Source of the DNA: a virus
IMG/VR virus record: IMGVR_UViG_3300045988_103986
Coordinates: 1 to 64,000 of that record
Reading direction: 5' to 3' (one strand)
DNA: 64,000 nucleotides
Below are positions 1-64,000 of the stretch, one piece after another. The position numbers and the translations under genes were made by a program. Position 1 is the first letter of the stretch, and every line of letters begins with the position of its first letter. The notes under the pieces were generated by a model. That model did no database searches. It saw nothing but the letters and a program-made list of their open reading frames with translations, and had not been told where the DNA came from.

Positions 1-38
1 TGGCAGGGGATGAGGGATTCGAACCCGCAGGCAGTCGG
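1..38 (-). other. 3' fragment of a tRNA gene (T-arm, acceptor 3' strand, CCA) lacking D and anticodon arms; candidate att-core copy
   Basis: Reverse complement reads ...CTGCGGGTTCGAATCCCTCATCCCCTGCCA. The sequence 5' of it (39-80) cannot form acceptor, D or anticodon stems, and the T-stem has one C-T mismatch. Confidence 0.5.
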
Positions 39-94
39 CTAAAATGGCTTTATTTTTTTAAATTTCCGTGGTGTGCCGATTTTCGTGCCGATTT

Positions 95-307
95 TTACAA
101 TTTCGGGAGCACAACATCGAAGTCCGTCAGAGCTTCACGCCGAACCGATTCTTCGTCCTGAAAAACACCCATCCCGACGAGCTGCCGCATGAGGTCTTGT
201 ATTGCTTCTGTGCGGATCACCCGTTTCTTCTCTGCATAGTAGAACTTTGGGATTTCGAAGTAGCTTTCGAAGAATGCTGTCACGCGTTGAAGGTAGTTAC
301 CGCCCAT
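95..307 (-). CDS. hypothetical protein, 70 aa (last gene of leftward operon)
   Basis: Same-strand ORF overlapping the upstream ORF by 11 nt; no recognisable motif. Confidence 0.4.
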   Translation of the reverse strand: MGGNYLQRVTAFFESYFEIPKFYYAEKKRVIRTEAIQDLMRQLVGMGVFQDEESVRREALTDFDVVLPKL

Positions 308-551
308 CCTTCCTCCCTCCGCGTATAGCGCAGATCAGCGACCACTCACCATTGGGGATAATCTGCATCGGATGTCCATACCCACCGTAGGATTTGGATC
401 GGTCGAGTTCATCCGGTGTTTGAGGTTCGAACACAGTTTGATACTCTGCAAATTCTTCATTCCATGCCTTCCCAAGCGCCTCGAAGAACAGTTTCCTAAG
501 TCGTTTGAACTGCCGGCTCCGTTCCAGGCCGTCCATCTCTTCCCATTTCAT
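297..551 (-). CDS. hypothetical protein, 84 aa
   Basis: ATGA start/stop overlap with the dUTPase gene; no motif. Confidence 0.5.
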   Translation of the reverse strand: MKWEEMDGLERSRQFKRLRKLFFEALGKAWNEEFAEYQTVFEPQTPDELDRSKSYGGYGHPMQIIPNGEWSLICAIRGGRKDGR

Positions 552-1156
552 CGACCGCTGCTCCCGAAGCCGTTGTCTCCACGTTCTGTCTTTTCAAGTG
601 ACTCCACTTCCAGCAGCTCGACGCGCTCATACGGAATGATTATCAGCTGTGCAATCTTGTCGCCTTCTGAAACGCAGTACATTTCGTCGCTGGTGTTGAC
701 CAGCGTCACCATGATTTCGCCCGTGTAGCCGACATCAATCGTCCCAGAGCAAAGGATGCCGTGGTTGCGGAGCAGGCCGCTCTTGGCTCTGATCGCTCCG
801 AAGTAACCCTTCGGGATCTCAATATGGATTCCAGTCGGGAACGTGCATCTTCCACCGGCCGGGATGTAGTTTCCTTTGGACGCATACAGGTCCATTCCTG
901 CATCGTCCTGATGTGCATATGTCGGTGTCTTCGCCCCCTTGTCTTTCACGTAACGCACACGGCTGTCCTCAAACTTTGCATTTTTGAGTATGCTCGCCGC
1001 AAGTTGCTCTTGTATGCCGTGCATGTCTTCGTGCTGCTGCATGAGGGCTCCCTGCAGAAACCCGCGCCAGTATGCGCAGGATGTTCCGTTTTGGTCTGGT
1101 TCTGCGTCTATGTGCCTCATAGCAGTGCCAACCACCGTTATCTTATCTTCGTACAT
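548..1156 (-). CDS. dut: dUTP diphosphatase with ~85-aa N-terminal extension
   Basis: C-terminal half carries dUTPase motifs AGMDLYA, IRAKSGL, GTIDVGYTGEI, IAQLII, RGDNGFGSSG. Confidence 0.85.
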   Translation of the reverse strand: MYEDKITVVGTAMRHIDAEPDQNGTSCAYWRGFLQGALMQQHEDMHGIQEQLAASILKNAKFEDSRVRYVKDKGAKTPTYAHQDDAGMDLYASKGNYIPAGGRCTFPTGIHIEIPKGYFGAIRAKSGLLRNHGILCSGTIDVGYTGEIMVTLVNTSDEMYCVSEGDKIAQLIIIPYERVELLEVESLEKTERGDNGFGSSGR

Positions 1157-1494
1157 TACCGTTTCCCCTTCCCTGCGTAGTTGAACTTCTTGATATACGG
1201 ATTCCGATCAAAGAACGGCGTGAAGTTCTTTCCGTATGCCTTTTTCAGAACCCGGTCGATTTGCTCCTGCTTGTAATCTGCTTCTGCGCGGCCTGTCCAC
1301 GCATCGCCATATTCCTCGTCGAGTTCCATCACTCGACGGGCGATCTTTTCCAGGCGCTTTTCACCGAAGCCTTCTTCGTATAGTGCAATGCCAAAGAAAT
1401 CAGCTGCCTTTTGGAATCCGGTGTCTACGCCAATCTGCAGTTCAGTATCTCTGGCAATTTGAAGTCGCTGCGCATAGGTAAGTCCATTAGCCAT
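1156..1494 (-). CDS. hypothetical protein, 112 aa
   Basis: Start moved to the ATG (MANGLTYAQ...) behind a GGGAGGA RBS; 8-nt overlap with the upstream ORF. Confidence 0.55.
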   Translation of the reverse strand: MANGLTYAQRLQIARDTELQIGVDTGFQKAADFFGIALYEEGFGEKRLEKIARRVMELDEEYGDAWTGRAEADYKQEQIDRVLKKAYGKNFTPFFDRNPYIKKFNYAGKGKR

Positions 1495-1687
1495 CGTTTC
1501 CTCCCTCTGTATAGCAGGAACGGATTTTTGCCCCGTTCCAAAATGTGAATTCAACCGTATAGAAGCGGCCCTTCGGATGCACGTATATGACTTTCCCGAA
1601 GAGCAGTTCTTTGTCCGTTGGTCTACCGATTGTTTTGTCCGGCGAGAAGTTAACCAGACGCTTTACGGTTTGTCCGACCTGTACCAC
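1487..1687 (-). CDS. hypothetical protein, 66 aa
   Basis: GTG start 7 nt after GGAGGA; coupled to neighbours. Confidence 0.5.
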   Translation of the reverse strand: MVQVGQTVKRLVNFSPDKTIGRPTDKELLFGKVIYVHPKGRFYTVEFTFWNGAKIRSCYTEGGNDG

Positions 1688-1850
1688 TTTTCTTTCCTCC
1701 GTCCTGCGGCCGATAGACGCGGCCGTCCTTGTAGGCTTTATATCCCGCTTTCATCATGCTTCGGATGGTGTCATCGTCGTAGATGCAGGACTCATGTTCT
1801 GTCATCATCATGCCTTTACCATCCAGTGCGCGGACAATTTCAAACTTCAT
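1650..1850 (-). CDS. hypothetical protein, ~66 aa
   Basis: ATG (MKFEIV...) behind a GGGAGGA RBS; overlaps both neighbours; start uncertain. Confidence 0.4.
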   Translation of the reverse strand: MKFEIVRALDGKGMMMTEHESCIYDDDTIRSMMKAGYKAYKDGRVYRPQDGGKKSGTGRTNRKASG

Positions 1851-2088
1851 CCTGTTCGTCCTCCCGCGCACTTTCAATGAGATCTCTCATCGTGGATTTC
1901 CGGTAGTTTTTCTTGATGAATGCCGCAATGGGGGCTTCTTCTGGCGAATCTTCGATTTCTTTCAGGCACTCATCGTGAACATACGTCGAGAATCCATCGA
2001 ACCATACAGTGTCGTTTAGATAGATCTCACCGGCGCACCAAGCGCAGCTGGCAGCAGGTGCTTCTTGCTGCACGTCAACATACATCAT
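1840..2088 (-). CDS. hypothetical Cys-containing protein, 82 aa
   Basis: ORF in the operon with a CAWCAGE...HDEC motif (possible zinc ribbon). Confidence 0.5.
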   Translation of the reverse strand: MMYVDVQQEAPAASCAWCAGEIYLNDTVWFDGFSTYVHDECLKEIEDSPEEAPIAAFIKKNYRKSTMRDLIESAREDEQDEV

Positions 2089-2332
2089 TGCTTTTCACCG
2101 AGTTCTCTTTCTGAGATGGATTGACGAGCATCATGTTTTCACGCATTTCATTCCTGAGTTTTGTATATCCTGGCATGTCTGGAGTATGTTCCTCTGCACA
2201 AGCCTGATGTACACAATATCCTGAGATGAAATAACTTCCATCGTCGAAGTAGAACGATTCTTCGTCTGATATTTCCTCGCCGCACAGTTGGCAGTGCGTG
2301 CTAAAAGCCTTATCCCGATATTCTTTTAACAT
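2075..2332 (-). CDS. hypothetical zinc-ribbon-like protein, 85 aa
   Basis: Start at MLKEYRD behind GAAGGAGAG; CQLCGEE...CVHQAC motif. The annotated 152-aa ORF overlaps the loader gene. Confidence 0.5.
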   Translation of the reverse strand: MLKEYRDKAFSTHCQLCGEEISDEESFYFDDGSYFISGYCVHQACAEEHTPDMPGYTKLRNEMRENMMLVNPSQKENSVKSNDVC

Positions 2333-2882
2333 CCGTCTCTCCTTCCAAATCTCCGACGGCTCCCATGCGAATCGATTGTAATAGTGCCTGGACTTCCTGC
2401 GGTAATTTTGCCTGTTCGCGTTCTCTCTGCTGAACCGTTCTAAATGACCTTTGAATATTTGATGCCACAACGCTTTGCAATGAATCTGCATCCAGTAATG
2501 CCCATTCACTAAGCTGTTGCGGACTTCCGACAATACGTTGAAGCGTAGGACTCAGTTTATCAAACTCTTCCTGCGCACCATATATGCCATTCCGGCACGC
2601 AGCAGATATTTTCGCCCACGCTTCCATCTCGGAAAGGTCATCATCTTGTATCAGTTTTCTCATCTGTTCCTTGATTGTGCCAATGTTAGGAGGGAACTCC
2701 CGATTGCTTGCCACTATGATAGATTTCACTGCTGCAGCAACGAGCCTCGGGTCATCATCCTCAAACATTGAAGTCCACAAGTTGATTGTGGCGGTGATAT
2801 CCGAGTCTGACACATTCCTGTAGAAGTTTGGATAGGCCGTTCGTAGCACAGCAAGGATTCTTCTTGTTTCGTCTCTTGTCAT
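2310..2882 (-). CDS. replicative helicase loader/inhibitor (SPP1 G39P-like)
   Basis: N-terminus MTRDETRRILAVLRTAYPNFY...FPPNIGTIKEQMRKL matches my recollection of the G39P family consensus; lies next to the replisome organizer. Confidence 0.75.
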   Translation of the reverse strand: MTRDETRRILAVLRTAYPNFYRNVSDSDITATINLWTSMFEDDDPRLVAAAVKSIIVASNREFPPNIGTIKEQMRKLIQDDDLSEMEAWAKISAACRNGIYGAQEEFDKLSPTLQRIVGSPQQLSEWALLDADSLQSVVASNIQRSFRTVQQREREQAKLPQEVQALLQSIRMGAVGDLEGETDVKRISG

Positions 2883-3715
2883 ACGTCCTCCCGCAAAAAT
2901 GGATTGCTACTAGATGCTTCGCGCAATGACTGGTTTGTGTTTCTTAAATTACACTGACTACCACCACGGTCCTGTGCCCTAGCCAACCACGAAGTTATGA
3001 ACGCGCGGACTCCGCGCCGGGTTTTTCGTTTCGTCGTGTTTGATTCGCACCAACCTGCCATCTTGCGAAGTTCTTGCATAACGTCAACGGCAGGGTAAAG
3101 TACACTCCACTTAGTCACATCTTCTTCCGTGATATCGAAGAAAGATTTGTCGTTCAGAATTAGAGAGATTACGGGCGGCGTGGAGTCGGACTTTTCCAGC
3201 TCCGCGCAAGAAGTATCGTTAGATACTTCTTCTATCTCTTTCTCTATCTCTATATCTATATCTTTCTCTATATCTACGCTGCAATTTTGTTGCAGTTTGT
3301 TGCACTTCTGCTGCGCTTGCGTTGCATTGTCGTTGCATTGCAACGCTTTTCGGCGTTCCCGGCATAACCTTGACCTTTGCGTACTAGCTGCTTCAGATTG
3401 TGTATTTTCTACAGCATATGGGATAAAAAAGTGAATATCGTCCGACGTCTCCAACAGTCCACACGACAGAAGATATTGGACAGTTACTGTTACGTTTTCC
3501 GGTGTTTCGTCGAGCTCCAATGCCAATTCATCGGCAAACGACTTTTCCAGTCCTGTAAACGTGATGATCCCATCGTGTTTCATGGCAACTAGCTGCATTT
3601 TGAGGTAGATTATCGTGTATGTATCTCCACCAGCCAGTTTTCGCAACTTTTTGATTCGTTTTGAACTGAAAAAATCGTCTTTCAGTTTCAGCCAGTGGTA
3701 TCTTTTCTCGCCCAT
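2879..3715 (-). CDS. phage replisome organizer (Phage_rep_org_N-type N-terminus)
   Basis: YHWLKLKDDFFSSKRIKKLRKLAGGDTYTIIYLKMQL... N-terminal signature; GAGGTG RBS at the chosen start; downstream of ssb. Confidence 0.7.
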   Translation of the reverse strand: MGEKRYHWLKLKDDFFSSKRIKKLRKLAGGDTYTIIYLKMQLVAMKHDGIITFTGLEKSFADELALELDETPENVTVTVQYLLSCGLLETSDDIHFFIPYAVENTQSEAASTQRSRLCRERRKALQCNDNATQAQQKCNKLQQNCSVDIEKDIDIEIEKEIEEVSNDTSCAELEKSDSTPPVISLILNDKSFFDITEEDVTKWSVLYPAVDVMQELRKMAGWCESNTTKRKTRRGVRAFITSWLARAQDRGGSQCNLRNTNQSLREASSSNPFLREDV

Positions 3716-3726
3716 TCCACTACACC

Positions 3727-4152
3727 TCAAAACGGAAGATCATCCGCATTCTCGTCGAGCATCGTGAATCCGTCCGGAACATCAGATGCCGGCGAAACTT
3801 CGGCTCCGCTGGTCTTCGCTGCTCCATCCGACTGTCTGCTTCCGCAGAAGTAAATCTGGTCCGCCAGTATCTCAGCGTTGCGGCGCTTGTTTCCTTCTTT
3901 GTCTGTCCATGTGCGGATCTGCAGGCGTCCGTCAACGACTGCCATGCTCCCCTTGTCGAGGTATTTCCCTGCGACCTCTGCTTTCTGATTCCATGCAACC
4001 ACGTCGAGGAAGTCGGTCTCCCTCTCCTGCCCTTGGGCGACGTAGTCGCGCTCAACCGCAAGCGTGAAACTTGCTACCGGCTTGCCACTCTGCGTCACTC
4101 GCATTTCCGGCTTTTTTACAACTCGTCCCTGTATGGTGATTCTGTTCAGCAT
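3727..4152 (-). CDS. ssb: single-stranded DNA-binding protein
   Basis: OB-fold N-terminus MLNRITIQGRVVKKPEMRVTQSGKPVASFTLAV and acidic tip ...DDLPF. Confidence 0.9.
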   Translation of the reverse strand: MLNRITIQGRVVKKPEMRVTQSGKPVASFTLAVERDYVAQGQERETDFLDVVAWNQKAEVAGKYLDKGSMAVVDGRLQIRTWTDKEGNKRRNAEILADQIYFCGSRQSDGAAKTSGAEVSPASDVPDGFTMLDENADDLPF

Positions 4153-4292
4153 CTATTTGCTTCTCCTTTGATTTGATCGTTTGCCTGCCTCGCGCCGCTT
4201 GTGGCCGTTTGAGGCGAGTTCTGGTTTTCTGTGTCTCATTTCACGTCAAGGTCATTTTCTTCCGCCATGTGGCCTCCAGCGGCCTCACAGCG

Positions 4293-4484
4293 CTAGTGTG
4301 TGACGGTCAAGGCCGTCAAAATCACACTGACCATGATTGCACACCCTCCGACGAGAGCATATCGTATGCGTTCGGTTGATGTGCTGCATCGTTTTGCCAC
4401 ACTGCAAAAGACGCATCCTCCGAAAAGGCAGAATACAGCTGCAAGGATGACCAGCACCCTGGAAAGTGAGTTCATTTCACGCAC
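4293..4484 (-). CDS. small membrane protein, 63 aa
   Basis: Two hydrophobic segments (VLVILAAVFCLFGGCVF; GGCAIMVSVILTAL). Confidence 0.45.
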   Translation of the reverse strand: MREMNSLSRVLVILAAVFCLFGGCVFCSVAKRCSTSTERIRYALVGGCAIMVSVILTALTVTH

Positions 4485-4681
4485 CTCTTTCCTTCTCGAA
4501 TGAGCTGTCGCTGACGTTTTGTAAAAGATGCCGTAGGTGAAAGCCTTTTTCGCTGCTGTGCGATTTGAGCTTTGATTGCGGCGTCTTTCTCTAAGAATTC
4601 AGCATAGTCTTTACATTTCCCGTGGCAGCCTGGTTGATGTTTCGGGCAATCTTTACACGGGGCGGATATGATTGCTGCCAT
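4472..4681 (-). CDS. Cys-rich small protein, 69 aa
   Basis: CKDCPKHQPGCHGKC motif; coupled ORF. Confidence 0.5.
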   Translation of the reverse strand: MAAIISAPCKDCPKHQPGCHGKCKDYAEFLEKDAAIKAQIAQQRKRLSPTASFTKRQRQLIREGKRCVK

Positions 4682-4696
4682 GCCAGTCCCTCCGTT

Positions 4697-5368
4697 TCAT
4701 CTGCAAAAGTACATTCCGTCCTGATAAACTACGATCTCAGTCCCCTGTATGTTTTCCGACTGGAAAATCACGTCATCAGGAAGGAGCTTTTCTCCGAGCA
4801 ATACACGTTCGGCGCAGCGATATGCGCGCTCAACGGCATCTTTTTCCTCCGGGTTCGATGCTCTGTCTTTCCAAACAACACCGGTTCTGTCGAACACGTT
4901 GTACTGAAGCGGCTGCGTCAGCACTTCTTCCATGGTGTTTGGATATCTGGGGTCATTCATGCGGTTCAAAATCACATTTCCGACCATGATACGAGTTTCG
5001 TCGCTGCAGTCGTCCCCGCCAGCTTCAGCGTAAATTGCTCGTGCCAAAAGCTCTAAGTCATATGGGTCATCTGTGATAAACCCGCCGTTTCCACCAACAC
5101 CATCTTTCGTATGAGGTGGATGGCAGAACTGCGAATCGTCAAAAGCTTCTTCGTCATCCGCTTCCTGCGGGGCCTCCTGAATCGTTTCCTCCGGTTCTTC
5201 CGGGTCTTCCGGTTCATTCAGCGATTCTTGACTTGCGGCAGCCCTCGTAGCGTCCACCTCGGATGCTGCCTGATTTGCAAGCGCTTGCTCAATGCCACTC
5301 TGAAAAATTAGAAGCGTAACCGATATGAGGACGAGGATCACGCAGACACAGAAAAGGAATTTTCTCAT
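4697..5368 (-). CDS. secreted cell-wall hydrolase, SleB/CwlJ (Hydrolase_2) family
   Basis: N-terminal signal anchor, acidic linker, then LLARAIYAEAGGD...VGNVILNRMNDPRYPNTMEEVLTQPLQY core. Confidence 0.75.
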   Translation of the reverse strand: MRKFLFCVCVILVLISVTLLIFQSGIEQALANQAASEVDATRAAASQESLNEPEDPEEPEETIQEAPQEADDEEAFDDSQFCHPPHTKDGVGGNGGFITDDPYDLELLARAIYAEAGGDDCSDETRIMVGNVILNRMNDPRYPNTMEEVLTQPLQYNVFDRTGVVWKDRASNPEEKDAVERAYRCAERVLLGEKLLPDDVIFQSENIQGTEIVVYQDGMYFCR

Positions 5369-5775
5369 GCTACCGGGCCTCCTTCTCTGGCTTCTGCAGT
5401 AAGAAGCTTTTGCTTCGCTCTGTAATATTGGCTATTTTGAGCGGACAGCCCTGGATGCGCTGCGTAGTATGCACGTTTCTTGGCTTTGATCTCTTCCGCG
5501 TGCTCTGCGTAGTAGCGAAGATTATACTCGCGTCGGTCCCGGTTCTTTTCACGTTCTGCACGACGTTCGGCAGCTTTCCCGTCGTACCAGCCAATGTGTT
5601 TGTAGCTCGCTTTGTAGCAGCTTTGACAGCAGTAGTAAGTAACCGCTTCCTTCTTTCCATCCCGTTCAATCATTCTCATAAACGGTGAACCTGCGCTCGT
5701 AACTACCATCTGGCCGCATGTTCCGCATGGACGGATGATCGTCAATCGACGGTCAGTCTTTTTTCTTACACTCAT
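5365..5775 (-). CDS. hypothetical zinc-finger/coiled basic protein, ~136 aa
   Basis: CGTCGQ...CCQSC motifs; start uncertain because the longer ORF overlaps the upstream gene. Confidence 0.45.
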   Translation of the reverse strand: MSVRKKTDRRLTIIRPCGTCGQMVVTSAGSPFMRMIERDGKKEAVTYYCCQSCYKASYKHIGWYDGKAAERRAEREKNRDRREYNLRYYAEHAEEIKAKKRAYYAAHPGLSAQNSQYYRAKQKLLTAEAREGGPVA

Positions 5776-6265
5776 ATTGCTGTACCAACCGTTCAAGGTA
5801 GAACTGTGCTTTTTTGAGGTCTTCCACCGGCTTTCCCTTGAACGGATGCCGCCAGATGTACTTGACTGTCTGCCACGCCAATACCGCCGATACCGGGTCG
5901 GACCATCCTTCAACCATCGCATTCAGGGCGTCGATGCACTCAATGGAGCCTTGGCAATAGTGCGTCGGATGATCTACGAAATTTTCAGCCGGTTTTTCGT
6001 CTGCGTCCTGATTCATAAATGCGTTGACCTGCGCCATTGGCTTTTTAGCTGGTGCAGGGAGAACCATTTCCTGATTCCAGCATTTCTCACAGAGTTCTGC
6101 ACTTGCTTTAGACGTTCCACTACACATTTCAAGCGGGAAACTACACATTTCAAGCGGAACAGGAAGAATATCTCTATATGCGTGTGGGCAATAACGTATT
6201 CCACCGTAGCAGCTTTTGTTTTCCGCGCCCGGTTCCATTTTCAGCACAAATTCTCTCTGTGTCAT
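5753..6265 (-). CDS. DUF3310-like phage protein
   Basis: DHPTHYCQGSIECIDAL...KYIWRHPFKGKPVEDLKKAQFYLERL signature; ATGA overlap at the start. Confidence 0.65.
   Translation of the reverse strand: MTQREFVLKMEPGAENKSCYGGIRYCPHAYRDILPVPLEMCSFPLEMCSGTSKASAELCEKCWNQEMVLPAPAKKPMAQVNAFMNQDADEKPAENFVDHPTHYCQGSIECIDALNAMVEGWSDPVSAVLAWQTVKYIWRHPFKGKPVEDLKKAQFYLERLVQQYECKKKD
6119..6157 (-). repeat. in-frame 21-bp tandem duplication inside the DUF3310-like gene
   Basis: ACTACACATTTCAAGCGG at 6119-6136 and 6140-6157, encoding PLEMCSF/PLEMCSG. Confidence 0.85.
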
Positions 6266-6444
6266 TCCTTCACGTCCTCCGTCCTGTAATATCTGCACCC
6301 GCAGTCAACTGCCCCGCCGAAGAACTGGCTCGACGCATTGCAGCAGGTGAAATCATCCCATGCGTCGCATCCCACACACGATCTCTGTGTAGTAGTCGGC
6401 TCTTCACGCGCAGTTAATGGCGCTGTTCCTTTTCGTTCTGGCAT
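6262..6444 (-). CDS. Cys-rich small protein (paralog of 6414-6575)
   Basis: CVGCDAWDDFTCCN...DCGCRYY parallels the neighbour's CEGCKWWESFNWACCN...NCGCKYF; start uncertain. Confidence 0.4.
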   Translation of the reverse strand: MPERKGTAPLTAREEPTTTQRSCVGCDAWDDFTCCNASSQFFGGAVDCGCRYYRTEDVKE

Positions 6445-6575
6445 TTTCCATTGTCCTTTCGTTCGAAATACTTACATCCGCAGTTGACGAAATCCGCACA
6501 ATGTGGGCTGTCTCCGTTACAGCAGGCCCAATTAAACGATTCCCACCACTTGCAGCCTTCGCAGGTATCGTTCAT
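6414..6575 (-). CDS. Cys-rich small protein, 53 aa (below ORF-track cutoff)
   Basis: My own translation: MNDTCEGCKWWESFNWACCNGDSPHCADFVNCGCKYFERKDNGKCQNEKEQRH; ATGA overlap with the upstream stop. Confidence 0.45.
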   Translation of the reverse strand: MNDTCEGCKWWESFNWACCNGDSPHCADFVNCGCKYFERKDNGKCQNEKEQRH

Positions 6576-6793
6576 TGTGCCTTCTCCTTGACGAAGTACC
6601 GCTTGTACCGCGTGGCATCTCCAAAGCGGTCTGTGGCCGTCTCCCAGACATCCTCAACCTCATAGCCAAGTCTGTGCTTCAAATCCCAAATCCGCGCGCC
6701 AAGACGTGTTGTGCCAAGTTCTCTGGTCGCTTCCAGCTGCGTGATAGATCCATGCTGTTTGCAGTAAGCGATAATTCTTTCGCAATCGTTCAT
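6572..6793 (-). CDS. winged-helix/HTH DNA-binding protein, 73 aa
   Basis: IIAYCKQHGSITQLEATRELGTTRLGARIWDLKHRLGYEV resembles the HTH_39-type family; AAGGAG RBS. Confidence 0.55.
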   Translation of the reverse strand: MNDCERIIAYCKQHGSITQLEATRELGTTRLGARIWDLKHRLGYEVEDVWETATDRFGDATRYKRYFVKEKAQ

Positions 6794-6806
6794 GCTGTTC
6801 TCCTTT

Positions 6807-6998
6807 CTAAACGTCGACCCAGTTCCGGCAGAGCATGGCGAGCGAAACATAAGCGATGGCTTCGTCTCCAACCTCTACCCAAAATTTCCCGTACATGCTG
6901 ACAATGCTGACTTCATATGCTTTTCTGTGCTTCAGGCCGTGATATCCTGTTTTTCCGATGTATCGCATTCGGATTTTGCTGTATTTTTCGTTCATCAT
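6807..6998 (-). CDS. hypothetical protein, 63 aa (first gene after module element 1)
   Basis: AGAGGGAG RBS embedded in the conserved element. Confidence 0.5.
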   Translation of the reverse strand: MMNEKYSKIRMRYIGKTGYHGLKHRKAYEVSIVSMYGKFWVEVGDEAIAYVSLAMLCRNWVDV

Positions 6999-7007
6999 TT
7001 ATCACTC

Positions 7008-7052
7008 CCTCTATTTTCAGCATACTCATGCCTCCAAATGATTTAGGTCATA
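7008..7052 (-). promoter_or_regulatory. module-start element, copy 1
   Basis: Reverse complement TATGACCTAAATCATTTGGAGGCATGAGTATGCTGAAAATAGAGG; 5 copies in the window, each at the head of a gene block. Confidence 0.55.
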
Positions 7053-7190
7053 TGAAAAAACACCCATATGTTCTGCACATACGGATGTTTAAGGAGTATT
7101 CATAACTTTTTCTCTATTTTCGTGTCACAGGTGTTGGCTCAACGCCAGAAAAAATTTTTTTGCATTGCATCCCATCGCACGTTTTTGGAA

Positions 7191-9661
7191 TCAGATTACA
7201 TCGAACAGGCACAGATTGTCGTTCTGCTGAGACTCGTCAAACTCCTTCAGGTAGCCGACCGCATCGCGGAAGTAGTCATTATTGAGCTCGATGGTGTAGC
7301 CACGTCTGCCGGCCTTGATGGCTTCCAGTGCAACGGTCCCGAGTCCGCCGAACGGGTCAAGCACCAAATCCCCAGGGTTGCTGTACCGGTTGATGAGCCT
7401 GTCGACGATATCTAGCTGAAGCGGGCAAACGTGGTTCTCTTTCCGTCTCTGGCTCTGCGTCGTGTTGAGCGTCCGCATTCGGTTGATATCGTCCCACACT
7501 TGGTCTGTCCAGCTTCCGGGCGCAACTACCATGAACGTGGCCGGCAGATGCCCGTCCTTGTCAAGCTCTTTCGCCAGTTTTACATGCTCGTCATAGCTGT
7601 AAACGGAATCACGGCTGTATTTCCGATAAATTGCTTGCAACTTTCCCGTGTCAGTATGCAGCAGTTCGTCTTTCGTAATCAGCCGATTTCCGGAACTGCG
7701 CCAGAACCCGTGTGCATCGATCTGCCATTGAGCGCGTGTGTATTCGTCCTTCGTCTTGGATACGCGCTCATCTGCATATGCTTTGGAGCGGTCGGTTGGA
7801 AGCTTCCGGAATAGCAAGATGTACTCCGGGCAGCCGACACCCATTTTTGTCCCGTCCTTGCACTGCTCAGACCATCCAAGCCGGTACGTCTGGTTGTTCT
7901 CTCGAACGACGTCCGTAACGACCGTAATCATGCCAAAGTACGCAAAACCGTGCTTCATGTAATGGCTGATACACATGGCATGAAACGGCTCCATCGTCGG
8001 CATACCGGTTCCGGTCGCGTTGCCGAAAAGAACGCGGTCTTTTACATGGCAGCAGAAGACACGTCCAGGTTTCAGCACGCGCAGAAGGTTCGGGGTCAGA
8101 TAGTCCATCTGCTCAAAGAACTTTTGCGTATCTTCGTTGTGACCGAAGTCGTTATAGCTTGGTGTGTACTCATAGTGATTTGAAAACGGAATCGATGTGA
8201 CAATCAGATCGACGCTGTTGTCCGCCATCTTTTCCGTTTCCTCGCAGCAGTCATTGTTGACCGCAATCCAGTTTTCGCCTTTGATCTCCACTCTCTCAAC
8301 TCCTATGCTTCTTTCCATTTCCTGTTTCATGCGTTCGCCTGAGAGACCATATTTCTTGACAATATCTCGCATCTGCTCCTGCATGTAGTCGTGTTGCTTC
8401 CATTTCTTTTGAAGCACGTCCCAGATTGGAATCTCCGCCTCCGTGTAGATGATGTCCACAATGACCTTCTCCGTCTGTAAAAAGCGGTAGCAACGGTGAA
8501 TGGCCTGAATGAAGTCGTTGAACTCATAGTCGATCCCAACGAAAATCATTCTGTGGCAATGCCTCTGGAAATTGCATCCCTGTCCGGACAGCTCCTTCTT
8601 CGTCGCAAAGAGCCGGATTTTGCCGTCCGAGAAGTCAATCACACGGCGTTCTCGCTCGTCATAGTCCATCGTTCCGTAAATCTCTACGGCCTCTGGCATA
8701 ACTCTGTGAATTTCGTGCCGCTCCGCTTCAAGATCGTGCCAGAGGATAAAGCTTGCGTTTGGGTCACTGTCGACGATTTCTTTTGCTAAACGGACTCTTG
8801 CAGCTATTGTCTCACGTTTTTCGCGTGATGCCTCCTGAAGGTTTGTGGCAGAATCGTTCATCATCTTCACTTGACCATCCCGGTCCGTGATCTTTCCGAA
8901 TTCGTCGTGAACAACATGCGTTCTGACTTCGAGTCCAGGAAGTTCATATCCCTCGTCAGAATATCCGAGGTCTGACGGTTTTCCAAGGAACAGCGCCCAT
9001 GAACTGACCCACAGCCAGAATTCTTCTTCACGGTGGGGATAGAGGGTCAGGTTGTTGGCCTTGGTGCTGTCCCGCTTGAAGAACCGTGTAAGGGCCTGTC
9101 CGGTGTCCATGACTTCGAGATATCCTGCATAGTGGATGATCTCTTTGTACTTGTTCGGTGCCGGAGTGGCCGTTGCTACCATCTTGTATTTGACACCCTT
9201 GAACTTTTGGAGGAACGTCTGATAGGTCTTGCTTCCAAACGAGCGCAGCACCGACGCTTCGTCAAGGCTCGTCGCCGCGAAGTACGCCGGGTCGATATCC
9301 CCGTCCCGGACGCGCTCATAGTTGGTAAGCATGATCTCCACCCCGGCATTCTCGCGTACCTCCTGCATCGTCCGTACATAGACCGGCTCTTCGTATCCCA
9401 GAATATTCACGGCGTCCCGCTTGAACTCCTGTCGAACGCCAAGCGGAAGCACAATCAACGCTGGCCTTCCTTCATGTTTCGCGGCATGATGGCAGAACTC
9501 CCGTTCCTGTACAGTTTTACCCCACCCCGCAGCGCCCAGCGCACTGCGTCTCTCTGGTGCGGTTTCAGCGCTTGATTGATATCTTCTTCCGGAACGGAAA
9601 AGCCGCTCACCGGAGCTGTCTCGATTTTTGATTTCAGAAATTCCAAGTATTTGCTGTTCAT
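7191..9661 (-). CDS. SNF2/DEAD-like helicase fused to a beta-class amino DNA methyltransferase; N-terminal 45 aa lie in another frame (frameshift near 9520-9545)
   Basis: Helicase motifs GWGKT and SLDEAS. Methylase motifs DLIVTSIPF (motif IV) and DPFGGLGT (motif I). The true start MNSKYLEFLKSK...LKPHQRDAVRWAL is in ORF 9455-9661. Confidence 0.8.
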
Positions 9662-9669
9662 CTTGTCTC

Positions 9670-10485
9670 CTATACAAACACAGTGTCATCCAAGACCTGC
9701 GCATTGTTTGTGATTTTAACTGTCATATCGTCTGTCAGCGTAATAATGACTTCCGCTTTAGATGCTGCAAATGGCAATAAGGCAGATTTATACTCTTTAC
9801 AGACCATCCGTTTCCCATCTTCCATTGTGAACTTGTTCCCGCTTGAATCCTTGTACACGCAATCTGGATTGCACGTTGCGAGTTTTGCGTATCTTCCGAT
9901 AAATGTCGGGGACATCTCTGCATACTTCGGGTACTCTTTCACGAAACGGTCATATTCCACTGGAAACAGTCTTTTGAATTGGTGCAGGAAATTCGGTACG
10001 GTTTCATCCGCATATTTCGTGACAATATCTCCGCACATATTTCGTGGGTTATAGCCAAGTACGTTGTCCAAATTGTCCGGTGTCAGCATTGGCCTGTCCA
10101 CTAGTAAATGTTGATTTGTGAATATCGCCGTTGATGCGTTCAGTCGTCTTCCGTCCAATTTGAGGTCAACGTAAGGAAGATTCAGATACGCCATATCTCC
10201 AATGCGAATTACATACCAATAGGATGGGTATCTGAGTTTACGATATTCTGGCGAATGCCGCGCTGCGTCTGTCACAGTGTCATAGCGTTTGCTCTGTTTT
10301 GTGCCTCCATCCACTTTTTCAACTCTGCCAAGTTCACACCGTCGGTTGAACGGTATGGTAACGTTCAGGCATTTTCCCTCGTGGTATGCGGAGCATTCCT
10401 GCGCGTGATCGCAGTAAATATATTCTGCCCGAAGCCGGTTATTTCGTTTTCCTTCGCCGTAGAGAGCAACGTTTATGAGCGCCAT
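9670..10485 (-). CDS. hypothetical protein, 271 aa
   Basis: Long ORF abutting its neighbours; Cys cluster CDHAQECSAYHEGKC near the N-terminus. Confidence 0.6.
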   Translation of the reverse strand: MALINVALYGEGKRNNRLRAEYIYCDHAQECSAYHEGKCLNVTIPFNRRCELGRVEKVDGGTKQSKRYDTVTDAARHSPEYRKLRYPSYWYVIRIGDMAYLNLPYVDLKLDGRRLNASTAIFTNQHLLVDRPMLTPDNLDNVLGYNPRNMCGDIVTKYADETVPNFLHQFKRLFPVEYDRFVKEYPKYAEMSPTFIGRYAKLATCNPDCVYKDSSGNKFTMEDGKRMVCKEYKSALLPFAASKAEVIITLTDDMTVKITNNAQVLDDTVFV

Positions 10486-10746
10486 TTATTGTCCTCCTTT
10501 TCCAAGGGAGCAGAACCCATCCTCCGGCATATTAAGGCCGGTCGCGTCACGGAAGCCGCACCTAACATATGTCCCACACCACGAAATTTCTGCCCGGCGG
10601 CCATCACAGTCCCTGCAGCGTGTAACCTGTACTGCGTCCACTGCCGGCAGTCGGCTGATCTCAGCAAATGCCGCAGCATAGTCCCCAGATGTCCGGCGCA
10701 CGATTTCGAGCGCGTCTTCCCTGTAAATCAGCTGCTTGTCCATCAT
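10486..10746 (-). CDS. hypothetical protein, 86 aa (paralog of 12219-12596 C-terminus)
   Basis: LPAVDAVQVTRCRDCD...EDGFCSLG parallels APTVDAVKVTRCKDCK...PDGFCNYG. Confidence 0.55.
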   Translation of the reverse strand: MMDKQLIYREDALEIVRRTSGDYAAAFAEISRLPAVDAVQVTRCRDCDGRRAEISWCGTYVRCGFRDATGLNMPEDGFCSLGKGGQ

Positions 10747-11114
10747 GCTTCACCGTCCTTGATTTCGGCCAGCCAAAAATCACGGCGACATTTTCTGCAT
10801 TCTTCCTCGTCTCTCACAAGGCAGCAGAGAGCATCGTCGTCTTTATTGTGACATCTTTTATCTACGACGATCGGACAAATAGGGGACATCCCGTCAATTT
10901 CAATTCTCGCATTCGGGAACATCTTCAAAAACTCGCTCTGCCTCGTTTTAACAGGATGTTCTTTTGACCATTGCTCAACGATAGGAACCAGATCAATAGC
11001 TTTTGCACATAATGTTGCGCAATATGCAACTTTGTTTCCAGGGCAGTTCATGCACCTACTCATATAAAAATTGCACATCCTAGTTCGTTCTTTTAAGAAT
11101 TCAACAGCATCCAT
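10743..11114 (-). CDS. hypothetical Cys-rich protein (tandem paralog A)
   Basis: MDAVEFLKER...KEHPVKTRQSEFLKMFP...CRRDFWLAEIKDGEA; GGAGGA RBS. Confidence 0.55.
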   Translation of the reverse strand: MDAVEFLKERTRMCNFYMSRCMNCPGNKVAYCATLCAKAIDLVPIVEQWSKEHPVKTRQSEFLKMFPNARIEIDGMSPICPIVVDKRCHNKDDDALCCLVRDEEECRKCRRDFWLAEIKDGEA

Positions 11115-11129
11115 ATCTCCGTCCTCCAA

Positions 11130-11516
11130 TTATGCTTCTTCGTCCTTGATTTCGGCCAGCCAAAAATCACGACGACAATCAGGGCAGAAACTAACAATTT
11201 TTGAGCATCGACCAGTCTCATCGCGAAACAACGAGCTAAGTTTGGCAGGGCAAATCTCAAGAACGCCTTCATAAAGCCTAGCATCCGGCCACTGCTTCAA
11301 AAACTCGCTCTGCCTCGTTTTGACCGGGTGTTCTTTTGCCCACTTCTCGACCGCAGCAACACATTCCTCTGCGTTGTTGGTGAGATCGTTCATATGGCAT
11401 CCGCGTCCAATATCGTCAAGTGGACAGCCTACACACGGTTTTCCCGTAATGTTGTGCTTAGAATCAAAAGAATCGCACATTCTCGCATATGCTTTGATAT
11501 ACGTCACAGCATCCAT
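11130..11516 (-). CDS. hypothetical Cys-rich protein (tandem paralog B)
   Basis: MDAVTYIKAY...KEHPVKTRQSEFLKQWP...CRRDFWLAEIKDEEA; AGGAGGA RBS. Confidence 0.55.
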   Translation of the reverse strand: MDAVTYIKAYARMCDSFDSKHNITGKPCVGCPLDDIGRGCHMNDLTNNAEECVAAVEKWAKEHPVKTRQSEFLKQWPDARLYEGVLEICPAKLSSLFRDETGRCSKIVSFCPDCRRDFWLAEIKDEEA

Positions 11517-11527
11517 TTTCCATCCTC

Positions 11528-11962
11528 CTACATCCAGACCATATCGCATTTGTTGTCCACGCAGTCCTGCAAGATTGCCTTGAAGTCTCGGAACATTGCG
11601 CAGTCGCTCCGGCCGGCATAGCCGTAGCAGATGTTGTCATCGTAGTCCCCGATGACCTTCAGAATTTCCTTGCAGGCTCCGTAACGCGTCGTAGCTTCGC
11701 TGTCAGGGGCAAGCAGGAACTTCACAACTTTTACGGGAAAGTGGTTTTCTGCAAGTATCCTGTCTGCTTCCGTGGCCCAATCTTTCCAAAACTTCTCTTC
11801 CACTTCCGGTTGCATGATGATCGGCGCGTTACAAAGCTTCTCGTAGTGACCGTAAAACGGTTCTCCCATGAGTTGTGCCACTTTCCGCCGCAGCTGCATG
11901 AATCCGCCGCATCCAAGGTCAATTTCCCGACCAGTTTTCTTGCATTTAATCGTTACGCCCAT
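11528..11962 (-). CDS. hypothetical protein, 144 aa
   Basis: ORF in the coupled gene train; no motif. Confidence 0.55.
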   Translation of the reverse strand: MGVTIKCKKTGREIDLGCGGFMQLRRKVAQLMGEPFYGHYEKLCNAPIIMQPEVEEKFWKDWATEADRILAENHFPVKVVKFLLAPDSEATTRYGACKEILKVIGDYDDNICYGYAGRSDCAMFRDFKAILQDCVDNKCDMVWM

Positions 11963-11968
11963 ATTCTG

Positions 11969-12229
11969 TCACCATCCATATCCATCCCCTCTGATTTCAA
12001 TTTTGCCATCAACAGTGAGGCGAGTGTTGCTGTCATCCCACGTCACATGGCACGAATTGCATTGGGCATTTATAACTCCAACGGCTTCTTCTCCGCACTT
12101 TTTCCCATGCTTCGACGGTCTCCCGTTTTTCAAAATCGGGGAGTCGCGCGAGTAGGAGTAAAAGTCCACAAGAGTCATCCGTCCGCCGCAGTGCGGGCAT
12201 TTATTTGCCAAGACCCATTCACCGTTCAT
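11969..12229 (-). CDS. zinc-ribbon protein, 86 aa
   Basis: Start at MNGEWVLANKCPHCGG behind AAGGAGG; second pair CNSCH. Confidence 0.5.
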   Translation of the reverse strand: MNGEWVLANKCPHCGGRMTLVDFYSYSRDSPILKNGRPSKHGKKCGEEAVGVINAQCNSCHVTWDDSNTRLTVDGKIEIRGDGYGW

Positions 12230-12596
12230 CGCTTGCCTCCTTTGGCTCCCCGTAGTTGCAGAACCCGTCTGGTACTGGATCGTCCAGCCCGCGCCTGTTC
12301 GCGCAGTATGGGTCATTCTCGTTGTTCTGACGGAAATCTTTGCAGTCTTTGCACCGCGTTACCTTGACGGCATCAACGGTCGGAGCATTCTCCAAGATAC
12401 CCCGTAGCCCGTGATAGAACTGCTTTGCACGGGAGAACAGTTCCATGCAGTGGATATAGACGGACAAATCATCATCTATGCTCATGTGTTTCTTCAACTC
12501 TGGGATTGTCGAGCAGTACATTTTCTCCATGATTTCTCGCTGTTCTTTGATAATCGCATCAGCGTCGGTCAATCGCATTTGTTGTCCTCCTTTCAT
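12219..12596 (-). CDS. hypothetical protein, 125 aa
   Basis: See the paralog note at 10486-10746. Confidence 0.55.
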   Translation of the reverse strand: MKGGQQMRLTDADAIIKEQREIMEKMYCSTIPELKKHMSIDDDLSVYIHCMELFSRAKQFYHGLRGILENAPTVDAVKVTRCKDCKDFRQNNENDPYCANRRGLDDPVPDGFCNYGEPKEASDER

Positions 12597-12775
12597 GCTT
12601 CCGCGTATTTCTTATCAAGGATGCTCATGGCCTTCTTCCACGCGCGATCTCCGATGTGCAGTTCGGCGGGGAAGTAGACTCTCTCAAGTCTGTTGATTTT
12701 TGCGGCAGTCAGTATCGATCTGCCGTTCTCGTCAAGAAGGTCTAGCAGGTCCTGATCTTTGATGTAATACACCAT
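12593..12775 (-). CDS. hypothetical protein, 60 aa
   Basis: Start MVYYIKDQ behind GAGGGGGA; ATGA overlap at the stop. Confidence 0.45.
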   Translation of the reverse strand: MVYYIKDQDLLDLLDENGRSILTAAKINRLERVYFPAELHIGDRAWKKAMSILDKKYAEA

Positions 12776-12776
12776 T

Positions 12777-13046
12777 TCAAAGTTCCCCCTCTGGCACACC
12801 GAACATCTCTATGATTTTTTTCATGACCTCACCGATTTCCGGTTTTCCATCATACAAGTAACCTTCAATGGAATAATCGGACGGTTCTTGGAGGTTCCAG
12901 TTGTTCTTTACTGCATAGTCGATCATGTCCTTGAACAGCTTGCTCAAGTCTTCCATTGTGGATCGATATACGGCATATGATTTGCGCGCCGTTTCCAGTT
13001 TGCGCTCGACCGCTTCGAAAAGAACTTCATTTACAGATTTAGACAT
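12777..13046 (-). CDS. hypothetical protein, 89 aa
   Basis: Start MSKSVNEV behind GGAGGA. Confidence 0.5.
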   Translation of the reverse strand: MSKSVNEVLFEAVERKLETARKSYAVYRSTMEDLSKLFKDMIDYAVKNNWNLQEPSDYSIEGYLYDGKPEIGEVMKKIIEMFGVPEGEL

Positions 13047-13239
13047 ATGGTGTTCCTCCATTTGCAAGTATTTCTTTCATTCCATCTGGGAGAGCGAATG
13101 CCCCCGGCATCAGATCGAGGATTTTTCTTCGCAGCAGCACTTCTGCCTCCCGCTTGGTCAACTGCTTCTCGCGCTGCTTAGGTGGCAGTTCCCCGTTCTT
13201 GGCCGCAATGGCTGTCGGGTTATGTTTGTGCTGACCCAT
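13039..13239 (-). CDS. hypothetical basic protein, 66 aa
   Basis: Coupled ORF. Confidence 0.45.
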   Translation of the reverse strand: MGQHKHNPTAIAAKNGELPPKQREKQLTKREAEVLLRRKILDLMPGAFALPDGMKEILANGGTPYV

Positions 13240-13254
13240 TCTATTTCTCCTTCA

Positions 13255-13497
13255 TCAGTGGTGCGTCCTCAAATTCCATTTTTCGAGTGCGGCCGGCCGT
13301 TCGTCTTTCACGACTTTCACTTCTCCATAGTCTGAAAATTCAACTTCTACCGTGTAATCGTTCTTTGGAGTTCCGACGCCGCACTTTGTGCAATGGATTC
13401 CAAACTGCCAGCCGCGCCGTGTTCCGAACTCAAAACTTGCTTTTCTGAAGAATTTTGCTTCACCTCCGCAGAACGGGCAAGGTTTAAGGTTCGTCAT
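13255..13497 (-). CDS. Lar-family (restriction alleviation) zinc-ribbon protein
   Basis: MTNLKPCPFCGGEAKF...HCTKCG, the typical Lar-type signature. Confidence 0.6.
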   Translation of the reverse strand: MTNLKPCPFCGGEAKFFRKASFEFGTRRGWQFGIHCTKCGVGTPKNDYTVEVEFSDYGEVKVVKDERPAALEKWNLRTHH

Positions 13498-13993
13498 TTC
13501 CATTCACTTCCTTTCTCGCTTTTACAATTTCCCGCCGGGAGCTGCGCCACATCATCAGGAGCATTTCCTGGAGCGGCCTTTTTCTGTCGATGCGGCGAAC
13601 ACGCTGCACCACTTTCAGAATGTACGGCAGGAATTTATAACTCAGCTTTTCCGGGCACAGAACGCCAACGCTGTATGGCAGTTCGTCCCGAACCTTTTCG
13701 TAGACTTCCAGCGGCATGACGTAGTAGTTGAAATCCCCGATCAGATTGTGACCGTTCTTCGAGTGGAAGTCTTCGACGGAGGACTTGATCTCGTAGCAGT
13801 ACACATCGCCCTTCTCGATGCCGGACACGCTATTGTTGACCGGCTTGAACTGCATATAGTCCACGCGAATGGGAGAAACGCTGCCGTAGTCGAACGTGAC
13901 TTCCTTGGCCCAATAGACGCGCGGGTCGTTCTTCGGGTCAATATGTTCTTCCAGCAGTTTCGAAAGCCACTTCGTCGTTTCTGGTCTGTTCAT
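13484..13993 (-). CDS. hypothetical protein, possible PD-(D/E)xK nuclease fold
   Basis: VDYMQF ... YCYEIKSS resembles a D...E-x-K motif; weak. Confidence 0.4.
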   Translation of the reverse strand: MNRPETTKWLSKLLEEHIDPKNDPRVYWAKEVTFDYGSVSPIRVDYMQFKPVNNSVSGIEKGDVYCYEIKSSVEDFHSKNGHNLIGDFNYYVMPLEVYEKVRDELPYSVGVLCPEKLSYKFLPYILKVVQRVRRIDRKRPLQEMLLMMWRSSRREIVKARKEVNGNDEP

Positions 13994-14174
13994 TGTTTGT
14001 CGGTGTCACCGGCCTTTCTTGCATTTCTTTTCGCCACGGCTCATATTTGGGCTGCGTAGTGTTTGAGGTATATGTCGATGCCGCAGCTTCGCAATGAGAA
14101 CACTCCCCGTCGCAATATTCATATCCCGCGCCGCACGGGTGGAGCGCGTAATCACTTCTGAGATATGTCCGCAT
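13938..14174 (-). CDS. hypothetical Cys-rich protein, 78 aa
   Basis: HPCGAGYEYCDGECSHC motif; overlaps neighbours. Confidence 0.4.
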   Translation of the reverse strand: MRTYLRSDYALHPCGAGYEYCDGECSHCEAAASTYTSNTTQPKYEPWRKEMQERPVTPTNNEQTRNDEVAFETAGRTY

Positions 14175-14397
14175 TTGCTGCCTCTCTTTCTATCCTTTCG
14201 CAGAGTTCATCTGCGATGTTAAGCCCGTACATCAGCTCTTCGAATCCGCATCCGGAACCATCACTGAGCACGTCGACATCAACTCCGTGACGTTCCAGCC
14301 ACTCAGCCACCTTCCGGTTGAGTTCTGCAGCTTTGTAGGAATAGTGTGCAGTAAGCACCATCCACTCGTAGATATACTTTGGTATTTTCAATGCCAT
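14152..14397 (-). CDS. hypothetical protein, 81 aa
   Basis: Coupled ORF. Confidence 0.5.
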   Translation of the reverse strand: MALKIPKYIYEWMVLTAHYSYKAAELNRKVAEWLERHGVDVDVLSDGSGCGFEELMYGLNIADELCERIEREAANADISQK

Positions 14398-14403
14398 TAA
14401 GAT

Positions 14404-14613
14404 CTACCATCCTTTTACTCGTTTCAGCTCGTGGTCTGCTTCCTCTCTTGTGAGGAATACAGTTTTGCCGATATTAAAAACGTCTTGCAGCAGGAAGGCG
14501 TCCGGCTCAATGTATGGCTCGCTTTTATCCGGATATGTTTCAAATGTCCACTTTATTCTCCACACTGTATCGCCCACCTTGCGCGGCAGGATGATGCACC
14601 GGCCTTCCTTCAC
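14404..14613 (-). CDS. hypothetical protein, 69 aa
   Basis: VGDTVW...VFLTREEA motif, shared with the C-terminus of the next gene (IGDTVW...VFLSQEEA). Confidence 0.5.
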   Translation of the reverse strand: MKEGRCIILPRKVGDTVWRIKWTFETYPDKSEPYIEPDAFLLQDVFNIGKTVFLTREEADHELKRVKGW

Positions 14614-14628
14614 AGAACGGACACCGTT

Positions 14629-15057
14629 TCACTTCATCCAATGTGACGCCGCCTCCTTTGCTTCCTCCTGACTAAGAAAAACAACGCTCCCGAAGTTGCT
14701 TAGTCTCTCATAGTCTCCGCCATGTCTTCCCTCCAGATAAACTGCATCCGCCATAACATGTAGCGGAATTACGGGCTCCGTGTCCGCAGCCCACACCGTA
14801 TCGCCGATTTTGCACGGTCGGATGACAATTTGATGGTTTCTGTCTGCCTCAGCCAGCTCGCGGAGGCGATTTGGGATTTTTCCTTTGGCTCCATCCAGTG
14901 TCCCGACATAATACGCCATACTGCTTTTAATCGTCTCGTAGCACTCACAGCCAGTGGCGCTACTCTGCGCCATCGGCTCCCCCCCGCATTGTCTGGAGCA
15001 CGCCCAATAATGGATGCACTCTTCACAGGCTCTTTCAAGATTTTCTTTAGGTGGCAT
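14629..15057 (-). CDS. hypothetical protein, 142 aa
   Basis: N-terminal Cys cluster CEECIHYWAC; C-terminal domain paralogous to 14404-14613. Confidence 0.5.
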   Translation of the reverse strand: MPPKENLERACEECIHYWACSRQCGGEPMAQSSATGCECYETIKSSMAYYVGTLDGAKGKIPNRLRELAEADRNHQIVIRPCKIGDTVWAADTEPVIPLHVMADAVYLEGRHGGDYERLSNFGSVVFLSQEEAKEAASHWMK

Positions 15058-15060
15058 GTT

Positions 15061-15927
15061 TTATTCCTCCATTCCTTCAAGAACCATTTGTCCCGGCAGC
15101 ACGCCGTCCTCCAGACTCCAGTGCAGGACGTCTTCGCCGGTCTGCCAATCGCACGGCAGGCCGCGGCTGCGGCGCTCCTCGATCATCCGGCCATAAGCCC
15201 GGATGTAGGCATCCCGGTATCCGGGGTAGCGCGCGAGCTGCACCTTCCGGTGCTTGCCCGCCATCGGGCAATTGATGCAGCCCACGCGATCTTCGCCGCA
15301 GGCGTAAAGCGGATTCATACAGATCTTTTCTGCTGCGCAGTAATCCCAGATGGATTCGGTCGGCCAATCGATAATCGGATTGACCGTTCGGGTCCCCTTG
15401 AGCTGGCAGTTTTCCATCAACATGCGGCTTTCGTCATTGTCGTTCATCAGCGTCAGCCGCTTTTCCTTATTCTTATGAAGCGCTTCCATAACGCCGCGGG
15501 ATTTGCGCTTTTGCGACTCGGCCCACCGGACGCCGGTCGCGATCCACCTGCCACGTCCGCTGGTCTCTTTGAGCGCCGCGCAGCAGTAGCGCATAATGCG
15601 TGTCGGCGGCACCAGCTTCAGCGGGATTAGTCGCCACATGGTCATGTACGTCCCATCCGGCTGCTTGTGCTTATCGATATCGCACGGTACGCCCGCCAGC
15701 TCCAGCCTTCGGAATGTTTCCCGCACATGCCAGACGGTCTCCGGCGCATCAGCTGTCGTCAGCGAGTGCAGCACCTCATACGGGATTCCTGCCGCGCCCG
15801 CCAGATGCAGAAGAACGTCTGAATCCTTGCCTCCGGAATAAGTGATAACAAGCGGCTGCTTGTACAAGCGCAGGCTCATTTCTGACGCCATTCGTAGCCG
15901 CTCCATCGCTGTTTTCTCTAAGTCCAT
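15061..15927 (-). CDS. PAPS-reductase-family PP-loop ATP pyrophosphatase
   Basis: PP-loop VITYSGGKDSDV, plus a C-terminal Cys pair GCINCP. Confidence 0.8.
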   Translation of the reverse strand: MDLEKTAMERLRMASEMSLRLYKQPLVITYSGGKDSDVLLHLAGAAGIPYEVLHSLTTADAPETVWHVRETFRRLELAGVPCDIDKHKQPDGTYMTMWRLIPLKLVPPTRIMRYCCAALKETSGRGRWIATGVRWAESQKRKSRGVMEALHKNKEKRLTLMNDNDESRMLMENCQLKGTRTVNPIIDWPTESIWDYCAAEKICMNPLYACGEDRVGCINCPMAGKHRKVQLARYPGYRDAYIRAYGRMIEERRSRGLPCDWQTGEDVLHWSLEDGVLPGQMVLEGMEE

Positions 15928-15942
15928 CAGTATCCCTCCAAT

Positions 15943-16197
15943 TCAATCCGTATCATTGCGCTTCCGGAAACAGATCTGCTTCCCAATCTCGAAAATGTCG
16001 GCTTCGGCCACTTCATCCGACCAGCAGAATGGCAGGCCGAGTTCGTATGCCTTCATCGTTCCGAAGAAAGCACACTCCCGGCAATCTGCCCCAGGTACTT
16101 GCTTCAGCAATTCCGGGACCCTGTAGATCTCGACATCCCGGATTTCTCCATCAATTATCAGTTTCTGCGTCTCATAGCTCTTTTTTATTCCATTCAT
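15943..16197 (-). CDS. hypothetical protein, 84 aa
   Basis: Start MNGIKKSY with ATGA overlap. Confidence 0.5.
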   Translation of the reverse strand: MNGIKKSYETQKLIIDGEIRDVEIYRVPELLKQVPGADCRECAFFGTMKAYELGLPFCWSDEVAEADIFEIGKQICFRKRNDTD

Positions 16198-16613
16198 GTT
16201 CCCTCTCCGATTGAAAGCTGGTTCTGCCGGTAGCATTGGAATAGCGTCTGACCCTTATCGTTGAGCATATACGGAAGGAAGATTTCGTCCAGCTGTACCA
16301 TCTCGGATTCCAGAATCGCCATCTGCGCAGCTACCCAGTCCTTCACGATGCGCCAAGCGACACGCTCGGCCTGATCTCGGTCGCATTTGACTTTCTGCTT
16401 TGTAAGTACATTCCACACTGCGTCGACGTTTGCTGGCAATTTGACTCCGCGCGGGCCATTCGGTGTATCAATCAGGAAGGACAGTGCTGTGATATGCCCG
16501 TCATTGTCGTAATCCTGCATGATTTTCTTCGCACCATGTTTGACGAGCTGCCCCTGAATCTCACCAAGCGTCGCAAACACATCGACCTTCGTCGTGTAAT
16601 TCATGATGGGCAT
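16194..16613 (-). CDS. hypothetical protein, 139 aa
   Basis: Coupled ORF. Confidence 0.55.
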   Translation of the reverse strand: MPIMNYTTKVDVFATLGEIQGQLVKHGAKKIMQDYDNDGHITALSFLIDTPNGPRGVKLPANVDAVWNVLTKQKVKCDRDQAERVAWRIVKDWVAAQMAILESEMVQLDEIFLPYMLNDKGQTLFQCYRQNQLSIGEGT

Positions 16614-16616
16614 GGT

Positions 16617-17069
16617 TTAATCCTCCCCGGCCGCAATAGGAAGTGGCATCCAGTGGGTGACATAATATCCGGTGAGTGGAGCATCTTCGATTCCCAGAAG
16701 AGCATTGGCAAGGACTTCACTTTCTTTATCTCTTCCGATGTGCCATATCTTTTGTTCGGTGTCAAAAACTGCGGGCGAAACGAACTTCCTGTCATACGGT
16801 TCATCTGTGAATGGATTACTTACTGACTCAATGACAGTAACAGTGCAGCGCACCCACCCATATGCAGCTTTAGCCTTCGGAAGGTCGTCTTTGACACTGA
16901 TCCACGCCGGCATGTGGTTCAGCAACTCGTTATATGCCGTTGTTAAGGCACCTAACGATTTGTCTAGTTCCGCATTATTAGCCGCAAGCCTCCCAATTTC
17001 ATTGGCTGCAGCTACTGCCAGCGAGCCGCCATGCCGCCTAAGTTCCTGCAAAATCTTTTGTTGTGTCAT
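16617..17069 (-). CDS. DUF551-like protein
   Basis: C-terminal WISVKDDLP...VTHWMPLP pattern. Confidence 0.5.
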   Translation of the reverse strand: MTQQKILQELRRHGGSLAVAAANEIGRLAANNAELDKSLGALTTAYNELLNHMPAWISVKDDLPKAKAAYGWVRCTVTVIESVSNPFTDEPYDRKFVSPAVFDTEQKIWHIGRDKESEVLANALLGIEDAPLTGYYVTHWMPLPIAAGED

Positions 17070-17072
17070 TTT

Positions 17073-17960
17073 TCAGTTCCTTTCATCAATTTCGTTCACG
17101 ATGATATAGTTGACAATGGCATCTACGCACTCCAACACCACCCTCGATGCCGGCGTACTGTTCCATGTTTTTGCTGGAAACCATGTAGGGTTCAGCCCCG
17201 CATATTGAAAAATCTGTTTACTCAACGTTTCTGCCTCATCTGCGCTCAACTTCTCCACTTCATATTGAAGTGGGAACCGGCGAACCAGCGCCGGGTCAAG
17301 TTTGTCAAACCGATTTGTGGTTCCGATGACAATAACGTTGTTTGGCAGCCGGTCCATCTCCTGCATAAGTGCAATGACGACTCTATTCATTTCTCCGACA
17401 TCTTGATCTTGCCCACGTGCCAAACCTATGGCGTCGATTTCGTCGAAGCAAAGGACACACGGAGCAGATTTCGCATAATCAAATACCTTCGCGACGTTAG
17501 ATTGCGTAGATCCCAAATGGGAATCTACCAAAGATGAAAATCGTACATAAACAAACGGCAGTTTTGCCTTATGTGCAATATATCGAGCCAGCTCCGTTTT
17601 TCCGCATCCGCTCTTTCCGTGAAGGATAAGAGCAGGCAAATAAGATAAACCCATTCGAGAGAGTTTGTCCGCTGCCCGATATACATTCAGCAGTTTCTCG
17701 GTGATTACTTTTTCACCGTCTCGCAGAAAATATTTCCGTTCGGGGAAGATTTCTGAGTCTTCTGCTTCCAGAAGTCCTTTCAGATTGGGCGGCAGTTCTA
17801 AAAAGTTTTTCTGCGCCTCTAATCTGCGTAACATTTCCGCCCGGAATCGCTCGTCTTTTTGAGTTTTCGTTTCTTCCAGAATGATTTTTGCCTGTTGCCT
17901 TGCGTGTTTGATATCACCATCGCAAACGTAACGTAGCAGGATTTTTTCACGATCTGTCAT
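17073..17960 (-). CDS. AAA+ ATPase
   Basis: Walker A GKSGCGKT, Walker B VLCFDEID, sensor region IGTTNR. Confidence 0.8.
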   Translation of the reverse strand: MTDREKILLRYVCDGDIKHARQQAKIILEETKTQKDERFRAEMLRRLEAQKNFLELPPNLKGLLEAEDSEIFPERKYFLRDGEKVITEKLLNVYRAADKLSRMGLSYLPALILHGKSGCGKTELARYIAHKAKLPFVYVRFSSLVDSHLGSTQSNVAKVFDYAKSAPCVLCFDEIDAIGLARGQDQDVGEMNRVVIALMQEMDRLPNNVIVIGTTNRFDKLDPALVRRFPLQYEVEKLSADEAETLSKQIFQYAGLNPTWFPAKTWNSTPASRVVLECVDAIVNYIIVNEIDERN

Positions 17961-18223
17961 TTATACCTCTTCTCCCATTCCAATCCTCCAAACATAGTCA
18001 TTTGCTCCATGTCCGGTTTCTTTTTCTGCGCCGCCCTCCGTTTCTCAACCGGCCTGTATTCCCGTTCTGGGTTAAGAACGTCTATCGAGCAAAATTCGAA
18101 GTGCGGGCAGCGGTTCATCCGCGTTATCTGACGGTCAGTTCGAATTTCGTCTTTTGGCTCGCACCAAATCATGTCATCACCTTGAAGATAAGCATTTACG
18201 CAGTAGCGACAGTATTGCTTCAT
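17957..18223 (-). CDS. hypothetical Cys-rich protein, 88 aa
   Basis: CRYCVN...WCEP...CPHFEFC. Confidence 0.5.
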   Translation of the reverse strand: MKQYCRYCVNAYLQGDDMIWCEPKDEIRTDRQITRMNRCPHFEFCSIDVLNPEREYRPVEKRRAAQKKKPDMEQMTMFGGLEWEKRYK

Positions 18224-18822
18224 GGATTCTCCTCTCGCATTTTAGGTCTCTCTAACGGTTTAAAAATTGTAGGTTGGTGCGATTTACGCCCGTTTTCTGC
18301 ACTCCACACACACCACATCACGTCCATAAGTGGTGCGCCTCCGTGTTCTTCCTTGAAGTAGAAGTTCGGCCTCCATGTAAGCGGCAGCACATAATCCGGT
18401 CGTACCTCTCGGAACAATCTCAGCCTTTTTGATGCGTGCCAATATTGTGATTTCAACAGCATGGCGAACGGATGAACAAGCTCGTTTGCGTGGCGAATAA
18501 ACTGCTCCGAAAGCGCAAACGGCGGATTTGTAATAATCCAGTCACACGGCAGCCATAGATCTGCGTTAGGTGGACCATCGACTGCTAAGAAATCTGTACC
18601 TGTCATAATGTCAGATTCATAAACCGTATGCCCATGCGTCGAAATTTGCCTCGCCATATCACCTTCACCAGCTGCAGGGTCCCAAACACGGAAAAATGAC
18701 GGAATATCTAGGAACCGTAAAAGTGCTTCTGTGACATCTGGTGGGGTAGGATAAAGATCTGTCGGGCGGCGATCTCGTTCACCATTCCCACCGATCATCT
18801 GCGTCGCTCGTAAGCTCTCCAT
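18220..18822 (-). CDS. N6-adenine DNA methyltransferase (small, NPPF type)
   Basis: WDPAAGEGDM (motif I) and IITNPPF (motif IV). Confidence 0.7.
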   Translation of the reverse strand: MESLRATQMIGGNGERDRRPTDLYPTPPDVTEALLRFLDIPSFFRVWDPAAGEGDMARQISTHGHTVYESDIMTGTDFLAVDGPPNADLWLPCDWIITNPPFALSEQFIRHANELVHPFAMLLKSQYWHASKRLRLFREVRPDYVLPLTWRPNFYFKEEHGGAPLMDVMWCVWSAENGRKSHQPTIFKPLERPKMREENP

Positions 18823-18834
18823 AGCTGCACCCCG

Positions 18835-19005
18835 TCACTTGAAAATGACCATTGCGGAGAAGAATTGTGACCAGCCGTATCCAGTTTTTGTAGCGCAGTG
18901 CTGATATTGGATTTCGACTTCCTCATTGTTGTAGCCCTCAAGCACTGCATTTAACTCACTTGTAAGTTCCCTCTCATCGCTTGCAGCAAAAATTTCAACT
19001 CTCAT
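18835..19005 (-). CDS. Cse60-like small protein, 56 aa (below ORF-track cutoff)
   Basis: My own translation: MRVEIFAASDERELTSELNAVLEGYNNEEVEIQYQHCATKTGYGWSQFFSAMVIFK; GGAG RBS. The pattern resembles sporulation protein Cse60 (from memory). Confidence 0.45.
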   Translation of the reverse strand: MRVEIFAASDERELTSELNAVLEGYNNEEVEIQYQHCATKTGYGWSQFFSAMVIFK

Positions 19006-19474
19006 TTTTTCTCCTTTTTGTTCAGCAGGTAGTCGGCGCGAAGCGCCCGCGCAAATCCGGTATCCAGGGACTTCCCGTTGTGTGTCGGTGTCTTATCCAG
19101 CGCCGAGCGGCAGAGCTCCAGACATTGCTCGCAGACTGCGTAACCGTATGCAGGAGGATTTTTGCCGCACTTCTTACAGAGTGAGACACCATCCATAAGG
19201 ATTCTTGGTGTCGTGCCGTTGCGGTAGTGGGAAGCATTCGCGGCCCGGCGCTGCCTCGCTGCGCATTCTGAGCAGGTCCTATAACCTGGGCGCGGCTTTC
19301 GCTTTCCGCAAAGCGTACACAAACCAGCAGCAGCACGTTTCTTTGCCGTCTCGGCCGCTTTGGCAGACTGTTTTGCAAGCCTTTCCTTCGACGGCCGGTA
19401 GTGGCTGGGGGGAATGAGTCGTTAATGCAGTCCGGATATGGACATGTGAAGCAGTCGCTCCGTTTACATTTCAT
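19002..19474 (-). CDS. Cys-rich zinc-ribbon repeat protein encoded by two ORFs joined across a C6/G6 homopolymer
   Basis: MKCKRSDCFTCPYPDCINDSFPP (frame 1) continues as SHYRPSKERLAKQ...CTLCGKRKPRPGYRTCSECAARQ...SHYRNG (frame 2). The switch is at GGGGGG, 19405-19410. Confidence 0.5.
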
Positions 19475-19880
19475 CTATTTTCACCCTTGGTATCACGGCG
19501 ACGCACTTCCCTAACGGGATGCCAACAGGTTCTTTACTCCATACAGGGAATCGCATAACGGTAAGTCCTCGGCAGATGGGTTCTGGCACCGCACATACAT
19601 ATGCCTGAATTTCGAGCCGTACTGTACCGTCTTCATTTTTGGACGTAGATACCCAGTCATTTGGAATGTCCCTATTCAGTTCAAATTCACACGTCGCTCC
19701 GGTCATGCGTCCGTTGAGCAAAGTCGCATCGGTGTTGGACTTTGAAAAGACAAGCTCCATGAATCGGGAAGCAGCATAGCGCTGCGGAAGAGTATCGCGC
19801 TGCGGAAGAATATCGCGGCAGTTTTGGACATCTGACCATGCGAAAATTCCAGTTTTGTCCGCAAATGCTATCCTGTTCAT
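19464..19880 (-). CDS. hypothetical protein, 138 aa
   Basis: Start MNRIAFADK behind GGAGGGG. Confidence 0.5.
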   Translation of the reverse strand: MNRIAFADKTGIFAWSDVQNCRDILPQRDTLPQRYAASRFMELVFSKSNTDATLLNGRMTGATCEFELNRDIPNDWVSTSKNEDGTVRLEIQAYVCAVPEPICRGLTVMRFPVWSKEPVGIPLGKCVAVIPRVKIDEM

Positions 19881-20188
19881 TTCGTTGCCCCTCCATCCCA
19901 CAGGAGCGGTTTCCCTTCAGCATCGAACATCACGCAAGCGCCACCGTAATTGCTAATCAGATACATCACGTTTGTTTCGGTATCTACGTACACGGTAAGA
20001 GGGGACTTGTCGGCTTTGACGACCCGTTGAAATCGTTGCTGACTGTGCTCCACTACGGTTTCTGTTTTGGTGGCGTTCTTATCACATTCACCTGCCACCG
20101 CAAACGCAACCGAGACCACTAGCATTGCTATAATCAATATCACAAGCAGAGCGACTGTCCTTACGTAAATCTTCTCACTGAGTTTCAT
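19877..20188 (-). CDS. membrane-anchored/secreted protein, 103 aa
   Basis: MKLSEKIYVRTVALLVILIIAMLVVSVAFA signal anchor; AGGAGGA RBS; ATGA overlap. Confidence 0.5.
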   Translation of the reverse strand: MKLSEKIYVRTVALLVILIIAMLVVSVAFAVAGECDKNATKTETVVEHSQQRFQRVVKADKSPLTVYVDTETNVMYLISNYGGACVMFDAEGKPLLWDGGATK

Positions 20189-20580
20189 GCGGATTCCTCC
20201 TGATCGTAGATCGTGCCACACCGATGAAGCTCATTCTGGTCGTCCACCGTAAGATTCGTGGCGTACCGTCTGTCTTTGCAGTCCCGGACTGCAAATGAGG
20301 CATCTGCCGTGGTAAACTCAACGGAGTACAGATGATTTGGAACGCCTTCGACGCTCAAGATGTCACCCTCGAAGATTTTCTCGCCATTTCTGTCAACAAG
20401 CCCGATGTACTGTCCGACAGTTTCCGGAATGACCTCTACCGCCGTATTGAACGGTTCCCCGTTATCGATGAAGAATTTCCCCTGGCACGGACGGCCACTA
20501 TTCTCTGCGCGCCCAATCAGATATCCATACACCCACTCGCCGCTTCCTACGGCTTTTCCACGAAACAGAATTTTTCTCAA
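20185..20580 (-). CDS. YopX-family protein
   Basis: MRKILFRGKAVGSGEWVYGYL...ETVGQYIGLVDRNGEKIFEGDIL. Confidence 0.7.
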   Translation of the reverse strand: MRKILFRGKAVGSGEWVYGYLIGRAENSGRPCQGKFFIDNGEPFNTAVEVIPETVGQYIGLVDRNGEKIFEGDILSVEGVPNHLYSVEFTTADASFAVRDCKDRRYATNLTVDDQNELHRCGTIYDQEESA

Positions 20581-20602
20581 CTATGAATCCCCTCCTGTTA
20601 AA

Positions 20603-20962
20603 TCATCCGACCTCTTCGCATTCGTCCATCCGGACGTTGACGCGCTTTCCATTTACGTTGATTACGTACCCAATCCTGTCTGGATTGCCCTGCCCTTTGT
20701 ATCTCTCCGCCCGGTACTGCTTCCCAACAACCGGCCGGCACACCGGAAACAGGTCAATCACTTCCGTCACTTTTATGTCAACCATGTCATGAGGCAGTTT
20801 TCCGCGATTGTTCATGTCGTAGCTCTGACGCACGCGCCCATTCGCAATCCGCCATTTGGCCGCGCATGTATAAGAGCAGAAACTATGCGCCGCAGCTTTC
20901 TTACCCCGTTTCCTCGTAACAACCGTTCCGCAGTAGTCGCACGCAAAGGTGATCTTAGCCAT
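20603..20962 (-). CDS. zinc-ribbon protein, 119 aa
   Basis: Start MAKITFACDYCG behind AAGGAG; second pair CSYTC. Confidence 0.5.
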   Translation of the reverse strand: MAKITFACDYCGTVVTRKRGKKAAAHSFCSYTCAAKWRIANGRVRQSYDMNNRGKLPHDMVDIKVTEVIDLFPVCRPVVGKQYRAERYKGQGNPDRIGYVINVNGKRVNVRMDECEEVG

Positions 20963-21161
20963 CTGTCTTGGCTCCTTTCTCAAGCCTGTCAATCATCTCG
21001 GCCGTACAATCGACGCCGCACATCAGAGTTCCGATCTCCCCTGTTGCCTCCAGCCCGCGCTCTTCAAACCAATCTTCCAGTTCCCATCTCAACTCATTCG
21101 CCCGCGCAGCCATGTCCGCAAGCTTATGCAGTTTATATCTGATTCCCAGTGGAATTTTCAT
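20955..21161 (-). CDS. hypothetical protein, 68 aa
   Basis: Coupled ORF. Confidence 0.45.
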   Translation of the reverse strand: MKIPLGIRYKLHKLADMAARANELRWELEDWFEERGLEATGEIGTLMCGVDCTAEMIDRLEKGAKTDG

Positions 21162-21556
21162 CTACCCAGTTTCCTTTCCTGTGAAAAGATCTCAAACGAC
21201 GTTCCCGTCTCGCCCACTTTGATTCGCCCCTTGCAGAAGATCCGCAGATATCCGCACGGCAAACAATCAATCGACCACGCCGGCAGCGCCATCTTCCGAT
21301 AATCGCACGGCCCGAACCATTCTCCATGGCCTCCAATTCCCTCCAGCTCCAGCGTCTCCGAGCACCCGGACAACCGCACGACCGGTTCATCCCCAATGCA
21401 CCCCACAAAGTCCATCACGCCCCACCGGCTGAAGCAGTTATCGTCTCCATCGACCGGAATGATGACCAGACTATCGAACGCCGGACTCTTACTATTGAAT
21501 CTCTCCCTGCGAGGGACCGCCTCGAAGTCTTCCTTCTTCATTTCTCGAATATCCAT
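21158..21556 (-). CDS. hypothetical protein, 132 aa (first gene after module element 2)
   Basis: AGAGGGAGG RBS inside the conserved element. Confidence 0.55.
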   Translation of the reverse strand: MDIREMKKEDFEAVPRRERFNSKSPAFDSLVIIPVDGDDNCFSRWGVMDFVGCIGDEPVVRLSGCSETLELEGIGGHGEWFGPCDYRKMALPAWSIDCLPCGYLRIFCKGRIKVGETGTSFEIFSQERKLGR

Positions 21557-21571
21557 GCTATATTTCGCCTC

Positions 21572-21616
21572 CCTCTATTTTCAGCATACTCACCCCTCCA
21601 AACGATTTATGTCATA
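21572..21616 (-). promoter_or_regulatory. module-start element, copy 2
   Basis: Reverse complement TATGACATAAATCGTTTGGAGGGGTGAGTATGCTGAAAATAGAGG. Confidence 0.55.
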
Positions 21617-22139
21617 CGGTTTTACTTCGAATAGTTTTAAAAACTCCACGTTTCACACGAAACGCCGAACTTATAGTGCAGCTTCGCCGAACCGCAGCCG
21701 CTACCCACCTGCTACCTATCTCAAATATTTTTTCTTACCGTCCGTAGGACACCTGCTTCGTTGCCGTAAGGCAACCGCGCAAATTTTTATTTTTGGGGTA
21801 TGCCCCTATTCGATTCCAATTTTTTGCCCCAGGTTTGGAAAATACCCCCCTCCCCCTATGCTGCATATAAAAAGAAAGCGCCGGCCGAAGCCGACGTCGT
21901 ATGTTCTTCATTATGTGTCCGTGCAGGAGCCATCTCCCTTCGGGGTTTTGAGCCAAGGCAGGGATTGCAGGGGCTTTTTCTATTGATGAGCGGTTTTTCT
22001 TGGCTTGGGGTGTCGAGGTGTGGAACGCCTGGGCGGGAGGAAGTGCTATACCCTGTTCTGAAAATTGGGGCGCTCCTGGACTTGTAAAATGGGGGGTATC
22101 CTGCAAACCGTGGCGGGAATCCTGCATTTCTCGCCGGGT

Positions 22140-22172
22140 GTCGTTTCCTTTACTACCTGTAAAGGAAACGAC
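22140..22172. other. perfect 14-bp-stem hairpin / inverted repeat in an ORF-free tract
   Basis: GTCGTTTCCTTTAC tacct GTAAAGGAAACGAC. Confidence 0.8.
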
Positions 22173-22713
22173 AACGGGGTTATTTTGCAAGATTTCCGTC
22201 ATAACTTGCAAGAATGCGCACTTTGGGCGGTCGTTTGTGTGACACGTCCGGCCCGGCGGGCTTGGCTGTCGGTCAGGGGCTGACGCGAGAACCGGCAGGG
22301 GCTGGGGCTTTGCCCGGAAGTTGCCGCCTGAACAGACGGACGCCGGGGACACTTTCCCCGTCCCCGTTGTGCTGGGTCCTTGCGTTGGTGAAGATGATCT
22401 GTTTGATGGGGTGCGGCTGTGTTGGTTGGTGTCCTGTGGTGCCGGGCTGGTAGGTGGTGCAGGTGGTGGAGCTGGCTGGGATGAAGCTATGCTATAGTGT
22501 ACTATAGAACGCCTGGGCAAACAACGCACGCGCACGCATGACGCGCGGGCACGCATACGCGACGCGGGCGCACGCGCGCGCGTATATAATATAGAGTGGC
22601 GGTGGGAGCATGTGCGGGGCGTGGTGAGGCTGTGCGGGGCTGTGGCGGGGTGATGGATAGGGCTGCGGGGCTCTGGTGACGTGCTAGGGGCTGCGCGTGC
22701 CCTGCGTAGGCGG

Positions 22714-23436
22714 TTAAGCCTGCGCAAGGTAGCGGGCGCGGATCTTATCGATTCGGCGCTGTATTGTGCTCTTGCTGGTGCCAAGGGCTGCAGCAATGGT
22801 GCGGACGGTGTGCCCGTCTGCCAGTGCGCGGACGATCCGCCGGTCGAGCTCGTCGACGGCTGCGGCCTCGATCGCGGCGCGGGTGATGGCTGAATCTTCG
22901 GGGCTGGTGATGGGGGCGGCGGTGACGCTGGGCAGCATATCAACTATACTCTGTGCGTTGTCGTCGCCGTCGTTGTTGTATCTGTTGTCTGGGATTTGGC
23001 AGCAATTCGACGTGTGGCGGTACTCGCTGCGGGCGATGACGTGCGCGGCCTGGGTGCAAGCGGCGTACAGGATATGGGACAACGGGCGCGGCTCGCCGCT
23101 CTGCTCGTTGCGGGTGAGGGCAGGGGCAACGCGGGGCCATGCGTCAGCGGCGACGGTCTGCGCGTCGTCCGGGCATTTGATCCACGCGGTATCTGCTGCG
23201 CGTCCGGTGGCCTCGGCGCGGTGCTTGACGGTCCACGACATGCGGATCAGTGCGGTAAACTGGGCTTCTCCGTCCATGTTGTCCCACTCGCGGCGGGCTG
23301 CTGTGGCGGCTTGGGCGGCTCTGTGCGCCTCTTTCAGGCAGATGGCAAACTGTGCGCGGCTGCGCGTCTCTGGGAACTCTGCGACGGTGGCGCGGTACAG
23401 GCTCCACGCCTGCCGCATGATCTGTGCTTTACTCAT
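22714..23436 (-). CDS. HTH DNA-binding protein with a sigma-70 region-4/LuxR-like C-terminus
   Basis: C-terminus DELDRRIVRALADGHTVRTIAAALGTSKSTIQRRIDKIRARYL; GC-rich codon usage unlike the flanks. Confidence 0.55.
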   Translation of the reverse strand: MSKAQIMRQAWSLYRATVAEFPETRSRAQFAICLKEAHRAAQAATAARREWDNMDGEAQFTALIRMSWTVKHRAEATGRAADTAWIKCPDDAQTVAADAWPRVAPALTRNEQSGEPRPLSHILYAACTQAAHVIARSEYRHTSNCCQIPDNRYNNDGDDNAQSIVDMLPSVTAAPITSPEDSAITRAAIEAAAVDELDRRIVRALADGHTVRTIAAALGTSKSTIQRRIDKIRARYLAQA

Positions 23437-23485
23437 GGGTACGATCTCCTTTATTCGTTTTATTTGATGGGGCGGCTGGTGTGCG

Positions 23486-23761
23486 TCAGCCTGCCGGGGT
23501 TGCGTCGATGACTGCGGGGCCGGAAAACGTCAGCTGCACGCGGTCGCCTCTGCGGTAGTCTCCGGTATCGGTGTACCATGTCCAGCACTCGCCGCGCGTG
23601 TCCTCGCCGGTTACGGCGTCCGTGTCGGCGCTGACGCGCTCCACTGCTACGATCTGGGCCGGTGCGGTGTCCGTTGCCTGTTGTCCCTGCTTGGGGCTTG
23701 TGCAGGCGGTCAGGGCGGCCAGAAGGGCCGCCGCGCCTGTGATGATCTGTATCCGCTTCAT
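23486..23761 (-). CDS. lipoprotein, 91 aa
   Basis: Start MKRIQIITGAAALLAALTAC (lipobox LTAC) behind GGAGAGGAG. The longer 155-aa ORF is Arg-rich nonsense. Confidence 0.6.
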   Translation of the reverse strand: MKRIQIITGAAALLAALTACTSPKQGQQATDTAPAQIVAVERVSADTDAVTGEDTRGECWTWYTDTGDYRRGDRVQLTFSGPAVIDATPAG

Positions 23762-23991
23762 GTTTTGCTCTCCTCTCCGACGGTGAACTCTCCGGCCCAT
23801 GCGCGGATGATTGATCCGGCCTCGGTCACGGCGGTGATCCAGCCGCTGACGTTCGCGGCCTTGCGGCAGCGGATGACGTGCCCGCGTCCGGCGTTGTAGT
23901 CGATTCGCAGGCCCTCGGCGGCTGCGGCGCGGATCTCGGCGGGCGTGTGCCATTGCGGGCGGTCCGTGGGACTAATGTTGATTGGTAGCAT
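23758..23991 (-). CDS. hypothetical protein, 77 aa
   Basis: ATGA overlap with the lipoprotein gene. Confidence 0.45.
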   Translation of the reverse strand: MLPINISPTDRPQWHTPAEIRAAAAEGLRIDYNAGRGHVIRCRKAANVSGWITAVTEAGSIIRAWAGEFTVGEESKT

Positions 23992-24003
23992 GATATTCTC
24001 CTT

Positions 24004-24234
24004 TCAGTTCTCGGTGAAGTACCGGCGCAAGGTGGAATCTTCCGGGCTTTCTGAATCCAGCCACGCATTAAACGCGCTGGGGTTGCGCTTTTCGAGTTCA
24101 TCCATGATCCAGCCGCGCGTGATCGTGGTTTCCGGTGATGTGCTGAGGAATTCCGTTGTTTCCCACGCTTTCAAAAGCTGTTCGTTTGTCAGTTTGGCGA
24201 TGATTGCCGGGGCTGGTGCGGTTTCGTGTTTCAC
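24004..24234 (-). CDS. hypothetical protein, 76 aa
   Basis: GC-rich island ORF. Confidence 0.5.
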   Translation of the reverse strand: MKHETAPAPAIIAKLTNEQLLKAWETTEFLSTSPETTITRGWIMDELEKRNPSAFNAWLDSESPEDSTLRRYFTEN

Positions 24235-24290
24235 TGTTCAAACTCCTTTCAGGTTGTCCCGGCGGCGTGTGCCGCCGGGGTGGTTGGTGA

Positions 24291-25049
24291 TTAAATGATG
24301 TACAGGGTGCCGTTGATCTCGGCGCTCACTGCTTCCTGCTGCATTTCTGCTTTGATCTGCTGGGCCAGCGTCAGCACGTCCGGCAGGCGTTCGCGGAGCT
24401 GGTCGGCGGTGCAGGCCGCGTAAACGATGGTCACGGCCTCGCGGATCAACCCGGCGGAATCGCTCAGCCAGTAGCCCGCGCTCGGTTGGGCGGTTGCGCC
24501 GCCGAACCAGCCGCAAAACTCGCGGGCGACGCGTTCAACCTGCGCGGCGTTGTCGGTGGCGTGGTTGATGTCCTGCGTGCCGGGGACGTAGAGCGCGACG
24601 CGCTGCGGGAGCTCCAGCGCGCCCGCCTGCTTCATGATCTCGGCGGTGTCCTGCGCTTCCTGCGCGGGTGCTTCCTGCTCCTGCGGCGCGGGCGGCGCGT
24701 ACTTGCTCATAGCCTGCGCAAGCTGGTTGATGTGCGCGGGGTGGATTTCTGCGGGCTGGTAGATGTTCTTTGCTTCCAGCTCGTCACGGGTCGCGGCGGT
24801 CTCGATGGTGGCGGCCCACTCGCGGGAGCTGGGCCATATTCTGCCGTCCCACTCGCCGACGGTGTTCACGATTTCAGCGATTGCTTCGCGGGCGGTATCG
24901 TATCCGATCTGCTCCACGATAGCGGCGACGGTCTCGGCGGGGGTCCGGTCGCTGGTTTCGCTGTAGATGTTTACCACGGTTTTGATGTTCGCGCGGGTGG
25001 TCTTGATCTGCTCGCGGCGGGCGGTGATCTCGGTTGCATTCATTTTCAT
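24291..25049 (-). CDS. hypothetical protein, 252 aa
   Basis: First gene of the leftward island operon, divergent from the RHH gene. Confidence 0.6.
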   Translation of the reverse strand: MKMNATEITARREQIKTTRANIKTVVNIYSETSDRTPAETVAAIVEQIGYDTAREAIAEIVNTVGEWDGRIWPSSREWAATIETAATRDELEAKNIYQPAEIHPAHINQLAQAMSKYAPPAPQEQEAPAQEAQDTAEIMKQAGALELPQRVALYVPGTQDINHATDNAAQVERVAREFCGWFGGATAQPSAGYWLSDSAGLIREAVTIVYAACTADQLRERLPDVLTLAQQIKAEMQQEAVSAEINGTLYII

Positions 25050-25114
25050 ATTGGTTTCTCCTTTCCCTTGCGGGGCGTTCGTTGTTTCATTTGATGGCTT
25101 GATTATAGTATAGG

Positions 25115-25274
25115 TTCAACCGTATGTCAAATTGGTTAAAAAGTTATGTTTAACCGTATCATTGTATAAGTTTAGCCGTATTCATGTGTGAAATGTTAGG
25201 ATTTCTCCGTTTTTTGGTCAACCGTATGTAAAAGTCACGATTTTATGAAAAAATCGCTAAAAATTAACCGTATA
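25115..25274 (+). repeat. five same-orientation WARCCGTAT boxes in a divergent intergenic region (iteron/operator-like)
   Basis: AACCGTAT at 25118, 25152, 25220, 25266 and AGCCGTAT at 25174. Confidence 0.7.
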
Positions 25275-25357
25275 TTTTGTGCATTCTGCCGATGGTACAA
25301 AACAGCCCGCGCCGGTAGAATAAAAGGCAAGAAGCAAACGAAAGCGAGGTACATTAA

Positions 25358-25879
25358 ATGCCGATTGCAAAGAATCCTAACGGGGCCCGGACCGACGCCG
25401 AGCGCCGCGCTCAAAACAAGTGGGATCAGGCGAACCGCGTGACGCTGGGCGTGCGCGTGGGCAAGGCGGACGGCGAGGCGTTCCGGGCGTGGTGCGCGGC
25501 GCGTGGTATCACAGTTAACGCGGCGCTCTCGGCCTATGTTGCGGAGTGCCTGCGGGGCGACGCAGACGGCGGCGCAGCTCCTGCGGCCGAGATTTTCCAG
25601 GCGGCGCAGCCTGGGCAGGCGGCAGGCGGTGAGGGTCTGACGCTTCCGGCAGACGTGGCGCGCCTTGCAAGTTTGGCGTCAAATCTTGCGGGAGATCCGG
25701 ACGCGCTCACCTGGGCGCGCCGGGCGCTGGAAACTGCGGCGGCAGCCGAGTCCGACGCATTCGAGCGCAAGCAGGCCGCTTTATCTTCGTTTGAAAAATT
25801 CAAGCCTGAACAGACGGCTCCCGGAAATTCTGGGGACCTACCATCTGAACAGGAAGGCCCGAAAACTCTGGGAGACTGA
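25358..25879 (+). CDS. ribbon-helix-helix (CopG/Arc-like) protein with an Ala-rich tail
   Basis: RRAQNKWDQANRVTLGVRVGKADGEAFRAWCAARGITVNAALSAYV fits a beta-alpha-alpha RHH pattern. Confidence 0.5.
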   Translation: MPIAKNPNGARTDAERRAQNKWDQANRVTLGVRVGKADGEAFRAWCAARGITVNAALSAYVAECLRGDADGGAAPAAEIFQAAQPGQAAGGEGLTLPADVARLASLASNLAGDPDALTWARRALETAAAAESDAFERKQAALSSFEKFKPEQTAPGNSGDLPSEQEGPKTLGD

Positions 25880-25975
25880 CGGCCTGAACAGGGACACCGG
25901 GAAACTCCGGGGCTGATGGACGGACACCGAAAAACTGAACAGAACGTCCGGAAAACTTCGGGGTATAGCAGCGCT
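25806..25975 (+). repeat. 4-5 degenerate direct repeats CTGAACAG-N5-7-CCGGAAAACTCYGGGG spanning the 3' end of the RHH gene
   Basis: CTGAACAG at 25806, 25845, 25884, 25935 plus a degenerate unit at ~25912. Confidence 0.65.
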
Positions 25976-26010
25976 TGGCGAAAGCCGGGCGCTGCTTTTT
26001 GCGTGTTGGC

Positions 26011-26040
26011 GGGACAAATAGTAAATCTGCGTAGATATAA
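26011..26040 (+). promoter_or_regulatory. cassette promoter-like box pair P1
   Basis: GGGACAAAT agtaaatctgc GTAGATATAA. Confidence 0.55.
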
Positions 26041-26077
26041 AGATGAAAGCAAAACTCACTGAATGGAGGGTCATACA

Positions 26078-26569
26078 ATGACGAACAAAGAGATTGGAAA
26101 CGCAATCCGCGCGACGCTGAAGGCGGAAGGATATGCGCCGCGAGATTTTTCCGTGCGCGTCCGTGACTGCGGCTACAGCACGAGCGCGGACGTGACGATC
26201 AAGAATCCGGAAATCCGCCGCGCAAATGTGGAGCGGCTTCTATCCAAATTTGAGCGCGTCGACCGCGACTATGCGACCGGCGAGATTTTGGCGGGCGGTA
26301 ACTGCTACCTTTTTGTGGACTACGAGCGAGGAATCTTCGACGCGCCAGCGCAGGAGATGGCCACGACGGCGGTGGGGATTCTCCGTGAGGATAGCGAGTG
26401 CATCCGCATCTTCGATGGCCTGTATCTCTGCAATCGCAACGGACGCACGGAGCTTCGCCAGCAGAACGACGCAGGGAACTGCGCGTGGCTGATTGGCGGT
26501 TTCTCGCTTCTGAACGAGCTGTGCGTTGCCATGTACAAATACGCAAAATTCGGGACTATCGCGCCGTAA
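26078..26569 (+). CDS. hypothetical protein, 163 aa
   Basis: Start MTNKEIGNAIRATLKAEGY behind GGAGGG; family seen on mobile elements (from memory), function unknown. Confidence 0.6.
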   Translation: MTNKEIGNAIRATLKAEGYAPRDFSVRVRDCGYSTSADVTIKNPEIRRANVERLLSKFERVDRDYATGEILAGGNCYLFVDYERGIFDAPAQEMATTAVGILREDSECIRIFDGLYLCNRNGRTELRQQNDAGNCAWLIGGFSLLNELCVAMYKYAKFGTIAP

Positions 26570-26591
26570 TGGCGCAGTAGCCCCGAACGGA

Positions 26592-26735
26592 ACAAACCAA
26601 GGAAACCAAGAAAACCAGAAAAACCAAGGGAAATATTGAACCGGACAAAACCAAGAAAACTGATGGAATCAGGAATCGGGAAAAACCAAAAAAAACTAGC
26701 TGAATACCGAAACCAACTAAACCGAGAAAACTAGT
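26592..26735 (+). repeat. cluster of ~8 AAACCAAGAAAAC-like words in non-coding DNA
   Basis: aaaccaaggaaaccaagaaaaccagaaaaaccaaggg...aaaaccaagaaaactg...aaaaaccaaaaaaaactag...aaaccgagaaaactag. Confidence 0.7.
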
Positions 26736-26769
26736 GGCTTCCGGAGTTGAAAATTTTTCTTAAAGTTCT

Positions 26770-26799
26770 GGGACAAATCAGAAAACGTTGTAGAACTAA
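26770..26799 (+). promoter_or_regulatory. cassette box pair P2
   Basis: GGGACAAAT cagaaaacgtt GTAGAACTAA. Confidence 0.5.
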
Positions 26800-26837
26800 A
26801 GGTAGAACATCAAAACTACTTTTTGGAGGTACGGAAA

Positions 26838-27161
26838 ATGAGCAAGCTTTACTTTATCGAGACAAACGGCGGCTGGTTGACAGTTGCAACAGACGAAGAC
26901 GGCCGCGCCTGCTATATGCGCGAGGATGGCCGTGAAGATGGATACCCAGACGCTGATCCGCGCTGGGCCGAATCAGACGCGCAGGAGCGCGAGACGATCG
27001 CCGAGAAGTGGCTGCGCTCCATTGCAGACTGGAACAGCTTTGATGACCTGTATGCGAACTGCGACGTACAGAGCGGTTTCTGCGGCGTTTACACCGTCGA
27101 GGACTTCAACGCAGATCTGGAAAACGGCAGCGACGAAATCATTGCAAGCATTGATTTCTGA
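26838..27161 (+). CDS. hypothetical acidic protein, 107 aa
   Basis: Start MSKLYFIETNGG behind GGAGG. Confidence 0.6.
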   Translation: MSKLYFIETNGGWLTVATDEDGRACYMREDGREDGYPDADPRWAESDAQERETIAEKWLRSIADWNSFDDLYANCDVQSGFCGVYTVEDFNADLENGSDEIIASIDF

Positions 27162-27175
27162 CATGCTGAAAAATT

Positions 27176-27206
27176 GGGGGCGAGAAATCGTCCCCATTAT
27201 TTTTTT
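27176..27206 (+). terminator. rho-independent terminator
   Basis: GGGGCGA gaaa TCGTCCCC followed by ATTATTTTTTT. Confidence 0.6.
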
Positions 27207-27216
27207 GCTATCGTTC

Positions 27217-27248
27217 GGGACAAGCGCTGATTTTCGGTAGAAATAAAG
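27217..27248 (+). promoter_or_regulatory. cassette box pair P3
   Basis: GGGACAAGC gctgattttcg GTAGAAATAAAG. Confidence 0.5.
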
Positions 27249-27281
27249 ATAGAAAGACAAAACAAATGGAGGTACTTACTC

Positions 27282-27623
27282 ATGACAAACGCTGCAATTA
27301 TTCTGGACGAATCCATCCGGTTAATGAACGACGGCATTCTCAAAGGCACGGGCCGTTTCCTCGACGTGGTGAACGAAGACGGCAGCACATCGAAGCTTGA
27401 GATTCCCGAAGAGATCCATACCTTCAACGCCTGGAAGCAGCGCGGTTTTATCGTCCGCAAGGGTGAGCACGCCGTCGCGTCCTTCCCCATTTGGAAGTAC
27501 ATTAACGGCAAGCGCAAAGAAGCCGAAGAACCGCTGGATGGCGACGACGAGGTGCGCGGCTACTGCCGACTGAAGCTTTCCCATTTCTTCACGGCGGAGC
27601 AGGTGCAGCCGCTGACCGCATGA
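27282..27623 (+). CDS. hypothetical protein, possibly ArdC-N-like ssDNA-binding fold
   Basis: HTFNAWKQRGFIVRKGEHAVASFPIWKY resembles the W-x3-G-x2-V-K-K-GEKG motif of ArdC N-domains (from memory; weak). Confidence 0.55.
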   Translation: MTNAAIILDESIRLMNDGILKGTGRFLDVVNEDGSTSKLEIPEEIHTFNAWKQRGFIVRKGEHAVASFPIWKYINGKRKEAEEPLDGDDEVRGYCRLKLSHFFTAEQVQPLTA

Positions 27624-27732
27624 GTCGATCTGCTGAAACGCTGGGCGAAATTCGCCCGTCGTTTTTCTGTTTTTCGCCTCTGCTGAATCAATTTGTTGCC
27701 TACCATAAAAGCAGAAAATTTCTTGATTTTCT

Positions 27733-27765
27733 GGGACAAATCCGTTTTTCCGGTAGAAGTATAAG
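27733..27765 (+). promoter_or_regulatory. cassette box pair P4
   Basis: GGGACAAAT ccgtttttccg GTAGAAGTATAAGTGTAAAG. Confidence 0.55.
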
Positions 27766-27798
27766 TGTAAAGAAAAAACAAAAAACGGAGGCGCAAAA

Positions 27799-27912
27799 AT
27801 GAAACACTATTACAAATCCAGCGGCCTGCAGATGTTCTTCACCGGCGCGGCCATCGCAGTCATGTTCATAATTATCCTGTGCGCGGACTCGCTCATCGAG
27901 TTCATTCTGTGA
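27799..27912 (+). CDS. small membrane peptide, 37 aa (below ORF-track cutoff)
   Basis: My own translation: MKHYYKSSGLQMFFTGAAIAVMFIIILCADSLIEFIL; GGAGG RBS. Confidence 0.45.
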   Translation: MKHYYKSSGLQMFFTGAAIAVMFIIILCADSLIEFIL

Positions 27913-27924
27913 GGGGGCGGCATC

Positions 27925-28278
27925 ATGCAATTCATTGCGAACTACGACGCAAAAAACGTCTTCGGCTGTTTTGAGAACGTCGAGCAGCACGCCCTTGCAT
28001 TTTCCGAAGAAACCGCCGCGAAACTGTTTGATTCAGGCATGAAGATCTTCCGGGGCGACGCGAGCACATTGAACGCCCTAAAGATCTGTTTCACTGGTAG
28101 CGTGACGGTCTGTATATACCGCGAAATCGCGGATATTGACAACGGCGTTTTTCGCGTCCGCGTCTGGGACAGGCCGAACAGCTACGACGAAAAAACCATG
28201 AGCAGGCAAGCGCTCAAAAAAATGGTGCTTTTCAAAATTTCGCAGGAATTTGCAGAGCCTGCCGAGCAGTCGGCGTAA
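27925..28278 (+). CDS. hypothetical protein, 117 aa
   Basis: GAGGGGG RBS. Confidence 0.6.
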   Translation: MQFIANYDAKNVFGCFENVEQHALAFSEETAAKLFDSGMKIFRGDASTLNALKICFTGSVTVCIYREIADIDNGVFRVRVWDRPNSYDEKTMSRQALKKMVLFKISQEFAEPAEQSA

Positions 28279-28297
28279 CCAGAACAGGAGGAAAACC

Positions 28298-28450
28298 ATG
28301 TTATACAGCGAGATTATCCGTAGCATCGACGAAATTTTAAGTTATTTCAAATTCCACAACAAGAACCTGACAAATACGCAAATTGAAAAACTGTATGAAC
28401 TGCAAGATCTGATTCACGAACTTCGCATCACGCAGGAGAGAAATAAATGA
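28298..28450 (+). CDS. hypothetical protein, 50 aa
   Basis: Start MLYSEIIRS behind AGGAGGA. Confidence 0.5.
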   Translation: MLYSEIIRSIDEILSYFKFHNKNLTNTQIEKLYELQDLIHELRITQERNK

Positions 28451-28578
28451 AACGAAACCAGTACCGCAAAACCTTTGAATTTTTCAGCACAGAACAGCAA
28501 GCCGCCGTATTTGTGGCGGGGCCGTGGCGGTCCGCCGACGGCAGAGAAAACAAGTTTATCGTCTGGTATTACATCTGA
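28447..28578 (+). CDS. hypothetical protein, 43 aa (below ORF-track cutoff)
   Basis: ATGA overlap; MKRNQYRKTFEFFSTEQQAAVFVAGPWRSADGRENKFIVWYYI. Confidence 0.4.
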   Translation: MKRNQYRKTFEFFSTEQQAAVFVAGPWRSADGRENKFIVWYYI

Positions 28579-28591
28579 GGGGGGGCAAATC

Positions 28592-28858
28592 ATGAAGGTA
28601 TTCGTAGTGGTTCATCATTGGGACACGCCCGACAATGAGGGCGTGGAAGTCCTGGGCGTTTCCTCAACGGTAGAGAAAGCCCGTGCGCAGATCGTGGCAG
28701 GTGCAGGCGAAACCAGAGCAGAATACGACGAAGATTTCTGGGACGAGGATATGTCGTGGGACGAACCCATGAGCATTCACCTCGGCCGGTGTGGACGCGA
28801 CTATCTGGAACAGTCCACGGTCTACAGTTGGGAAATCTCCGAGCAGGAAGTTGAATGA
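28592..28858 (+). CDS. hypothetical acidic protein, 88 aa
   Basis: Start MKVFVVVHHWD behind GAGGGGGGG. Confidence 0.6.
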   Translation: MKVFVVVHHWDTPDNEGVEVLGVSSTVEKARAQIVAGAGETRAEYDEDFWDEDMSWDEPMSIHLGRCGRDYLEQSTVYSWEISEQEVE

Positions 28859-28875
28859 AAAAGTACCGGCGCAGC

Positions 28876-28910
28876 GGGACAAATGCCACTGCGCCGGTAG
28901 ATATATAGGT
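28876..28910 (+). promoter_or_regulatory. cassette box pair P5 (embedded in an 11-bp-stem hairpin, 28864-28899)
   Basis: TACCGGCGCAG cGGGACAAATgcca CTGCGCCGGTA GATATATAGGTGTAAAG. Confidence 0.55.
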
Positions 28911-28946
28911 GTAAAGAAAACCAAGAAAAACAGGAGGTTTCATACA

Positions 28947-29609
28947 ATGACGCAACTCGAAATTTTCCAGGAAATCGCCGACGCTGTGAACGCAGCAGCC
29001 GGTTCCAAGAATCCCAAAATGACCATCGTAACCGAAAGTGAGTTCGGCGGTGTGTACTTTTTGCACATCAACGCACATTCCGCAGATATAAAGCCTTATG
29101 CGCAGTACAAAGACGCGCTGACGATCTACTTCAAAAAGCGCGGTGGCCGCTCAGTCTATGGAATGCGCTTCTATGGTACAAAGCCCGTAGCAATCTTCTC
29201 CGGGTGGAAGGAGACAACATGGGAGCAGCCCAGAAGCTTCCTTTGCTTTGACAAGAATATGTTCTACGGTCTGGTTGATGGCTTCCCGAAGGAACAGAAG
29301 ATTTCCGAAGAATCCGAGCGCGTTCACCTGTCCGAGATTCAGCAGAAGGGTAAGGTCTACAAGGTTGTTAGCATGAACCCGGATGACCCGCAGCCACGCA
29401 TGATTGTCGAAACGTATGAAACTGCCGAACACTTAAAAAAAGCATTTGAGACTTCCGGTGAGTTCCGCAGCGTATCGTGCCGGGCAGAATTGCAGGGCGC
29501 GCCGAAGCTCAAGAACTTCTGCGGGCCGATGTACGATGGGGAGGACGATCAGGGCCGCGCTGTTATCCGGTACGAGTCGCAGGAAGTCTACGATATTTTG
29601 AGCCTCTAG
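28947..29609 (+). CDS. hypothetical protein, 220 aa
   Basis: Start MTQLEIFQE behind CAGGAGG. Confidence 0.65.
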   Translation: MTQLEIFQEIADAVNAAAGSKNPKMTIVTESEFGGVYFLHINAHSADIKPYAQYKDALTIYFKKRGGRSVYGMRFYGTKPVAIFSGWKETTWEQPRSFLCFDKNMFYGLVDGFPKEQKISEESERVHLSEIQQKGKVYKVVSMNPDDPQPRMIVETYETAEHLKKAFETSGEFRSVSCRAELQGAPKLKNFCGPMYDGEDDQGRAVIRYESQEVYDILSL

Positions 29610-29625
29610 GTTTTTTACGTAGGCT

Positions 29626-29660
29626 GGGACAAAACCGCTTTCCCCTGTAGATACATAAGT
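29626..29660 (+). promoter_or_regulatory. cassette box pair P6
   Basis: GGGACAAAA ccgctttcccct GTAGATACATAAGTGTAAG. Confidence 0.55.
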
Positions 29661-29712
29661 GTAAGCGAACGGCATTCCCGCCCCGGAGGTTACGAGGGCA
29701 AAGGAGAATATC

Positions 29713-29913
29713 ATGCACATCATCGGATTTACCATCAAGCAAGCCGGGCAGGCAATCGGCAATACCCCTATCCGAGAGCAGGCAACAGGGGCAGCCAAAG
29801 CCCGCGCCCAGCAGACGCGATTCCCCGTTTCCGTCATTGCCCACTGTGACACTGGCAAGGAGATAGAGGTCATCTTCCATCCTGATGGCACCAGCGAACG
29901 GATCAGAAAATAA
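29713..29913 (+). CDS. hypothetical protein, 66 aa
   Basis: AAGGAG RBS. Confidence 0.55.
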   Translation: MHIIGFTIKQAGQAIGNTPIREQATGAAKARAQQTRFPVSVIAHCDTGKEIEVIFHPDGTSERIRK

Positions 29914-29959
29914 TCGACGCCGCCTGACCTACCGGGCATACGGGGAGAAAGGTTTTACC

Positions 29960-30313
29960 ATGAAAAAAATTATCGCTTTGTTTCTTGCCGTTATTACTGC
30001 CGCTGCTGTCCTCTGTGCAGCACATAAGCCGATCACCACATACGCGCACACTGCGCTTATCACGGCACTGGACTATGATACCGATACCGCAACAGTCACC
30101 GGCTACTCTGGTCTAACGTGGACGTTCTCCGGCTGCGAGGACTACTGCGTCGACGATCTGGTTTCCCTCACCATGTCAGACAACGGAACCAAGGAAACTG
30201 TACTGGACGATGAAATCCTGTCCGCCACCTATGCAGGGTATCTCCCCTATTGGTACATTTATGGCGGCGACGGATATGCTGCGTTCAATGGAATTGAGAA
30301 GGCGGGAAAGTGA
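29960..30313 (+). CDS. secreted protein, 117 aa
   Basis: Start MKKIIALFLAVITAAAVLCAA (signal peptide). Confidence 0.6.
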   Translation: MKKIIALFLAVITAAAVLCAAHKPITTYAHTALITALDYDTDTATVTGYSGLTWTFSGCEDYCVDDLVSLTMSDNGTKETVLDDEILSATYAGYLPYWYIYGGDGYAAFNGIEKAGK

Positions 30314-30389
30314 TGGAGATATAGATATTCCGGACGGCATAGAGAAAATCGCAGGGAATCAAACGCTTCCCTGTTTTTTCTTTTTCTGC

Positions 30390-30425
30390 GGGACATTTTC
30401 TTTTCTCACAGTAGATATATAAGTG
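30390..30425 (+). promoter_or_regulatory. cassette box pair P7
   Basis: GGGACATTT tcttttctcaca GTAGATATATAAGTGTAAAT. Confidence 0.5.
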
Positions 30426-30471
30426 TAAATAAAAAGCCGCCCAGAGGTCACGAGGGCAGAAAGGACATAAC

Positions 30472-30744
30472 ATGGAAAGTCGCATCAGGATTAAGGCAAC
30501 AATGCCGGAGATGTACACTTTTTTCAAGGAAGAAACAGGTGTGCGATTTATGGAAATCCACGATATGCGGTATTCGTCAGATGAAATCGACCACATGCAG
30601 GCAGCCGAACGCAGCAAAACCGTATTCGAATGGCGTGTAATTCTTCGGCATCCCGGAGAAAAAACGGCACTCCGTGGTACATTTACGATTCCCGGCATAA
30701 AGAAGAAGCTGGGAAAGTTGAAAGCGGAGTGCAAAGTTTTTTGA
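30472..30744 (+). CDS. hypothetical protein, 90 aa
   Basis: AAAGGA RBS. Confidence 0.6.
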   Translation: MESRIRIKATMPEMYTFFKEETGVRFMEIHDMRYSSDEIDHMQAAERSKTVFEWRVILRHPGEKTALRGTFTIPGIKKKLGKLKAECKVF

Positions 30745-30803
30745 TACTGCATCCGATGAACGATTGCGGAGAACTACTCGCTCTTTTCTTTTTTATATTT
30801 CTC

Positions 30804-30836
30804 GGGACAAATTGAGATTTTCAGTAGATATAAAAC
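30804..30836 (+). promoter_or_regulatory. cassette box pair P8
   Basis: GGGACAAAT tgagattttca GTAGATATAAAACCAAG. Confidence 0.55.
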
Positions 30837-30875
30837 CAAGAGGACAAAACACTACAGAACATGGAGGAAATCAAA

Positions 30876-32075
30876 ATGTATTACATTATCAACCGTGAAA
30901 CAGACAAACTCGAACTTTACTTTTCGAAGGAAGAGTATCAGGCCATGCCGGACGAAACGAAGTCCACGATCAGAAGCAACTTCCTTTTCTCCCGTCGTGG
31001 CGGCTGCTGGGTAAGCCGTGCAAAGCGTCCACACCTTTCCTATGTTGAGCGCATAGCAAAAGACCTTGGTGCGGAGTATCAGGGCAAGACCGGCGAAGAA
31101 CTGACCTTCGAAGAAAAGATGGAACGGCAGGCAGACCGCGCAGCGGCCAGAGCGGAGCGCATGGACGCACGATCTGACGCAGCTGCGCAGCGCGGCGAAG
31201 CCCTGCAGAAGCCCGTCGAGAATATGCGCGGCGATATCGCGTTCTTCACGCAGCCGAACATCAACACGTCCGCAGGCCGCGCGTTCACCCGGCAGCGCGA
31301 GCGCATGTTTGCGGCGTTCGACCGTGGATTCGAAGAGTTCAAAAAATCAGAGTATTACGCCCAGCGGGCGGAAATTGCCCGCAGAACAGCAAATCTGGAA
31401 AATTCCAAGGATAAGGCATTCTGCGACCGTCGAGTGAAAGACGCGCAGAAGAACATCAAGGCCATCCAGAAAAATCTCGACCACTACCATGCCATGCTGG
31501 AATGTGACGGAATGGGAGAACAGCAGAAGCGCTTCGATGGTACGCCTATCGAGCGTGCAGAGATCGAGCGCTGGATTGAAGACACAGAAGAACGTCTGGA
31601 ATCCGAGATTTCCCGCCTCTGCTATTATCAGTCCTGCATCGACGATCTGGGCGGCGTGCAGTTCAGCAAAGAGAACATCAAGCCGGGCTACGTCGTGAAA
31701 ATCAAACATTACAACGACTGCACCGTCCTGCGAACCGGCCCGAAAAACATTATCTATCGCACCCCGAACGGATTCAATCTGACTGCCGCCTACGCCGAGA
31801 TTCTGGAAATCGTCAAAGCAGAGGAAACGATAAAGCCGACGCACCCGTTCAAGGTCGGCGAGGAATTCACCGTCAGCACCCTTCAGGCCGGTGCATGGGT
31901 TCCGGACACGTGGGAGGTCATCAAAGCCACGGTTGCAACCGTCACGTTGAAAAACCAGGCTACCGGTAAGACCGTCAACAAAAAGCCGCGAATCGGTTGG
32001 ACGAGCAGCGGAGAGAAATGGAAGATTTCAGTCGGTGAATACTCCACAGACATCTGCAAGGACCTTGAAAAGTAA
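30876..32075 (+). CDS. hypothetical protein, 399 aa, DUF3560-like central region
   Basis: ERQADRAAARAERMDARSDAAAQRGEAL...EYYAQRAEIARRTA resembles the DUF3560 helical core (from memory, weak); start MYYIINRE behind GGAGGA. Confidence 0.65.
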   Translation: MYYIINRETDKLELYFSKEEYQAMPDETKSTIRSNFLFSRRGGCWVSRAKRPHLSYVERIAKDLGAEYQGKTGEELTFEEKMERQADRAAARAERMDARSDAAAQRGEALQKPVENMRGDIAFFTQPNINTSAGRAFTRQRERMFAAFDRGFEEFKKSEYYAQRAEIARRTANLENSKDKAFCDRRVKDAQKNIKAIQKNLDHYHAMLECDGMGEQQKRFDGTPIERAEIERWIEDTEERLESEISRLCYYQSCIDDLGGVQFSKENIKPGYVVKIKHYNDCTVLRTGPKNIIYRTPNGFNLTAAYAEILEIVKAEETIKPTHPFKVGEEFTVSTLQAGAWVPDTWEVIKATVATVTLKNQATGKTVNKKPRIGWTSSGEKWKISVGEYSTDICKDLEK

Positions 32076-32092
32076 AAATATCTACCGGAGGC

Positions 32093-32126
32093 GGGACAAA
32101 GTTCCCGCTTCCGGTAGATACAAAAG
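32093..32126 (+). promoter_or_regulatory. cassette box pair P9 (sequestered in a 16-bp interrupted hairpin, 32080-32119)
   Basis: ATCTACCGGA g GCGGGA caaagt TCCCGC t TCCGGTAGAT. Confidence 0.55.
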
Positions 32127-32164
32127 CAGAACAGGAAAACCAAGAAAACTGGGAGGTACATAAA

Positions 32165-32755
32165 ATGGGTTGGACTTGGCAGTGTGCGAAATTTTACGAT
32201 AGGAAGGGTAACATCGACCGCAAAGCAGAGTGCGACGATCTGTACACATGGAACAATGAAGAAACCGGAGACAAATGCCGCGTTTTGAAGTCCGCAATGG
32301 TGGGCGCGACGTGGTACGGTGCTTGTGAGAGAACCAGACCCGGCCAGAATCCATACGTTTTCGCTGGCGTGTGCCTGACGAGCGTAGACAGCCGCGAATA
32401 CTACAACTTTGGTTACAAGGACATGGATGAATCTATGGGGCCGTGTGAACGTGAGTGCCCGGTCTCCATCCTGAAACTGCTTTCCGCACGCGATGACAAA
32501 TGGGCGATTGAGTGGCGTGCAGCCTGCCGGGAGAACGCAGCGAAAAAGTCTGCTGCCAAGAAAGACCCGAACAGCCTGCAAAATCTCCCGCTCGGTGCAA
32601 AAATCACAGTGCAGAAACGTGGCCAGGGCATCGTGCTCGAAAAAGGAAGAATCAGCAACCGTAAGAATCCGGTATGGATTTCGCGGGCTGAGAATGTGTA
32701 CTATCCTCTGTCCCACATCAAGCGGTACGGCTACACACTCTGCAATCCAGCCTAA
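32165..32755 (+). CDS. hypothetical protein, 196 aa
   Basis: GGGAGG RBS; conserved-looking core YYNFGYKDMDESMGPCERECPVSILKLL. Confidence 0.65.
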   Translation: MGWTWQCAKFYDRKGNIDRKAECDDLYTWNNEETGDKCRVLKSAMVGATWYGACERTRPGQNPYVFAGVCLTSVDSREYYNFGYKDMDESMGPCERECPVSILKLLSARDDKWAIEWRAACRENAAKKSAAKKDPNSLQNLPLGAKITVQKRGQGIVLEKGRISNRKNPVWISRAENVYYPLSHIKRYGYTLCNPA

Positions 32756-32821
32756 ATTTCCAAGTCATGTAGAAATTTCAGAATCCACATGTTAGAATGG
32801 GATGAGATTGGGGGGTTGCCG

Positions 32822-33052
32822 ATGTTCTACAAAGCCGGCGAGTACCGGATAAACCAAGAAAACGAATTTATTTCCGCCTCGACTGGATTGCCGCTGAAAC
32901 CAGGCGATCTGGTGGCGCTGGAGGCTTTCTGTGACGCGAATGATATTTCGCCGATAAAATCCTATGGGAGGAAAATCGTTTCACAGAACCGCGAGGTAGT
33001 CGTTGTGAACGGTGTGAAGAAGCTGTACAAATCTGCCGTTGTTCAGATTTGA
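32822..33052 (+). CDS. hypothetical protein, 76 aa
   Basis: Start MFYKAGEY after the G-rich tract; start uncertain (alternative at 32789). Confidence 0.45.
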   Translation: MFYKAGEYRINQENEFISASTGLPLKPGDLVALEAFCDANDISPIKSYGRKIVSQNREVVVVNGVKKLYKSAVVQI

Positions 33053-33060
33053 ATCATCTT

Positions 33061-33221
33061 CGTGAGGTCACGAAATAGATTGCAAGCAGGTTGCAAGTTG
33101 GTTGCAACATTCCAAGCGGTAATAGGAAAATAGCACGCGAAACGCACGGAAAACACACGAAAAACGCACGCAAGTTGTAAGCAAGTTGTAAGCAAGTTAC
33201 CATTTCCGCGAGGTCACGAAA
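33061..33221 (+). repeat. repeat-dense intergenic block
   Basis: Flanking copies of GAGGTCACGAAA (33064, 33210; the first lies within palindrome CGTGAggTCACG). Internal repeats: TTGCAAG x3, CGCACG(G)AAAA x4, GTTGTAAGCAA x2-3. Confidence 0.75.
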
Positions 33222-33236
33222 ATGGTTGAGAACCAA

Positions 33237-33278
33237 GAAAACCAGAGCCATCCACGTTCGGACGGTTCTGGTTTTTTG
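33237..33278 (+). terminator. rho-independent terminator
   Basis: AAACCAGA ...20 nt... TCTGGTTTTTT. Confidence 0.5.
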
Positions 33279-33289
33279 TTTGGAAATGC

Positions 33290-33322
33290 GGGACAAATGC
33301 GGATCTTGCGTAGAAATACAAG
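33290..33322 (+). promoter_or_regulatory. cassette box pair P10 (orphan: faces the 3' end of an opposite-strand gene)
   Basis: GGGACAAAT gcggatcttgc GTAGAAATACAAG. The next + strand start is >1.6 kb away. Confidence 0.5.
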
Positions 33323-33333
33323 CAGGCAAAACA

Positions 33334-34857
33334 TTAAGTGCCCCGCATTTTCATGCTCTCACGATATTGCTCGGCATCCGGCAAATACTTAAAGTCCACT
33401 GTTTTGTCATAGTTTTCTCGGACGACTTGCTCGATTTCCTTTAGGCTTACATGAAAAAATTCTTTTCTCCCATTCACCATATTGACCCGTTTGTCCGCAA
33501 AGGCATTGTGAAGCGCTGTTTCCAGTTTCGGAGCATCATCTGAGAAAATCAGCGCATGAATATCGAATCTAAACGGAACCGATGCGCCTCCGAGTTCGTC
33601 AATTCGGTCTTTCGGTTCTAAGCGTCTGGTCATACCTATTTTGTAGACACCTTCACCGAATGCCCCGATGTTCGATATCACATAGACGTACCCGGCTCTC
33701 TCATTTGCAGCGCGATAATCCACATCCTTTAGCGCCTTCTCCAAATCAGAAATCTCTCCATTGACGGCCTCAATTTTTTCTTGGATAAGCTTCTTCCGCT
33801 CGTCATTCGATTCGCTTTCCATTTGCTCATTCAGGCGCTGCATAAGGTTCTCGTAGTGAATATGTTCTTTTTCGATTCGTCTACGTTCTTCTTCGATTTC
33901 CTTTTGTACTTTGAGATTTTCACGTTCAATTTCTCGTTGCTCGCGCGCACGTTCTTTTTCTTCCTGCTTCTTGCGTGCGTATTCATACGCAAGGGCAAGC
34001 TCCTTGTGTTTAAGCTCCAAAAACTCAAAGGATATTTGAATGGCATTCACAGCATTTATCCCGTTGATTTTTTTGTAAATCTGGTCTATCCGTTTTTTCA
34101 TGCTATCAAAATTGTTGAATTTCACTTTGTCGATAGCATTTTCACACTCTGTATTAAAGGACAAAAGCGCAGATTTTATGTTGTCTTCAATCATCTTTCT
34201 GCCCTGTGACAGACTTCCATTTACCTTCCACTGCGTGGAACAATTTGCCGCGACGCCTAACCGTATCATTCGCTTTTGATTCTCACGGCAGTTTTGCAGC
34301 TCTGCTTTGTATTCCTCTGACGACGCAAAGTCGTACATCGGCTTATAGAGGCCAAATTCCTGCATCAGTTTTTCATCTTCAAGTTCTACGACCGCCTCTC
34401 GCAGTTCTGCCCCTTTGCCAGCAAGTTTTTCGATTTCTTTCTGTCTTTGCAAAATGTCGTGTTCAAGTCGAGATTCTTCATTTTTGAGAATTGCAATGTG
34501 TTCTTTCGCAGCAATGATCTGGCCGTGTTCATCGGTAAAAGCATTTTCATAAAACGCCTTGTCTTGTTGTAAGGACGCGACACTACTCTGCAGTGCCGAT
34601 ATTTCCGAACTCTGGGAATCTGAACGTTCCTGTAGTTTTTTGCGCTCCATCTCAGATTTCTTTAAAGCCAACGTCAAATCAGCGCACTCTTTGGCTTGTC
34701 TGGAAACTTCTTGTAACAAGTGTTTTTTCTGCTGGGACGCCTGATTGAGTGATTCAGATAACTCCGCGACTTTTCTTCTTAACTCGTCAGCTTCTTTCTG
34801 TTTCGCTGCAAGGTTGTCCTTTAACTCTTGTACTCTGAATAAATCCGTAACTCCCAT
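33334..34857 (-). CDS. coiled-coil DUF4041 protein with a C-terminal T5orf172/GIY-YIG-like nuclease domain
   Basis: N-terminal heptad-rich 160 aa. DUF4041-like core GLYKPMYDFASSEEYKAELQNCRENQKRMI. C-terminus GYVYVISNIGAFGEGVYKIGMTRRLEPKDRIDELG...FRFDIHALIFSDDAPKLETALHNAF. AT-rich relative to neighbours. Confidence 0.8.
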   Translation of the reverse strand: MGVTDLFRVQELKDNLAAKQKEADELRRKVAELSESLNQASQQKKHLLQEVSRQAKECADLTLALKKSEMERKKLQERSDSQSSEISALQSSVASLQQDKAFYENAFTDEHGQIIAAKEHIAILKNEESRLEHDILQRQKEIEKLAGKGAELREAVVELEDEKLMQEFGLYKPMYDFASSEEYKAELQNCRENQKRMIRLGVAANCSTQWKVNGSLSQGRKMIEDNIKSALLSFNTECENAIDKVKFNNFDSMKKRIDQIYKKINGINAVNAIQISFEFLELKHKELALAYEYARKKQEEKERAREQREIERENLKVQKEIEEERRRIEKEHIHYENLMQRLNEQMESESNDERKKLIQEKIEAVNGEISDLEKALKDVDYRAANERAGYVYVISNIGAFGEGVYKIGMTRRLEPKDRIDELGGASVPFRFDIHALIFSDDAPKLETALHNAFADKRVNMVNGRKEFFHVSLKEIEQVVRENYDKTVDFKYLPDAEQYRESMKMRGT

Positions 34858-34894
34858 TTCACATCAGCCTCATCAAATTATAATAAAAGTATAT

Positions 34895-34923
34895 TGACAG
34901 CATCATTTTATTATGCTATTATT
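34895..34923 (+). promoter_or_regulatory. canonical sigma-A promoter
   Basis: TTGACA - 17 nt - TATTAT, 22 nt upstream of the RHH start. Confidence 0.7.
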
Positions 34924-34945
34924 ATGCTTGAAAGGAGGATATTGC

Positions 34946-35104
34946 ATGGCACGACCGAAAGAGAACACTGAGCGGATAACCGTTTTCTTCCCGGCGGATG
35001 CACTTGAAAAAATGAAGGAAGAAGCTAAACGCCGTGGAATGACCGTAAGCGGATACGTTCGTTTTGCAGTTCTTGAATATCTCCGTGAAAGCCGAGATAA
35101 ATAA
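34946..35104 (+). CDS. ribbon-helix-helix (CopG-like) protein, 52 aa
   Basis: MARPKENTERITVFFPADALEKMKEEAKRRGMTVSGYVRFAVLEYL; AAGGAGGA RBS. Confidence 0.7.
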   Translation: MARPKENTERITVFFPADALEKMKEEAKRRGMTVSGYVRFAVLEYLRESRDK

Positions 35105-35199
35105 AAAATCGAGCAACCGTAGCTAAGTTTGGCGACCCACTACGATTGCTCTTGTGCCAAAACCGCAGGGGTTTTGTCTATTCAAGTATAGACGAAGCG

Positions 35200-35228
35200 C
35201 CCTGTAAAAGTCAAGCACTTTTACAGGG
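35200..35228 (+). terminator. 12-bp-stem hairpin, terminator-like
   Basis: CCCTGTAAAAGT caagc ACTTTTACAGGG followed by a T-rich stretch. Confidence 0.5.
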
Positions 35229-35315
35229 ATTTCTATACCCTTTTTCAGGAATTTCAGAATAGTTTTAAAAGCATCCGCAGCCCCTACAAATTTCGAACAT
35301 TTCGCCTATAAACGG

Positions 35316-35361
35316 TATGACCTAATTCATTTGGAGGCCGAACTATACTGAAATTAGATGG
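35316..35361 (+). promoter_or_regulatory. module-start element, copy 3
   Basis: TATGACCTAATTCATTTGGAGGCCGAACTATACTGAAATTAGATGG. Confidence 0.55.
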
Positions 35362-35395
35362 GTATTGCCACCAAACACGATTAAAGGAGAAAAAT

Positions 35396-36223
35396 ATGAG
35401 CTATTTAGAAACGATCAACAACACCAATATCGCAATCAAAGAGTATCAGGGGCAGCGCGTCGTCACGTTCAAGGATGTTGACACAGTGCATGGAAGACCG
35501 GATGGAACCGCGCGGAAGCGTTTCAATGACAACCGTGAACACTTCATCGAAGGCGAAGATTTCTTCAAAGTTAAGTGTTCTGAGGTGCGTCCGTTTTTCG
35601 GACAGACCCCGCCGAACGGTTTTAACCCCGATGCAGACATTGTTCTCGTGACTGAATCTGGCTACCTCATGCTTTCGAAGTCCTTTACAGACGATAAAGC
35701 TTGGCAGGTACAGCGGCAGCTTGTGAAGGGTTACTTCCGGGCAAAAGAAGCCGTGCAGCTCTCCCCTGCCGAACAGCTGCTTGCGCAGGCGCAGCTCATG
35801 GTCGAGCAGGAGCGTCGGATCAAGGCTCTGGAAGCCAGTAACGCCGAAAACGCACGGGCAATGGAGACGGTCAAAGACGCCATCGACATCATGGTAGCGC
35901 CGCCCGTAACGGCTGGCAACTGGCAGAGCCAGATGAACCGGAACGTCCGCGCATTCTGTATGCAGACGGGCCTCGACTTCCACGAAACGTTCAGACAGCT
36001 TTATGCGGAACTGGAAGTATCGGCCGGTGTCAAGCTTGGTGTCCGCGTTAAGTTCGCACGCCAGCGTCTGCAGGTCAACGGCGCAACACAGACCGAGATC
36101 GCGGCCGTCTCAAAACTCAGCATTGTCGCGCAGGACAAGAAACTGCGAGAGATTTTCAACAGCCTGTACAACCGTATGGTTGCCAGATACACAATCAATA
36201 CGGACAGAACACAGAATCGTTAA
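35396..36223 (+). CDS. ORF6N-domain antirepressor-like protein
   Basis: IKEYQGQRVVTFKDVDTVHGRPDGTARKRFNDNREHFIEGEDFFKV. Confidence 0.75.
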   Translation: MSYLETINNTNIAIKEYQGQRVVTFKDVDTVHGRPDGTARKRFNDNREHFIEGEDFFKVKCSEVRPFFGQTPPNGFNPDADIVLVTESGYLMLSKSFTDDKAWQVQRQLVKGYFRAKEAVQLSPAEQLLAQAQLMVEQERRIKALEASNAENARAMETVKDAIDIMVAPPVTAGNWQSQMNRNVRAFCMQTGLDFHETFRQLYAELEVSAGVKLGVRVKFARQRLQVNGATQTEIAAVSKLSIVAQDKKLREIFNSLYNRMVARYTINTDRTQNR

Positions 36224-36236
36224 AGGAGGTAAAAAC

Positions 36237-36800
36237 ATGGCAGAAAGACGCATGTTTGCAAAATGCGTTGTTCAATCCGCACAGTTTCTGAAAATGCCGG
36301 TCGCGGCCCGGCTTTTGTATTACGACCTTGGCATGGCCGCTGATGACGATGGCGTCGTCGAAGCATTCACCGTACTTCGTACAACGGGCGCGTCCAAAGA
36401 CGATTTGATGACCCTCGCAAGCAAGAAATTCGTTCAGGTCATAAACGATGATCTAGTTACGGTCATCCTTGACTGGAAACGAAACAACCAAATCCGTAAA
36501 GATCGATACCGCCCTAGCATTTACCGAGACCTGCTTTCTTCGCTTGGAGCGGTCGTAGAGGAGTCAGTTGTAACAGAGGAAAACGAAGAACGAGAGAAAA
36601 CAGAAAAATGCCCATTCTGCGGTGGTGACGCATATTTGCATTTTGCGCAAAGCCGTTATCTCTTCGTCAAATGCGACGTCTGTGGCGCAACCGGAAAATC
36701 GTATTATCAGAACCTGACAACAGAAGAAATGGACACCGGCGAATGGGTGAAGACAACAGCCGCTGTCAGTGCAGTTCGCGCTTGGAATCGGAGGAACTGA
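36237..36800 (+). CDS. second replisome-organizer N-domain protein fused to a Lar-like zinc ribbon
   Basis: MAERRMFAKCVVQSAQFLKMPVAARLLYYDLGMAADDDGVV...DWKRNNQIRKDRY, then CPFCGGDAYL...CDVCG. Confidence 0.75.
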   Translation: MAERRMFAKCVVQSAQFLKMPVAARLLYYDLGMAADDDGVVEAFTVLRTTGASKDDLMTLASKKFVQVINDDLVTVILDWKRNNQIRKDRYRPSIYRDLLSSLGAVVEESVVTEENEEREKTEKCPFCGGDAYLHFAQSRYLFVKCDVCGATGKSYYQNLTTEEMDTGEWVKTTAAVSAVRAWNRRN

Positions 36801-36801
36801 A

Positions 36802-37746
36802 ATGGAAGAAGAGAAGAAAGCATTTTTGCTTTACCATGAGGGTATCGACGATATCCTCACCCTTCCAAGGGAAAGCGCCGGTGCAGTCATTCAGGCGATT
36901 TACGTCTACGTGAACACCGGCGCACTGCCGAAAGACTTTACCCCGCTTGAAGAAATGGTTTTCCGGCATATGCGTCAAGGGATAGACCGCAATGCGGAGA
37001 AGTGGGAGCGCGAACGAAAGAAGCGGCAGGACAGAGCCAGAAACGCGGCCAACGCCAAGTGGAAGAAGTTCGCAGAGGAACACGGGACAACCACTGACGA
37101 ACTGCAGCGCCTTATGGACACAGCTGCTAAAGCATGCAATAGCATGCAACCGCAGAATGAACCATGCTATAGCATACCAGAGCATAACAATGAATGCGCA
37201 AGCACGCCAAAGCAGGATATTTTATGCCAAAGCATGCACGAGCAGATTAAGCATAACACAGAAAAAAATAATTCTGCTAATAAAGTAAATGTAAGTGTAA
37301 ATGTACCTGTAAGTGTAAGTGGTAATGGTAGTGTACCTGTTAGTGGTAGTGTACCTGTAAGTGTAAGTGCCAATGATCCTGTACCTGTTAAAGAAGAAGT
37401 GGGAGTGGAAAAGGGAAAGGAAGAGGGTGCAGGGGGAAACCATTGGGAAGAACCGCGTCCTTCGCGTGCTGCGCCGATGTTGCGTATGAACGCCGTGATC
37501 GTACCTGACGAACCGCCGAAGTCGAAGGACGGGTTGGTTTTTGGAAGCGAAGATTATATCCGGATATTTAACGAAGAGTCCGACCGGTTTGCTCTGCCGG
37601 GAGAGAAGCCGCGCTATTTTGCCGACTTGACCGGTCCAATGCTGGTCAACCTCGAACGCTGCGAGCAATCCAGGCTGCAGAGTGGCCGTCCGAAGGAACG
37701 GTCTTCCCTTGTGAGAGATGAACTGATCGCACATGGTTTTTGGTGA
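36802..37746 (+). CDS. DUF6291-like protein with a low-complexity V/S/P/N repeat
   Basis: FLLYHEGIDDILTLPRESAGAVIQAIYVYV...RNAEKWERERKKRQDRARNAANAKW. A GTAAGTGTA/GTACCTGT DNA repeat at 37290-37390 encodes VNVSVNVPVSVSGNGSVPVSGSVPVSVS. Confidence 0.6.
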   Translation: MEEEKKAFLLYHEGIDDILTLPRESAGAVIQAIYVYVNTGALPKDFTPLEEMVFRHMRQGIDRNAEKWERERKKRQDRARNAANAKWKKFAEEHGTTTDELQRLMDTAAKACNSMQPQNEPCYSIPEHNNECASTPKQDILCQSMHEQIKHNTEKNNSANKVNVSVNVPVSVSGNGSVPVSGSVPVSVSANDPVPVKEEVGVEKGKEEGAGGNHWEEPRPSRAAPMLRMNAVIVPDEPPKSKDGLVFGSEDYIRIFNEESDRFALPGEKPRYFADLTGPMLVNLERCEQSRLQSGRPKERSSLVRDELIAHGFW

Positions 37747-37763
37747 GAAGGAGGTTTTGCGCC

Positions 37764-38135
37764 ATGAACAACAATGAAATTCAGAAGGAGTTGTCCCGTC
37801 TGACGAAGCGCTATGCAGATGTCGGGGCCACAGAAGAAAAAGTCCTTGAACTGTTCGAGGCAATGAAAATCCGTTTCGCTGGTCGAGGCGACGAAGCTGC
37901 CGTGCTGGGTGTCCGTATGTCGCTGGGCGAGTATTTCCACCGGGAGGAAATTTTCTCCCTCGATGATGTCTGCTGCATGGTCGCACGACCGAAAGAGGAA
38001 GTCATTGCACACATAATCGCGATGGGGCCAGAGGTCATGCGCAGGCACATTGTCACCGTAGAGCCGTCGCCATATTTGGTCGAATACCTCAAGCGAAAGC
38101 ACGAACGCGAAAACCGGCAGGACGGCCAGCAATGA
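37764..38135 (+). CDS. hypothetical protein, 123 aa
   Basis: Start MNNNEIQKE behind AAGGAGG. Confidence 0.6.
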   Translation: MNNNEIQKELSRLTKRYADVGATEEKVLELFEAMKIRFAGRGDEAAVLGVRMSLGEYFHREEIFSLDDVCCMVARPKEEVIAHIIAMGPEVMRRHIVTVEPSPYLVEYLKRKHERENRQDGQQ

Positions 38136-38160
38136 TGTTTCCAAAAAGTGCAGAACCCGT

Positions 38161-38193
38161 GGGACAAATTTGGATTTTGTGTAGAAACACAAA
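38161..38193 (+). promoter_or_regulatory. cassette box pair P11 (no gene directly downstream; followed by hairpin GCCAC..GTGGC)
   Basis: GGGACAAAT ttggattttgt GTAGAAACACAAATAGG. Confidence 0.45.
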
Positions 38194-38251
38194 TAGGGGC
38201 CACACCGCCAAGTGGCTTTGAAAAAACTCTCCCAGACCTTAATCTTCCCTA

Positions 38252-38280
38252 TTGACTTTTGGGGCTACATGAATTATATT
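38252..38280 (+). promoter_or_regulatory. canonical sigma-A promoter overlapping an inverted repeat (operator-like)
   Basis: TTGACT - 17 nt - TATATT; CATGAAT tatattgt ATTCATG spans the -10. Confidence 0.65.
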
Positions 38281-38313
38281 GTATTCATGGGCTACAAGAA
38301 GTGAGGTGAAAAC

Positions 38314-38481
38314 ATGAGTCCACGCACTGGACGCCCGAAATCAGAGAATCCCAAATCAAACCCGCTTCACGTCCGTTTGGACGATAAGACGCTGAAAGTT
38401 CTTGACGATTACTGCGAAAGAACCGGCAAGAAGCGCACAGAAGCCATTCGGGACGGGATTCTCTTATTGGAAGGTAAATAA
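38314..38481 (+). CDS. ribbon-helix-helix (CopG-like) protein, 55 aa (below ORF-track cutoff)
   Basis: My own translation: MSPRTGRPKSENPKSNPLHVRLDDKTLKVLDDYCERTGKKRTEAIRDGILLLEGK; GAGGTG RBS. Confidence 0.65.
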   Translation: MSPRTGRPKSENPKSNPLHVRLDDKTLKVLDDYCERTGKKRTEAIRDGILLLEGK

Positions 38482-38656
38482 GAATCCCCCACGCTGTTCG
38501 ATCTTGGCGGACTGACAGCATGAGGGATGGTGTCCACATCTTGCGGAAGATGGGGAGCGTAAATATATTACTACGCTCCCCGGAAAAGGTCAACCTTTTT
38601 GCGGGGATTTTTCTGTACATATGGAGAAATCCAGGAAAAGTAAAAGGAGAAATTTT

Positions 38657-39382
38657 ATGAATGAATTGGCGAAAATTATTCCCATCAACACCGAAAACCC
38701 CGAACGAATCACGGTCTTTGCCCGTGACCTGCACGCATTCTTGGAAGTCGATACGCGCTTCAATGACTGGTTTCCCAGAATGTGCGAATTTGGTTTTGAA
38801 GAGGGAAAAGACTTTTACTCATTTTTGAGTAAAACCCAAAACGGCGGTAGACCGTCCAGAGACGCAGAACTCACTATTGATATGGCAAAAGAAATCTGCA
38901 TGTTGCAGCGCAACGAAAAGGGCAAAATCGCGCGCCGCTATTTCGTCGAACTTGAAAAGGCGTGGAACAGTCCGGAGAAGGTCATGGCGCGGGCTTTGCA
39001 GATTGCAAACAATCAGGTAAAGCAGTTACAGGCGAAAATCGAAGCCGACGCGCCCGCCGTGTTCTTCGCCGAAGCCGTAACTGGCGCGGACACAAACATC
39101 CTCATCCGTGATATGGCGAAACTGCTTGCGCAAAACGGCGCAGACATTGGTGGGAACCGTCTGTTCGAGGTTTTGCGCCGGGATGGATATCTCATCAAGT
39201 CGGGCAGCGATTACAACATGCCCACGCAAAAGGCCATGGAACTCGGCCTGTTCTTCGTAAAGGAAACGCCGCGCATTGCCAAGGAAGGAGCCGTCATTGA
39301 TCGGACGACCAAGGTAACACCGAAAGGCCAGAAATATTTTATCAACAGATACGCGCCGAAGAAAGCGCTATTGGAAAATTGA
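38657..39382 (+). CDS. AntA/KilAC-type phage antirepressor
   Basis: VFARDLHAFLEVDTRFNDWFPRMCEFGFEEGKDF...TIDMAKEICMLQRNEKGKIARRYF (AntA), then IRDMAKLLAQNGADIGGNRLFEVLR...MELGLF (KilAC). Confidence 0.85.
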   Translation: MNELAKIIPINTENPERITVFARDLHAFLEVDTRFNDWFPRMCEFGFEEGKDFYSFLSKTQNGGRPSRDAELTIDMAKEICMLQRNEKGKIARRYFVELEKAWNSPEKVMARALQIANNQVKQLQAKIEADAPAVFFAEAVTGADTNILIRDMAKLLAQNGADIGGNRLFEVLRRDGYLIKSGSDYNMPTQKAMELGLFFVKETPRIAKEGAVIDRTTKVTPKGQKYFINRYAPKKALLEN

Positions 39383-39404
39383 AAAACGAAAAGGAGAAGC
39401 AAGA

Positions 39405-39611
39405 ATGAATATCAAAGAAATCTATGAGCACACACAGAATGTCGACGGCTGGATTCTCGGCATTGATGGCAGCGCAAGCCCGGTGGATCTGAGCAATCCG
39501 GCAATCATGGCCGGTGTCGGGAAATTCCATGTGAAGACGATCTATCCGGAATTCGACGACGGCAAAATCATCGTCGAGCTGGACGTTGCCACCACGGTTG
39601 AGACCGATTAA
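39405..39611 (+). CDS. hypothetical protein, 68 aa
   Basis: AAGGAG RBS. Confidence 0.55.
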   Translation: MNIKEIYEHTQNVDGWILGIDGSASPVDLSNPAIMAGVGKFHVKTIYPEFDDGKIIVELDVATTVETD

Positions 39612-39728
39612 AAAATATTTTTTCGGCTTCCTCGCGGCACTTCGGCTGCGACAACTCCAAATATTCTTCGACAAGTTCCGAATTTTCCTTCTCTTTTGGA
39701 GATATCTGAACTTCTTCGACAGTTTTTA

Positions 39729-39773
39729 TATGACCTAAATCATTTGGAGGCATGAGTATGCTGAAAATAGAGG
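39729..39773 (+). promoter_or_regulatory. module-start element, copy 4
   Basis: TATGACCTAAATCATTTGGAGGCATGAGTATGCTGAAAATAGAGG followed by a CAA-rich leader. Confidence 0.55.
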
Positions 39774-39831
39774 CAGGTAACAAACGAAGCCAAGCAAACA
39801 AGCAAACAAACAACAACAGGAGGAAAAAGCA

Positions 39832-40191
39832 ATGACAAAAACCGAATGCGCAGTCTATGATCTGCTCAAGGAAATCGGCGTACCGACTCACAAAAAAGGC
39901 TACGCCTACATTCAGGAGGCAGTCACCAACAAGTACGATGGCAAGTACGAAGACTTCTCCATCACCGGGCCGAAAGGCATCTATTGCGACGTCGCAAAGA
40001 AGTTCAGGACTGAGGCCAGCCGGGTGGAACGTGACATTAGATCGGCTATCGATTACGCGTTCAACTACGGAGATCCCAAAGTGCTGTACGGCATCTTCGG
40101 AAACTCCATCGCTCCCGGAAAGGGAAAGCCAACAAACGCCATGTTTATCTTCCAGTGCGCAAAGGAACTTGAGCGGCGAAAGTCGGCTTGA
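39832..40191 (+). CDS. stand-alone Spo0A C-terminal (DNA-binding) domain homologue
   Basis: LLKEIGVPTHKKGYAYIQEAV / IYCDVAKKFRTEASRVERDIRSAIDYAF / KPTNAMFIFQCAKEL align with B. subtilis Spo0A [21 protein letters not shown] / [28 protein letters not shown] / KPTNSEFIAMVADKL (from memory). Confidence 0.85.
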   Translation: MTKTECAVYDLLKEIGVPTHKKGYAYIQEAVTNKYDGKYEDFSITGPKGIYCDVAKKFRTEASRVERDIRSAIDYAFNYGDPKVLYGIFGNSIAPGKGKPTNAMFIFQCAKELERRKSA

Positions 40192-40212
40192 CAGAAAATC
40201 CCCGCAGGCAGC

Positions 40213-40245
40213 GGGACAAATGCAAAAACTCGGTAGAACAAAAAG
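40213..40245 (+). promoter_or_regulatory. cassette box pair P12
   Basis: GGGACAAAT gcaaaaactcg GTAGAACAAAAAGTGCAAAG. Confidence 0.5.
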
Positions 40246-40291
40246 TGCAAAGCAAATGCAAAATCAAAATCAGAAAAGGAGATCAGCCACA

Positions 40292-40528
40292 ATGAAGAAA
40301 GAAAAATGCGCCGCTCTGGTCTATGTCCCGGAGCTCACCCCGGAAGATGTTTTCAGCCACCTTGTGTGTCACCACGCAGACGTTGTACGCGCCAGAAACG
40401 CGCAGCGGGCCTACAAGCGCCAGGTTGAACGCAAACACCGCTGTATTGCCTCTATTGTGATCGTCGTGTCCTCGCTCGCTACGGCCGCCACGCTGCTCAT
40501 CACGAGTGGTGCCATTCACTTCCTGTGA
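40292..40528 (+). CDS. C-terminally membrane-anchored protein, 78 aa
   Basis: MKKEKCAALVYVPE...IASIVIVVSSLATAATLLITSGAIHFL; AAGGAG RBS. Confidence 0.5.
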   Translation: MKKEKCAALVYVPELTPEDVFSHLVCHHADVVRARNAQRAYKRQVERKHRCIASIVIVVSSLATAATLLITSGAIHFL

Positions 40529-40541
40529 TTGGAGGCCGCGC

Positions 40542-40709
40542 GTGTACAAGTTGTATGACAGTTATCCGGACTTCCCTGCCCTCGTCGGCACGTTTGAAAG
40601 CGTCGACGAGGCGCGGGAAGCCGCACGGAAGCTAGACGAAGCAACGGGCGGGAAATTCTTCCCGAGACTCGTCAAGGATGGAAAGGTCATTCAAGATTGG
40701 GGGTATTGA
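40542..40709 (+). CDS. hypothetical protein, 55 aa (GTG start)
   Basis: GGAGG 6 nt upstream of the GTG; start uncertain. Confidence 0.4.
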   Translation: MYKLYDSYPDFPALVGTFESVDEAREAARKLDEATGGKFFPRLVKDGKVIQDWGY

Positions 40710-40712
40710 GGA

Positions 40713-40958
40713 ATGACGTATGCGACACTGGAAATCATCGCCTCTCTTCTTGAGAAGGAGAAGAACATCCGGGAAAAGGAATGCGAGCTCCTGCGCGAGA
40801 AGCTGAATTCTGCGCGCGGCAAAGCGGAAGACGCGCCAGAAGATGACGAACTCTCTCATGTAGCAGAGTTCGCCCGAGCATTGTACGAAAAGGCCAGAAA
40901 GAGGCTTCTCAACCATGAACGCGCTTATGAGGACTTCCTTGAGCATGATTTTCGATAG
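40713..40958 (+). CDS. hypothetical helical protein, 81 aa
   Basis: ORF abutting the previous stop. Confidence 0.5.
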   Translation: MTYATLEIIASLLEKEKNIREKECELLREKLNSARGKAEDAPEDDELSHVAEFARALYEKARKRLLNHERAYEDFLEHDFR

Positions 40959-40974
40959 GAAATTTATTTGGAAG

Positions 40975-41008
40975 TGGGACAAATCCATTTTTTCGGTAGA
41001 AACATAGG
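40975..41008 (+). promoter_or_regulatory. cassette box pair P13
   Basis: GGGACAAAT ccattttttcg GTAGAAACATAGGTGTAAG. Confidence 0.55.
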
Positions 41009-41043
41009 TGTAAGACAAAACACCATACAGGAGGCCAAAAACA

Positions 41044-41223
41044 ATGAAGAAAGTTGAGGAATTATGGAACGAGTTCGGCGATGTGCCGATGAACCCGGAA
41101 ACAGAGTGCATTGAGGAAACATGGAACGGGTTCCCAGCCGGAACAAATCGGGAGGAAATTTGGCACTGGTTCGAGGAAACATTCGACGTTCGCGTCGCTG
41201 ATCTGATGTACGGAGGTATCTGA
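41044..41223 (+). CDS. hypothetical acidic protein, 59 aa (below ORF-track cutoff)
   Basis: My own translation: MKKVEELWNEFGDVPMNPETECIEETWNGFPAGTNREEIWHWFEETFDVRVADLMYGGI; CAGGAGG RBS. Confidence 0.5.
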   Translation: MKKVEELWNEFGDVPMNPETECIEETWNGFPAGTNREEIWHWFEETFDVRVADLMYGGI

Positions 41224-41224
41224 A

Positions 41225-41815
41225 ATGGGACAGCGTTCACAGATCTATGTCCGCGCGTCCGGGCAGCTCATCGTTGCAAACTACTATCAATGTAACTATG
41301 CCGAGCGAATGATTTCGCGTGCTAGATACGGCATTGAGTGCATCGATTCGGTCAAGGACTACAGCCACTGGATTTTTCTCCGCGACGTGAACGTCGAACA
41401 TTTGCGCCGTATTCTGGACGTAAACTTCGACCTCAAGGACCACCAGACTTCGAGCAAGATCATCGAAGAATGGAAGGACGTTTTTCCAGACAAGCCTTTC
41501 AACGATGTCGTGTTCAACTGGCAAGACAATAACGACGGTCAGCTGTTCATCGACTTCACGAAAGACGGGAAGATCTCTTATGCGTTCCGGAAGACGGAAG
41601 ACATGACGTGCGAAAGCCCGATGTCTGCTGCCGAATACATGGAATGGGATCGTCGGAACTGGCTGGATTGCGAGTCCATGACGAAGGCTGAAAAAGCCAC
41701 CTGCCGCCGTAACATTGCAGCTATCGATAAGATGGCAAGACTTATGACCGCAGAGGAATTGAAAGAGTTCGTCCATCATGACTACGGGTACAAATCCGTT
41801 CAGGAGGCAGACTGA
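41225..41815 (+). CDS. hypothetical protein, 196 aa
   Basis: GGAGG RBS; coupled. Confidence 0.65.
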   Translation: MGQRSQIYVRASGQLIVANYYQCNYAERMISRARYGIECIDSVKDYSHWIFLRDVNVEHLRRILDVNFDLKDHQTSSKIIEEWKDVFPDKPFNDVVFNWQDNNDGQLFIDFTKDGKISYAFRKTEDMTCESPMSAAEYMEWDRRNWLDCESMTKAEKATCRRNIAAIDKMARLMTAEELKEFVHHDYGYKSVQEAD

Positions 41816-41816
41816 C

Positions 41817-42089
41817 ATGACCTTTAGAGATTTCTGTACAGGCTTCCGCGATTACTGGCCGAACTTCGTTGCAAAGCACTGGAACTTCTCACAGTGCAGA
41901 AACGGATACAGTGCCGGGTACACGCCGAAATATCCAGAAAAGACAGCAGCGGATTTCGACGTATTTTATAACACTTGCGACGGCTCATGGACACTCTACG
42001 CTGGAACAGCGTGCGTCCCGATTATAAGAAGGTTTGAATCCTTCGACAAACTTGCGAAGCAGGCTTGTGAACCCGCAAAATGCCCGTAA
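41817..42089 (+). CDS. hypothetical protein, 90 aa
   Basis: Start MTFRDFCTG 1 nt after the previous stop. Confidence 0.5.
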   Translation: MTFRDFCTGFRDYWPNFVAKHWNFSQCRNGYSAGYTPKYPEKTAADFDVFYNTCDGSWTLYAGTACVPIIRRFESFDKLAKQACEPAKCP

Positions 42090-42126
42090 GTTCCCGCAAG
42101 ATACCCGCAAAAAACGTAGATTTTCC

Positions 42127-42160
42127 GGGACAAATCCGGAATCCAGGTAGAACAGTAAAT
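42127..42160 (+). promoter_or_regulatory. cassette box pair P14
   Basis: TTCCGG GACAAA TCCGGAA tccag GTAGAACAGTAAATGTAAG (box 1 forms a hairpin loop). Confidence 0.5.
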
Positions 42161-42204
42161 GTAAGCAATCACACAACAACAATTATTTTATGGAGGTAAA
42201 AACA

Positions 42205-42909
42205 ATGGCAAAGGAAACCAAGGAAACCAAGGAAATCAGACGGTACATCAAGCTCACGTTTATCGAGCCGGTGCTGGGTACCTGGCCGAGCAACGAGAAT
42301 GTTGCGCGTGACTTTATCGCGTCCAAGGCCCCGGACGCAAGCACGATTGAGGATGAGGTCGCAGCGGTCGGCGTAGATGCCGTCGCAGACAAGGCAATGA
42401 CGATCTTCCCGCGTGTCGATGGTAAGCCCGTGTTCTATGATTATCAGATCAAGGGATTTTTCAAGGACACCTGCAGTGCCCTGGCTCGTGCGAAGTACAC
42501 GAAGTCCAGCACACTGAAAGCGTATAAGAAGGTCATCGACGGTATGATTTTCCCATTCCCTCGCGCGATTCCCATTGATGTCCATGGCGAAATTGGAGAG
42601 TGTCAGCGTCCGCTTCGTGCGCAGACCGCACAGGGCGAGCGTGTGAGCCTCGCAAACTCCGAGGAAATCCCGGCCAAAAGCACGATCAAGTTCGGCGTGA
42701 CACTCGCAGATCCTGCGCACGAGGCGTTGCTGAAAGAATGGCTGGACAACGGATTCTTCCGTGGCCTCGGTCAGTGGCGGAATTCTGGCAAGGGTCGCTT
42801 CGTCTACAAGATGCTCGATGAGGAAGGCAACAACCTCGGCGGAACGGAAGAAAAATTTGGTCGCATGACGGAGGAAGCGAACTTCTTCCCGGAGGAAAAG
42901 GCGGGCTGA
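42205..42909 (+). CDS. hypothetical protein, 234 aa, with RAMP-like motifs (speculative)
   Basis: GGAGG RBS. YDYQIKGFFKDTCSAL and the glycine loop GLGQWRNSGKGRF (G-h-G-x5-G-x-G) recall Cas7/Cas6 RAMPs. Acidic/aromatic tail. Confidence 0.7.
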   Translation: MAKETKETKEIRRYIKLTFIEPVLGTWPSNENVARDFIASKAPDASTIEDEVAAVGVDAVADKAMTIFPRVDGKPVFYDYQIKGFFKDTCSALARAKYTKSSTLKAYKKVIDGMIFPFPRAIPIDVHGEIGECQRPLRAQTAQGERVSLANSEEIPAKSTIKFGVTLADPAHEALLKEWLDNGFFRGLGQWRNSGKGRFVYKMLDEEGNNLGGTEEKFGRMTEEANFFPEEKAG

Positions 42910-42919
42910 TAGGCCCGCC

Positions 42920-44395
42920 GAACGGGGCAATGGAAATGCGTCGCCCGGCCCAGCCTGGATTGGCATCGCAAAGGAGCAGCACTGCTCAGCGAAGCTCAGC
43001 GCAGCAAAGGAAAAGCGAGGTAGCGCAAGGCGTAGCAACGGAGAGGTGGAGCGCCGCACAGTCAAGAACTGCATAGGCCCGGCTGAATTCTGTTTTGGGA
43101 CGTGAAGATCAGCGAAGGCTTCGCGGGGCGATGCGTATCTCAGCAACGCAAAGGAAAAGCGGAGACTGGCGTAGCGCTGAAATGGAGCGGCTGGGAGATG
43201 TTTCGCATAGTGAAGGCGAAGTATTGAGAAGCAGTGACCAGGAAACAGCCCACAAGCCCCTGCCTTTAGGCATGGTGATAGTCTAAACATACGGTAGGGC
43301 GGGACACGCCCGAACCTATACGCTCGGGGAGACTATGTAAGACGCCACTACGGTGCAACGGTCGCTGAACTGAGAATCCCTCGGCTTTAGCCGTGGGGAG
43401 TGTCAAACGCGATGGCTGGGCATCGAAATGAGTCGCCTTGATGCGCCCGGAAAAGCAACGGCATTGCAGGGTGAAGCAACGCGTAGCGGAGGCAAGGCAG
43501 AGTGCAGTCGTGCTTGGTATAGCAAAGGAATGGCAAAGCAGTGCACAGAAATGCAAGGGTGAAGGACTGAGCTGCAAAGCATTGTTTGGCAATGGCATTG
43601 AGATGAATCGAAGCGCGATGGACTTGCTCGGTACTGCGCAGCAAAGGCTCTGTGAGGGTTAGCTTTGAGACGCGAAGCAATGGCGATGCACCGAGAAGCC
43701 GGGAGAGGCCAAGGAACGCAATGGTTCTGCACTGCTTTGAATCGCAACGGCGTCACATAGCATGGAAACGCATGGCGAAGCAAAGGCAAGGCGGAGAGTA
43801 GCTACCTACTGCTGAGGAATGCAAAGGATTAGTTGAGAAGCGAGTAGCCACGCAAAGGTAAGGCTAGGAAGGGCTAAGCGTAGCGACGCATCGGCACAGT
43901 GTATAGTGTGGCCGGGCGCTGCAATGGCAGAGCGAGGCGTGGCCTTGCGGAGAAAAGCAGTGGCGAAGCAACGCGAGGAAAAGCAAAGATTAGCAACGGC
44001 ATAGTACAGTATCGAATGGTCGGGTTATGCAAGGGAATGGCGACGAGTCGCACGGACCGGCACAGCGCGGCAGGGCATAGCAGAGGCATGGAACTGCGAG
44101 GCGATGCACGGGTTTGCGAAGGGAAAGCGGTGCAAATCGAAGTGCGGAGCGGCAACGAAAACGTAAAGGAATGCCACGCAGTGTGATGGATAAGGATTGC
44201 ATGGGAACGCTCTGAAACGCGAAGGTGAGGCGTGGCTTGGTAAGGAGATGAGCCGCGCCGATATGCAAAGGCAGGGAAGGGTAATGCAAAGAAATGCAAC
44301 GGATGAGCAAGGATAGGCACAGGGCAGCGATGTCTGGCAATGGGAAGGCGACGTCCGGTAACGTGACGCGAGGGCTTTCAACTGTCTGCGAAAAA
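42920..44395 (+). repeat. ORF-free purine-rich tract with 22 same-strand GCAANGG motifs
   Basis: Stops in all frames. Motif starts include 42927, 42968, 43004, 43035, 43148, 43455, 43522, 43553, 43589, 43641, 43677, 43718, 43744, 43780, 43821, 43852, 43921, 43993, 44029, 44265, 44296, 44337. I found none on the - strand. Confidence 0.8.
43234..43406 (+). mobile_element. miniature tnpB-less derivative (LE joined to RE/omega-RNA scaffold) of the IS at 48152-49471
   Basis: 43234-43275 is nearly identical to 48152-48193. 43285-43406 is ~90% identical to 49350-49471, ending GGGGAGTGTCAA. Confidence 0.8.
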
Positions 44396-44507
44396 ATTTT
44401 TTGATGTCTATTGGGTGCTAAAAACGCTCAAGGAGACGTTCGCTCTGCATAATGTTCTGATACCGCATATATTTCCGAACTTACCAGAACATTTTAGCTA
44501 AAAACAA

Positions 44508-44548
44508 TATGACCTAAATCATTTGGAGGTCCGAGTAAAATAAAAAGT
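44508..44548 (+). promoter_or_regulatory. module-start element, copy 5 (upstream of integrase)
   Basis: TATGACCTAAATCATTTGGAGGTCCGAGTAAAATAAAAAGT. Confidence 0.5.
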
Positions 44549-44564
44549 GTAAGGGGGATTTCAA

Positions 44565-45653
44565 GTGGCGTTCCCAAATGGATATGAAAAGTTCCGCGAA
44601 GCGATGATTGCTTACGAAGACAACCTGAGAGCGATCGGGCGCGCAGAAACAACAATCGAAAACGAAGAGCGGATTTTCAAATACTTCTCCGGCTTCATGC
44701 TGGAAAATGGCCGGTGGGACAAGCGCGAAGAGAGTTTCATAGACATTCAGGCGTGGCGAGACCAGCTGCGGCGTGACGGGAAAAAGCCGTCGACAATTAA
44801 GCAGTATCTGAAAGTTCTGAGCAGCTTCTACAAGTTCGCCTCTTCCGCGCAGCTCGGAGACAAGCGCTGGTACGATCAGAATCCCGTTGGTGCCCTACTT
44901 TTGCCGGACACCAAAAAGCGGGACAAGCGCCCATATGACGAACTTCTCACAGACGAGCAAGTTCTTCTCCTGTGGCGGAACAATCCTCCGCAAAAGCTCA
45001 GACGGCCAGAATATTGGGAGCGGAATTACGCCATCGTCGTTCTGCTGCTGACTACAGAGATCCGCAACAGGGAGCTTCTGGCGCTCACGCCGAGCGACCT
45101 GGACTGGGAAAACTCAGAGCTGATCGTCGATCATGGCAAGGGTGATAAATACAGGTCCGTGGACTTCCCTCTCCTCGCGCAAACCGCCATGCGGATTTAT
45201 CTGAATAGTGGAATCCGACCAGAGACTGCAGGAGACCATGACCCGCTCTTTGGGACAGAGGCAACCAGAGACTTTCAGGGAGCCAACAAAGGCGCGGAGT
45301 GGCACGCAGGGACGCGACAGTGGCTCTCAAACGTGGTCCGGCGTCATGTGAAATCCGTAACCGGTGTAGATGATATCCGATCTCACGACCTGCGGCACAT
45401 CGGTGCGCGGCTTGACCTGAACAGCGGGATGAGCATTGAGGAACTGCAGTCAAAACTTGGGCATGAGTCAGTTTCAACAACACAGATCTATTCCGGCAAA
45501 CTCACCAGCCGCAAGAAGCGACGCATGACAAAGATAGTGCTGGAAGAAAAAGACCGTCAAGCTCAAAGAAATATCGAACGTTTGGAGGTTAACGGAGATA
45601 ATTTTTTCGGGCAGCTCCGGTTGAAGCAATTCCAGCAGCCGGAGACAGCGTAG
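44565..45653 (+). CDS. int: tyrosine recombinase/phage integrase (GTG start)
   Basis: N-terminal SAM-like domain; catalytic region NRELLAL...HGKGDKYR...IRSHDLRHIGA...LGHESVSTTQIY. Confidence 0.9.
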   Translation: MAFPNGYEKFREAMIAYEDNLRAIGRAETTIENEERIFKYFSGFMLENGRWDKREESFIDIQAWRDQLRRDGKKPSTIKQYLKVLSSFYKFASSAQLGDKRWYDQNPVGALLLPDTKKRDKRPYDELLTDEQVLLLWRNNPPQKLRRPEYWERNYAIVVLLLTTEIRNRELLALTPSDLDWENSELIVDHGKGDKYRSVDFPLLAQTAMRIYLNSGIRPETAGDHDPLFGTEATRDFQGANKGAEWHAGTRQWLSNVVRRHVKSVTGVDDIRSHDLRHIGARLDLNSGMSIEELQSKLGHESVSTTQIYSGKLTSRKKRRMTKIVLEEKDRQAQRNIERLEVNGDNFFGQLRLKQFQQPETA

Positions 45654-45749
45654 GCAAAACCAAGAGAACCAAGAAAACGAACAGTCAGAAGGCCAGCGGT
45701 AAAAACCAAGAAAACTAAAACTCTCCGGGTTCCGTTCAACCCGGTACAC

Positions 45750-45817
45750 GATGGGAGCAGGTGCGCGGGATAGCTCACGACCATACCGTATCGGTTCGAA
45801 TCCGATTCCCACCACCA
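45750..45817 (+). other. truncated tRNA-like element (68 nt, good T-arm/acceptor/CCA, no canonical D/anticodon arms); attP-core candidate
   Basis: GATGGGA...GCGGGATAGCTCA...ATCGGTTCGAATCCGATTCCCACCACCA, ~100 nt downstream of int. Confidence 0.45.
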
Positions 45818-46007
45818 GCCGCAGTTTTTTCATTTGTTTTCCTGCGGCACGGCATATGGCCTCCTTTCTGATAAAGAAAAGCGTCACCCACGTAAGCGCA
45901 GACGCTCGCTGGAACATGTTAGAGATTCCGGTGCTCTGATTTGAGAAGATCAGCTGTGGGTTTCGGTCAAGAGCGCACCCGAAGCCGTGTAAAACGGGGT
46001 GCAGCAC

Positions 46008-46081
46008 CCAGCATTGGTGTAGCGGTAGCACATCAGTCTTCCAAACTGAGAGCGCGAGTTCGAGTCTCGTATGCTGGTCCA
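46008..46081 (+). tRNA. tRNA-Gly (anticodon UCC)
   Basis: Hand-folded cloverleaf: acceptor CCAGCAT/ATGCTGG, D-arm GTGT-AGCGGTA-GCAC, anticodon arm TCAGT-CTTCCAA-ACTGA, T-arm GCGAG-TTCGAGT-CTCGT, encoded CCA. Confidence 0.65.
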
Positions 46082-46082
46082 T

Positions 46083-46567
46083 GCGGTAGAGTGTAGCGCA
46101 AAGAAATTTCACAAGAAGTAGCGAGGATAGGCCGTCCACCGGATTTGCAACCGGTGTGCCAGAAAACTTGCACACGCTGAAGGTAGCTATGGACTGTATC
46201 ATTTCTTCGGTCATGCGCGGCCGAGCACTCTATCGCAACCACATGGGCATTACGGCGGGCCCAGGGAAAGTTTTGAAGTTCCAAAGGCTTGGTGAAATGA
46301 TATATCCGGCCATCCGCTCAATCTGTAGGTAGTGCAAGTACGACAGATTGCGAATTTAATTAGCTGGCTCCGGCTTAATGTGTGAAAAAACGGATGCGAC
46401 CGATGCACCGGCGCAGGGCTGAAAAGTTCCGTGGTCAATTCCTCTTGGCTTCCAGACGGCTCGCTGTGAGGCGTGAAAGATGGAAGAAAAACCGGTGTGG
46501 CGACGCAGACCAACGGCGCAATGCCGCGTCTAGGCGTTGAGTAATGGCGGCTCTGGGGGCCAAGAGT
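46083..46567 (+). ncRNA. candidate structured RNA (unclassified)
   Basis: ORF-free. Long-range helices 46083-93/46226-36 and 46442-49/46559-66. Local hairpins at 46137-56, 46154-75 and 46321-48. Strand inferred from the flanking genes. Confidence 0.3.
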
Positions 46568-46596
46568 GATTGGCTGTGACAAAATGGAGGAAACTT

Positions 46597-47055
46597 ATGA
46601 ACGGAGAAATAATTCCTGTTGTTCTTCTTGGAAGTCTCTTCTTTGTACTTCCACTTGTCCTTTATGTGGAATGCGAAATCAATTGTGATGTTTTCGGTGA
46701 CGAGCACGACGGCCATGCACACCTGACTTTTGAAGAATTCTACGCTTACTATCTCATTTCCCCAAACAAATGGGATATCGATCTGGATTCGCTGTATTAC
46801 AACAGAGGGGAAGATTTCATCCGGAAAAAGGTCACGTTTCTTCGTGTCAGAGACGTCATTCGATACAGAAGGTTTGCAAAAAAACGCCACGATCAATGTC
46901 TTTGTGAATACTCTGATATTTCAAAACTTGCCATCATAAAGGGCATGAGTGAAGATGCCGGAAAACTGCAAGAGTCCGCATTGAAAGATATCGAACGAGC
47001 AACCAAAAGGTACATAGAAATCGTTCGTAGATGTGTAGAGGTGGACCAAAGATGA
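46597..47055 (+). CDS. membrane-anchored protein, 152 aa
   Basis: Start MNGEIIPVVLLGSLFFVLPLVLY behind GGAGGA. Confidence 0.6.
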   Translation: MNGEIIPVVLLGSLFFVLPLVLYVECEINCDVFGDEHDGHAHLTFEEFYAYYLISPNKWDIDLDSLYYNRGEDFIRKKVTFLRVRDVIRYRRFAKKRHDQCLCEYSDISKLAIIKGMSEDAGKLQESALKDIERATKRYIEIVRRCVEVDQR

Positions 47056-47309
47056 GTGATAATGGCACAGCGTACTGCATCAGGTGCGGTAAGAAGACAG
47101 AGTATTCGATAAAGCTTCAGCGCGTGAGGGTGAATGTTTGTGGGGTGCGTTTCAGTTATATTGAGAAGGACCCCTGTTGCACGAACTGTGGAGAAAGCGT
47201 CTACATCTCGGAAGTCGAAGATCAGAATGTTGATGCCAGAACGCTCGAATTCAACAAAGCGAGGGAAAAGCTCAGACACAAGATAGATTCAAACGGAGGT
47301 AAATCATGA
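47052..47309 (+). CDS. zinc-ribbon protein, 85 aa
   Basis: ATGA overlap; CIRCGKK...CTNCGE. Confidence 0.55.
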   Translation: MSDNGTAYCIRCGKKTEYSIKLQRVRVNVCGVRFSYIEKDPCCTNCGESVYISEVEDQNVDARTLEFNKAREKLRHKIDSNGGKS

Positions 47310-47623
47310 GTCTTAATATTCGTTACTTAACCAACGGCACAAAAAACGTCTACGTTGTTATCGACAGTCGCCCGATTACTGTCAACTGCTACGAAACGCG
47401 GGATGAGATTCCGGTTCAGATCCGGCACTATGCGCCCGAAGGAGAGCCGATGTTTGTCGGTCCTGACGGAGCGCGGCTTCTTTTCGCAATGAAGGCGCTG
47501 TATCCAGAGCTGATGTGCGAATACTGCGGAAAGCCCGGATATTCAGGTGCTGTTTGCATATTTGAATCGTGCGTCGAGCCGTGGAAAACGTGCAAGTACA
47601 GGTACACGGGGTCAGGAGCATGA
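47306..47623 (+). CDS. hypothetical protein, 105 aa
   Basis: GGAGG RBS; ATGA overlap. Confidence 0.55.
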   Translation: MSLNIRYLTNGTKNVYVVIDSRPITVNCYETRDEIPVQIRHYAPEGEPMFVGPDGARLLFAMKALYPELMCEYCGKPGYSGAVCIFESCVEPWKTCKYRYTGSGA

Positions 47624-47943
47624 ACGATATCAGGTCGGTTGATTTCAGCGACGCGCAGCTTAAATCGTTCCTGTTTGAGGTGTACAGTGCAGGATTTGAA
47701 GCCGGATATTCCCGATGTACAGACATACACACTGGTTTCAGCACATGGTATCGTAATGTAATTCAGAAAGACAATCTGCCGGTCTATGCGGCACTTGACA
47801 GTACCAACAAGGACGTGCAGAATGCGATGGATAGCGTCCTCTGTATCAATCAGATTCTGTATTCGGGCCGCTATGAGTCCATCCGGCCGCAGATTGGATT
47901 TGCAGAAAAAGTATTGAAAGATTTCATCGCCGAAAGGTGTTGA
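47620..47943 (+). CDS. hypothetical protein, 107 aa
   Basis: Start MNDIRSVDF with ATGA overlap. Confidence 0.5.
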   Translation: MNDIRSVDFSDAQLKSFLFEVYSAGFEAGYSRCTDIHTGFSTWYRNVIQKDNLPVYAALDSTNKDVQNAMDSVLCINQILYSGRYESIRPQIGFAEKVLKDFIAERC

Positions 47944-48233
47944 GATACCATCCGAGTTTGGCTAGTTCGCACAAGCGTTCCGCTGTGTAGAAAATCGGAA
48001 CCCATGAAAGTCCTCGTTGCGCTGGTACGCCAAACACAACAGCGCGGGCAAAAATCGTTGGTGAATATCGCGCGTAACACGCAACGTTGACTGCTGTTCA
48101 ATAATTCGGGAAACAGACAAAGAGCAGGCTTGGTTAAAGGCTCATAGTGCGGTGACCAGGAAACAGCCCACAAGCCCCTGCCTTTAGGCATGGGGTAAAG
48201 GGCTGCAAGTCTACTTATTGTTGGAGATGAAAC

Positions 48234-49346
48234 ATGGGATATTCCTACAAATTTAGGCTGTACCCAAATACGGAGCAGGAGAACTTAATACAGCGTACTT
48301 TCGGCTGTGCTCGATTTGTGTATAACCACTTTCTCTCTGAACGCATCACGCAGTATCGAGAAACCGGGAAATCTCCTACACGTTTTCAACAGGACAAAGA
48401 ATTGACGCAGCTGAAGAAATCGGTTGAGTGGCTGAAAGAGGTTGATGCAACCGCACTGCAATCTTCTTTGCAGAGCCTTGATGCCGCCTATCAGAACTTC
48501 TTCCGTCGAGTGAAATCCGGTGAAAAGCCAGGATTCCCACGGTTCAAGAGCAAGCATGACCACCGCAAAAGCTACAAGAGCAAAGCCGTTGGAACAAACA
48601 TCAAAGTATTGGACGGTGCGGTCCAACTGCCGAAACTCGGCAAAGTCAAATGCCGTATCAGCCGAAAGGTTGAGGGCAGAATCCTGTCTGCTACGGTATC
48701 ACAAAATCCGAGCGGCAAATACTTTGTATCGCTCTGCTGCACTGATGTGGAGATTGAGCCGCTTCCAAAGACAGGCTGTGTTATCGGCGTTGACATGGGG
48801 CTGAAAGCATTCGCAATCACGTCCGATGGAACGGAATATCCAAACCCGCGTTATTTAGCCAAGAACCAGAAGAAACTTGCCAGATTACAACGGCAACTCT
48901 CCCGAAAATCAAAGGGGAGCAACCGACGCGAGAAAGCGAGGATTCAGGTGGCGCGGTTACATGAGCACATCGCAAGCCAGCGCAGCGACATGATGCACAA
49001 GCTGTCAACGCAGCTCATCCGGGAGAACGATGTAGTCTGCATCGAAGACTTAGCACCGAAGAACATGGTCAAGAATCATCGCCTTGCGAAGTCCATCAGC
49101 GACGCATCGTGGGGCGAGTTCAGGCGGCGGCTAGAGTACAAGGCCGCGTGGTATGGAAAGAAAGTCATAGCGATAGACCGGTTCTTCCCATCCAGTCAGC
49201 TATGTTCCTGCTGCGGGTATCGGAATACCGGAACAAAGAATCTAGCGGTGCGGGAGTGGACGTGCCCCAAATGCGAAACACACCACGACAGGGACATCAA
49301 CGCCGCGAAAAACATTTTAAGTGAGGGCTTGCGCCTGTTGGCCTAG
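48234..49346 (+). CDS. tnpB: RNA-guided endonuclease TnpB
   Basis: [12 protein letters not shown]-terminus; RuvC triad contexts [23 protein letters not shown]; zinc finger CSCCG...CPKCE. Confidence 0.9.
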
Positions 49347-49471
49347 CCAAAACACACGGTAGGGCGGGACACGCCCGAACCTATACGCTCGTGGAGACTA
49401 TGTAAGACGCAACTACGGCGCAACGGTCAGCGAACCGAGAATCCCCCGGCTTTAGCCGTGGGGAGTGTCAA
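49347..49471 (+). ncRNA. omega-RNA scaffold / right end of IS copy B
   Basis: Conserved in all three copies: TAGGGCGGGACACGCCCGAA ... GAGAATCCCCCGGCTTTAGCCGTGGGGAGTGTCAA, with hairpins GGGCG/CGCCC and CCGGCT/AGCCG. The 5' limit inside tnpB is not determinable. Confidence 0.6.
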
Positions 49472-49511
49472 AGGTTGGTTCGGCGGGACGCCGCTGCATG
49501 AGCCTGCATAC

Positions 49512-49588
49512 AGGGGTATCGCCAAGCGGTCTAAGGCATGGGACTTTGACTCCCATATGCGCAGGTTCAAATCCTGCTACCCCTGCCA
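49512..49588 (+). tRNA. tRNA-Gln (anticodon UUG)
   Basis: AGGGGTA-TC-GCC..GGC-A-TGGGA-CTTTGAC-TCCCA-TATGC-GCAGG-TTCAAAT-CCTGC-TACCCCT-G-CCA. Confidence 0.8.
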
Positions 49589-50244
49589 GCCGCCCGTTGG
49601 GGTTCTCCGCGCGACTACATTTAACATGGGGAAAAATACGGCTATCCATTCACGCACGCAATAGAGTGATCGTGAATCGTAGCGGCCCCGGCTAAAGGCG
49701 CTGTACCCGCGGCGTCCAAGGAGAACGAGGCAAAAATGCAGCTATATGGGCCAGAAAACGGGATAGTAGCCACGCTGCAATATATGATGGTGCTACGAAG
49801 CTGTAGACGATGAACGCCTGGTAATACAGGACGGCTCAGCCGATAATGAATGAGTAAGATAGCGTCTACGGAAATAGGAGCTGTAGTAAATGGAGTGAAA
49901 TTAACAGCCATCATATCCCCTGCGCTTGATGCGTGGGCTGCCGAAACCAATGCGTGTTTCGGCCAAAAAGGTAAAGGTCAAGCGGATATAGACCTTCGTA
50001 GAGACGGCACAAGTCCATTTTGGAACGTCCCGTTCAGCTTGCCGGGAAAGACTCACTAGTGGTCGAACTGGATGAATCCGCACTTGTTCGTAATGCTTGG
50101 GGCGAACTGAAATCCGCCAAGCTAGGCAGCACCTTTGGGAACGCTTTCAGGACTGCTGATACATAAGCGCCGGTGCGCAACCACCTAATTTGCCGTTGGT
50201 TTGCGCGCAAAACCTCACGTCCGGTACGTTAAGCCGGGATTGAT
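49589..50244 (+). ncRNA. candidate large structured ncRNA (GOLLD/ROOL-class hypothesis)
   Basis: 655-nt ORF-poor spacer between two tRNAs with at least 7 helices, e.g. 49602-08/49720-26, 49648-54/49671-77, 49803-09/49863-69, 49941-47/49956-62, 50095-100/50117-22. Confidence 0.35.
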
Positions 50245-50319
50245 GGGCCGTTAGCTCAACGGTAGAGCAAGCCGCTCATAACGGCTCGGTCGTAGGCTCG
50301 ACACCTACACGGCCCACCA
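50245..50319 (+). tRNA. tRNA-Met/Ile2 (anticodon CAU) with an atypical T-loop
   Basis: GGGCCGT-TA-GCTC-AACGGTA-GAGC-A-AGCCG-CTCATAA-CGGCT-CGGTC-GTAGG-CTCGACA-CCTAC-ACGGCCC-A-CCA. The T-loop is CTCGACA instead of TTCRAWY. Confidence 0.7.
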
Positions 50320-50346
50320 TTCATTCTTGAGAAAGGAGGATTACAC

Positions 50347-50622
50347 ATGAACAAGGAAGAACTCGTTCAGGCAGTTGCCAGCAAGACCAACATGCCGAAG
50401 ACCGCCAGTTTGGAGGCCATCGATGCCGTTTTCGCAGCAATCGAAGAATCTCTCATTGCGCACGAAGATGTCACTATCGCTGGTTTCGGCAAGTTCACTG
50501 CGAAGTACCAGAAGGCCAGAACCGCGAGAAACCCGGTCACGGGTGGACCGGTCGACGTTCCGGCAAAATTCTCGGTCAAGTTCTCGGCAAGCAGCGTGCT
50601 GAAAAAAGCAGTTGCAAAGTGA
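50347..50622 (+). CDS. hup: HU-family DNA-binding protein
   Basis: MNKEELVQAVASKT...IAGFGKFTAKYQKARTARNPVTGGPVDVPAK. Confidence 0.9.
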   Translation: MNKEELVQAVASKTNMPKTASLEAIDAVFAAIEESLIAHEDVTIAGFGKFTAKYQKARTARNPVTGGPVDVPAKFSVKFSASSVLKKAVAK

Positions 50623-50678
50623 ATCATGGGGCTATTTTGCCCCTCTACATAGTAAAATCACAGAAAGGATGCAATTTC

Positions 50679-51224
50679 ATGTTAGATATCAAGATCCATC
50701 GCGGCGATATTTTCTGGATTCGTCAGGACTATAGTGCCGTTGGCTCCGAGCAAAAAAAGAATCGTCCGGCGATCATTGTCAGCAACGACAAAAATAATAC
50801 ATATTCCGAAACTGTAGAGATTGTTTATCTCACAACCGCTGAGAAAAAGCCCATGCCAACACACGTTGCTATCGAAACGATGGGCAAGCAGTCTACTGCA
50901 CTTTGCGAGGCCATCTACACAATCGATAAGGAACGCTTGGAGAACTACTACTGTACATTAACGACCGAGGAAATGAAACTCGTTGACCAGGCTGTTCTCG
51001 TCTCCTTGGGGCTTACGGCCCCCCCTATTTGTACCGTAGCCGCATCACAAGAGCCAGAACCCGAAAAGGTCTGTGTTCCGATCAACCCGCCATTTGGTTT
51101 GGAAGATGCACTCCGCGCAGTGCAGAAGGAACGCGATACACTGCTTGCGCAGAAGGAGATCTACGAGAAAATCTGTGCCGCCGCACTGCCGCGTTGGCCG
51201 AAGGAGGTTGAGTTGGGCGCATGA
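50679..51224 (+). CDS. PemK/MazF-family toxin domain with a ~70-aa C-terminal extension
   Basis: IHRGDIFWIRQDYSAVGSEQKKNRPAIIVSNDKNN...VEIVYLTTAEKKPMPTHVAI. Confidence 0.7.
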   Translation: MLDIKIHRGDIFWIRQDYSAVGSEQKKNRPAIIVSNDKNNTYSETVEIVYLTTAEKKPMPTHVAIETMGKQSTALCEAIYTIDKERLENYYCTLTTEEMKLVDQAVLVSLGLTAPPICTVAASQEPEPEKVCVPINPPFGLEDALRAVQKERDTLLAQKEIYEKICAAALPRWPKEVELGA

Positions 51225-52306
51225 TTTATCTTGACCACGCAGCTACTTCTCCTGCGCTTCAATGCGCGAAGGTCGCCTTCAACGCGGTTTCAGCAACAAT
51301 ATGGGGAAATCCGAACTCTCTGCATTCCTTCGGGCAGGACGCCAGAAAGATGCTGGAATCCTCCAGAGAGAGTGTGGCGCGGTGCTTGGGGTGTGAGCCG
51401 GAACAGGTGTTCTTCGTTTCCTCTGCAACAGAAGCTTGCAGGATTGCAATCACGAGAATGACGGAATCATGCAAAAAGGTCCATGTAACGAAAGTAGAAC
51501 ATGCAGCCGTAACCAGCATGACAGACCGCAAGGTATATAGTGACCGCCGGAACGATAATCGTGGTTTTGTGCATATCCACACTAACAACGAAACTGGCGA
51601 AATATACGATTTGAAAAGTGCTTTTTCAGGGTATGATTTGACGTTCTCCGACTGTACCGCAGCCATGGGGAAGCAAAAAATCAACTTCCGTGAAAGCGGC
51701 ATAAACTTCATATGTGGATCAGGGCATAAGATCGGCGCTCCGGTTGGAATTGGTGTTCTGATTGCAAAGAACCCAGCGGACATCACTGAACGTTTCCATT
51801 TTGGCACACCATCTGTTCCCCTTGCTGCCGCATTTGCATCGGCATTGGAGTTCCGCACCAAAGAGATAGATTTGTTTGCTGGCGTAACAGAATTCTTGCA
51901 TGACCGCCTGATTGATGGTATCATGAATGAAATACCAGACGCGCAGTTCAACGGTTGTCCGTGCTTCAGGCATCAGATGAAGCAATCTCCGTACATTGCA
52001 AACATCTCTTTCCCAGGCATCGAAAACCACGCGCTTGTCCTGCGGCTTGCCGCTGATGGCCTGATGGTTTCTTCCGGCGCGGCGTGTTCCAGCGGTGACA
52101 ATGAGCCATCTCGCGTGCTTCTTGCTTCCGGGTATTCTGAGGAACGTGCACGGTCAGCTATCCGTTTCAGTTTCGATTACAAGCTTGATTTCGATGCAAA
52201 CGATATGGGCAACAACTACGGGTTGAACCTTGAACGCGATGCAAGAATCATCGACGAGGCCGTGAAGATCGTGGCTCAGAACGTGCGGGAAATGAGGGGT
52301 ATATAA
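51221..52306 (+). CDS. class-V aminotransferase / cysteine desulfurase (NifS/IscS-like)
   Basis: MIYLDHAATSP...GNPNSLHSFG; PLP lysine in CGSGHKIGAPVGIGVL; active-site loop SSGAACSSG. Confidence 0.85.
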   Translation: MIYLDHAATSPALQCAKVAFNAVSATIWGNPNSLHSFGQDARKMLESSRESVARCLGCEPEQVFFVSSATEACRIAITRMTESCKKVHVTKVEHAAVTSMTDRKVYSDRRNDNRGFVHIHTNNETGEIYDLKSAFSGYDLTFSDCTAAMGKQKINFRESGINFICGSGHKIGAPVGIGVLIAKNPADITERFHFGTPSVPLAAAFASALEFRTKEIDLFAGVTEFLHDRLIDGIMNEIPDAQFNGCPCFRHQMKQSPYIANISFPGIENHALVLRLAADGLMVSSGAACSSGDNEPSRVLLASGYSEERARSAIRFSFDYKLDFDANDMGNNYGLNLERDARIIDEAVKIVAQNVREMRGI

Positions 52307-52307
52307 T

Positions 52308-52811
52308 ATGCCGCGCAAAAAGCTCAATTACACAGACAACTATTACAAGCCATTCCCCACTCGTCTTCGTAGGCTCATGCGTGGGGACGCAGGGAAAATC
52401 AACAGAACTGTATCGCAGCAAGAATTAGCGGATTATCTCGGCCTGAAGGCAAGACAGTCTGTATCTGCATACTGTGACGGTTCTGGACAGCCCAGTTGGG
52501 AGAATATCGCCAAAATCGCAGAATACTTCAGCGTATCTACGGACTGGCTGCTAGGTGTAACAAACATTGAAAGTGTTGAGCGAAACATTCAAGTTGCAGC
52601 TTCTACACTCGGCATTTCTGGGAAAGCTGCTGAGAATCTCGCAAGGATTTCAACTGAAACCGAAGATGATAACATATTTATTTCCCTCAAGAAATCAGCG
52701 GCACATGATGCACTAAATAGGATTCTGGAATCAGAAGATGTGCTTTGGGTTGCGGAAGCTACAGATCATTTGTTGGACATAGAAAAAGCACGTCCGCGAA
52801 ATATACTTTAA
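52308..52811 (+). CDS. XRE-family HTH regulator
   Basis: TVSQQELADYLGLKARQSVSAYCDGSGQPSWENIAKIAEYFSVSTDWLLG. Confidence 0.7.
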   Translation: MPRKKLNYTDNYYKPFPTRLRRLMRGDAGKINRTVSQQELADYLGLKARQSVSAYCDGSGQPSWENIAKIAEYFSVSTDWLLGVTNIESVERNIQVAASTLGISGKAAENLARISTETEDDNIFISLKKSAAHDALNRILESEDVLWVAEATDHLLDIEKARPRNIL

Positions 52812-52818
52812 TCCACGC

Positions 52819-52852
52819 GGGACAAATCTGATTTCCCGGTAGAATCATAACT
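52819..52852 (+). promoter_or_regulatory. cassette box pair P15
   Basis: GGGACAAAT ctgatttcccg GTAGAATCATAACTGTAAG. Confidence 0.5.
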
Positions 52853-52896
52853 GTAAGCCCTCACGGGCACATCAAAAAATATAGGAGGAAAAACAA

Positions 52897-53241
52897 ATGG
52901 CAATGGATATTCAGGATATGGTGGCTGCAATGCTGGCCAAGGATGAGGCTTTCCACGGAAACGAGCTGGTTCCCGCGAAAGTTGAGGTCTACAACAAACT
53001 CAAGGAACACGGAGCTGCGATTGCGAAGGCGCTGCGTACTCCGTGGCACGCGGACGATCTGGAGGTACGGGATCGGAACACGTTCGTCTACGTCGACTTC
53101 CCTCTCCCAGTCAACATCCTCAATGACAGCATCCGCAACCGCATTTCTGAAATGTACAAGCTGGCTGATATGGTAACGCTCGCAGATGTCAACTGTCGGC
53201 TGCGTATGACCTTCACGGTCGCAAACGTCTGGAAAGAGTGA
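52897..53241 (+). CDS. hypothetical protein, 114 aa
   Basis: TAGGAGGA RBS. Confidence 0.6.
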   Translation: MAMDIQDMVAAMLAKDEAFHGNELVPAKVEVYNKLKEHGAAIAKALRTPWHADDLEVRDRNTFVYVDFPLPVNILNDSIRNRISEMYKLADMVTLADVNCRLRMTFTVANVWKE

Positions 53242-53250
53242 GTGGATATT

Positions 53251-53445
53251 ATGACGAAACAGGAACGCCTTATCGTATCGGCTTATACTGGCGTGTTGAT
53301 GTGTGGCTTTTGGGAGTTTCACAACTATGTGGAACAGCTTTTGCAGCGTCCAGTTTTCACGCACGAGTTTGCAACGGAAGATGTGCAAAAAGAGATTAAG
53401 GAAAAGGCGCGGCCGGCATTTTTGATGTTATGCCAGGAGGATTAA
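53251..53445 (+). CDS. hypothetical protein, 64 aa
   Basis: ATG start MTKQERL (alternative GTG at 53242). Confidence 0.5.
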   Translation: MTKQERLIVSAYTGVLMCGFWEFHNYVEQLLQRPVFTHEFATEDVQKEIKEKARPAFLMLCQED

Positions 53446-53476
53446 GAGAGATTTAAATAGAGAATTGGAGGCAGCC

Positions 53477-54019
53477 ATGAAGAAACTTTCAGAGATCATC
53501 CCCGGAAAAACTTTTGAGTTCGCAGGTGAGAGATTCGTTGTTTTGCTTCAGGGTGATGGCGCTACGCTTGTACTGCTGGCGCAGAGCGCGGAAAAGCTTC
53601 CCTTCAATGACAGAGCGGACATAGAAAAACTCAGCGATTATACCTGCTCTGATTTGAAGGAGCACATTGACAAATGGGTAGAAAAACTGCCGCGTACTCC
53701 CGAGGAAGCTGCAGCCATTCTCCCGTTTGAAGTTGACCTGAGTTGCCTCGACCGCGGTATGACTTATGGAAATATCACGGTCAAAGCAGCGCCCCTTACG
53801 CTTTGGCAGCACCGACAATTCGAAGACATAATTCCCGAAAACAAGGATGACTGGTGGCTCGTCACGCCGGCGGTCAGCACGCGGGTTCCCATTACGAACC
53901 CCGATGTATTCTGCCTTGTGTGGCGTGTCTGGAAAAGCGGAGACAGGGGCATTGGAGTTGCGTATATGCCGCAGGGCGTCCGCCCCGCCTTGCTGCTCAA
54001 ATCTGATATCAACGTATAG
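53477..54019 (+). CDS. DUF6273-like domain protein, 180 aa
   Basis: C-terminus DWWLVTPAVS...GVRPALLLKSD resembles the domain repeated in tail proteins 58716-60518 and 60535-62808. Confidence 0.55.
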   Translation: MKKLSEIIPGKTFEFAGERFVVLLQGDGATLVLLAQSAEKLPFNDRADIEKLSDYTCSDLKEHIDKWVEKLPRTPEEAAAILPFEVDLSCLDRGMTYGNITVKAAPLTLWQHRQFEDIIPENKDDWWLVTPAVSTRVPITNPDVFCLVWRVWKSGDRGIGVAYMPQGVRPALLLKSDINV

Positions 54020-54030
54020 GGAGTGAATGT

Positions 54031-54228
54031 ATGGGAGGTAAACTCCACACGAACGTTGTCAAGAACCGCTACACATTCCTTGTTGTGTACGATGACAAAG
54101 ATAATGAAGAACTCACGGTCGAGGCCGAAAGTGTAGGTGCAGCAGCGTTAATGTTGCCGCATCATCGGAGAGGCGCAGTGCTTTTGAACAGCACGCCATT
54201 GGAAGTAGAGGGCAATAAACATGGATGA
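54031..54228 (+). CDS. hypothetical protein, 65 aa
   Basis: AGGGAG RBS. Confidence 0.5.
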   Translation: MGGKLHTNVVKNRYTFLVVYDDKDNEELTVEAESVGAAALMLPHHRRGAVLLNSTPLEVEGNKHG

Positions 54229-54511
54229 AAATCAGGAAATGAAGCGGTTCGCCGACCGGCTCTGGGACTACTTCAAACCGAAAATTGAAGAACTGACAAG
54301 ATCGAACATTTGGTATTTCCGGGCGCAGGTCACACGAGTGGCTGCAAACGGCAAGATCACCATTCAGCGAGCATTCGATAAAGAAATCGCTCTCCCCTAC
54401 GTCTCCAGCATGGAGAATGCAGCTGTCGGCACGCAGGTCACTGTCTTCGTTCTCGGAAGCAGCATGACAAACGCTGTTATCGTCGGGGACGGGACGTTGA
54501 GCAATCTTTAA
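54221..54511 (+). CDS. hypothetical protein, 96 aa
   Basis: Coupled ORF; last + strand gene before the convergent terminator. Confidence 0.55.
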   Translation: MDENQEMKRFADRLWDYFKPKIEELTRSNIWYFRAQVTRVAANGKITIQRAFDKEIALPYVSSMENAAVGTQVTVFVLGSSMTNAVIVGDGTLSNL

Positions 54512-54551
54512 AGATTGGAGCGTGAAGACGATTTCTGCAGTTGTGGCGAAG

Positions 54552-54585
54552 AAAAAACCGGGAGGAATTAACCTCCCGGTTTTTT
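54552..54585. terminator. bidirectional rho-independent terminator between convergent blocks
   Basis: AAAAAA CCGGGAGG aattaa CCTCCCGG TTTTTT. Confidence 0.8.
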
Positions 54586-56102
54586 CATACCTTTTTCACG
54601 TATGCTTTGTAGACATAGCCTTCCTTGCCGGACACGGTTCTGACGTAGTACCAGCTCTTCGTCTGATATCCGTACCATGTGACCGTTTCTCCGTATTTCA
54701 GGACAAATCGGACTTCACTGCTGGTAGATGCGGATGCACGAAGATTCAATTCACTGGCCGTGACCTTCATCTTTACGCCGTTCGCTGCGGATTTATCCGT
54801 CTCAATCCAGTTTTCCGACTTCACGGGCTTCGGCTGAACGGCATGATTGCCATATTGCCGTTTGCTAAGATAGTTGCCCTTACCGCTTTTTAGCCAGATC
54901 GCGACAAATCCACGAAGCTTGTTGGGGCGTGCCCACGCAGCAGTTGGTGTGACGTAGCTGCTGGAAGCTCCGCCGTCAAGGTTGATTGCGAATTCGTACT
55001 TCTCAGCGACGAACTTGTTTGCAACAACGTCCATCGGGACCTGTTTCTCTGTGACGATGATGCCGAGCACCTTACCCTTCAGCCCCATGGCCGTCCGGTA
55101 CTTGTTGCCTTCAAGGCCCTTGGGAACCGTGAATCCCTTCACACCGTTCTGGACTATAGCGGGGTAGCCCCCGACTGCATCGGGCGACGTGACGGCTCCA
55201 CGGGCCTCCTGAATGGGCATCTTATAGTCCTTGAAGCCGATGAACGGCTGCCACCCTTGATATTCCATTGTTCCCTTGTGCTTTACGCCGGATGCCGGCG
55301 TGTACTTGCCGTAGTTGAAGAGTTCCGCATTGATGACGATATCGGGGAATCTGTCATTCCATGTAGCGCGAATTGCAACACTGCCGGTTGTTTCCCCTCT
55401 CGCGTCTGCCATTTTGATATGCTCAATTCGGTCAATACGGGAAAACGGGATCTCGGCGAAGATGCCACCTTGGAACTCAGAATACTTCACTGTCGTTGGG
55501 GTTGAAGAAGTTGACGTAGTGGGCTTAGAATCTTCGCTGCCAAGCACGTCCCACTTGGGACGGCCAATTCCACCGATGGAGGCAGAATTTCTGTAGTACC
55601 ACTTTTTAAAAACGCCGCCGCCATTCGCAATCACAGTGTTGCTGCCGGAACTGGTGTTCCCCTCAATGGTATAGATCCGCGCATTATCGACCTTATACAC
55701 GATGCCAGTGTGCGTCATGCTTCCAGGCTTGCCAAAGAAGATCTGGTCGCCTTCCTGCACTTCTGCGACAGGAACGGCCTTCCCTGCGGCTTTGTAGTAG
55801 TTATACGATTCCGTACAGCCAGCACCATAGCCGCCCTTCGGTTGACAGGTTGCTTTCATGCCGAGTGCAAGACCGAATGCCTTGATAAAGCACCAGTCCA
55901 CAAACATATCACACCAAGGGAGTCCCTGCTTGGGGGCATGGTAGGTCCCCCATTTGGCATGGTCACGAGCGTACTTCGTGTAGTTGTTTCTGCCGGCATT
56001 CGCAGTCTTGCTGTCGAGCTCTGCGTTCGTCGCTTTTTCCAGATAACCCTCTTCAGTTGCCGCAATGTCGAGCAGCTTTTTCTTTGCTTCCTGAATGGTC
56101 AT
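54585..56102 (-). CDS. three-domain endolysin: CHAP/NlpC-P60-like peptidase + phosphodiester-glycosidase (NAGPA-like) + SH3b
   Basis: PWCDMFVDWCF and GDQIFFGKPGSMTHTGIVYKV...YTIEGNTS; AINLDGGASSSYV; C-terminal LNLRASASTSSEV...GYVYKAYV. Start at MTIQEAKK behind AAGGAGG. Confidence 0.8.
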   Translation of the reverse strand: MTIQEAKKKLLDIAATEEGYLEKATNAELDSKTANAGRNNYTKYARDHAKWGTYHAPKQGLPWCDMFVDWCFIKAFGLALGMKATCQPKGGYGAGCTESYNYYKAAGKAVPVAEVQEGDQIFFGKPGSMTHTGIVYKVDNARIYTIEGNTSSGSNTVIANGGGVFKKWYYRNSASIGGIGRPKWDVLGSEDSKPTTSTSSTPTTVKYSEFQGGIFAEIPFSRIDRIEHIKMADARGETTGSVAIRATWNDRFPDIVINAELFNYGKYTPASGVKHKGTMEYQGWQPFIGFKDYKMPIQEARGAVTSPDAVGGYPAIVQNGVKGFTVPKGLEGNKYRTAMGLKGKVLGIIVTEKQVPMDVVANKFVAEKYEFAINLDGGASSSYVTPTAAWARPNKLRGFVAIWLKSGKGNYLSKRQYGNHAVQPKPVKSENWIETDKSAANGVKMKVTASELNLRASASTSSEVRFVLKYGETVTWYGYQTKSWYYVRTVSGKEGYVYKAYVKKV

Positions 56103-56133
56103 TTGATATTCCTCCTTTTGCGAGGCCAAAGCC

Positions 56134-56355
56134 CTATTCCTGACTACCGTTCGGTGTGCTGTTCTTATCTTCGCTCTTGGCGCTCTGATAGCCGAAGTAG
56201 AACGTCAGAACCATCACTATGATGGAATAAAAGTCCTTCGGTTCTACCTTGTCACGAAGTGCCATTGCAACAAACGCACCCGTGAGTACAATCGTTACGA
56301 GTGACTTGACCTTAAAAAGGTTCTCGATGATGACTTGCCACCAGCTGTTTTTCAT
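56134..56355 (-). CDS. holin candidate, 73 aa
   Basis: Two TM segments; immediately upstream of the endolysin; polar C-terminal tail. Confidence 0.6.
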   Translation of the reverse strand: MKNSWWQVIIENLFKVKSLVTIVLTGAFVAMALRDKVEPKDFYSIIVMVLTFYFGYQSAKSEDKNSTPNGSQE

Positions 56356-56369
56356 AATAGTTTCCCTTC

Positions 56370-56660
56370 TCAGTCTTTAAGGACTGCTTCAATGATTCGT
56401 GCGGTTGCATCCAAGCCATGCTTTTCCGCCAGTTCCCGTACAAATATGAGTGCGTACTTGCTTCTATTTTCGTTCTTTGCTTTCCAGAAATAAAATCCGG
56501 TAGCTGCAGAAACCTCTACGATCCACCCGCAGAGTACCGTTGCAGCAGCTGCTTTATCGTCAGCAGCCAGGAAAATGACGATAAACACAACAAGCATCAG
56601 ATACGAGAAAATGAGAATGCGTTTGCTCCATTCCATTCCTTTTAAGACACCACTTCCCAT
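56370..56660 (-). CDS. membrane protein, 96 aa (second holin/antiholin candidate)
   Basis: Two TM segments ILIFSYLMLVVFIVIFL and VLCGWIVEVSAATGFYF. Confidence 0.5.
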   Translation of the reverse strand: MGSGVLKGMEWSKRILIFSYLMLVVFIVIFLAADDKAAAATVLCGWIVEVSAATGFYFWKAKNENRSKYALIFVRELAEKHGLDATARIIEAVLKD

Positions 56661-56947
56661 TCGTCCACTTCCTTCTTGATTTTTTCGATGAAAGAATTGC
56701 CCTTGAGTGCCTTGTATGCCTTGTACGAATATTCGAAATTTTCGGCTTCGTACTGGCGGATCTTTTGTGTGTCCTTATTCTTGTAATAGGTGTGCAGCAT
56801 GTCAGAACGAAGTTGACACTTCATTCCGGCCTTGATCGCGCTATCCCCCATGACCCACTCACGGATTGGCTTAACCAGAACCACCAGTACAGCGCCAATC
56901 GTAGTAATCCCACCAAAGATGGTCACGATATCTTTGAAAGTTTCCAT
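56642..56947 (-). CDS. N-terminally anchored membrane protein, 101 aa
   Basis: TM segment IVTIFGGITTIGAVLVVLV. Confidence 0.5.
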   Translation of the reverse strand: METFKDIVTIFGGITTIGAVLVVLVKPIREWVMGDSAIKAGMKCQLRSDMLHTYYKNKDTQKIRQYEAENFEYSYKAYKALKGNSFIEKIKKEVDEWEVVS

Positions 56948-56974
56948 TGCTTTTCTCCAATCATTCGATATTGA

Positions 56975-57016
56975 CGAAGCAAAAGAGAGCCGCGAACGCA
57001 GCCATCTTTTGCTTCG
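56975..57016 (-). other. 12-bp-stem hairpin in a late-operon intergenic region
   Basis: CGAAGCAAAAGA ...18 nt... TCTTTTGCTTCG; no U-tract. Confidence 0.5.
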
Positions 57017-57074
57017 CTCGCGGCCCTCTTCGGCCCTTCTGCGCCGCCCTTTCAGCGCAGGACACTATGGTTTT

Positions 57075-57209
57075 TTATTTCACAGCGGGAGGTGGAATCC
57101 ACTTGCCGCAGAAGAAATGAATACAGGCACTGATTCCGTATGCTGTGTCGGTGAATGATCTGCACAGTTTTGCTCCATGGTTGTTGAGCACGGGACCAAT
57201 CTCACTCAT
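57075..57209 (-). CDS. hypothetical small protein, 44 aa (below ORF-track cutoff)
   Basis: My own translation: MSEIGPVLNNHGAKLCRSFTDTAYGISACIHFFCGKWIPPPAVK; overlaps the upstream stop. Confidence 0.35.
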   Translation of the reverse strand: MSEIGPVLNNHGAKLCRSFTDTAYGISACIHFFCGKWIPPPAVK

Positions 57210-57373
57210 CGTTTGCGCCCTTTCTGGCTTTTCGCCGTGTCACACGTTCAATCTGCCTGCTTGTCTTCTTGAACTGGGTTCCTTTGCAGACCCAGTACAA
57301 ATTCGTTTCCTCAATTACGTCGAAGGTCTCTCCGGATTTGAGTTTGAGAATGTATTGCGCAGTTTTCCTTTCA
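57202..57373 (-). pseudogene. 3' part of a ~57-codon ORF split by IS copy C (its 5' end ATGGCTGAAAGGA lies at 58687-58699)
   Basis: Joining 58699-58687 to 57365 downward restores MAERKTAQYILKLKSGETFDVIEETNLYWVCKGTQFKK... behind RBS GGAAGGGGG. Confidence 0.55.
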
Positions 57374-57510
57374 TTGACACTCCCCACGGCTAAAGCCGGG
57401 GGATTCTCGTTTCTACGACCGCTGCCTGCACCTGCGAGGTCTACGCAATCTCCACGAGCGTTAATTCGGGCGTGTCCCGCCCTATTGTTGATTTCCATAA
57501 TGATTCCTTT
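57374..57510 (-). ncRNA. omega-RNA scaffold / right end of IS copy C
   Basis: Shares TAGGGCGGGACACGCCCGAA and GAGAATCCCCCGGCTTTAGCCGTGGGGAGTGTCAA with copies A and B. Confidence 0.55.
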
Positions 57511-58614
57511 CTACGCCATTAGGCGCATTCCTTCGTGCAAAATGTTCTTCGCGGCGTTGATGTCCCGATCATGACGCGTCCCACATTTGGGGCACGTCCA
57601 CTCCCGCACCGCCAGATTCTTTGTGCCGATGTTCCGATATCCGCAACAGGAGCATAGCTGGCTGGAAGGGAAGAAACGGTCTATCTGTATGACCTTTTTC
57701 CCATACCACGCGGCTTTGTATTCTAACTGCCGTCGGAACTCGCCCCATGATGCGTCGCTGATGGACTTCGCAAGGCGATGGTTCTTGACCATGTTCTGCG
57801 GTGCTAAGTCTTCGATGCAGACTACATCGTTCTCCCGGATGAGTTGCGTTGACAGTTTGTGCATCATGTCGCTGCGCTGGTTTGTGATATGCTCATGCAG
57901 CCGTGCCACCTGAAGCCTCGCTTTCTCGTGCCGGTTGCTCCCCTTTGGTTTTCGGGAGAGCAGCCGTTGTAGTCTGGCAAGTTTCTTCTGGCTCTTGGCT
58001 AAATAACGCGGGTTTGGATATTCCGTTCCATCTGACGTAATTGCGAATGCTTTCAGCCCCATATCAACGCCGATAACACAGCCTGTCTTTGGAAGCGGCT
58101 CAATCTCCACATCAGTGCAGCAGAGCGATACGAAGTATTTCCCGCTGGGATTCTGAGATATCGTGGCCGATAAAATGCGCCCTTTGACTTCCTTTGAAAC
58201 CCGACACTTGACATGTCCCAACTTTGGAAGCTGGACTGCATTTTCAAAAATCTTGATGTTGCAATTCGTCGTGTAACTCTGTCTATGGTCGCGCTTGCTT
58301 TTGAACTTTGGAAAACCGGGCTTCTCACCGTTCTTTACTCGGCGAAAAAAGTTCTTATATGCAGCGTCCAAGTATTTCAGCGCATTTTTTAAAGCGCACT
58401 TATCTGGTTCTTGTAGCCATTCGAGTTCCTTTTTTAGTGCAGTGAGTTCCTTGTCCTGCTGAAAACGTGTAGGAGATTTCCCAGTTTCTCTATACTGCGC
58501 GATACGCTCAGCGAGAAAGTAGTTATACACAAACCGGACACATCCGAAAGTGTGCTGTATTAAGTTTCTCTGAGCCGAATTTGGGTACAGCCTAAATTGA
58601 TAGGAATATTCCAT
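57511..58614 (-). CDS. tnpB: RNA-guided endonuclease TnpB (diverged paralog of 48234-49346)
   Basis: [11 protein letters not shown]; [23 protein letters not shown]; by eye very similar at the protein level to copy B. Confidence 0.9.
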
Positions 58615-58715
58615 ACTTTCACTGCTCCTCGCATTCAGTGGACTTGCAGCCCTTTACCCCATGTCTAAAGGCAGGGGCTTGCGGGCTCCTTTCAGCCATT
58701 TCAGCACCCCCTTCC

Positions 58716-60518
58716 TCACTTCGGCCAGCTCGTGATCGTCGCAATCGGGAAGTCAGCAACCGATACGGCGTTGATTGTCATTGTCCCGTTGCTGGTAAGT
58801 GGACGTGTGAATCCTTGAATCAGATGCCGTTCTACCGGTGAAGACGGTTTGTCCGTCCTAACGATTTCAACAAGACTGTTTTCAAATATATGCATCATCT
58901 GTATGCACTGAATTGATACTGCTTTCTGCAGAACTGTCGTTCTTTTCAGTTTCCACTCAGCGAGATCTCTGCACTGCGTCGTGGTATAGTATCCGGACGC
59001 AGTTTCCCGATAGGTTTTTCTACCTATGAGGTTGATGTTTGTATCGCTGCTCGGGTCAAGATTCTGCGCTCTTCCGGACGCCTGCGGATAGTTATCAGTC
59101 TGCTCGCCAAGGACGATATAGTCATTGAAAACCTCCGTGTTTTTGACCGTGTAAGTCGCACCAAGAAGCTGTGCCTCATCCATTGAGAACTGCCAGAGAA
59201 TCGGCTTGTCCGTATCAACGATGTCATCCTGCGACGGTTCCATTCTGAATGTTCCCGTTTGGTCGTACCCTACCCATGCGTTTACCATCTCCGCCATGCC
59301 GAGTGCAACATCCGCGATTGTTCCGTCGTCGCTGTCTACACGCAGCGTGTATGGCGAGTCTGTCAGCGCAGCTGTCGTGCCATCCGGAAGCGCCTGCGTC
59401 TTCCCATTGTAGTAGTTCGTGAAAACCGGCGTCACATGGTCAATGGGGTATCCGTTGCCCTTGTCGAGCTTCAGGAGCGCCGCCACGGGTTCAAAGATAT
59501 TCGTCCCTACCGGAACCTCATATGTTGCTTCAAGCCGCCCAAACAGGCTTCCATCAATGTATGCCCACTTGTCTACAAGCGGGTACGTCATGGTTCGAAG
59601 ATTTGGGTTCATCGTCTCCTGCGGCTCTTGGATGTAAAAGACGCCCTGCTGGATGTAGTATTCCGAACCATCCGAGAGAATGAGTCCTTCATCGATTGCC
59701 ACCTGCTGACCGAACCAGATATTGTTGACATTATAGTCATACTCGGCATCTACGTTCGAAAGCGTTATGCTCGCTGTCCTTCTCTGGCCGTTTTGCAGAT
59801 TGCAGGTGATGCTTCCCTCTTGAATAAACGTGCCATTTCTCCGTCCGAGCGGATTATTATCGAGCGCAAAGGCTGTACTTCCGTCCGGTTGCAGGAAACG
59901 AATCCGACAGAGCTTTGTAAATGGCGTGCGCAGCTGCGCAAGATAGTCTCTGACTCGTTCTGCGTGCTCGCCAGCATAAACATATCCGGGTGTCGGATCA
60001 GGCGTAGGAGGCTGCGGCGCATTCTTTTGCCAAACCGGATAAAACGTAGCAACTGAGTCTGTCATGTATGTGCCGCCAAGGTCATATGCTTTCTCCCCGC
60101 CGTCCGTTGTGGCCCAACCGACTTGGGTGTAGCCATCACGGCCGAAGATGGCTCCGGCAAGTGTAAGCGGTTCACCTTGGTTTTTGGTCACAGATTGCGC
60201 CGTTCCCGTGCCGTTCATTCCGGGGAGGTAGGTTATGACATACGTTGTGGCTATCGAGTAGCTTCCATCATCGTTCTTGATGACCTTTGTATCTGATTTA
60301 ACGACGAACGCAGGCCGGATGCCTTTGGATTCCGTCTGCGCGGCCCATCCGCCGCTACCGGCCGTATCCTGATACCAGACTGTCGTTGCTCCGGTATCGG
60401 GCTGCGTTCGTGTCCACCAGTTCGCCGCCGCCCCGTTCAGATAGGCAATGAGCGCTTCTTTGCTGCTGTTTTGTTCGAAATATTCAAGCTTTGCACCGTC
60501 GATTGCTTTTGCACACAT
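58716..60518 (-). CDS. tail/baseplate protein with N-terminal DUF6273-like and Listeria-Bacteroides (Flg_new) repeat modules
   Basis: NWWTRTQ...GIRPAFVV; YVITYLPGMNGTGTAQSVTKNQGEPLTLAGAIFGRDGYTQVGWATTDGGEKAY; large C-terminal structural domain; AGGAGGTGG RBS. Confidence 0.6.
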   Translation of the reverse strand: MCAKAIDGAKLEYFEQNSSKEALIAYLNGAAANWWTRTQPDTGATTVWYQDTAGSGGWAAQTESKGIRPAFVVKSDTKVIKNDDGSYSIATTYVITYLPGMNGTGTAQSVTKNQGEPLTLAGAIFGRDGYTQVGWATTDGGEKAYDLGGTYMTDSVATFYPVWQKNAPQPPTPDPTPGYVYAGEHAERVRDYLAQLRTPFTKLCRIRFLQPDGSTAFALDNNPLGRRNGTFIQEGSITCNLQNGQRRTASITLSNVDAEYDYNVNNIWFGQQVAIDEGLILSDGSEYYIQQGVFYIQEPQETMNPNLRTMTYPLVDKWAYIDGSLFGRLEATYEVPVGTNIFEPVAALLKLDKGNGYPIDHVTPVFTNYYNGKTQALPDGTTAALTDSPYTLRVDSDDGTIADVALGMAEMVNAWVGYDQTGTFRMEPSQDDIVDTDKPILWQFSMDEAQLLGATYTVKNTEVFNDYIVLGEQTDNYPQASGRAQNLDPSSDTNINLIGRKTYRETASGYYTTTQCRDLAEWKLKRTTVLQKAVSIQCIQMMHIFENSLVEIVRTDKPSSPVERHLIQGFTRPLTSNGTMTINAVSVADFPIATITSWPK

Positions 60519-60534
60519 ATGGTATCACCACCTC

Positions 60535-62808
60535 CTAGAAACACCATGCCGCTGTGATGCCGTCCACCTCGGACGCGACGCTCCAGTCCGCTTCACCGCT
60601 CCATCCAGTTCTGTCAAAGCAGGTGGTGCTGTTGAGTCTCGGCGAGCGCAAATACCATGCGCGGTTTTTCTTCCGGTTCGCGGCCGTCTTGTAATACTCG
60701 TACTGCGTGCCCTCGCCTGGATAGGAGAATGTCCGTGTGCCCTGCACCTCGATCTCCGACAACAGGAACAGCGTGTCCTCCGTCGTGTCGATGGTCGAGC
60801 TGGCGCTGCCTGCCGAGGTTTTCTTCGTCACGGCTTTCATCGCAGCCACGACCTCTGCCGGCATCACCTGTCTCAGCTTCGGGAATGCATTGTACGTTCG
60901 CACCAGACAGTTCACCCAACCACAGCTATTGCTCTCTGCACCGTTCATCTTATACTGCGTCGCGTAGGTCGTGTGCATCTGGAATGTCAGCGGAGCCTTG
61001 CCCGAGCCGTCGGCATAATCGTCGTGGTTCTTGCCGATGATGTCGATTGCGTAGGTCGTGTTGTTGATCGTCATGTTGCAGCTGTCGCCGACGTTCCATG
61101 TGTCAGGAACCGTTTTTGTCTGACAAGCAAGGATAATGTCTGCCCAGCTATTCTCTCCAAAGTTCTCGCTGAGTCCGTTCTGCAAGCCAAGTTCCAGCGC
61201 AGAGAGCAGGAAAACCTTTGATTCAACTCCGCTTGTCCCTGCTGAAACTGATGTTCCGCTCGCATATGGAATCTTGGCTGTTTGCAGAGCATTCCGAAGG
61301 TTCGCACTGAGAAGATTGTAGAAATCTCCGTTCAGATAAGAAGCAATCTGACTTCCAGAATAGATGCTTGTGCTGCCGCTTCCATTCCAGACCTGTTGAT
61401 TGTAGAGCTGCTTCAGCATCAGCCACGTTCCGTTGCAGCTGCTGTCATACAGGCTGCTTTGCTGCGGGACACCTTGGTTGACCACGATGAACTCAAACTC
61501 AGCTCCATCTATCGTGTCTTTGACGATGGTGCCGGCTGGAAGATTGTCAATCGTCGTTACGTCTGCAGCTTCCTTCTGCCAATACGGATAGAGCGTCACG
61601 CTGGCATCCTGCGTGTATTGGGCTCCAAGACTATAGGCTTTCGCTCCGCCGTCAGTCAGGCTCCACCCGGTCTGTACATAGCCATCACGCGTGAATGTAA
61701 CCCCACGAAGCGTGATAGCCGTCCCCTCCGTTTTTGTCTGCGTCTGCGTGCTGCCGACACCGTTTGCTCCGGGTGCATATGTAACGGTATAGGTGGCAAG
61801 TACAGTGGCCGTTGCTTTGGCTGTCAACGCCAAATTCGAGCTAATACCGGAAACCGTGTACCTTTGAGCGGAGGACACCTTCACGTCAGAGGCGTTGTAC
61901 CATCCATCAAACGTTACCTGATAGCCAGACTGTGAACTCAGCGTGCAGTCCACCCAGCAAGATGTTTGGGTGTTCCCGTTGTAATCGATAAACGGGATGC
62001 CCTGATACTGCCTGGATACGTTTGCAATGTAGTCCCCCGCTATCACGTCGACCGAATACTGATACCACTCGGCCGTCAGCTCAATATCTTCCGGCGTGGT
62101 GCCTAACGTCTGTCCTGGGCTAACAGACATTGTGTATCCGCTGGTAAGACCTACGGCGACCCAATTTGCGAAGGTATAGCCCGGCCGGCTCGGAATCGTT
62201 GTTGAGATTTGAACGTTTGTGTCTTCTCGCACGGTTTGCGAAGAAGGTGCGCCATATCCCCCGTTTGCGTTGTAGGAAATCGTGTGCGTCGGTACAGTGA
62301 TCTCCTGCCAGACGCAGTAGAATACGCGGTCTACATATACCGTTGTTGTCTGCCCCGGCTGCCATTGGGCTGAGGTTGCACTGGCTGTGCCAGCATATCC
62401 GGCGAAGGTTTTTCCGGGCGGAGCGGAGAACGGACAATCCGGGATGGTGATGGTGGTGCCAAACGGGAACGTATTGCTCACGGATTGGCCGGTCCCATCA
62501 TTGGCATAAATCGTGACTGTTTTATCCCCCTGCAATGTGGTAACAGGAGTTCCATTTCCTTCGATCTTCCCGCCATTTGCATCATAGAGCGTGCCAGTCA
62601 GATAATAACTCTTATTCGCTGTCAGTCCGGTAAACGTGACGGCATAATTATTCGACTTGTCAGAAGTCCTTTGACTTCTGGTCGATTCCCCGTCTGCATT
62701 CAGCACCCATTGCAGGTATGCAGCATCTGACGATGATCCGTCCGAAATGCTTTCGTAGTATTCCGCACTGATGGAGTTAGCAGTTGTTTCTAAGATTTTA
62801 ATGCCCAT
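60535..62808 (-). CDS. tail fibre / receptor-binding protein candidate (Flg_new repeats + DUF6273-like C-terminus)
   Basis: Repeats HTISYNANGGYGAPSSQT... and YTVTYAPGANGVGSTQTQTKTEGTAITLRGVTFTRDGYVQTGWSLTDGGAKAY; C-terminus NRAWYLRSPR. Confidence 0.6.
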   Translation of the reverse strand: MGIKILETTANSISAEYYESISDGSSSDAAYLQWVLNADGESTRSQRTSDKSNNYAVTFTGLTANKSYYLTGTLYDANGGKIEGNGTPVTTLQGDKTVTIYANDGTGQSVSNTFPFGTTITIPDCPFSAPPGKTFAGYAGTASATSAQWQPGQTTTVYVDRVFYCVWQEITVPTHTISYNANGGYGAPSSQTVREDTNVQISTTIPSRPGYTFANWVAVGLTSGYTMSVSPGQTLGTTPEDIELTAEWYQYSVDVIAGDYIANVSRQYQGIPFIDYNGNTQTSCWVDCTLSSQSGYQVTFDGWYNASDVKVSSAQRYTVSGISSNLALTAKATATVLATYTVTYAPGANGVGSTQTQTKTEGTAITLRGVTFTRDGYVQTGWSLTDGGAKAYSLGAQYTQDASVTLYPYWQKEAADVTTIDNLPAGTIVKDTIDGAEFEFIVVNQGVPQQSSLYDSSCNGTWLMLKQLYNQQVWNGSGSTSIYSGSQIASYLNGDFYNLLSANLRNALQTAKIPYASGTSVSAGTSGVESKVFLLSALELGLQNGLSENFGENSWADIILACQTKTVPDTWNVGDSCNMTINNTTYAIDIIGKNHDDYADGSGKAPLTFQMHTTYATQYKMNGAESNSCGWVNCLVRTYNAFPKLRQVMPAEVVAAMKAVTKKTSAGSASSTIDTTEDTLFLLSEIEVQGTRTFSYPGEGTQYEYYKTAANRKKNRAWYLRSPRLNSTTCFDRTGWSGEADWSVASEVDGITAAWCF

Positions 62809-62825
62809 CTCAATTCACCCTCCCA

Positions 62826-64000
62826 TCAGTACGGCCATGCTCCGTCAGACTTTGTGATGACGATTCTCGCGTCATCCGTACCTCCAACTTCGACCCAGGA
62901 AATTTTGGCTGTTTGTGCTTGCGTTGGAGAGTTGTCCATTGTGCTGACCTCAATAGCAGCACTTATCCGGATTCTCAGCAGATCACCCTTCCGGCTCTTC
63001 AGAAACAGCGTATTCCTCGTTGTTGACAGCTCCATTATCTCGTTCCGCAGGTTTACAGTGTCAGAATATTTTCCGTCGGAGATCGTTCCAATCAAACTCG
63101 TCAGCGTACCGCTCTTGTAGTTGAACGGTGCCGTCTGGACCGTCGGGTACTGTGTGAAGTTCTGCAAGATCTGAGGCGTGTTGTTGTTGCTGATATCCCC
63201 ACTGGACAGATTCTTTCCGAAGAAGAAAATCTTTTGCGGGTGGAAAACCCCGTTTGCGTCCTTCGTGCATGACAGAACAGACCAATTCCAAATACAGGTT
63301 GTGATTTGATTGCTGATAAGAGCAGCCGAGGACGCCGAGTCATTGATTCCGAACGCATAGTACGTATATGCCTCTGCGTTTTTGCTTCCACAGTCAATCA
63401 CGACGTTGCCGTCCTCCGGACTTGTGTCAAAGACATGCGTAAGGGTCAGACTTCCGGCCAGATAGCGATAAATCGCAAATTTGGTAAACCCGGTGTTTCC
63501 AAATCCTCCGCCATTCAGATCTGTGTCAAAGTCTGCGAAGAACTGCCCCGAAACGTCCGTCGGGTGGTATCTCGGTTCTGCCAAGATGTTATTCCGCACT
63601 GTGCTGGTCAGCTCGTTTTTACTTACCAATACATAGTCACACGTCTGCGAGCCCTCCATCTGCAGAGAAGTGAGTGAATCAAATGAGAAATCGAGAGGAA
63701 TTTCTGTTTTACTCACGAAGCCGGAAGACGTATATGCATTGGTGTTATCCACCCAAACAAAGCTTCCGCCGAACGCCAGTTTCACCATCGTTGGGTTGAC
63801 TGACGAAGATGCCGGGATTGGGCTATCGCACGCAGTCCAGTTGATCCCGTCTTTGCTCTTACCTGCGCTTCCAGCGTAGACCGACAGGAACCAACCTTGT
63901 GCGAATATGATGTTTGGCCCAGAGTGCTCATTGCTGTAAACGTCCCATGTGATTCCGTCATAGCTGCACAACGTTATCCGTGTGTTGTTGTCGCCGACGA
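62826..64000 (-). CDS. virion structural (tail) protein, 5'-truncated by the window edge
   Basis: The frame stays open from 63971 to 64000 (..VGDNNTRITLCSYDG..); lies in the tail gene block. Confidence 0.6.
   Translation of the reverse strand, partial: VGDNNTRITLCSYDGITWDVYSNEHSGPNIIFAQGWFLSVYAGSAGKSKDGINWTACDSPIPASSSVNPTMVKLAFGGSFVWVDNTNAYTSSGFVSKTEIPLDFSFDSLTSLQMEGSQTCDYVLVSKNELTSTVRNNILAEPRYHPTDVSGQFFADFDTDLNGGGFGNTGFTKFAIYRYLAGSLTLTHVFDTSPEDGNVVIDCGSKNAEAYTYYAFGINDSASSAALISNQITTCIWNWSVLSCTKDANGVFHPQKIFFFGKNLSSGDISNNNTPQILQNFTQYPTVQTAPFNYKSGTLTSLIGTISDGKYSDTVNLRNEIMELSTTRNTLFLKSRKGDLLRIRISAAIEVSTMDNSPTQAQTAKISWVEVGGTDDARIVITKSDGAWPY

Follow-up and report, generated by a model that had tools for sequence, protein, structure and literature searches.

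Five copies of a conserved element in a gut phage may be factor-dependent promoters without a -35 hexamer

Five gene blocks in the non-structural part of a phage genome are each preceded by a copy of one conserved element. Each copy may be a phage-specific, non-canonical promoter that has no -35 hexamer, needs a phage factor and is combined with an operator, the five together forming a delayed-early regulon; we give this reading a probability of about 0.5. Most likely, the viral strategy is an already familiar one, of which the copies are a new version and not a new kind of element.

The phage is uncultured, has a genome of about 108 kb and comes from human-gut metagenomes; its family of gut phages comprises two clades, the window's clade and a sister clade. 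The window, i.e. the whole analysed stretch of 64,000 nucleotides, contains the 22-mer listed in Table 1 five times at two mismatches or fewer; the chance expectation is zero, and none of 100 shuffled controls had any match. The five-fold occurrence claimed in an earlier note on this DNA is thus confirmed. That note had described a two-part element in all five copies, which holds for the first 22 nt; the second half, GAGTATGCTGAAAATAGAGG, is exact in three only (7008, 21572 and 39754) and reads AACTATACTGAAATTAGATG in the copy at 35316 and GAGTAAAATAAAAAGTGTAA in that at 44508. Mean pairwise identity among the copies falls from 95% in positions 1-22 to 67% in positions 23-45; the 45 nt upstream reach 37%, and the flanks beyond, on both sides, are at background (24-31%). 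Profile and PWM searches of the window found no extra copies. According to the gene map all five copies are intergenic and each is aimed at the following gene, in agreement with the orientation reported before.

Table 1. Coordinates of the element copies (E1-E5), the associated features and the candidate sigma gene in the window
Feature	Position	Strand	Details
22-mer TATGACCTAAATCATTTGGAGG, five copies	7031-7052; 21595-21616; 35316-35337; 39729-39750; 44508-44529	-; -; +; +; +	
E1 core 45-mer	7008-7052	-	ATGA 7048-7051; CATTTG 7035-7040; -10-like TATGCT 7019-7024
Genes headed by E1			63-aa protein 6807-6998; HTH_39 protein 6572-6793; DUF3310/kinase-like; cell-wall hydrolase; others
E1 upstream cassette	7053-7112	-	distal GTTA 7103-7106; proximal GAAC 7070-7073
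Terminator-like hairpin and T-run within E1 cassette	7058-7090		
A6/T7 palindrome of E1	7149-7161	no strand	97 bp upstream of E1
E2 core 45-mer	21572-21616	-	CGTTTG 21599-21604; TATGCT 21583-21588
Genes headed by E2			long leftward array: 132-aa protein 21158-21556; YopX; PAPS reductase-like; ATPase; others
E2 upstream region	21617-21733	-	proximal AAAC 21634-21637; distal GTTC 21667-21670; weak hairpin 21648-21665; A6TATTT 21723-21733
Strong terminator-like hairpin, CGTCGGCTTCGGCCGGCG then T-run	21879-21896	-	between sigma-like gene and E2
Candidate trans-acting factor: divergent ECF-type sigma, 240 aa	22714-23436	-	early leftward operon, 1.1 kb upstream of E2
E3 core	35316-35361	+	CATTTG 35328-35333; TATACT 35344-35349
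Genes headed by E3			ORF6N 35396-36223; Lar-like; DUF6291
E3 upstream region	35148-35315	+	terminator-like hairpins 35148-35172 and 35200-35228, then cassette: distal GTTT 35262-35265; proximal GAAC 35295-35298
E4 core	39729-39773	+	CATTTG 39741-39746; TATGCT 39757-39762
Gene headed by E4	39832-40191		Spo0A_C-like
E4 upstream region	39610-39728	+	A6TAT6 palindrome 39610-39623; distal GTTC 39675-39678; proximal GAAC 39708-39711
Perfect 0A-box sequences TTCGACA upstream of E4 (n = 2)	39667-39673; 39715-39721		
E5 core	44508-44552	+	CATTTG 44520-44525; TAAAAT 44536-44541
Gene headed by E5	44565-45653		tyrosine integrase
E5 upstream region	44391-44507	+	A6T6 palindrome 44391-44402; distal GTTC 44454-44457; proximal GAAC 44487-44490

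Counted from the first T of TATGACC as position 1, the core consists of ATGA (2-5), six nucleotides, TCAT (12-15) overlapping CATTTG (13-18), ten nucleotides and TAnnnT (29-34). The pattern constrained across relatives is ATG-N8-CATTTG-N10-TAnnnT, in which E2 has CGTTTG for CATTTG. An alignment of ten versions, the five paralogs and five from the sister clade, has invariant columns at ATG, AA, C, TTTG and T-A-n-n-n-T, and the hexamer shows free variation at its three internal bases (TGC, TAC, AAA, TGA, AAC, GAA). A -10 hexamer of the sigma-70 family is defined by T-12, A-11 and T-7, and TAnnnT, judged by its letters, bears the signature of such a hexamer; the integrase copy of the sister clade has a perfect TATAAT here. 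The -35 slot (positions 6-11) reads CCTAAA in the window and AAAAAA in the sister clade, and the hexamer at the expected -35 site, 17 bp upstream of TAnnnT, would be unusable. The distance of the TGAC box (aTGACc in the window, TTGACA in the sister clade) to TAnnnT is 21 bp in the window's clade and 32-33 bp in the sister clade; the alignment of the box is ambiguous in that MAFFT favours an ungapped solution over an 11-nt indel. Counting against the promoter reading, the sister clade has a perfect TTGACA and a perfect TATAAT with exactly 32 bp between them, and we know of no described mechanism that accounts for such a spacing. The earlier observation that a TATGCT, TATACT or TAAAAT hexamer follows TGACCT after 20 nt, too far for a standard sigma-A promoter, proved correct. 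A scan for canonical sigma-70 promoters gave no match at the TGAC-box/TAnnnT pair in any copy. Perfect canonical promoters exist elsewhere in the phage, e.g. at 25102-25130.

In the proposed mechanism, RNA polymerase with the primary sigma factor of the host would read TAnnnT as a -10 hexamer and start transcription about 7 nt downstream, near position 41. A putative phage-encoded factor would bind the conserved ATG...CATTTG box, which straddles the -35 slot, and recruit or reposition the polymerase, in principle as at promoters dependent on lambda CII or T4 MotA. The TGAC box, at 21 versus 32 bp from the -10, may be a displaced -35-like hexamer that has stayed on the same face of the helix. 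The outcome would be a single regulon of delayed-early or middle units that comprises replication and nucleotide genes, antirepressor-like genes, the Spo0A_C gene and the integrase.

In its left half the element shows concerted evolution: identity is 86-100% between paralogs of one clade (95% for the 22-mer) but only 41-45% between orthologs of the two clades, as would be expected if the box co-evolved with a single recognition factor. The right half is locus-specific and, E1 and E2 excepted, tends to follow orthology over paralogy. A search of related phages, as the earlier note had suggested, detected the motif in this family only, always at the same kinds of site and not scattered: each genome has a fixed number of 4-5 copies at equivalent sites, co-oriented with the genes and never inside them. 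The element is kept where its neighbours are swapped among relatives, namely the genes upstream (T5orf172, endonuclease I/HIRAN or Cu_amine_oxidN1) and downstream (ORF6N or P22_AR_N) of E3 and the region upstream of E5. Mosaic junctions coincide with the elements, as they would if the repeats were recombination linkers or a mobile cassette, conserved through module exchange or selfish spread and not through regulation. This is very improbable, given the fixed copy number and placement, the lack of terminal repeats and of a transposase association, and the combination of TAnnnT and fixed spacings, a conservation pattern of recognition sites. Recombination at shared promoters is, moreover, a known by-product of shared promoter sequences.

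The position of terminators bears on whether the element works as RNA, i.e. as a conserved 5' leader or a processing, antitermination or translation signal of transcripts initiated at a more distant upstream site. E1, E2 and E3 are each immediately preceded by terminator-like hairpins, and at the E1 and E3-like copies of the sister clade rho-independent-type hairpins with T-runs, identified by eye, adjoin the box on its upstream side, so that transcription must restart at the element. A nut-like antitermination site would require the opposite order, with terminators downstream of the element and not upstream. Start codons are close to the conserved block, and E1, E2 and E4 carry a GGAGG that, read from the sequence, is followed 7 nt later by the ATG of a short uORF (MLKIEG...). 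However, E3 and E5 have neither, and the GGAGG within the 22-mer is not a ribosome-binding site because it is not conserved in the sister clade (GTTGG, GCTGC, GCAGC). The consensus fold of the element reaches -0.4 kcal/mol without covariation or compensatory pairs, and no Rfam family matches it. We regard a function as RNA as highly unlikely.

In the window's clade, a cassette of about 60 bp precedes every copy and contains the dyad AAGTTC-N29-GAACwT, whose arms are 33 bp apart from centre to centre and whose profile matches itself in reverse orientation. GTT at -54 to -52 is invariant, AAC at -20 to -18 is present in eight of nine independent versions and the intervening sequence is scrambled; the proximal AAAC of E2 reads TTGAAC in a 90% relative. 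The dyad, absent from the earlier note, fits an operator role and would most likely serve a second regulator. An A/T-tract palindrome, probably bent DNA, usually lies about 45 bp further upstream; none has a terminator-like fold. The window holds only four AnTn palindromes (n ≥ 4), a total no higher than a Markov model predicts, and the association is not due to chance since three of the four sit about 100 bp upstream of an element. Four A/T-tract palindromes had been reported in the earlier note; their positions and the association stand, although that at 21723-21733 (A6TATTT, read on the element strand) is a weaker example and the sister clade has none. The palindrome of E1 directly follows the stop codon of an SNF2-helicase/N6-N4 methylase gene (7191-9704), and the hairpin noted at the fifth copy (35200-35228) is indeed a stable stem-loop (z = -4.5). 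Cassette and palindromes are confined to the window's clade, the sister clade having intrinsic terminators in the place of the cassette, and both are accessories outside the conserved core.

It is also conceivable that the 22-mer serves mainly as the operator of a repressor by which five otherwise independent weak promoters are silenced, e.g. in the prophage. The GTTC/GAAC dyad would then act cooperatively as another operator, and conservation would stem from repressor binding and not from polymerase recruitment. The repeats conserved best in temperate phages are typically operators, concerted evolution is seen in the left half, and the inverted repeat ATGA-N6-TCAT of the box has changed on both sides, to ATGT...ACAT, in the sister clade (one evolutionary event only), a change that speaks for the factor-dependent promoter as well. 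Candidate dimeric DNA binders are encoded in the window (RHH proteins at 34946-35104 and 38314-38481, the HTH_39 protein and an XRE protein at 52308-52811). However, the arms measure only 3-4 bp, the main switch region uses another repeat, AACCGTAT, and there would be little to repress because promoters lacking both a -35 hexamer and an activator would be very weak. As the main function this is unlikely; it is compatible with the factor-dependent promoter and partly contained in it.

A candidate for the phage factor of the regulon is an ECF-type sigma whose gene is early and just upstream of E2. The protein has two ECF-like domains, its family profile matches E. coli sigma-E over both (E = 1.3e-7), 29 of 55 family members match Pfam Sigma70_ECF, and the top Foldseek matches of its AF2 model (pLDDT 88) are ECF sigmas in initiation complexes. 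This sigma might read the five elements directly, with the proximal (a)GAAC and T-rich stretch as -35, TATGAC 17 nt downstream as -10, a start near position 12-14 and CATTTG...TAnnnT as a conserved leader; transcription would then begin about 28 nt further upstream than proposed above. Counting against a -10 at TAnnnT, GAACaTtTt-N12-TATGAC in the window's clade resembles an ECF-type (group 4) promoter: the box consensus is aGAACaTtTt at a fixed N17 from TATGAC, and the ECF consensus has an AAC motif with a -35-proximal T-tract (tGAAACnTTTt) and a spacer of 14-17 bp (PMC5758882). Direct reading by this sigma is nevertheless rather unlikely. TATGAC differs from a CGT-type -10, the box is one arm of the 33-bp dyad, the independent version E5b has AAT in place of AAC, and the invariant TAnnnT is left unexplained. 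Moreover, the sigma of the sister clade is 80% identical and its region-4 recognition helix almost the same, yet the E1, E2, E3-like and E5 promoters of that clade have no GAAC box at all.

Several known systems resemble the factor-dependent promoter favoured here. At the lambda CII-dependent promoters (PRE, PI, PaQ), several promoters of one temperate phage likewise share a box straddling a poor -35, one drives the integrase alone, and the -10 is read by the host primary sigma. With TAnnnT at -12 to -7, ATGA would lie at about -39 to -36 and TCAT at about -29 to -26, the geometry of the CII sites (TTGC-N6-TTGC). Here, however, the arms are inverted and not direct, the regulon includes replication genes and a displaced -35-like hexamer is additionally present. 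Among about 50 window proteins scanned with Pfam and PHROG, none belonged to a CII, MotA/AsiA, RinA, ArpU or Alt-type family, which counts against the favoured reading. The T4 middle promoters (MotA box at -30 plus a sigma-70 -10, with sigma appropriation by AsiA/MotA) also have a phage-specific box instead of a -35 upstream of TAnnnT, at a short fixed distance (11-13 in T4, N10 here), and form a temporal class spread across the genome. They differ in the box (TGCTT versus CATTTG) and the host lineage, and the present phage, having an integrase, appears temperate, unlike T4. Late promoters of Firmicute phages (phi29 p4/A3; TP901-1 Alt/Plate) share a -10 without -35 and regulator sites plus bent or A-tract DNA 40-100 bp upstream, but each is a single late promoter as opposed to five, the binding-site sequences are unrelated, and no p4 or Alt homologue was found here. 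Promoters of T7-like phage RNA polymerases likewise place a contiguous, near-identical stretch of about 22 nt in front of several transcription units. In the window, however, no gene for a phage RNA polymerase was seen, and TAnnnT and the TTGACA-like box indicate a sigma-70-family holoenzyme. MerR-type promoters have in common a spacing above 18 bp (21 bp here). Their spacers, however, are 19-20 bp long with a dyad operator centred within. The present element has a spacer of 21 or 32-33 bp and a dyad that overlaps the -35-like box, and no MerR-family gene was seen.

The interpretation given in the earlier note is partly supported. The idea of a promoter-plus-operator regulon agrees with the position at module heads, the upstream terminators, the T-A-n-n-n-T invariant in ten versions and the upstream dyad. 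The suggested lysis-lysogeny switch element finds no tie to the decision itself, and a classical switch-like region lies elsewhere (25050-25358), with a perfect TTGACA-17-TATAAT promoter and five copies of its own repeat. The mix of replication, antirepressor-like, Spo0A_C and integrase genes fits a temporal (delayed-early/middle) class better than a decision switch. If the promoter reading is true, five non-structural gene blocks of this phage would be turned on together by means of a phage-made helper.

Within the window, the 22-mer TATGACCTAAATCATTTGGAGG is matched at five sites with at most two mismatches, and shuffled sequences gave zero matches. These sites form the first part of a 45-bp element present in five copies (E1-E5); its second half, GAGTATGCTGAAAATAGAGG, is found without change in three of them, and the other two carry a diverged form. 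Counted from the first T of TATGACC, the mean pairwise identity of the copies is 95% at positions 1-22 and 67% at positions 23-45, falling to 37% over the 45 nt that precede the element and to background level further out. Neither a profile search nor a PWM search of the window returned additional or weaker copies, and the CATTTG-N10-TATAGT sequence at 25087-25108 was discarded as an extra copy because it is the reverse strand of the -10 region of a canonical leftward promoter (PL). On a gene map deduced from codon usage, which runs wholly leftward at 95-25049, rightward at 25358-54511 except for one gene, and leftward at 54585-63971, all five copies are intergenic and oriented toward the following gene. 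The element is genuine: selection acts on it as a cis-regulatory unit, and it is probably a control region for transcription initiation.

Coordinates of the element copies and of other features in the window
Feature	Position (strand)	22-mer site	Context
E1	7008-7052 (-)	7031-7052 (-)	Downstream of an SNF2-helicase/DNA-methylase gene; heads a 63-aa gene, HTH_39, a DUF3310/kinase-like gene and a cell-wall hydrolase gene
E2	21572-21616 (-)	21595-21616 (-)	Heads a long array including YopX, a PAPS-reductase-like gene and an ATPase gene
E3	35316-35361 (+)	35316-35337 (+)	Heads ORF6N, Lar-like and DUF6291 genes
E4	39729-39773 (+)	39729-39750 (+)	Heads the Spo0A_C gene
E5	44508-44552 (+)	44508-44529 (+)	Heads the tyrosine integrase gene
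Non-coding region	21617-22713		Between the sigma gene and E2
ECF-type sigma gene	22714-23436 (-)		240-aa product
Early control region	25050-25358		Divergent
PL	25102-25130 (-)		TTGACA-17-TATAAT, perfect
Mosaic slot	33334-35104		Upstream of E3
RHH genes	34946-35104; 38314-38481		
Canonical promoter	38254-38282		TTGACT-17-TATATT
AntA/KilAC antirepressor gene	38657-39382		
tRNA genes	46008-46081; 49512-49588; 50245-50319		Gly-TCC; Gln-TTG; Met-CAT
TnpB/IS605-OrfB genes (Cas12f-like TNB)	48234-49346 (+); 57511-58614 (-)		
HU-like protein gene	50347-50622		
MazF/PemK-like toxin gene	50679-51224		Followed by the gene of a 361-aa protein
XRE-type regulator gene	52308-52811		

Exact and degenerate pattern scans of IMG/VR located the element only in contigs 57-108 kb long, each carrying 4-5 copies, and the clade-A-type copies of these relatives are all orthologous to E1-E5. 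A search for the motif in related phages, which the earlier note had proposed as a check, gave copies that fall into five fixed classes, intergenic and co-oriented with the gene. A selfish or mobile repeat was rejected, since copies occupy the same five classes across the examined clade-A contigs, at 4-5 per long contig. The GTDB genomes yielded only five matches, which were read as chance because the taxa, among them Nitrosomonas and Nostoc, are unrelated, and INPHARED contained no near match to this large phage. Homologues of the sigma protein encoded upstream of E2 number in the hundreds on human-gut metagenome contigs of ~105-120 kb and define two clades, clade A, which includes the window, and a sister clade B, with ~80% protein identity. 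Clade-B copies lie after the helicase-methylase gene (E1), before a 129-aa gene (E2), before a Bro-N antirepressor gene and before an integrase homologue (E5), the last of which was uncovered by a 14-base degenerate scan of IMG/VR that otherwise gave mostly chance matches. Two more distant sigma homologues, 45% identical in the unannotated record MT835520 and 42% identical in a contig with another gene context (L154), are not accompanied by the motif. The Spo0A_C gene, a Cse60-like match and Cu_amine_oxidN1 neighbours suggest that the host belongs to the spore-forming Clostridia.

In ten mosaic clade-A contigs E3, E4 and E5 were kept and the flanking genes exchanged, giving nine versions of the upstream region that are independent of one another. 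A mosaic hot spot (relatives L049-L058) occupies the slot upstream of E3; the genes found there are T5orf172/DUF4041 in the window, endonuclease-I/HIRAN in some relatives and Cu_amine_oxidN1 in others, and the gene downstream of E3 is ORF6N or P22_AR_N. The two TnpB-type genes sit elsewhere in related contigs (e.g. L053 11130-12233 and L054 11031-12134), and their insertions are therefore recent and mobile.

An RNA structure and a ribosome-binding or upstream-reading-frame role were rejected. The consensus fold of the element reaches -0.4 kcal/mol with 0 compensatory pairs, and the copies have no Rfam match. The GGAGG of the 22-mer does not qualify as a ribosome-binding site, as clade B has GTTGG, GCTGC and GCAGC instead. 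An ATG follows GGAGG by 7 nt in E1, E2 and E4 (7019-7030, 21583-21594 and 39751-39762) and opens upstream reading frames of ~36, 9 and 25 codons that start with MLKIEG; this arrangement was dismissed as well, because the frame is missing in E3 and E5 and GGAGG is absent from clade B.

The columns of the element that show no variation among the five paralogs and the five clade-B versions are ATG (2-4), AA (9-10), C13, TTTG (15-18), T29, A30 and T34. The spacing CATTTG-N10-TAnnnT is invariant, and ATG stands 8 nt before CATTTG. A -10 hexamer of the sigma-70 family is recognised by the pattern T-A-n-n-n-T, in which the inner bases are free to vary, and here T29, A30 and T34, corresponding to T-12, A-11 and T-7, are invariant in 10/10 versions with variable bases between them. 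The clade-B hexamers read TATGAT, TAAACT, TAGAAT, TAAAAT and TATGCT, and a perfect TATAAT is found in the integrase copy. The clade-B layout runs from TTGACA, TTTACA or TAGACA through TAA, ~8 nt, AAAAAAA, CATTTG, N10, TAnnnT and an A-rich stretch to the Shine-Dalgarno sequence and the start codon, and it begins with a terminator at the E1 and E3-like copies. As judged by eye, the consensus sequences of sigma-54, sigma-H, sigma-E/K/F/G and Bacteroidetes-type promoters appear not to fit the invariant positions.

A matching -35 hexamer is lacking. The consensus scan for a -35 at 17 +/- 1 bp from the -10 was empty for the pair of TGAC box and TAnnnT in all five copies, and the sites that it did return lie elsewhere or on the opposite strand. 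If TAnnnT occupies -12 to -7 of a presumed transcription start, CCTAAA stands at the -35 position of clade A, and AAAAAA at that of clade B. An extended -10 (TGn) does not replace it, as the TG in TGAGTATGCT is one base off register and is missing in E3 and E5. The clade-A form of the TGAC box itself is aTGACc, separated from TAnnnT by 21 bp; the clade-B form is TTGACA, at a distance of 32-33 bp. The alignment of the box between the clades can be drawn in two ways. An 11-nt indel keeps TGACATAA aligned (8/8 for E2) and the box on one helical face; in the ungapped alignment preferred by MAFFT, TATGA pairs with AATGT, and an inverted repeat ATGA-N6-TCAT becomes ATGT-N6-ACAT in clade B, with both arms altered. 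Under either alignment, several promoters share a conserved box that overlaps the -35 position and keeps a constant spacing to a -10 of the sigma-70 type. Activator-dependent promoters, such as those that need lambda CII or T4 MotA, have this architecture. The preferred reading, to which we assign a probability of about one half, is a -35-less promoter of the primary sigma factor that would need a phage factor at the ATG...CATTTG box and would be supplemented by a clade-specific upstream operator.

A more unusual possibility, which we regard as improbable, is that the TGAC/TTGACA box is a true contact of sigma region 4, displaced from its normal place, and that the phage factor at ATG...CATTTG lets polymerase use it. 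By shifting region 4 of the host primary sigma, or by bending or looping the DNA, the bound factor would make a -35 hexamer usable that lies 4 bp (clade A) or 15 bp (clade B) upstream of normal, and the 11-bp difference between the clades would hold the box to the same helical face. The clade-B integrase promoter carries a perfect TTGACA and a perfect TATAAT 32 bp apart. If the displaced contact were real, this pair could be kept silent until the factor is made, and the phage would redirect host polymerase by a new form of sigma appropriation.

The two halves of the element have evolved differently. Among clade-B paralogs, identity over the 22 nt left of CATTTG amounts to 86-100%, and the clade-A paralogs share 95% over the 22-mer, but left-half orthologs of clades A and B are just 41-45% identical. 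Paralogs are alike and cross-clade orthologs unlike, and the left half has therefore changed at all promoters together. The 36 nt right of CATTTG tend to follow orthology (58-72% identity between orthologs compared to 44-58% between non-orthologs), with the exception of the recently homogenised E1/E2 pair. Concerted change of the left half would be expected of a recognition box that co-evolves with one trans-acting factor, possibly aided by gene conversion. The clade-wide replacement offers a clean natural example of co-evolution between a cis-element and its recognition factor.

In clade A, ~60 nt separate the box from the terminator or upstream gene. At the E3-like copy, the clade-B terminator tail TTTTTTAGG abuts TAGACA, and clade A has 65 extra nt there. 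This upstream cassette has an invariant GTT at -54 to -52 and an AAC at -20 to -18 in 8/9 independent versions, with scrambled sequence in between; its profile matches itself in reverse in 5/5 copies, and the dyad can be written AAGTTC-N29-GAACwT, 33 bp centre to centre. An RNA hairpin was discarded because the folds are inconsistent across the nine versions, which makes a DNA-level operator the likelier role. Short GTTC-N0-3-GAAC palindromes and 0A boxes were considered as a general operator code and rejected, being neither enriched nor present in every copy. The window holds 53 0A boxes (TGNCGAA) compared to ~31 expected; perfect ones (TTCGACA) precede E4 alone, at 39667 and 39715, where they lie upstream of the promoter of the Spo0A_C gene itself, a gene found in clade A only.

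The A/T palindromes described in the earlier note are present at the positions that it gave. Of the AnTn palindromes (n of at least 4) in the window, which number four, an unremarkable total, three are found ~100 bp upstream of an element, so that the association is real. They are situated ~45 bp further upstream than the cassette, and two E5 variants are without one. As rho-independent terminators they were rejected, with fold z values of 0.05, 0.56 and 0.23 for three and -2.2 for that at 39610, and no U-run after any; the hairpin at 35200 does qualify as a stable terminator-type stem-loop (z = -4.5). The palindromes are regarded as bent DNA or an accessory binding site outside the core. The fourth AnTn palindrome (26750-26758) belongs to an A/C-rich non-coding stretch at 26580-26837, in which it follows tandem AAACCAAGA repeats (26594-26628) and precedes AAGTTCTGG...TAGAAC...TAGAACAT, a sequence that resembles the clade-A cassette without the 45-mer and lies directly before the ribosome-binding site of the gene at 26838-27161. 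In L154, three tandem AGTTCTAAGAAG repeats (2750-2800: AGTAGTTCTAAGA) stand upstream of the sigma gene, and their half-sites (GTTC...GAAG) resemble clade-A cassette boxes such as E5c AGTTCTAAGAAC.

Among the candidate factors, the protein encoded upstream of E2 belongs, in divergent form, to the ECF-type sigmas. The profile of its family matches E. coli sigma-E in the PDB over both domains (E = 1.3e-7; profile 95-239 on chain residues 45-186) and further SigH, AlgU, CnrH and SigW, and 29/55 family members have a Sigma70_ECF match. The AF2 model (pLDDT 88) consists of two helical domains, 1-145 and 179-239, joined by a disordered linker, and Foldseek ranks ECF sigmas from initiation complexes highest, with probabilities of 0.95-0.99, E values of ~1e-2 and low TM-scores. 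The gene is part of the early operon driven by PL; between it and E2 lie 1.1 kb of non-coding DNA that include a strong terminator, a layout that suggests a cascade. ECF promoters combine an AAC motif and a -35-proximal T-tract with a 14-17 bp spacer (PMC5758882). The proximal cassette box aGAACaTtTt, found in 8/9 independent clade-A versions at a fixed 17 nt from TATGAC, resembles this pattern, which would allow the phage sigma to recognise the elements directly; the -10 of ECF promoters is group-specific and commonly CGT, and CGTAT or GGTAT occurs only in E2 and E3. In clade B, however, the sigma is 80% identical with the same recognition helix, yet the GAAC box is absent from every copy, and direct recognition is for that reason a rival that we do not prefer to a primary-sigma promoter with a phage factor. 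Other candidates are the two RHH proteins, HTH_39 (6572-6793), Spo0A_C (39832-40191), the HU-like protein and unannotated small proteins of the early operon (23486-24234); none of the ~50 proteins scanned matched a known activator family.

The non-coding region between the sigma gene and E2 has no credible ORF, and its gene strand is rich in C. The GC skew changes sign within it at ~21.8-21.9 kb, and a strong terminator-like hairpin is found at 21879-21896; nearer the sigma gene there are alternating CG/CA repeats (22524-22582) and GCGGGGCTGTG repeats (22614-22650). The same non-coding layout is seen downstream of the sigma gene of MT835520 (L153). The region could be a replication origin or a long non-coding RNA. 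The early leftward operon at ~22400-25050, which includes the sigma gene, has 62-68% G+C compared to 51% window-wide.

The idea of a regulon of promoter plus operator is supported by these results, and that of a lysis-lysogeny switch at the elements is not. The early control region holds, besides PL, five AACCGTAT repeats whose next base is G, C, A or T, and is likely the main repressor/operator switch region of the phage. The perfect PL argues that host polymerase uses canonical promoters, and the switch-like region is found there, away from the elements. The second canonical promoter overlaps a palindrome ATGAAT...ATTCAT and precedes an RHH gene and the AntA/KilAC antirepressor gene; in clade B (L066) the equivalent Bro-N gene is driven by an E-type promoter instead. 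Three phage tRNA genes precede the series of HU-like protein, toxin, 361-aa protein and XRE-type regulator, and the right end of the window encodes an endolysin (CHAP-NAGPA-SH3), receptor-binding-like proteins and TnpB.

Phage-specific promoter classes served by a phage-encoded specificity factor are a known type of system, of which the elements would be a variant. To our knowledge, the large phages of gut Clostridia are abundant and almost entirely uncharacterised, and we know of nothing on the timing of their gene expression. The element provides a concrete, testable regulon of five promoters with a precise consensus, two natural variants (21-bp and 32-bp spacing) and named candidate regulators, namely the early ECF-type sigma, the RHH proteins and HTH_39. 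Its consensus can be used to annotate transcription units across hundreds of related metagenomic contigs.

Follow-up and report, generated by a model that had tools for sequence, protein, structure and literature searches.

What reads the two-box motif that recurs before small genes along this viral DNA? Throughout the window (the whole stretch of 64,000 nucleotides analysed), the pattern GGGACA-N14/15-GTAGA matched 15 times in the + orientation and never in the - orientation, against a chance expectation of ~0.06 by our own arithmetic (64 kb, both strands). The matches fell exactly at the 15 + strand positions that a sequence-only reading of this DNA had listed, the one given as 40975 being 40976, and a variant with one mismatch, starting at 25294, makes a sixteenth copy. 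A supposed degenerate copy near 47967 carries two mismatches in box 1 and has no gene start within 260 nt, and it was excluded from the count. Searched alone with at most one mismatch, CGGGACAAAT gave 21 matches versus 4.8 expected. The 18-mer earlier given for box 2, GGTAGAWATAWRTGTAAR, proved over-specified, with only three sites matching even at three mismatches; besides GTAGA, the invariant letters of this box are +10 A, +13 T and +16/17 AA. We propose that box 1, GGGACAAAT, and box 2, (C/G)GTAGA, act as -35 and -10 elements, respectively.

The box pairs resemble a promoter class other than sigma-A, heading small-gene cassettes, as the sequence-only reading had suggested. The instances are intergenic, with an A/T-rich tract upstream and several copies 3' of terminators, and between 25.9 and 33.3 kb a copy is present in every + strand intergenic gap of at least 55 nt. 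The copies had been placed 30-70 nt before a ribosome-binding site (RBS); measured from the G of GTAGA to the ATG, with an RBS present, 13 of the 15 lie at 45-66 nt, the exceptions being those at 33290 and 38161. Counting the 25294 variant (+43), 14 of 16 copies have an RBS-preceded start 43-66 nt past that G. Related IMG/VR loci, 28 in all, carry 2-9 copies each, on one strand only per locus. Shared by 129 distinct instances is an A/T-rich tract 11-19 nt 5' of box 1, in the place of an UP element; between the boxes the sequence differs but the length is always 14 nt (n=70) or 15 nt (n=59), further positions 3' of GTAGA are conserved, and an RBS with start codon lies 35-70 nt past GTAGA in 109 of the 129 (mode 45-49 nt). 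Canonical sigma-A promoters elsewhere in the window score 12/12, 11/12 and 10/12, indicating that this phage uses an ordinary host consensus and that the GGGACA/GTAGA motif is therefore something else.

Table 1. Motif copies, other control elements and the proposed sigma gene of the window, with box pairs of related lineages (percentages, identity of the sigma homologue; divergent, strand opposite the sigma gene).
Feature	Position	Strand	Details
Variant copy 16	25294-25332	+	GGTACAAA-N13-GGTAGAATAAAAGG; heads 25358-25879
Copy 1	26011-26048	+	heads 26078-26569; directly 3' of terminator 25967-25996
Copy 2	26770-26807	+	heads 26838-27161
Copy 3	27217-27254	+	heads ArdC-N-like gene 27282-27623; 3' of terminator 27175-27196
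Copy 4	27733-27770	+	heads unit of five genes, 27799-28858
Copy 5	28876-28914	+	heads 28947-29609; box 1 is the loop of a 14-bp palindrome (- strand terminator-like)
Copy 6	29626-29664	+	heads 29713-30313; relative L135 lacks that unit
Copy 7	30390-30428	+	GGGACATTT; heads 30472-30744; 3' of terminator 30351-30374
Copy 8	30804-30841	+	heads DUF3560 gene 30876-32075
Copy 9	32093-32131	+	heads 32165-33052; inside 17-bp palindrome
Copy 10 ("orphan")	33290-33327	+	faces inserted reverse-strand T5orf172/DUF4041 gene 33334-34857
Copy 11	38161-38198	+	cut off from ancestral gene 39405-39611 by inserted sigma-A-driven RHH-antirepressor module; relative L108 lacks 38213-39387, between copy and gene
Copy 12	40213-40250	+	heads 40292-40958
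Copy 13	40976-41013	+	heads 41044-42089
Copy 14	42127-42164	+	heads 42205-42909
Copy 15	52819-52856	+	heads 52897-53241; same place kept in relative L020
Putative divergent ECF-type sigma factor, 240 aa	22714-23436	-	proposed motif reader
Perfect sigma-A-type promoter, TTGACA-17-TATAAT	25102-25130	-	heads leftward operon holding the sigma gene
Four exact AACCGTAT repeats and one TAGCCGTAT	25118-25273	+	divergent control region; candidate operator array
Sigma-A-type promoter, TTGACA-17-TGnTATTAT	34894-34922	+	heads RHH / ORF6N / Lar / DUF6291 operon, set within the array
Sigma-A-type promoter, TTGACT-17-TATATT	38252-38280	+	heads RHH-antirepressor module
Intrinsic terminator, 13-bp stem and T-run	25967-25996	+	insulates first cassette
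Similar terminators	27175-27196, 27642-27658, 30351-30374
L140, sigma P0125 (40%)		divergent	GGGACAAA-N12-GTWWC; 3 copies
L138, sigma P0124 (42%)		sigma-gene strand	GGGACAAAT-N12-GTCAC; 1 copy
L142, sigma P0128 (35%)		divergent	CGGTTCTAA; 4 copies
L145, sigma of Eubacteriales MAG		divergent	GGTTTCC-N16-GGCATCATA; 7 copies
L149, sigma P0131 (36%)		divergent	GGTTGCC-N15-18-GGCGTATA; 12 copies

The ECF-type sigma factor encoded next door, rather than another factor, most likely reads the 16 two-box promoters. By profile and structure prediction, ORF 22714-23436 encodes a divergent sigma factor of ECF type that has both sigma2 and sigma4: an N-terminal helical extension of ~55-90 aa, whose boundary varies by method, precedes a sigma2 domain ending near residue 140, a disordered linker (141-178) and sigma4 (179-239). 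A profile of 63 homologues matches the ECF sigmas CnrH, SigH/AlgU and sigma-E in the PDB over regions 2 and 4 (E ~1e-6), and 33 of the 63 match Pfam Sigma70_ECF at E <= 0.01, while the protein itself falls below the curated Pfam thresholds (Sigma70_r4_2, 17.1 versus 25.7 bits; no r2 match). Its AF2 model (pLDDT 88.9) has as best Foldseek matches, in the PDB and in BFVD, ECF/RpoE-type sigmas, with weak E-values (7e-3 and worse) and a TM of ~0.25, the latter because the sigma2 and sigma4 domains are flexibly linked. The earlier label "sigma-r4-like" was too narrow for what appears to be a full two-domain protein. A search of 185,579 species-representative genomes turned up no close relative of this sigma factor. 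The motif is absent 5' of the sigma gene, which therefore lacks the autoregulation usual for ECF sigmas.

Co-variation between lineages points to the same protein. Of seven further lineages of the sigma family that were examined, five (35-42% identity) have promoter-like box pairs adjoining the sigma gene, in four of the five as divergent arrays; a simple repeat search gave no obvious array in L148 (28% identity) or L150 (MT835520, 45% over the C-terminal 190 aa). Two classes of sigma4 recognition helix match two classes of box 1, SKSxx(Q/D)RR pairing with GGGACAAA and S(Q/H)xA(V/L)(S/N)KR with GGTTnnn, a correspondence drawn from six lineages with helices classed by eye. In L149, L145 and L142, an extended -10 promoter of sigma-A type precedes the sigma gene. 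With box pairs next to its homologues and box 1 tracking the sigma4 helix, the ORF that the sequence-only reading had named as candidate reader is the best explanation.

We infer the timing of expression, the start position and the biological role of the cassettes as follows. Following infection or induction, RNA polymerase with host sigma-A would fire the promoter at 25130-25102 and transcribe the leftward operon with the sigma gene, probably continuing into replication genes. The newly made phage sigma would then bind host core polymerase and turn on the 16 rightward promoters, each of which would drive 1-5 genes, with several units insulated by terminators, to form a moron-like array. Transcription is predicted to start ~10-13 nt past the G of GTAGA, giving 5' UTRs of ~33-55 nt. 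We give a probability of roughly 0.65 to this reading, a phage-encoded sigma factor with a cognate promoter class driving moron-like accessory cassettes.

The cassette proteins had been described as mostly acidic, secreted or membrane proteins; among 24 of them, 10 have a pI <5.5 and 3 a strongly hydrophobic segment. As to the families named, DUF3560 passes its Pfam threshold (36.3 versus 27.2 bits), whereas ArdC-N stays below (20.0 versus 22.6 bits). Most cassette proteins lack family matches, and none showed homology to host-takeover proteins of SPO1. In this region, Lar and the antirepressors are encoded in operons driven by sigma-A promoters and do not follow the motif. The host-takeover or anti-defence role that the sequence-only reading had suggested for the cassettes is conjectural; if they were anti-defence genes, having to await prior sigma synthesis would be an odd design. 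RHH and HTH regulators are also encoded in the region, and an integrase gene is present.

Other readers of the motif have to be weighed. For sigma-H, to which the sequence-only reading saw a resemblance, the AGGAWWT-GAAT spacing is ~14 nt, as in the spoVG promoter; here GGGACAA-to-GAWA measures 16/17 nt and GAAT occurs in a minority of copies only, so that we rejected this candidate. The motif likewise does not fit the sigma-F consensus GYATA-N14/15-GGnnAnAHTR as given in 10.1101/2023.12.01.569620. As neither fits, a host sporulation sigma, which had been put forward as a reader, is unlikely. It also seems unlikely that the promoters are read by a host ECF sigma, or by sigma-A with a phage activator on GGGACAAAT in the manner of T4 MotA/AsiA, the ORF being that activator or serving another target. 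GGGACA does share GACA with TTGACA, a few copies contain TAGAAT, a passable -10, an UP-like A/T tract is present, and the sigma assignment of the ORF comes from remote homology; yet just 27 of 129 instances have T as the sixth letter of TAGAWA, a spacer of 15/16 nt precedes TAGA, and the ORF has a sigma2-like domain besides its HTH that an activator would not need. The concerted variation of box 1 and phage sigma4 helices between lineages, the adjacency of box pairs and sigma gene, and the want of a close sigma relative in the genomes searched argue further against a host factor.

Cluster A mycobacteriophages have stoperators in many one-orientation copies in short intergenic regions, an arrangement shared here, and the motif could accordingly consist of oriented operators for a phage repressor, such as an RHH or HTH protein of the region, that silences the accessory region or blocks transcription through it; the integrase makes a lysogenic state plausible. 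We hold this to be very improbable: the boxes are dissimilar, with no palindromic or direct-repeat relation between them, the variable spacer of 14 or 15 nt is a sigma-like geometry, start codons follow the motif within a narrow range of distances, several copies lie just 3' of terminators, at points that offer a repressor nothing to stop and instead call for fresh initiation, and the AACCGTAT repeats of the early control region are more operator-like. Least probable of all is a motif acting through structure or recombination (RNA processing, termination, a hairpin or a cassette-exchange "joint"), with the promoter role secondary or absent. A perfect palindrome of 11-17 bp encloses box 1 in ~23% of instances, reading as a terminator on the opposite strand owing to the preceding A-run, and mosaic breakpoints between the window and related loci coincide with the motif or adjoin it (25999/26595, 29603/30818, 26812/27200 and 38212/39388). 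However, folding is not significant for most instances (median z -0.6), nor is the sequence downstream structured (mean z -0.59), intergenic breakpoints are expected under any model, and a joint-only role leaves the UP-like tract, the two-box geometry and the sigma4 co-variation unexplained.

Read as a phage sigma factor with its own promoters, the array of this ~100-kb human-gut phage is a new example of a phage strategy already known. The SPO1 middle consensus is AGGAGA-N17/18-TTTNTTT and the late one CGTTAGA-N18-GATATT, both unlike the motif here. Its host-takeover module likewise packs small genes, mostly of unknown function, densely together, with strong RBSs and a promoter for almost every gene or short operon, but it uses strong sigma-A early promoters, whereas the promoters here are non-sigma-A and would depend on the phage sigma. 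The accounts cited describe SPO1, a Bacillus and hence Firmicute phage, as transcribing its early genes with host sigma-A and thereafter a later class with sigma(s) of its own that have a private -35/-10 consensus (PMC13401047; 10.1101/2021.11.12.468384). As with the SPO1 sigma factors gp28 and gp33/34 and their middle and late promoter classes, the sigma gene here lies behind a sigma-A promoter; unlike them, its predicted product belongs to another sigma family, being of ECF type, with two domains and an extended N terminus, and the regulated set consists of accessory cassettes, not replication or structural genes.

Bacterial ECF sigmas of group 4 (such as B. subtilis SigW, E. coli sigma-E, M. 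tuberculosis SigH/SigL) share the sigma2-linker-sigma4 architecture, and their promoters share with the motif a G-rich ...AC -35 box and a (C/G)GT... -10 box. ECF -35 elements typically contain AAC, and the corresponding spacing in textbook ECF promoters is 1-2 nt longer than the GGGAC-to-GT distance here (15-16 nt); box 1 has GAC instead, and the spacer is slightly shorter. The phage protein further differs in its sub-threshold Pfam scores, its N-terminal helical extension and the absence of an autoregulatory promoter, and no anti-sigma partner was recognised. Box pairs differ from lineage to lineage and appear to be orthogonal, as noted for ECF groups; in the passages of that source drawn on here, N-terminal extensions are uncommon in ECFs and phage ECFs are left out of the classification (10.1101/2019.12.11.873521).

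Like the promoter-gene-terminator morons of temperate phages, the cassettes are self-contained units, several with an upstream terminator and promoter, whose presence or absence differs among close relatives with breakpoints at unit edges; classical morons are, however, scattered and have assorted host-type promoters, whereas one private class unifies this array. A regulatory motif common to anti-defence genes is described in archaeal viruses (PMC11065993), where, as here, a common upstream sequence marks small, fast-evolving accessory genes, albeit in another domain of life with other transcription machinery, the anti-defence role of the present cassettes being conjectural. As in those viruses, the motif could serve as a discovery handle for accessory genes.

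We found that the box pair GGGACA-N14/15-GTAGA, made up of a proposed -35 (box 1) and a proposed -10 (box 2), matches the window 15 times on the + strand and not once on the - strand, as compared to ~0.06 chance matches that we calculate for both strands and both spacings over 64 kb. These are exactly the 15 + strand sites that a sequence-only reading had listed. With at most one mismatch, CGGGACAAAT alone occurs 21 times in the window versus 4.8 expected. The long box 2 consensus of the same reading proved over-specified, with only three matches even when three mismatches were allowed; the fixed part of box 2 is GTAGA, with a nearly invariant A at +10, T at +13 and AA at +16/17. A relaxed scan added a 16th copy, GGTACAAA-N13-GGTAGAATAAAAGG, which starts at 25294 (copies are named by their start positions) within the divergent control region and precedes the ATG of gene 25358-25879 by 43 nt. 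The 'degenerate copy' suggested near 47967 has two box 1 mismatches and no start codon within ~260 nt, and was not counted. In 28 related loci (L-numbers below mark relatives or distant sigma loci), the motif occurs in two to nine copies per locus, in every case on one strand only. Among 129 distinct instances, the spacer measures 14 nt in 70 and 15 nt in 59 and is free in sequence, with low information, so that two conserved boxes flank a near-constant gap as in a bipartite promoter. Furthermore, these instances share an A/T-rich stretch 11-19 nt before box 1, at the location expected for an UP element.

The placement of the motif relative to genes is equally promoter-like. In 13 of the 15 copies and in the 16th, the G of GTAGA lies 43-66 nt upstream of the ATG of a gene with a GGAGG-type RBS, and 14 of the 16 window copies combine an intergenic position and co-orientation with a constrained distance to RBS and start. 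An RBS and start follow 35-70 nt downstream in 109 of the 129 instances, with a sharp mode at 45-49 nt, and between 25.9 and 33.3 kb every + strand gap of at least 55 nt holds a copy. Because strong intrinsic terminators sit directly upstream of several copies (25967-25996, 27175-27196, 30351-30374), transcription has to start anew at these points. The two 'orphan' copies, 33290 and 38161, are explained by insertions: the former faces a reverse-strand T5orf172/DUF4041 gene, while an RHH-antirepressor module with its own sigma-A-type promoter lies between the latter and gene 39405, and a relative (L108) lacks exactly the stretch 38213-39387 that parts the two.

Promoters, palindromes and other features of the window, and box pairs at distant sigma loci (P-numbers, homologues of ORF 22714-23436; percentages, identity to it)
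Feature	Position or locus	Strand or orientation	Sequence or content	Copies or context
Sigma-A promoter	25130-25102	-	TTGACA-17-TATAAT	perfect; heads the sigma operon
Sigma-A promoter	34894	+	TTGACA-17-TGnTATTAT	
Sigma-A promoter	38252	+	TTGACT-17-TATATT	
Motif-enclosing palindromes	28864-28899, 32082-32121; also L003, L020, L077			
Box pair, P0125 (40%)	L140	divergent	GGGACAAA-N12-GT(A/T)(A/T)C	3 within 2.9 kb
Box pair, P0124 (42%)	L138	sigma's strand	GGGACAAAT-N12-GTCAC	1, among sigma-A-driven units
Box pair, P0128 (35%)	L142	divergent	A/T tract + CGGTTCTAA	4
Box pair, Eubacteriales MAG	L145	divergent	GGTTTCC-N16-GGCATCATA	7
Box pair, P0131 (36%)	L149	divergent	GGTTGCC-N15-18-GGCGTATA	12
Repeat cluster	25100-25280	direct	four exact AACCGTAT, one TAGCCGTAT	between sigma operon and first rightward gene
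T5orf172 gene	33334-34857	-	DUF4041 + T5orf172/MUG113 (GIY-YIG-like)	antisense, directly downstream of copy 33290
TnpB gene, IS605-type	48234-49346	+		assigned by N-terminal sequence only
TnpB gene, IS605-type	57511-58614	-		
Helicase-methylase fusion	7191-9704	-	837 aa; helicase C-terminal and N6/N4 DNA methylase domains	replication arm
PAPS-reductase-like gene	15061-15927			
Spo0A-type gene	39832-40191		C-terminal DNA-binding domain, no receiver domain (Pfam 91.5 bits)	not behind the motif

The candidate reader of the motif is the 240-aa product of ORF 22714-23436 (-). By itself, this ORF yielded only sub-threshold HTH and sigma region 4 matches: Pfam gave Sigma70_r4_2 at 17.1 bits against a cutoff of 25.7, Sigma70_ECF at 16.8 against 21.1 and no Sigma70_r2 match, all three families staying short of their curated thresholds. 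An exhaustive homologue search returned 162 representatives at 50% clustering, including many full-length proteins of 30-44% identity, and 269 matches at 90% clustering; almost all of the family is nameless. A profile built from 63 homologues, which also supplied the AF2 alignment, aligned to residues ~38-185 of CnrH, SigH/AlgU and sigma-E over regions 2 and 4 (E ~1e-6), and 33 of the 63 members match Pfam Sigma70_ECF at E <= 0.01. The AF2 model (pLDDT 88.9) is helical up to residue 140 and disordered over the linker (141-178), after which four helices form an HTH domain (179-239). Using this model in Foldseek, we obtained ECF sigmas as all top matches in the PDB (M. tuberculosis SigH and SigL, E. 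coli sigma-E) and RpoE-like phage sigmas at the top of BFVD, at E-values that are weak because sigma2 and sigma4 are flexibly linked. The sigma2-linker-sigma4 layout, with neither sigma3 nor sigma1.1, is that of the ECF (group 4) architecture, and the ORF is accordingly a predicted ECF-type sigma factor; the earlier sigma-r4-like label was borne out for region 4 by profile, model and structure search, with region 2 present as well. The family carries an N-terminal extension whose length depends on the method, being ~90 residues before the ECF-aligned part of the profile or ~55 if model helix 56-77 counts as the first sigma2 helix. Such extensions are uncommon in ECFs, and phage ECFs lie explicitly outside the published ECF classification (10.1101/2019.12.11.873521).

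The sigma gene sits in a leftward operon behind the perfect sigma-A promoter (see table), and no second sigma-like gene was found among the window proteins scanned. We found no close relative of the ORF in 185,579 species-representative genomes, and tblastn against plasmids gave no match, leaving a conjugative-plasmid connection of this sigma family unsupported. Viral-contig searches with the distant sigmas P0124 and P0125 gave no matches, and a back-translated ADYRATFxAAL pattern recovered one true homologue (at L145, in an Eubacteriales MAG) and two chance matches.

Box pairs accompany the sigma family beyond the window. A promoter-like pair adjoins the sigma gene in five of the seven distant loci fetched, and in four of these five lineages the pairs form an array that runs divergently from the sigma gene. 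Repeat and k-mer searches returned no obvious array at L148 (28% identity) or L150 (MT835520), the sigma of the latter being 45% identical over its C-terminal 190 residues and different at the N-terminus. Upon comparing six lineages qualitatively, we found that the second sigma4 HTH helix falls into two classes that match two classes of box 1: SKS(T/A)x(Q/D)RR in the window, P0074, P0124 and P0125, all with box 1 GGGACAAA, and S(Q/H)xA(V/L)(S/N)KR in P0128, P0131 and the L145 sigma, all with box 1 GGTTnnn. Such co-variation of box sequence with the DNA-reading helix, qualitative as it is, is to be expected of a sigma factor and its cognate promoters. ECF promoters are of the AAC type at the -35 box and of the CGT type at the -10 box, with ~16-17 nt between the two; in the motif (GGGAC-N15/16-GTAGA), GAC stands for AAC and the spacer is 1-2 nt short, and the L149 box 2, GGCGTATA, includes CGTA. 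The sigma genes of L149, L145 and L142 each lie behind a sigma-A-type extended -10 promoter, the window's sigma operon being likewise headed by a sigma-A promoter. As a separate observation, CTGAACAG / GAAC is strongly over-represented in L142, L148, L149 and L145, often between RBS and start codon (...GGAGGnnnGAAC-ATG), which looks like a lineage-specific translation-initiation context.

We propose that the host sigma-A holoenzyme would transcribe the leftward operon, sigma gene included, and that the phage sigma factor would then redirect core polymerase to the 16 rightward promoters, each serving a unit of one to five genes, with several units insulated by terminators. Initiation, timing and the sigma-motif pairing itself are the steps that we infer, and transcription would start ~10-13 nt past the G of GTAGA, at the purine pair +11/+12. 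That the copies are promoters of some kind is highly probable; for the whole mechanism, in which the phage sigma factor reads the motif promoters that drive the cassettes, we estimate a probability of about 0.65. The observations made directly on it are those of anatomy, conservation, sigma fold and co-variation.

The same promoters might be read by a host sigma factor or by activator-assisted sigma-A, which we consider unlikely. Canonical sigma-A promoters occur in the motif region (see table), and the host consensus is therefore ordinary. The motif lacks the TTGACA-N17(+/-1)-TATAAT pattern with A at -11 and T at -7: a sigma-70-type scan of 25000-44900 recovered none of the 15 copies, and box 2 read as TAGAWA has the last-position T (the -7 T) in only 27 of 129 instances, at a short spacer of 15/16 nt. 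A host sporulation sigma factor, which the sequence-only reading had put forward, failed for both sigma-H and sigma-F. The sigma-H consensus (B. subtilis spoVG) places AGGAWWT ~14 nt upstream of GAAT, versus 16/17 nt from GGGACAA to GAWA in the motif, in which the fourth GAWA base is T in a minority, and the supposed resemblance was dropped. The sigma-F consensus, GYATA-N14/15-GGnnAnAHTR (as quoted in 10.1101/2023.12.01.569620), misfits both boxes, box 1 being GGGACA and box 2 (GGTAGA) having an invariant G where A is required. The Spo0A box TGTCGAA was rejected by eye, with GACA alone in common with the motif.

Two further readings would take the motif out of the promoter class. Oriented operator or stoperator sites would account for the strand bias, as the stoperators of cluster A mycobacteriophages are a single short asymmetric repressor site present in many copies oriented with transcription; the motif, by contrast, is bipartite, has a spacer of two lengths and keeps a promoter's distance from starts, and we regard this reading as very unlikely. 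Marginally less likely again is a structural, processing or recombination element. It draws on perfect 11-17-bp palindromes present in ~23% of instances: box 1 occupies their loop or upper stem, and CCGGTA of box 2 closes their 3' arm. The palindrome is not general among the copies, however, and a conserved RNA/DNA hairpin as a general feature of the motif was rejected on the same count. With the A-run that precedes them, these palindromes become textbook intrinsic terminators when read on the opposite strand, and they may insulate against antisense transcription.

The cassettes that the phage sigma factor would control are short units of small accessory genes. Ten of the 24 proteins behind the motif are acidic and three have a strongly hydrophobic segment; their description as mostly acidic, secreted or membrane proteins holds only in part. 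Pfam thresholds were passed by DUF3560, as had been suggested, and by DUF7336, while the likewise suggested ArdC-N stayed sub-threshold, as did DUF6927; the remaining cassette proteins gave no family match. Because most have none, a role in anti-defence or host takeover is only a reasonable guess. Close relatives differ from the window by whole units, with homology breakpoints at or beside the motif (25999/26595, 29603/30818, 26812/27200), a pattern that would fit turnover of moron-like cassettes, in which the promoter may serve as a joint, although any model predicts breakpoints in intergenic DNA. Taken furthest, the sigma family and its box pairs might form diversifying, mutually orthogonal private transcription channels of gut Firmicute phages, in which each lineage would gate a hypervariable accessory-cassette island (possibly of anti-defence/host-manipulation genes) via a sigma/promoter pair of its own, the ~45-bp promoter would also be a homologous joint for cassette swap, insertion and loss, and the N-terminal extension would take the place of the missing anti-sigma factor as a regulatory or sensing domain within the protein itself. 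We consider this full picture speculative and rather unlikely.

The window is part of a large phage. Its left arm (- strand) encodes a dUTPase, G39P-like loader, replisome organiser, SSB, helicase-methylase fusion, PAPS-reductase-like protein, AAA ATPase and YopX; its right arm (- strand) an endolysin, TnpB and tail-fibre-like proteins with DUF6273 and Listeria-Bacteroides repeats; and its middle (+ strand, 25.3-54.5 kb) small genes, an integrase, three tRNAs, TnpB, and HU, MazF-like and NifS-like genes, the last three labels being read from translations and not from a family search. The three tRNAs are all that Rfam recovered in the window at gathering thresholds. Relatives are 60-111-kb IMG/VR contigs and human-gut assemblies, Hadza samples included; none of the 50,697 phage records searched by megablast with 42 kb of the window proved to be a relative, the only match being 78 nt long, and no cultured relative was found. 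The T5orf172 gene and the two TnpB genes are selfish-element passengers, and the helicase-methylase fusion and PAPS-reductase-like gene may point to DNA modification functions. The stand-alone Spo0A-type gene matches an effector-domain-only (truncated) spo0A class that has been reported in human-gut phages of spore-formers (10.1101/2023.01.19.524802).

Several non-coding stretches also stood out. The repeats at 25100-25280, one of which sits within the spacer of the perfect sigma-A promoter, look like a candidate operator array for an early-switch regulator; the AACCGTAT 8-mer occurs 12 times in the window versus 1.06 expected. Just upstream of the integrase gene, neither strand of a ~1.6-kb stretch (42900-44500) has a credible ORF; rich in A/G on the + strand, this stretch contains many degenerate GCA(A/C)(A/G)G-type repeats that recur roughly every 10-11 nt, and it gave no Rfam match; it could be an origin, a packaging/binding array or a non-coding RNA. 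GC content is 0.6-0.7 across 22-26 kb versus ~0.5 elsewhere, and GC skew flips sharply from -0.3 to +0.3 near 21.8 kb. The ~1.1 kb that separates the sigma stop codon (22714) from gene 21158-21556 has a single long ORF, which is low-complexity and P/S/R-rich, and a relative (L135) has a called 225-aa gene at this place.

Overall, the analysis offers a concrete predicted function for a widespread nameless protein family of human-gut phages from several cohorts. At least three candidate sigma/promoter pairs (GGGACAAAT/GTAGA, GGTTGCC/GGCGTATA and GGTTTCC/GGCATCATA) could be orthogonal expression parts for Clostridia-class bacteria, and the motif is a cheap computational handle that marks small ORFan genes as co-regulated accessory cassettes and as natural candidates for anti-defence or host-takeover activity. 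We found no description of the motif, the sigma family or the sigma/promoter pairs in the searchable literature. What is new is this nameless sigma family with its N-terminal extension, its proposed promoter consensus and lineage-specific sigma/promoter pairs, and its proposed use to drive a promoter-per-cassette accessory array in abundant gut phages. No concept is overturned: phage-encoded sigma factors with private promoter classes have been textbook matter since SPO1 and T4, and annotations of ECF-like sigmas are widespread among phage genomes (BFVD matches). An SPO1-type host-takeover module is a small-gene cluster with a strong sigma-A early promoter per gene, and the likeness drawn to it by the sequence-only reading fails for the promoters, which in the window are not of the sigma-A type, but holds for the small-gene cluster architecture.
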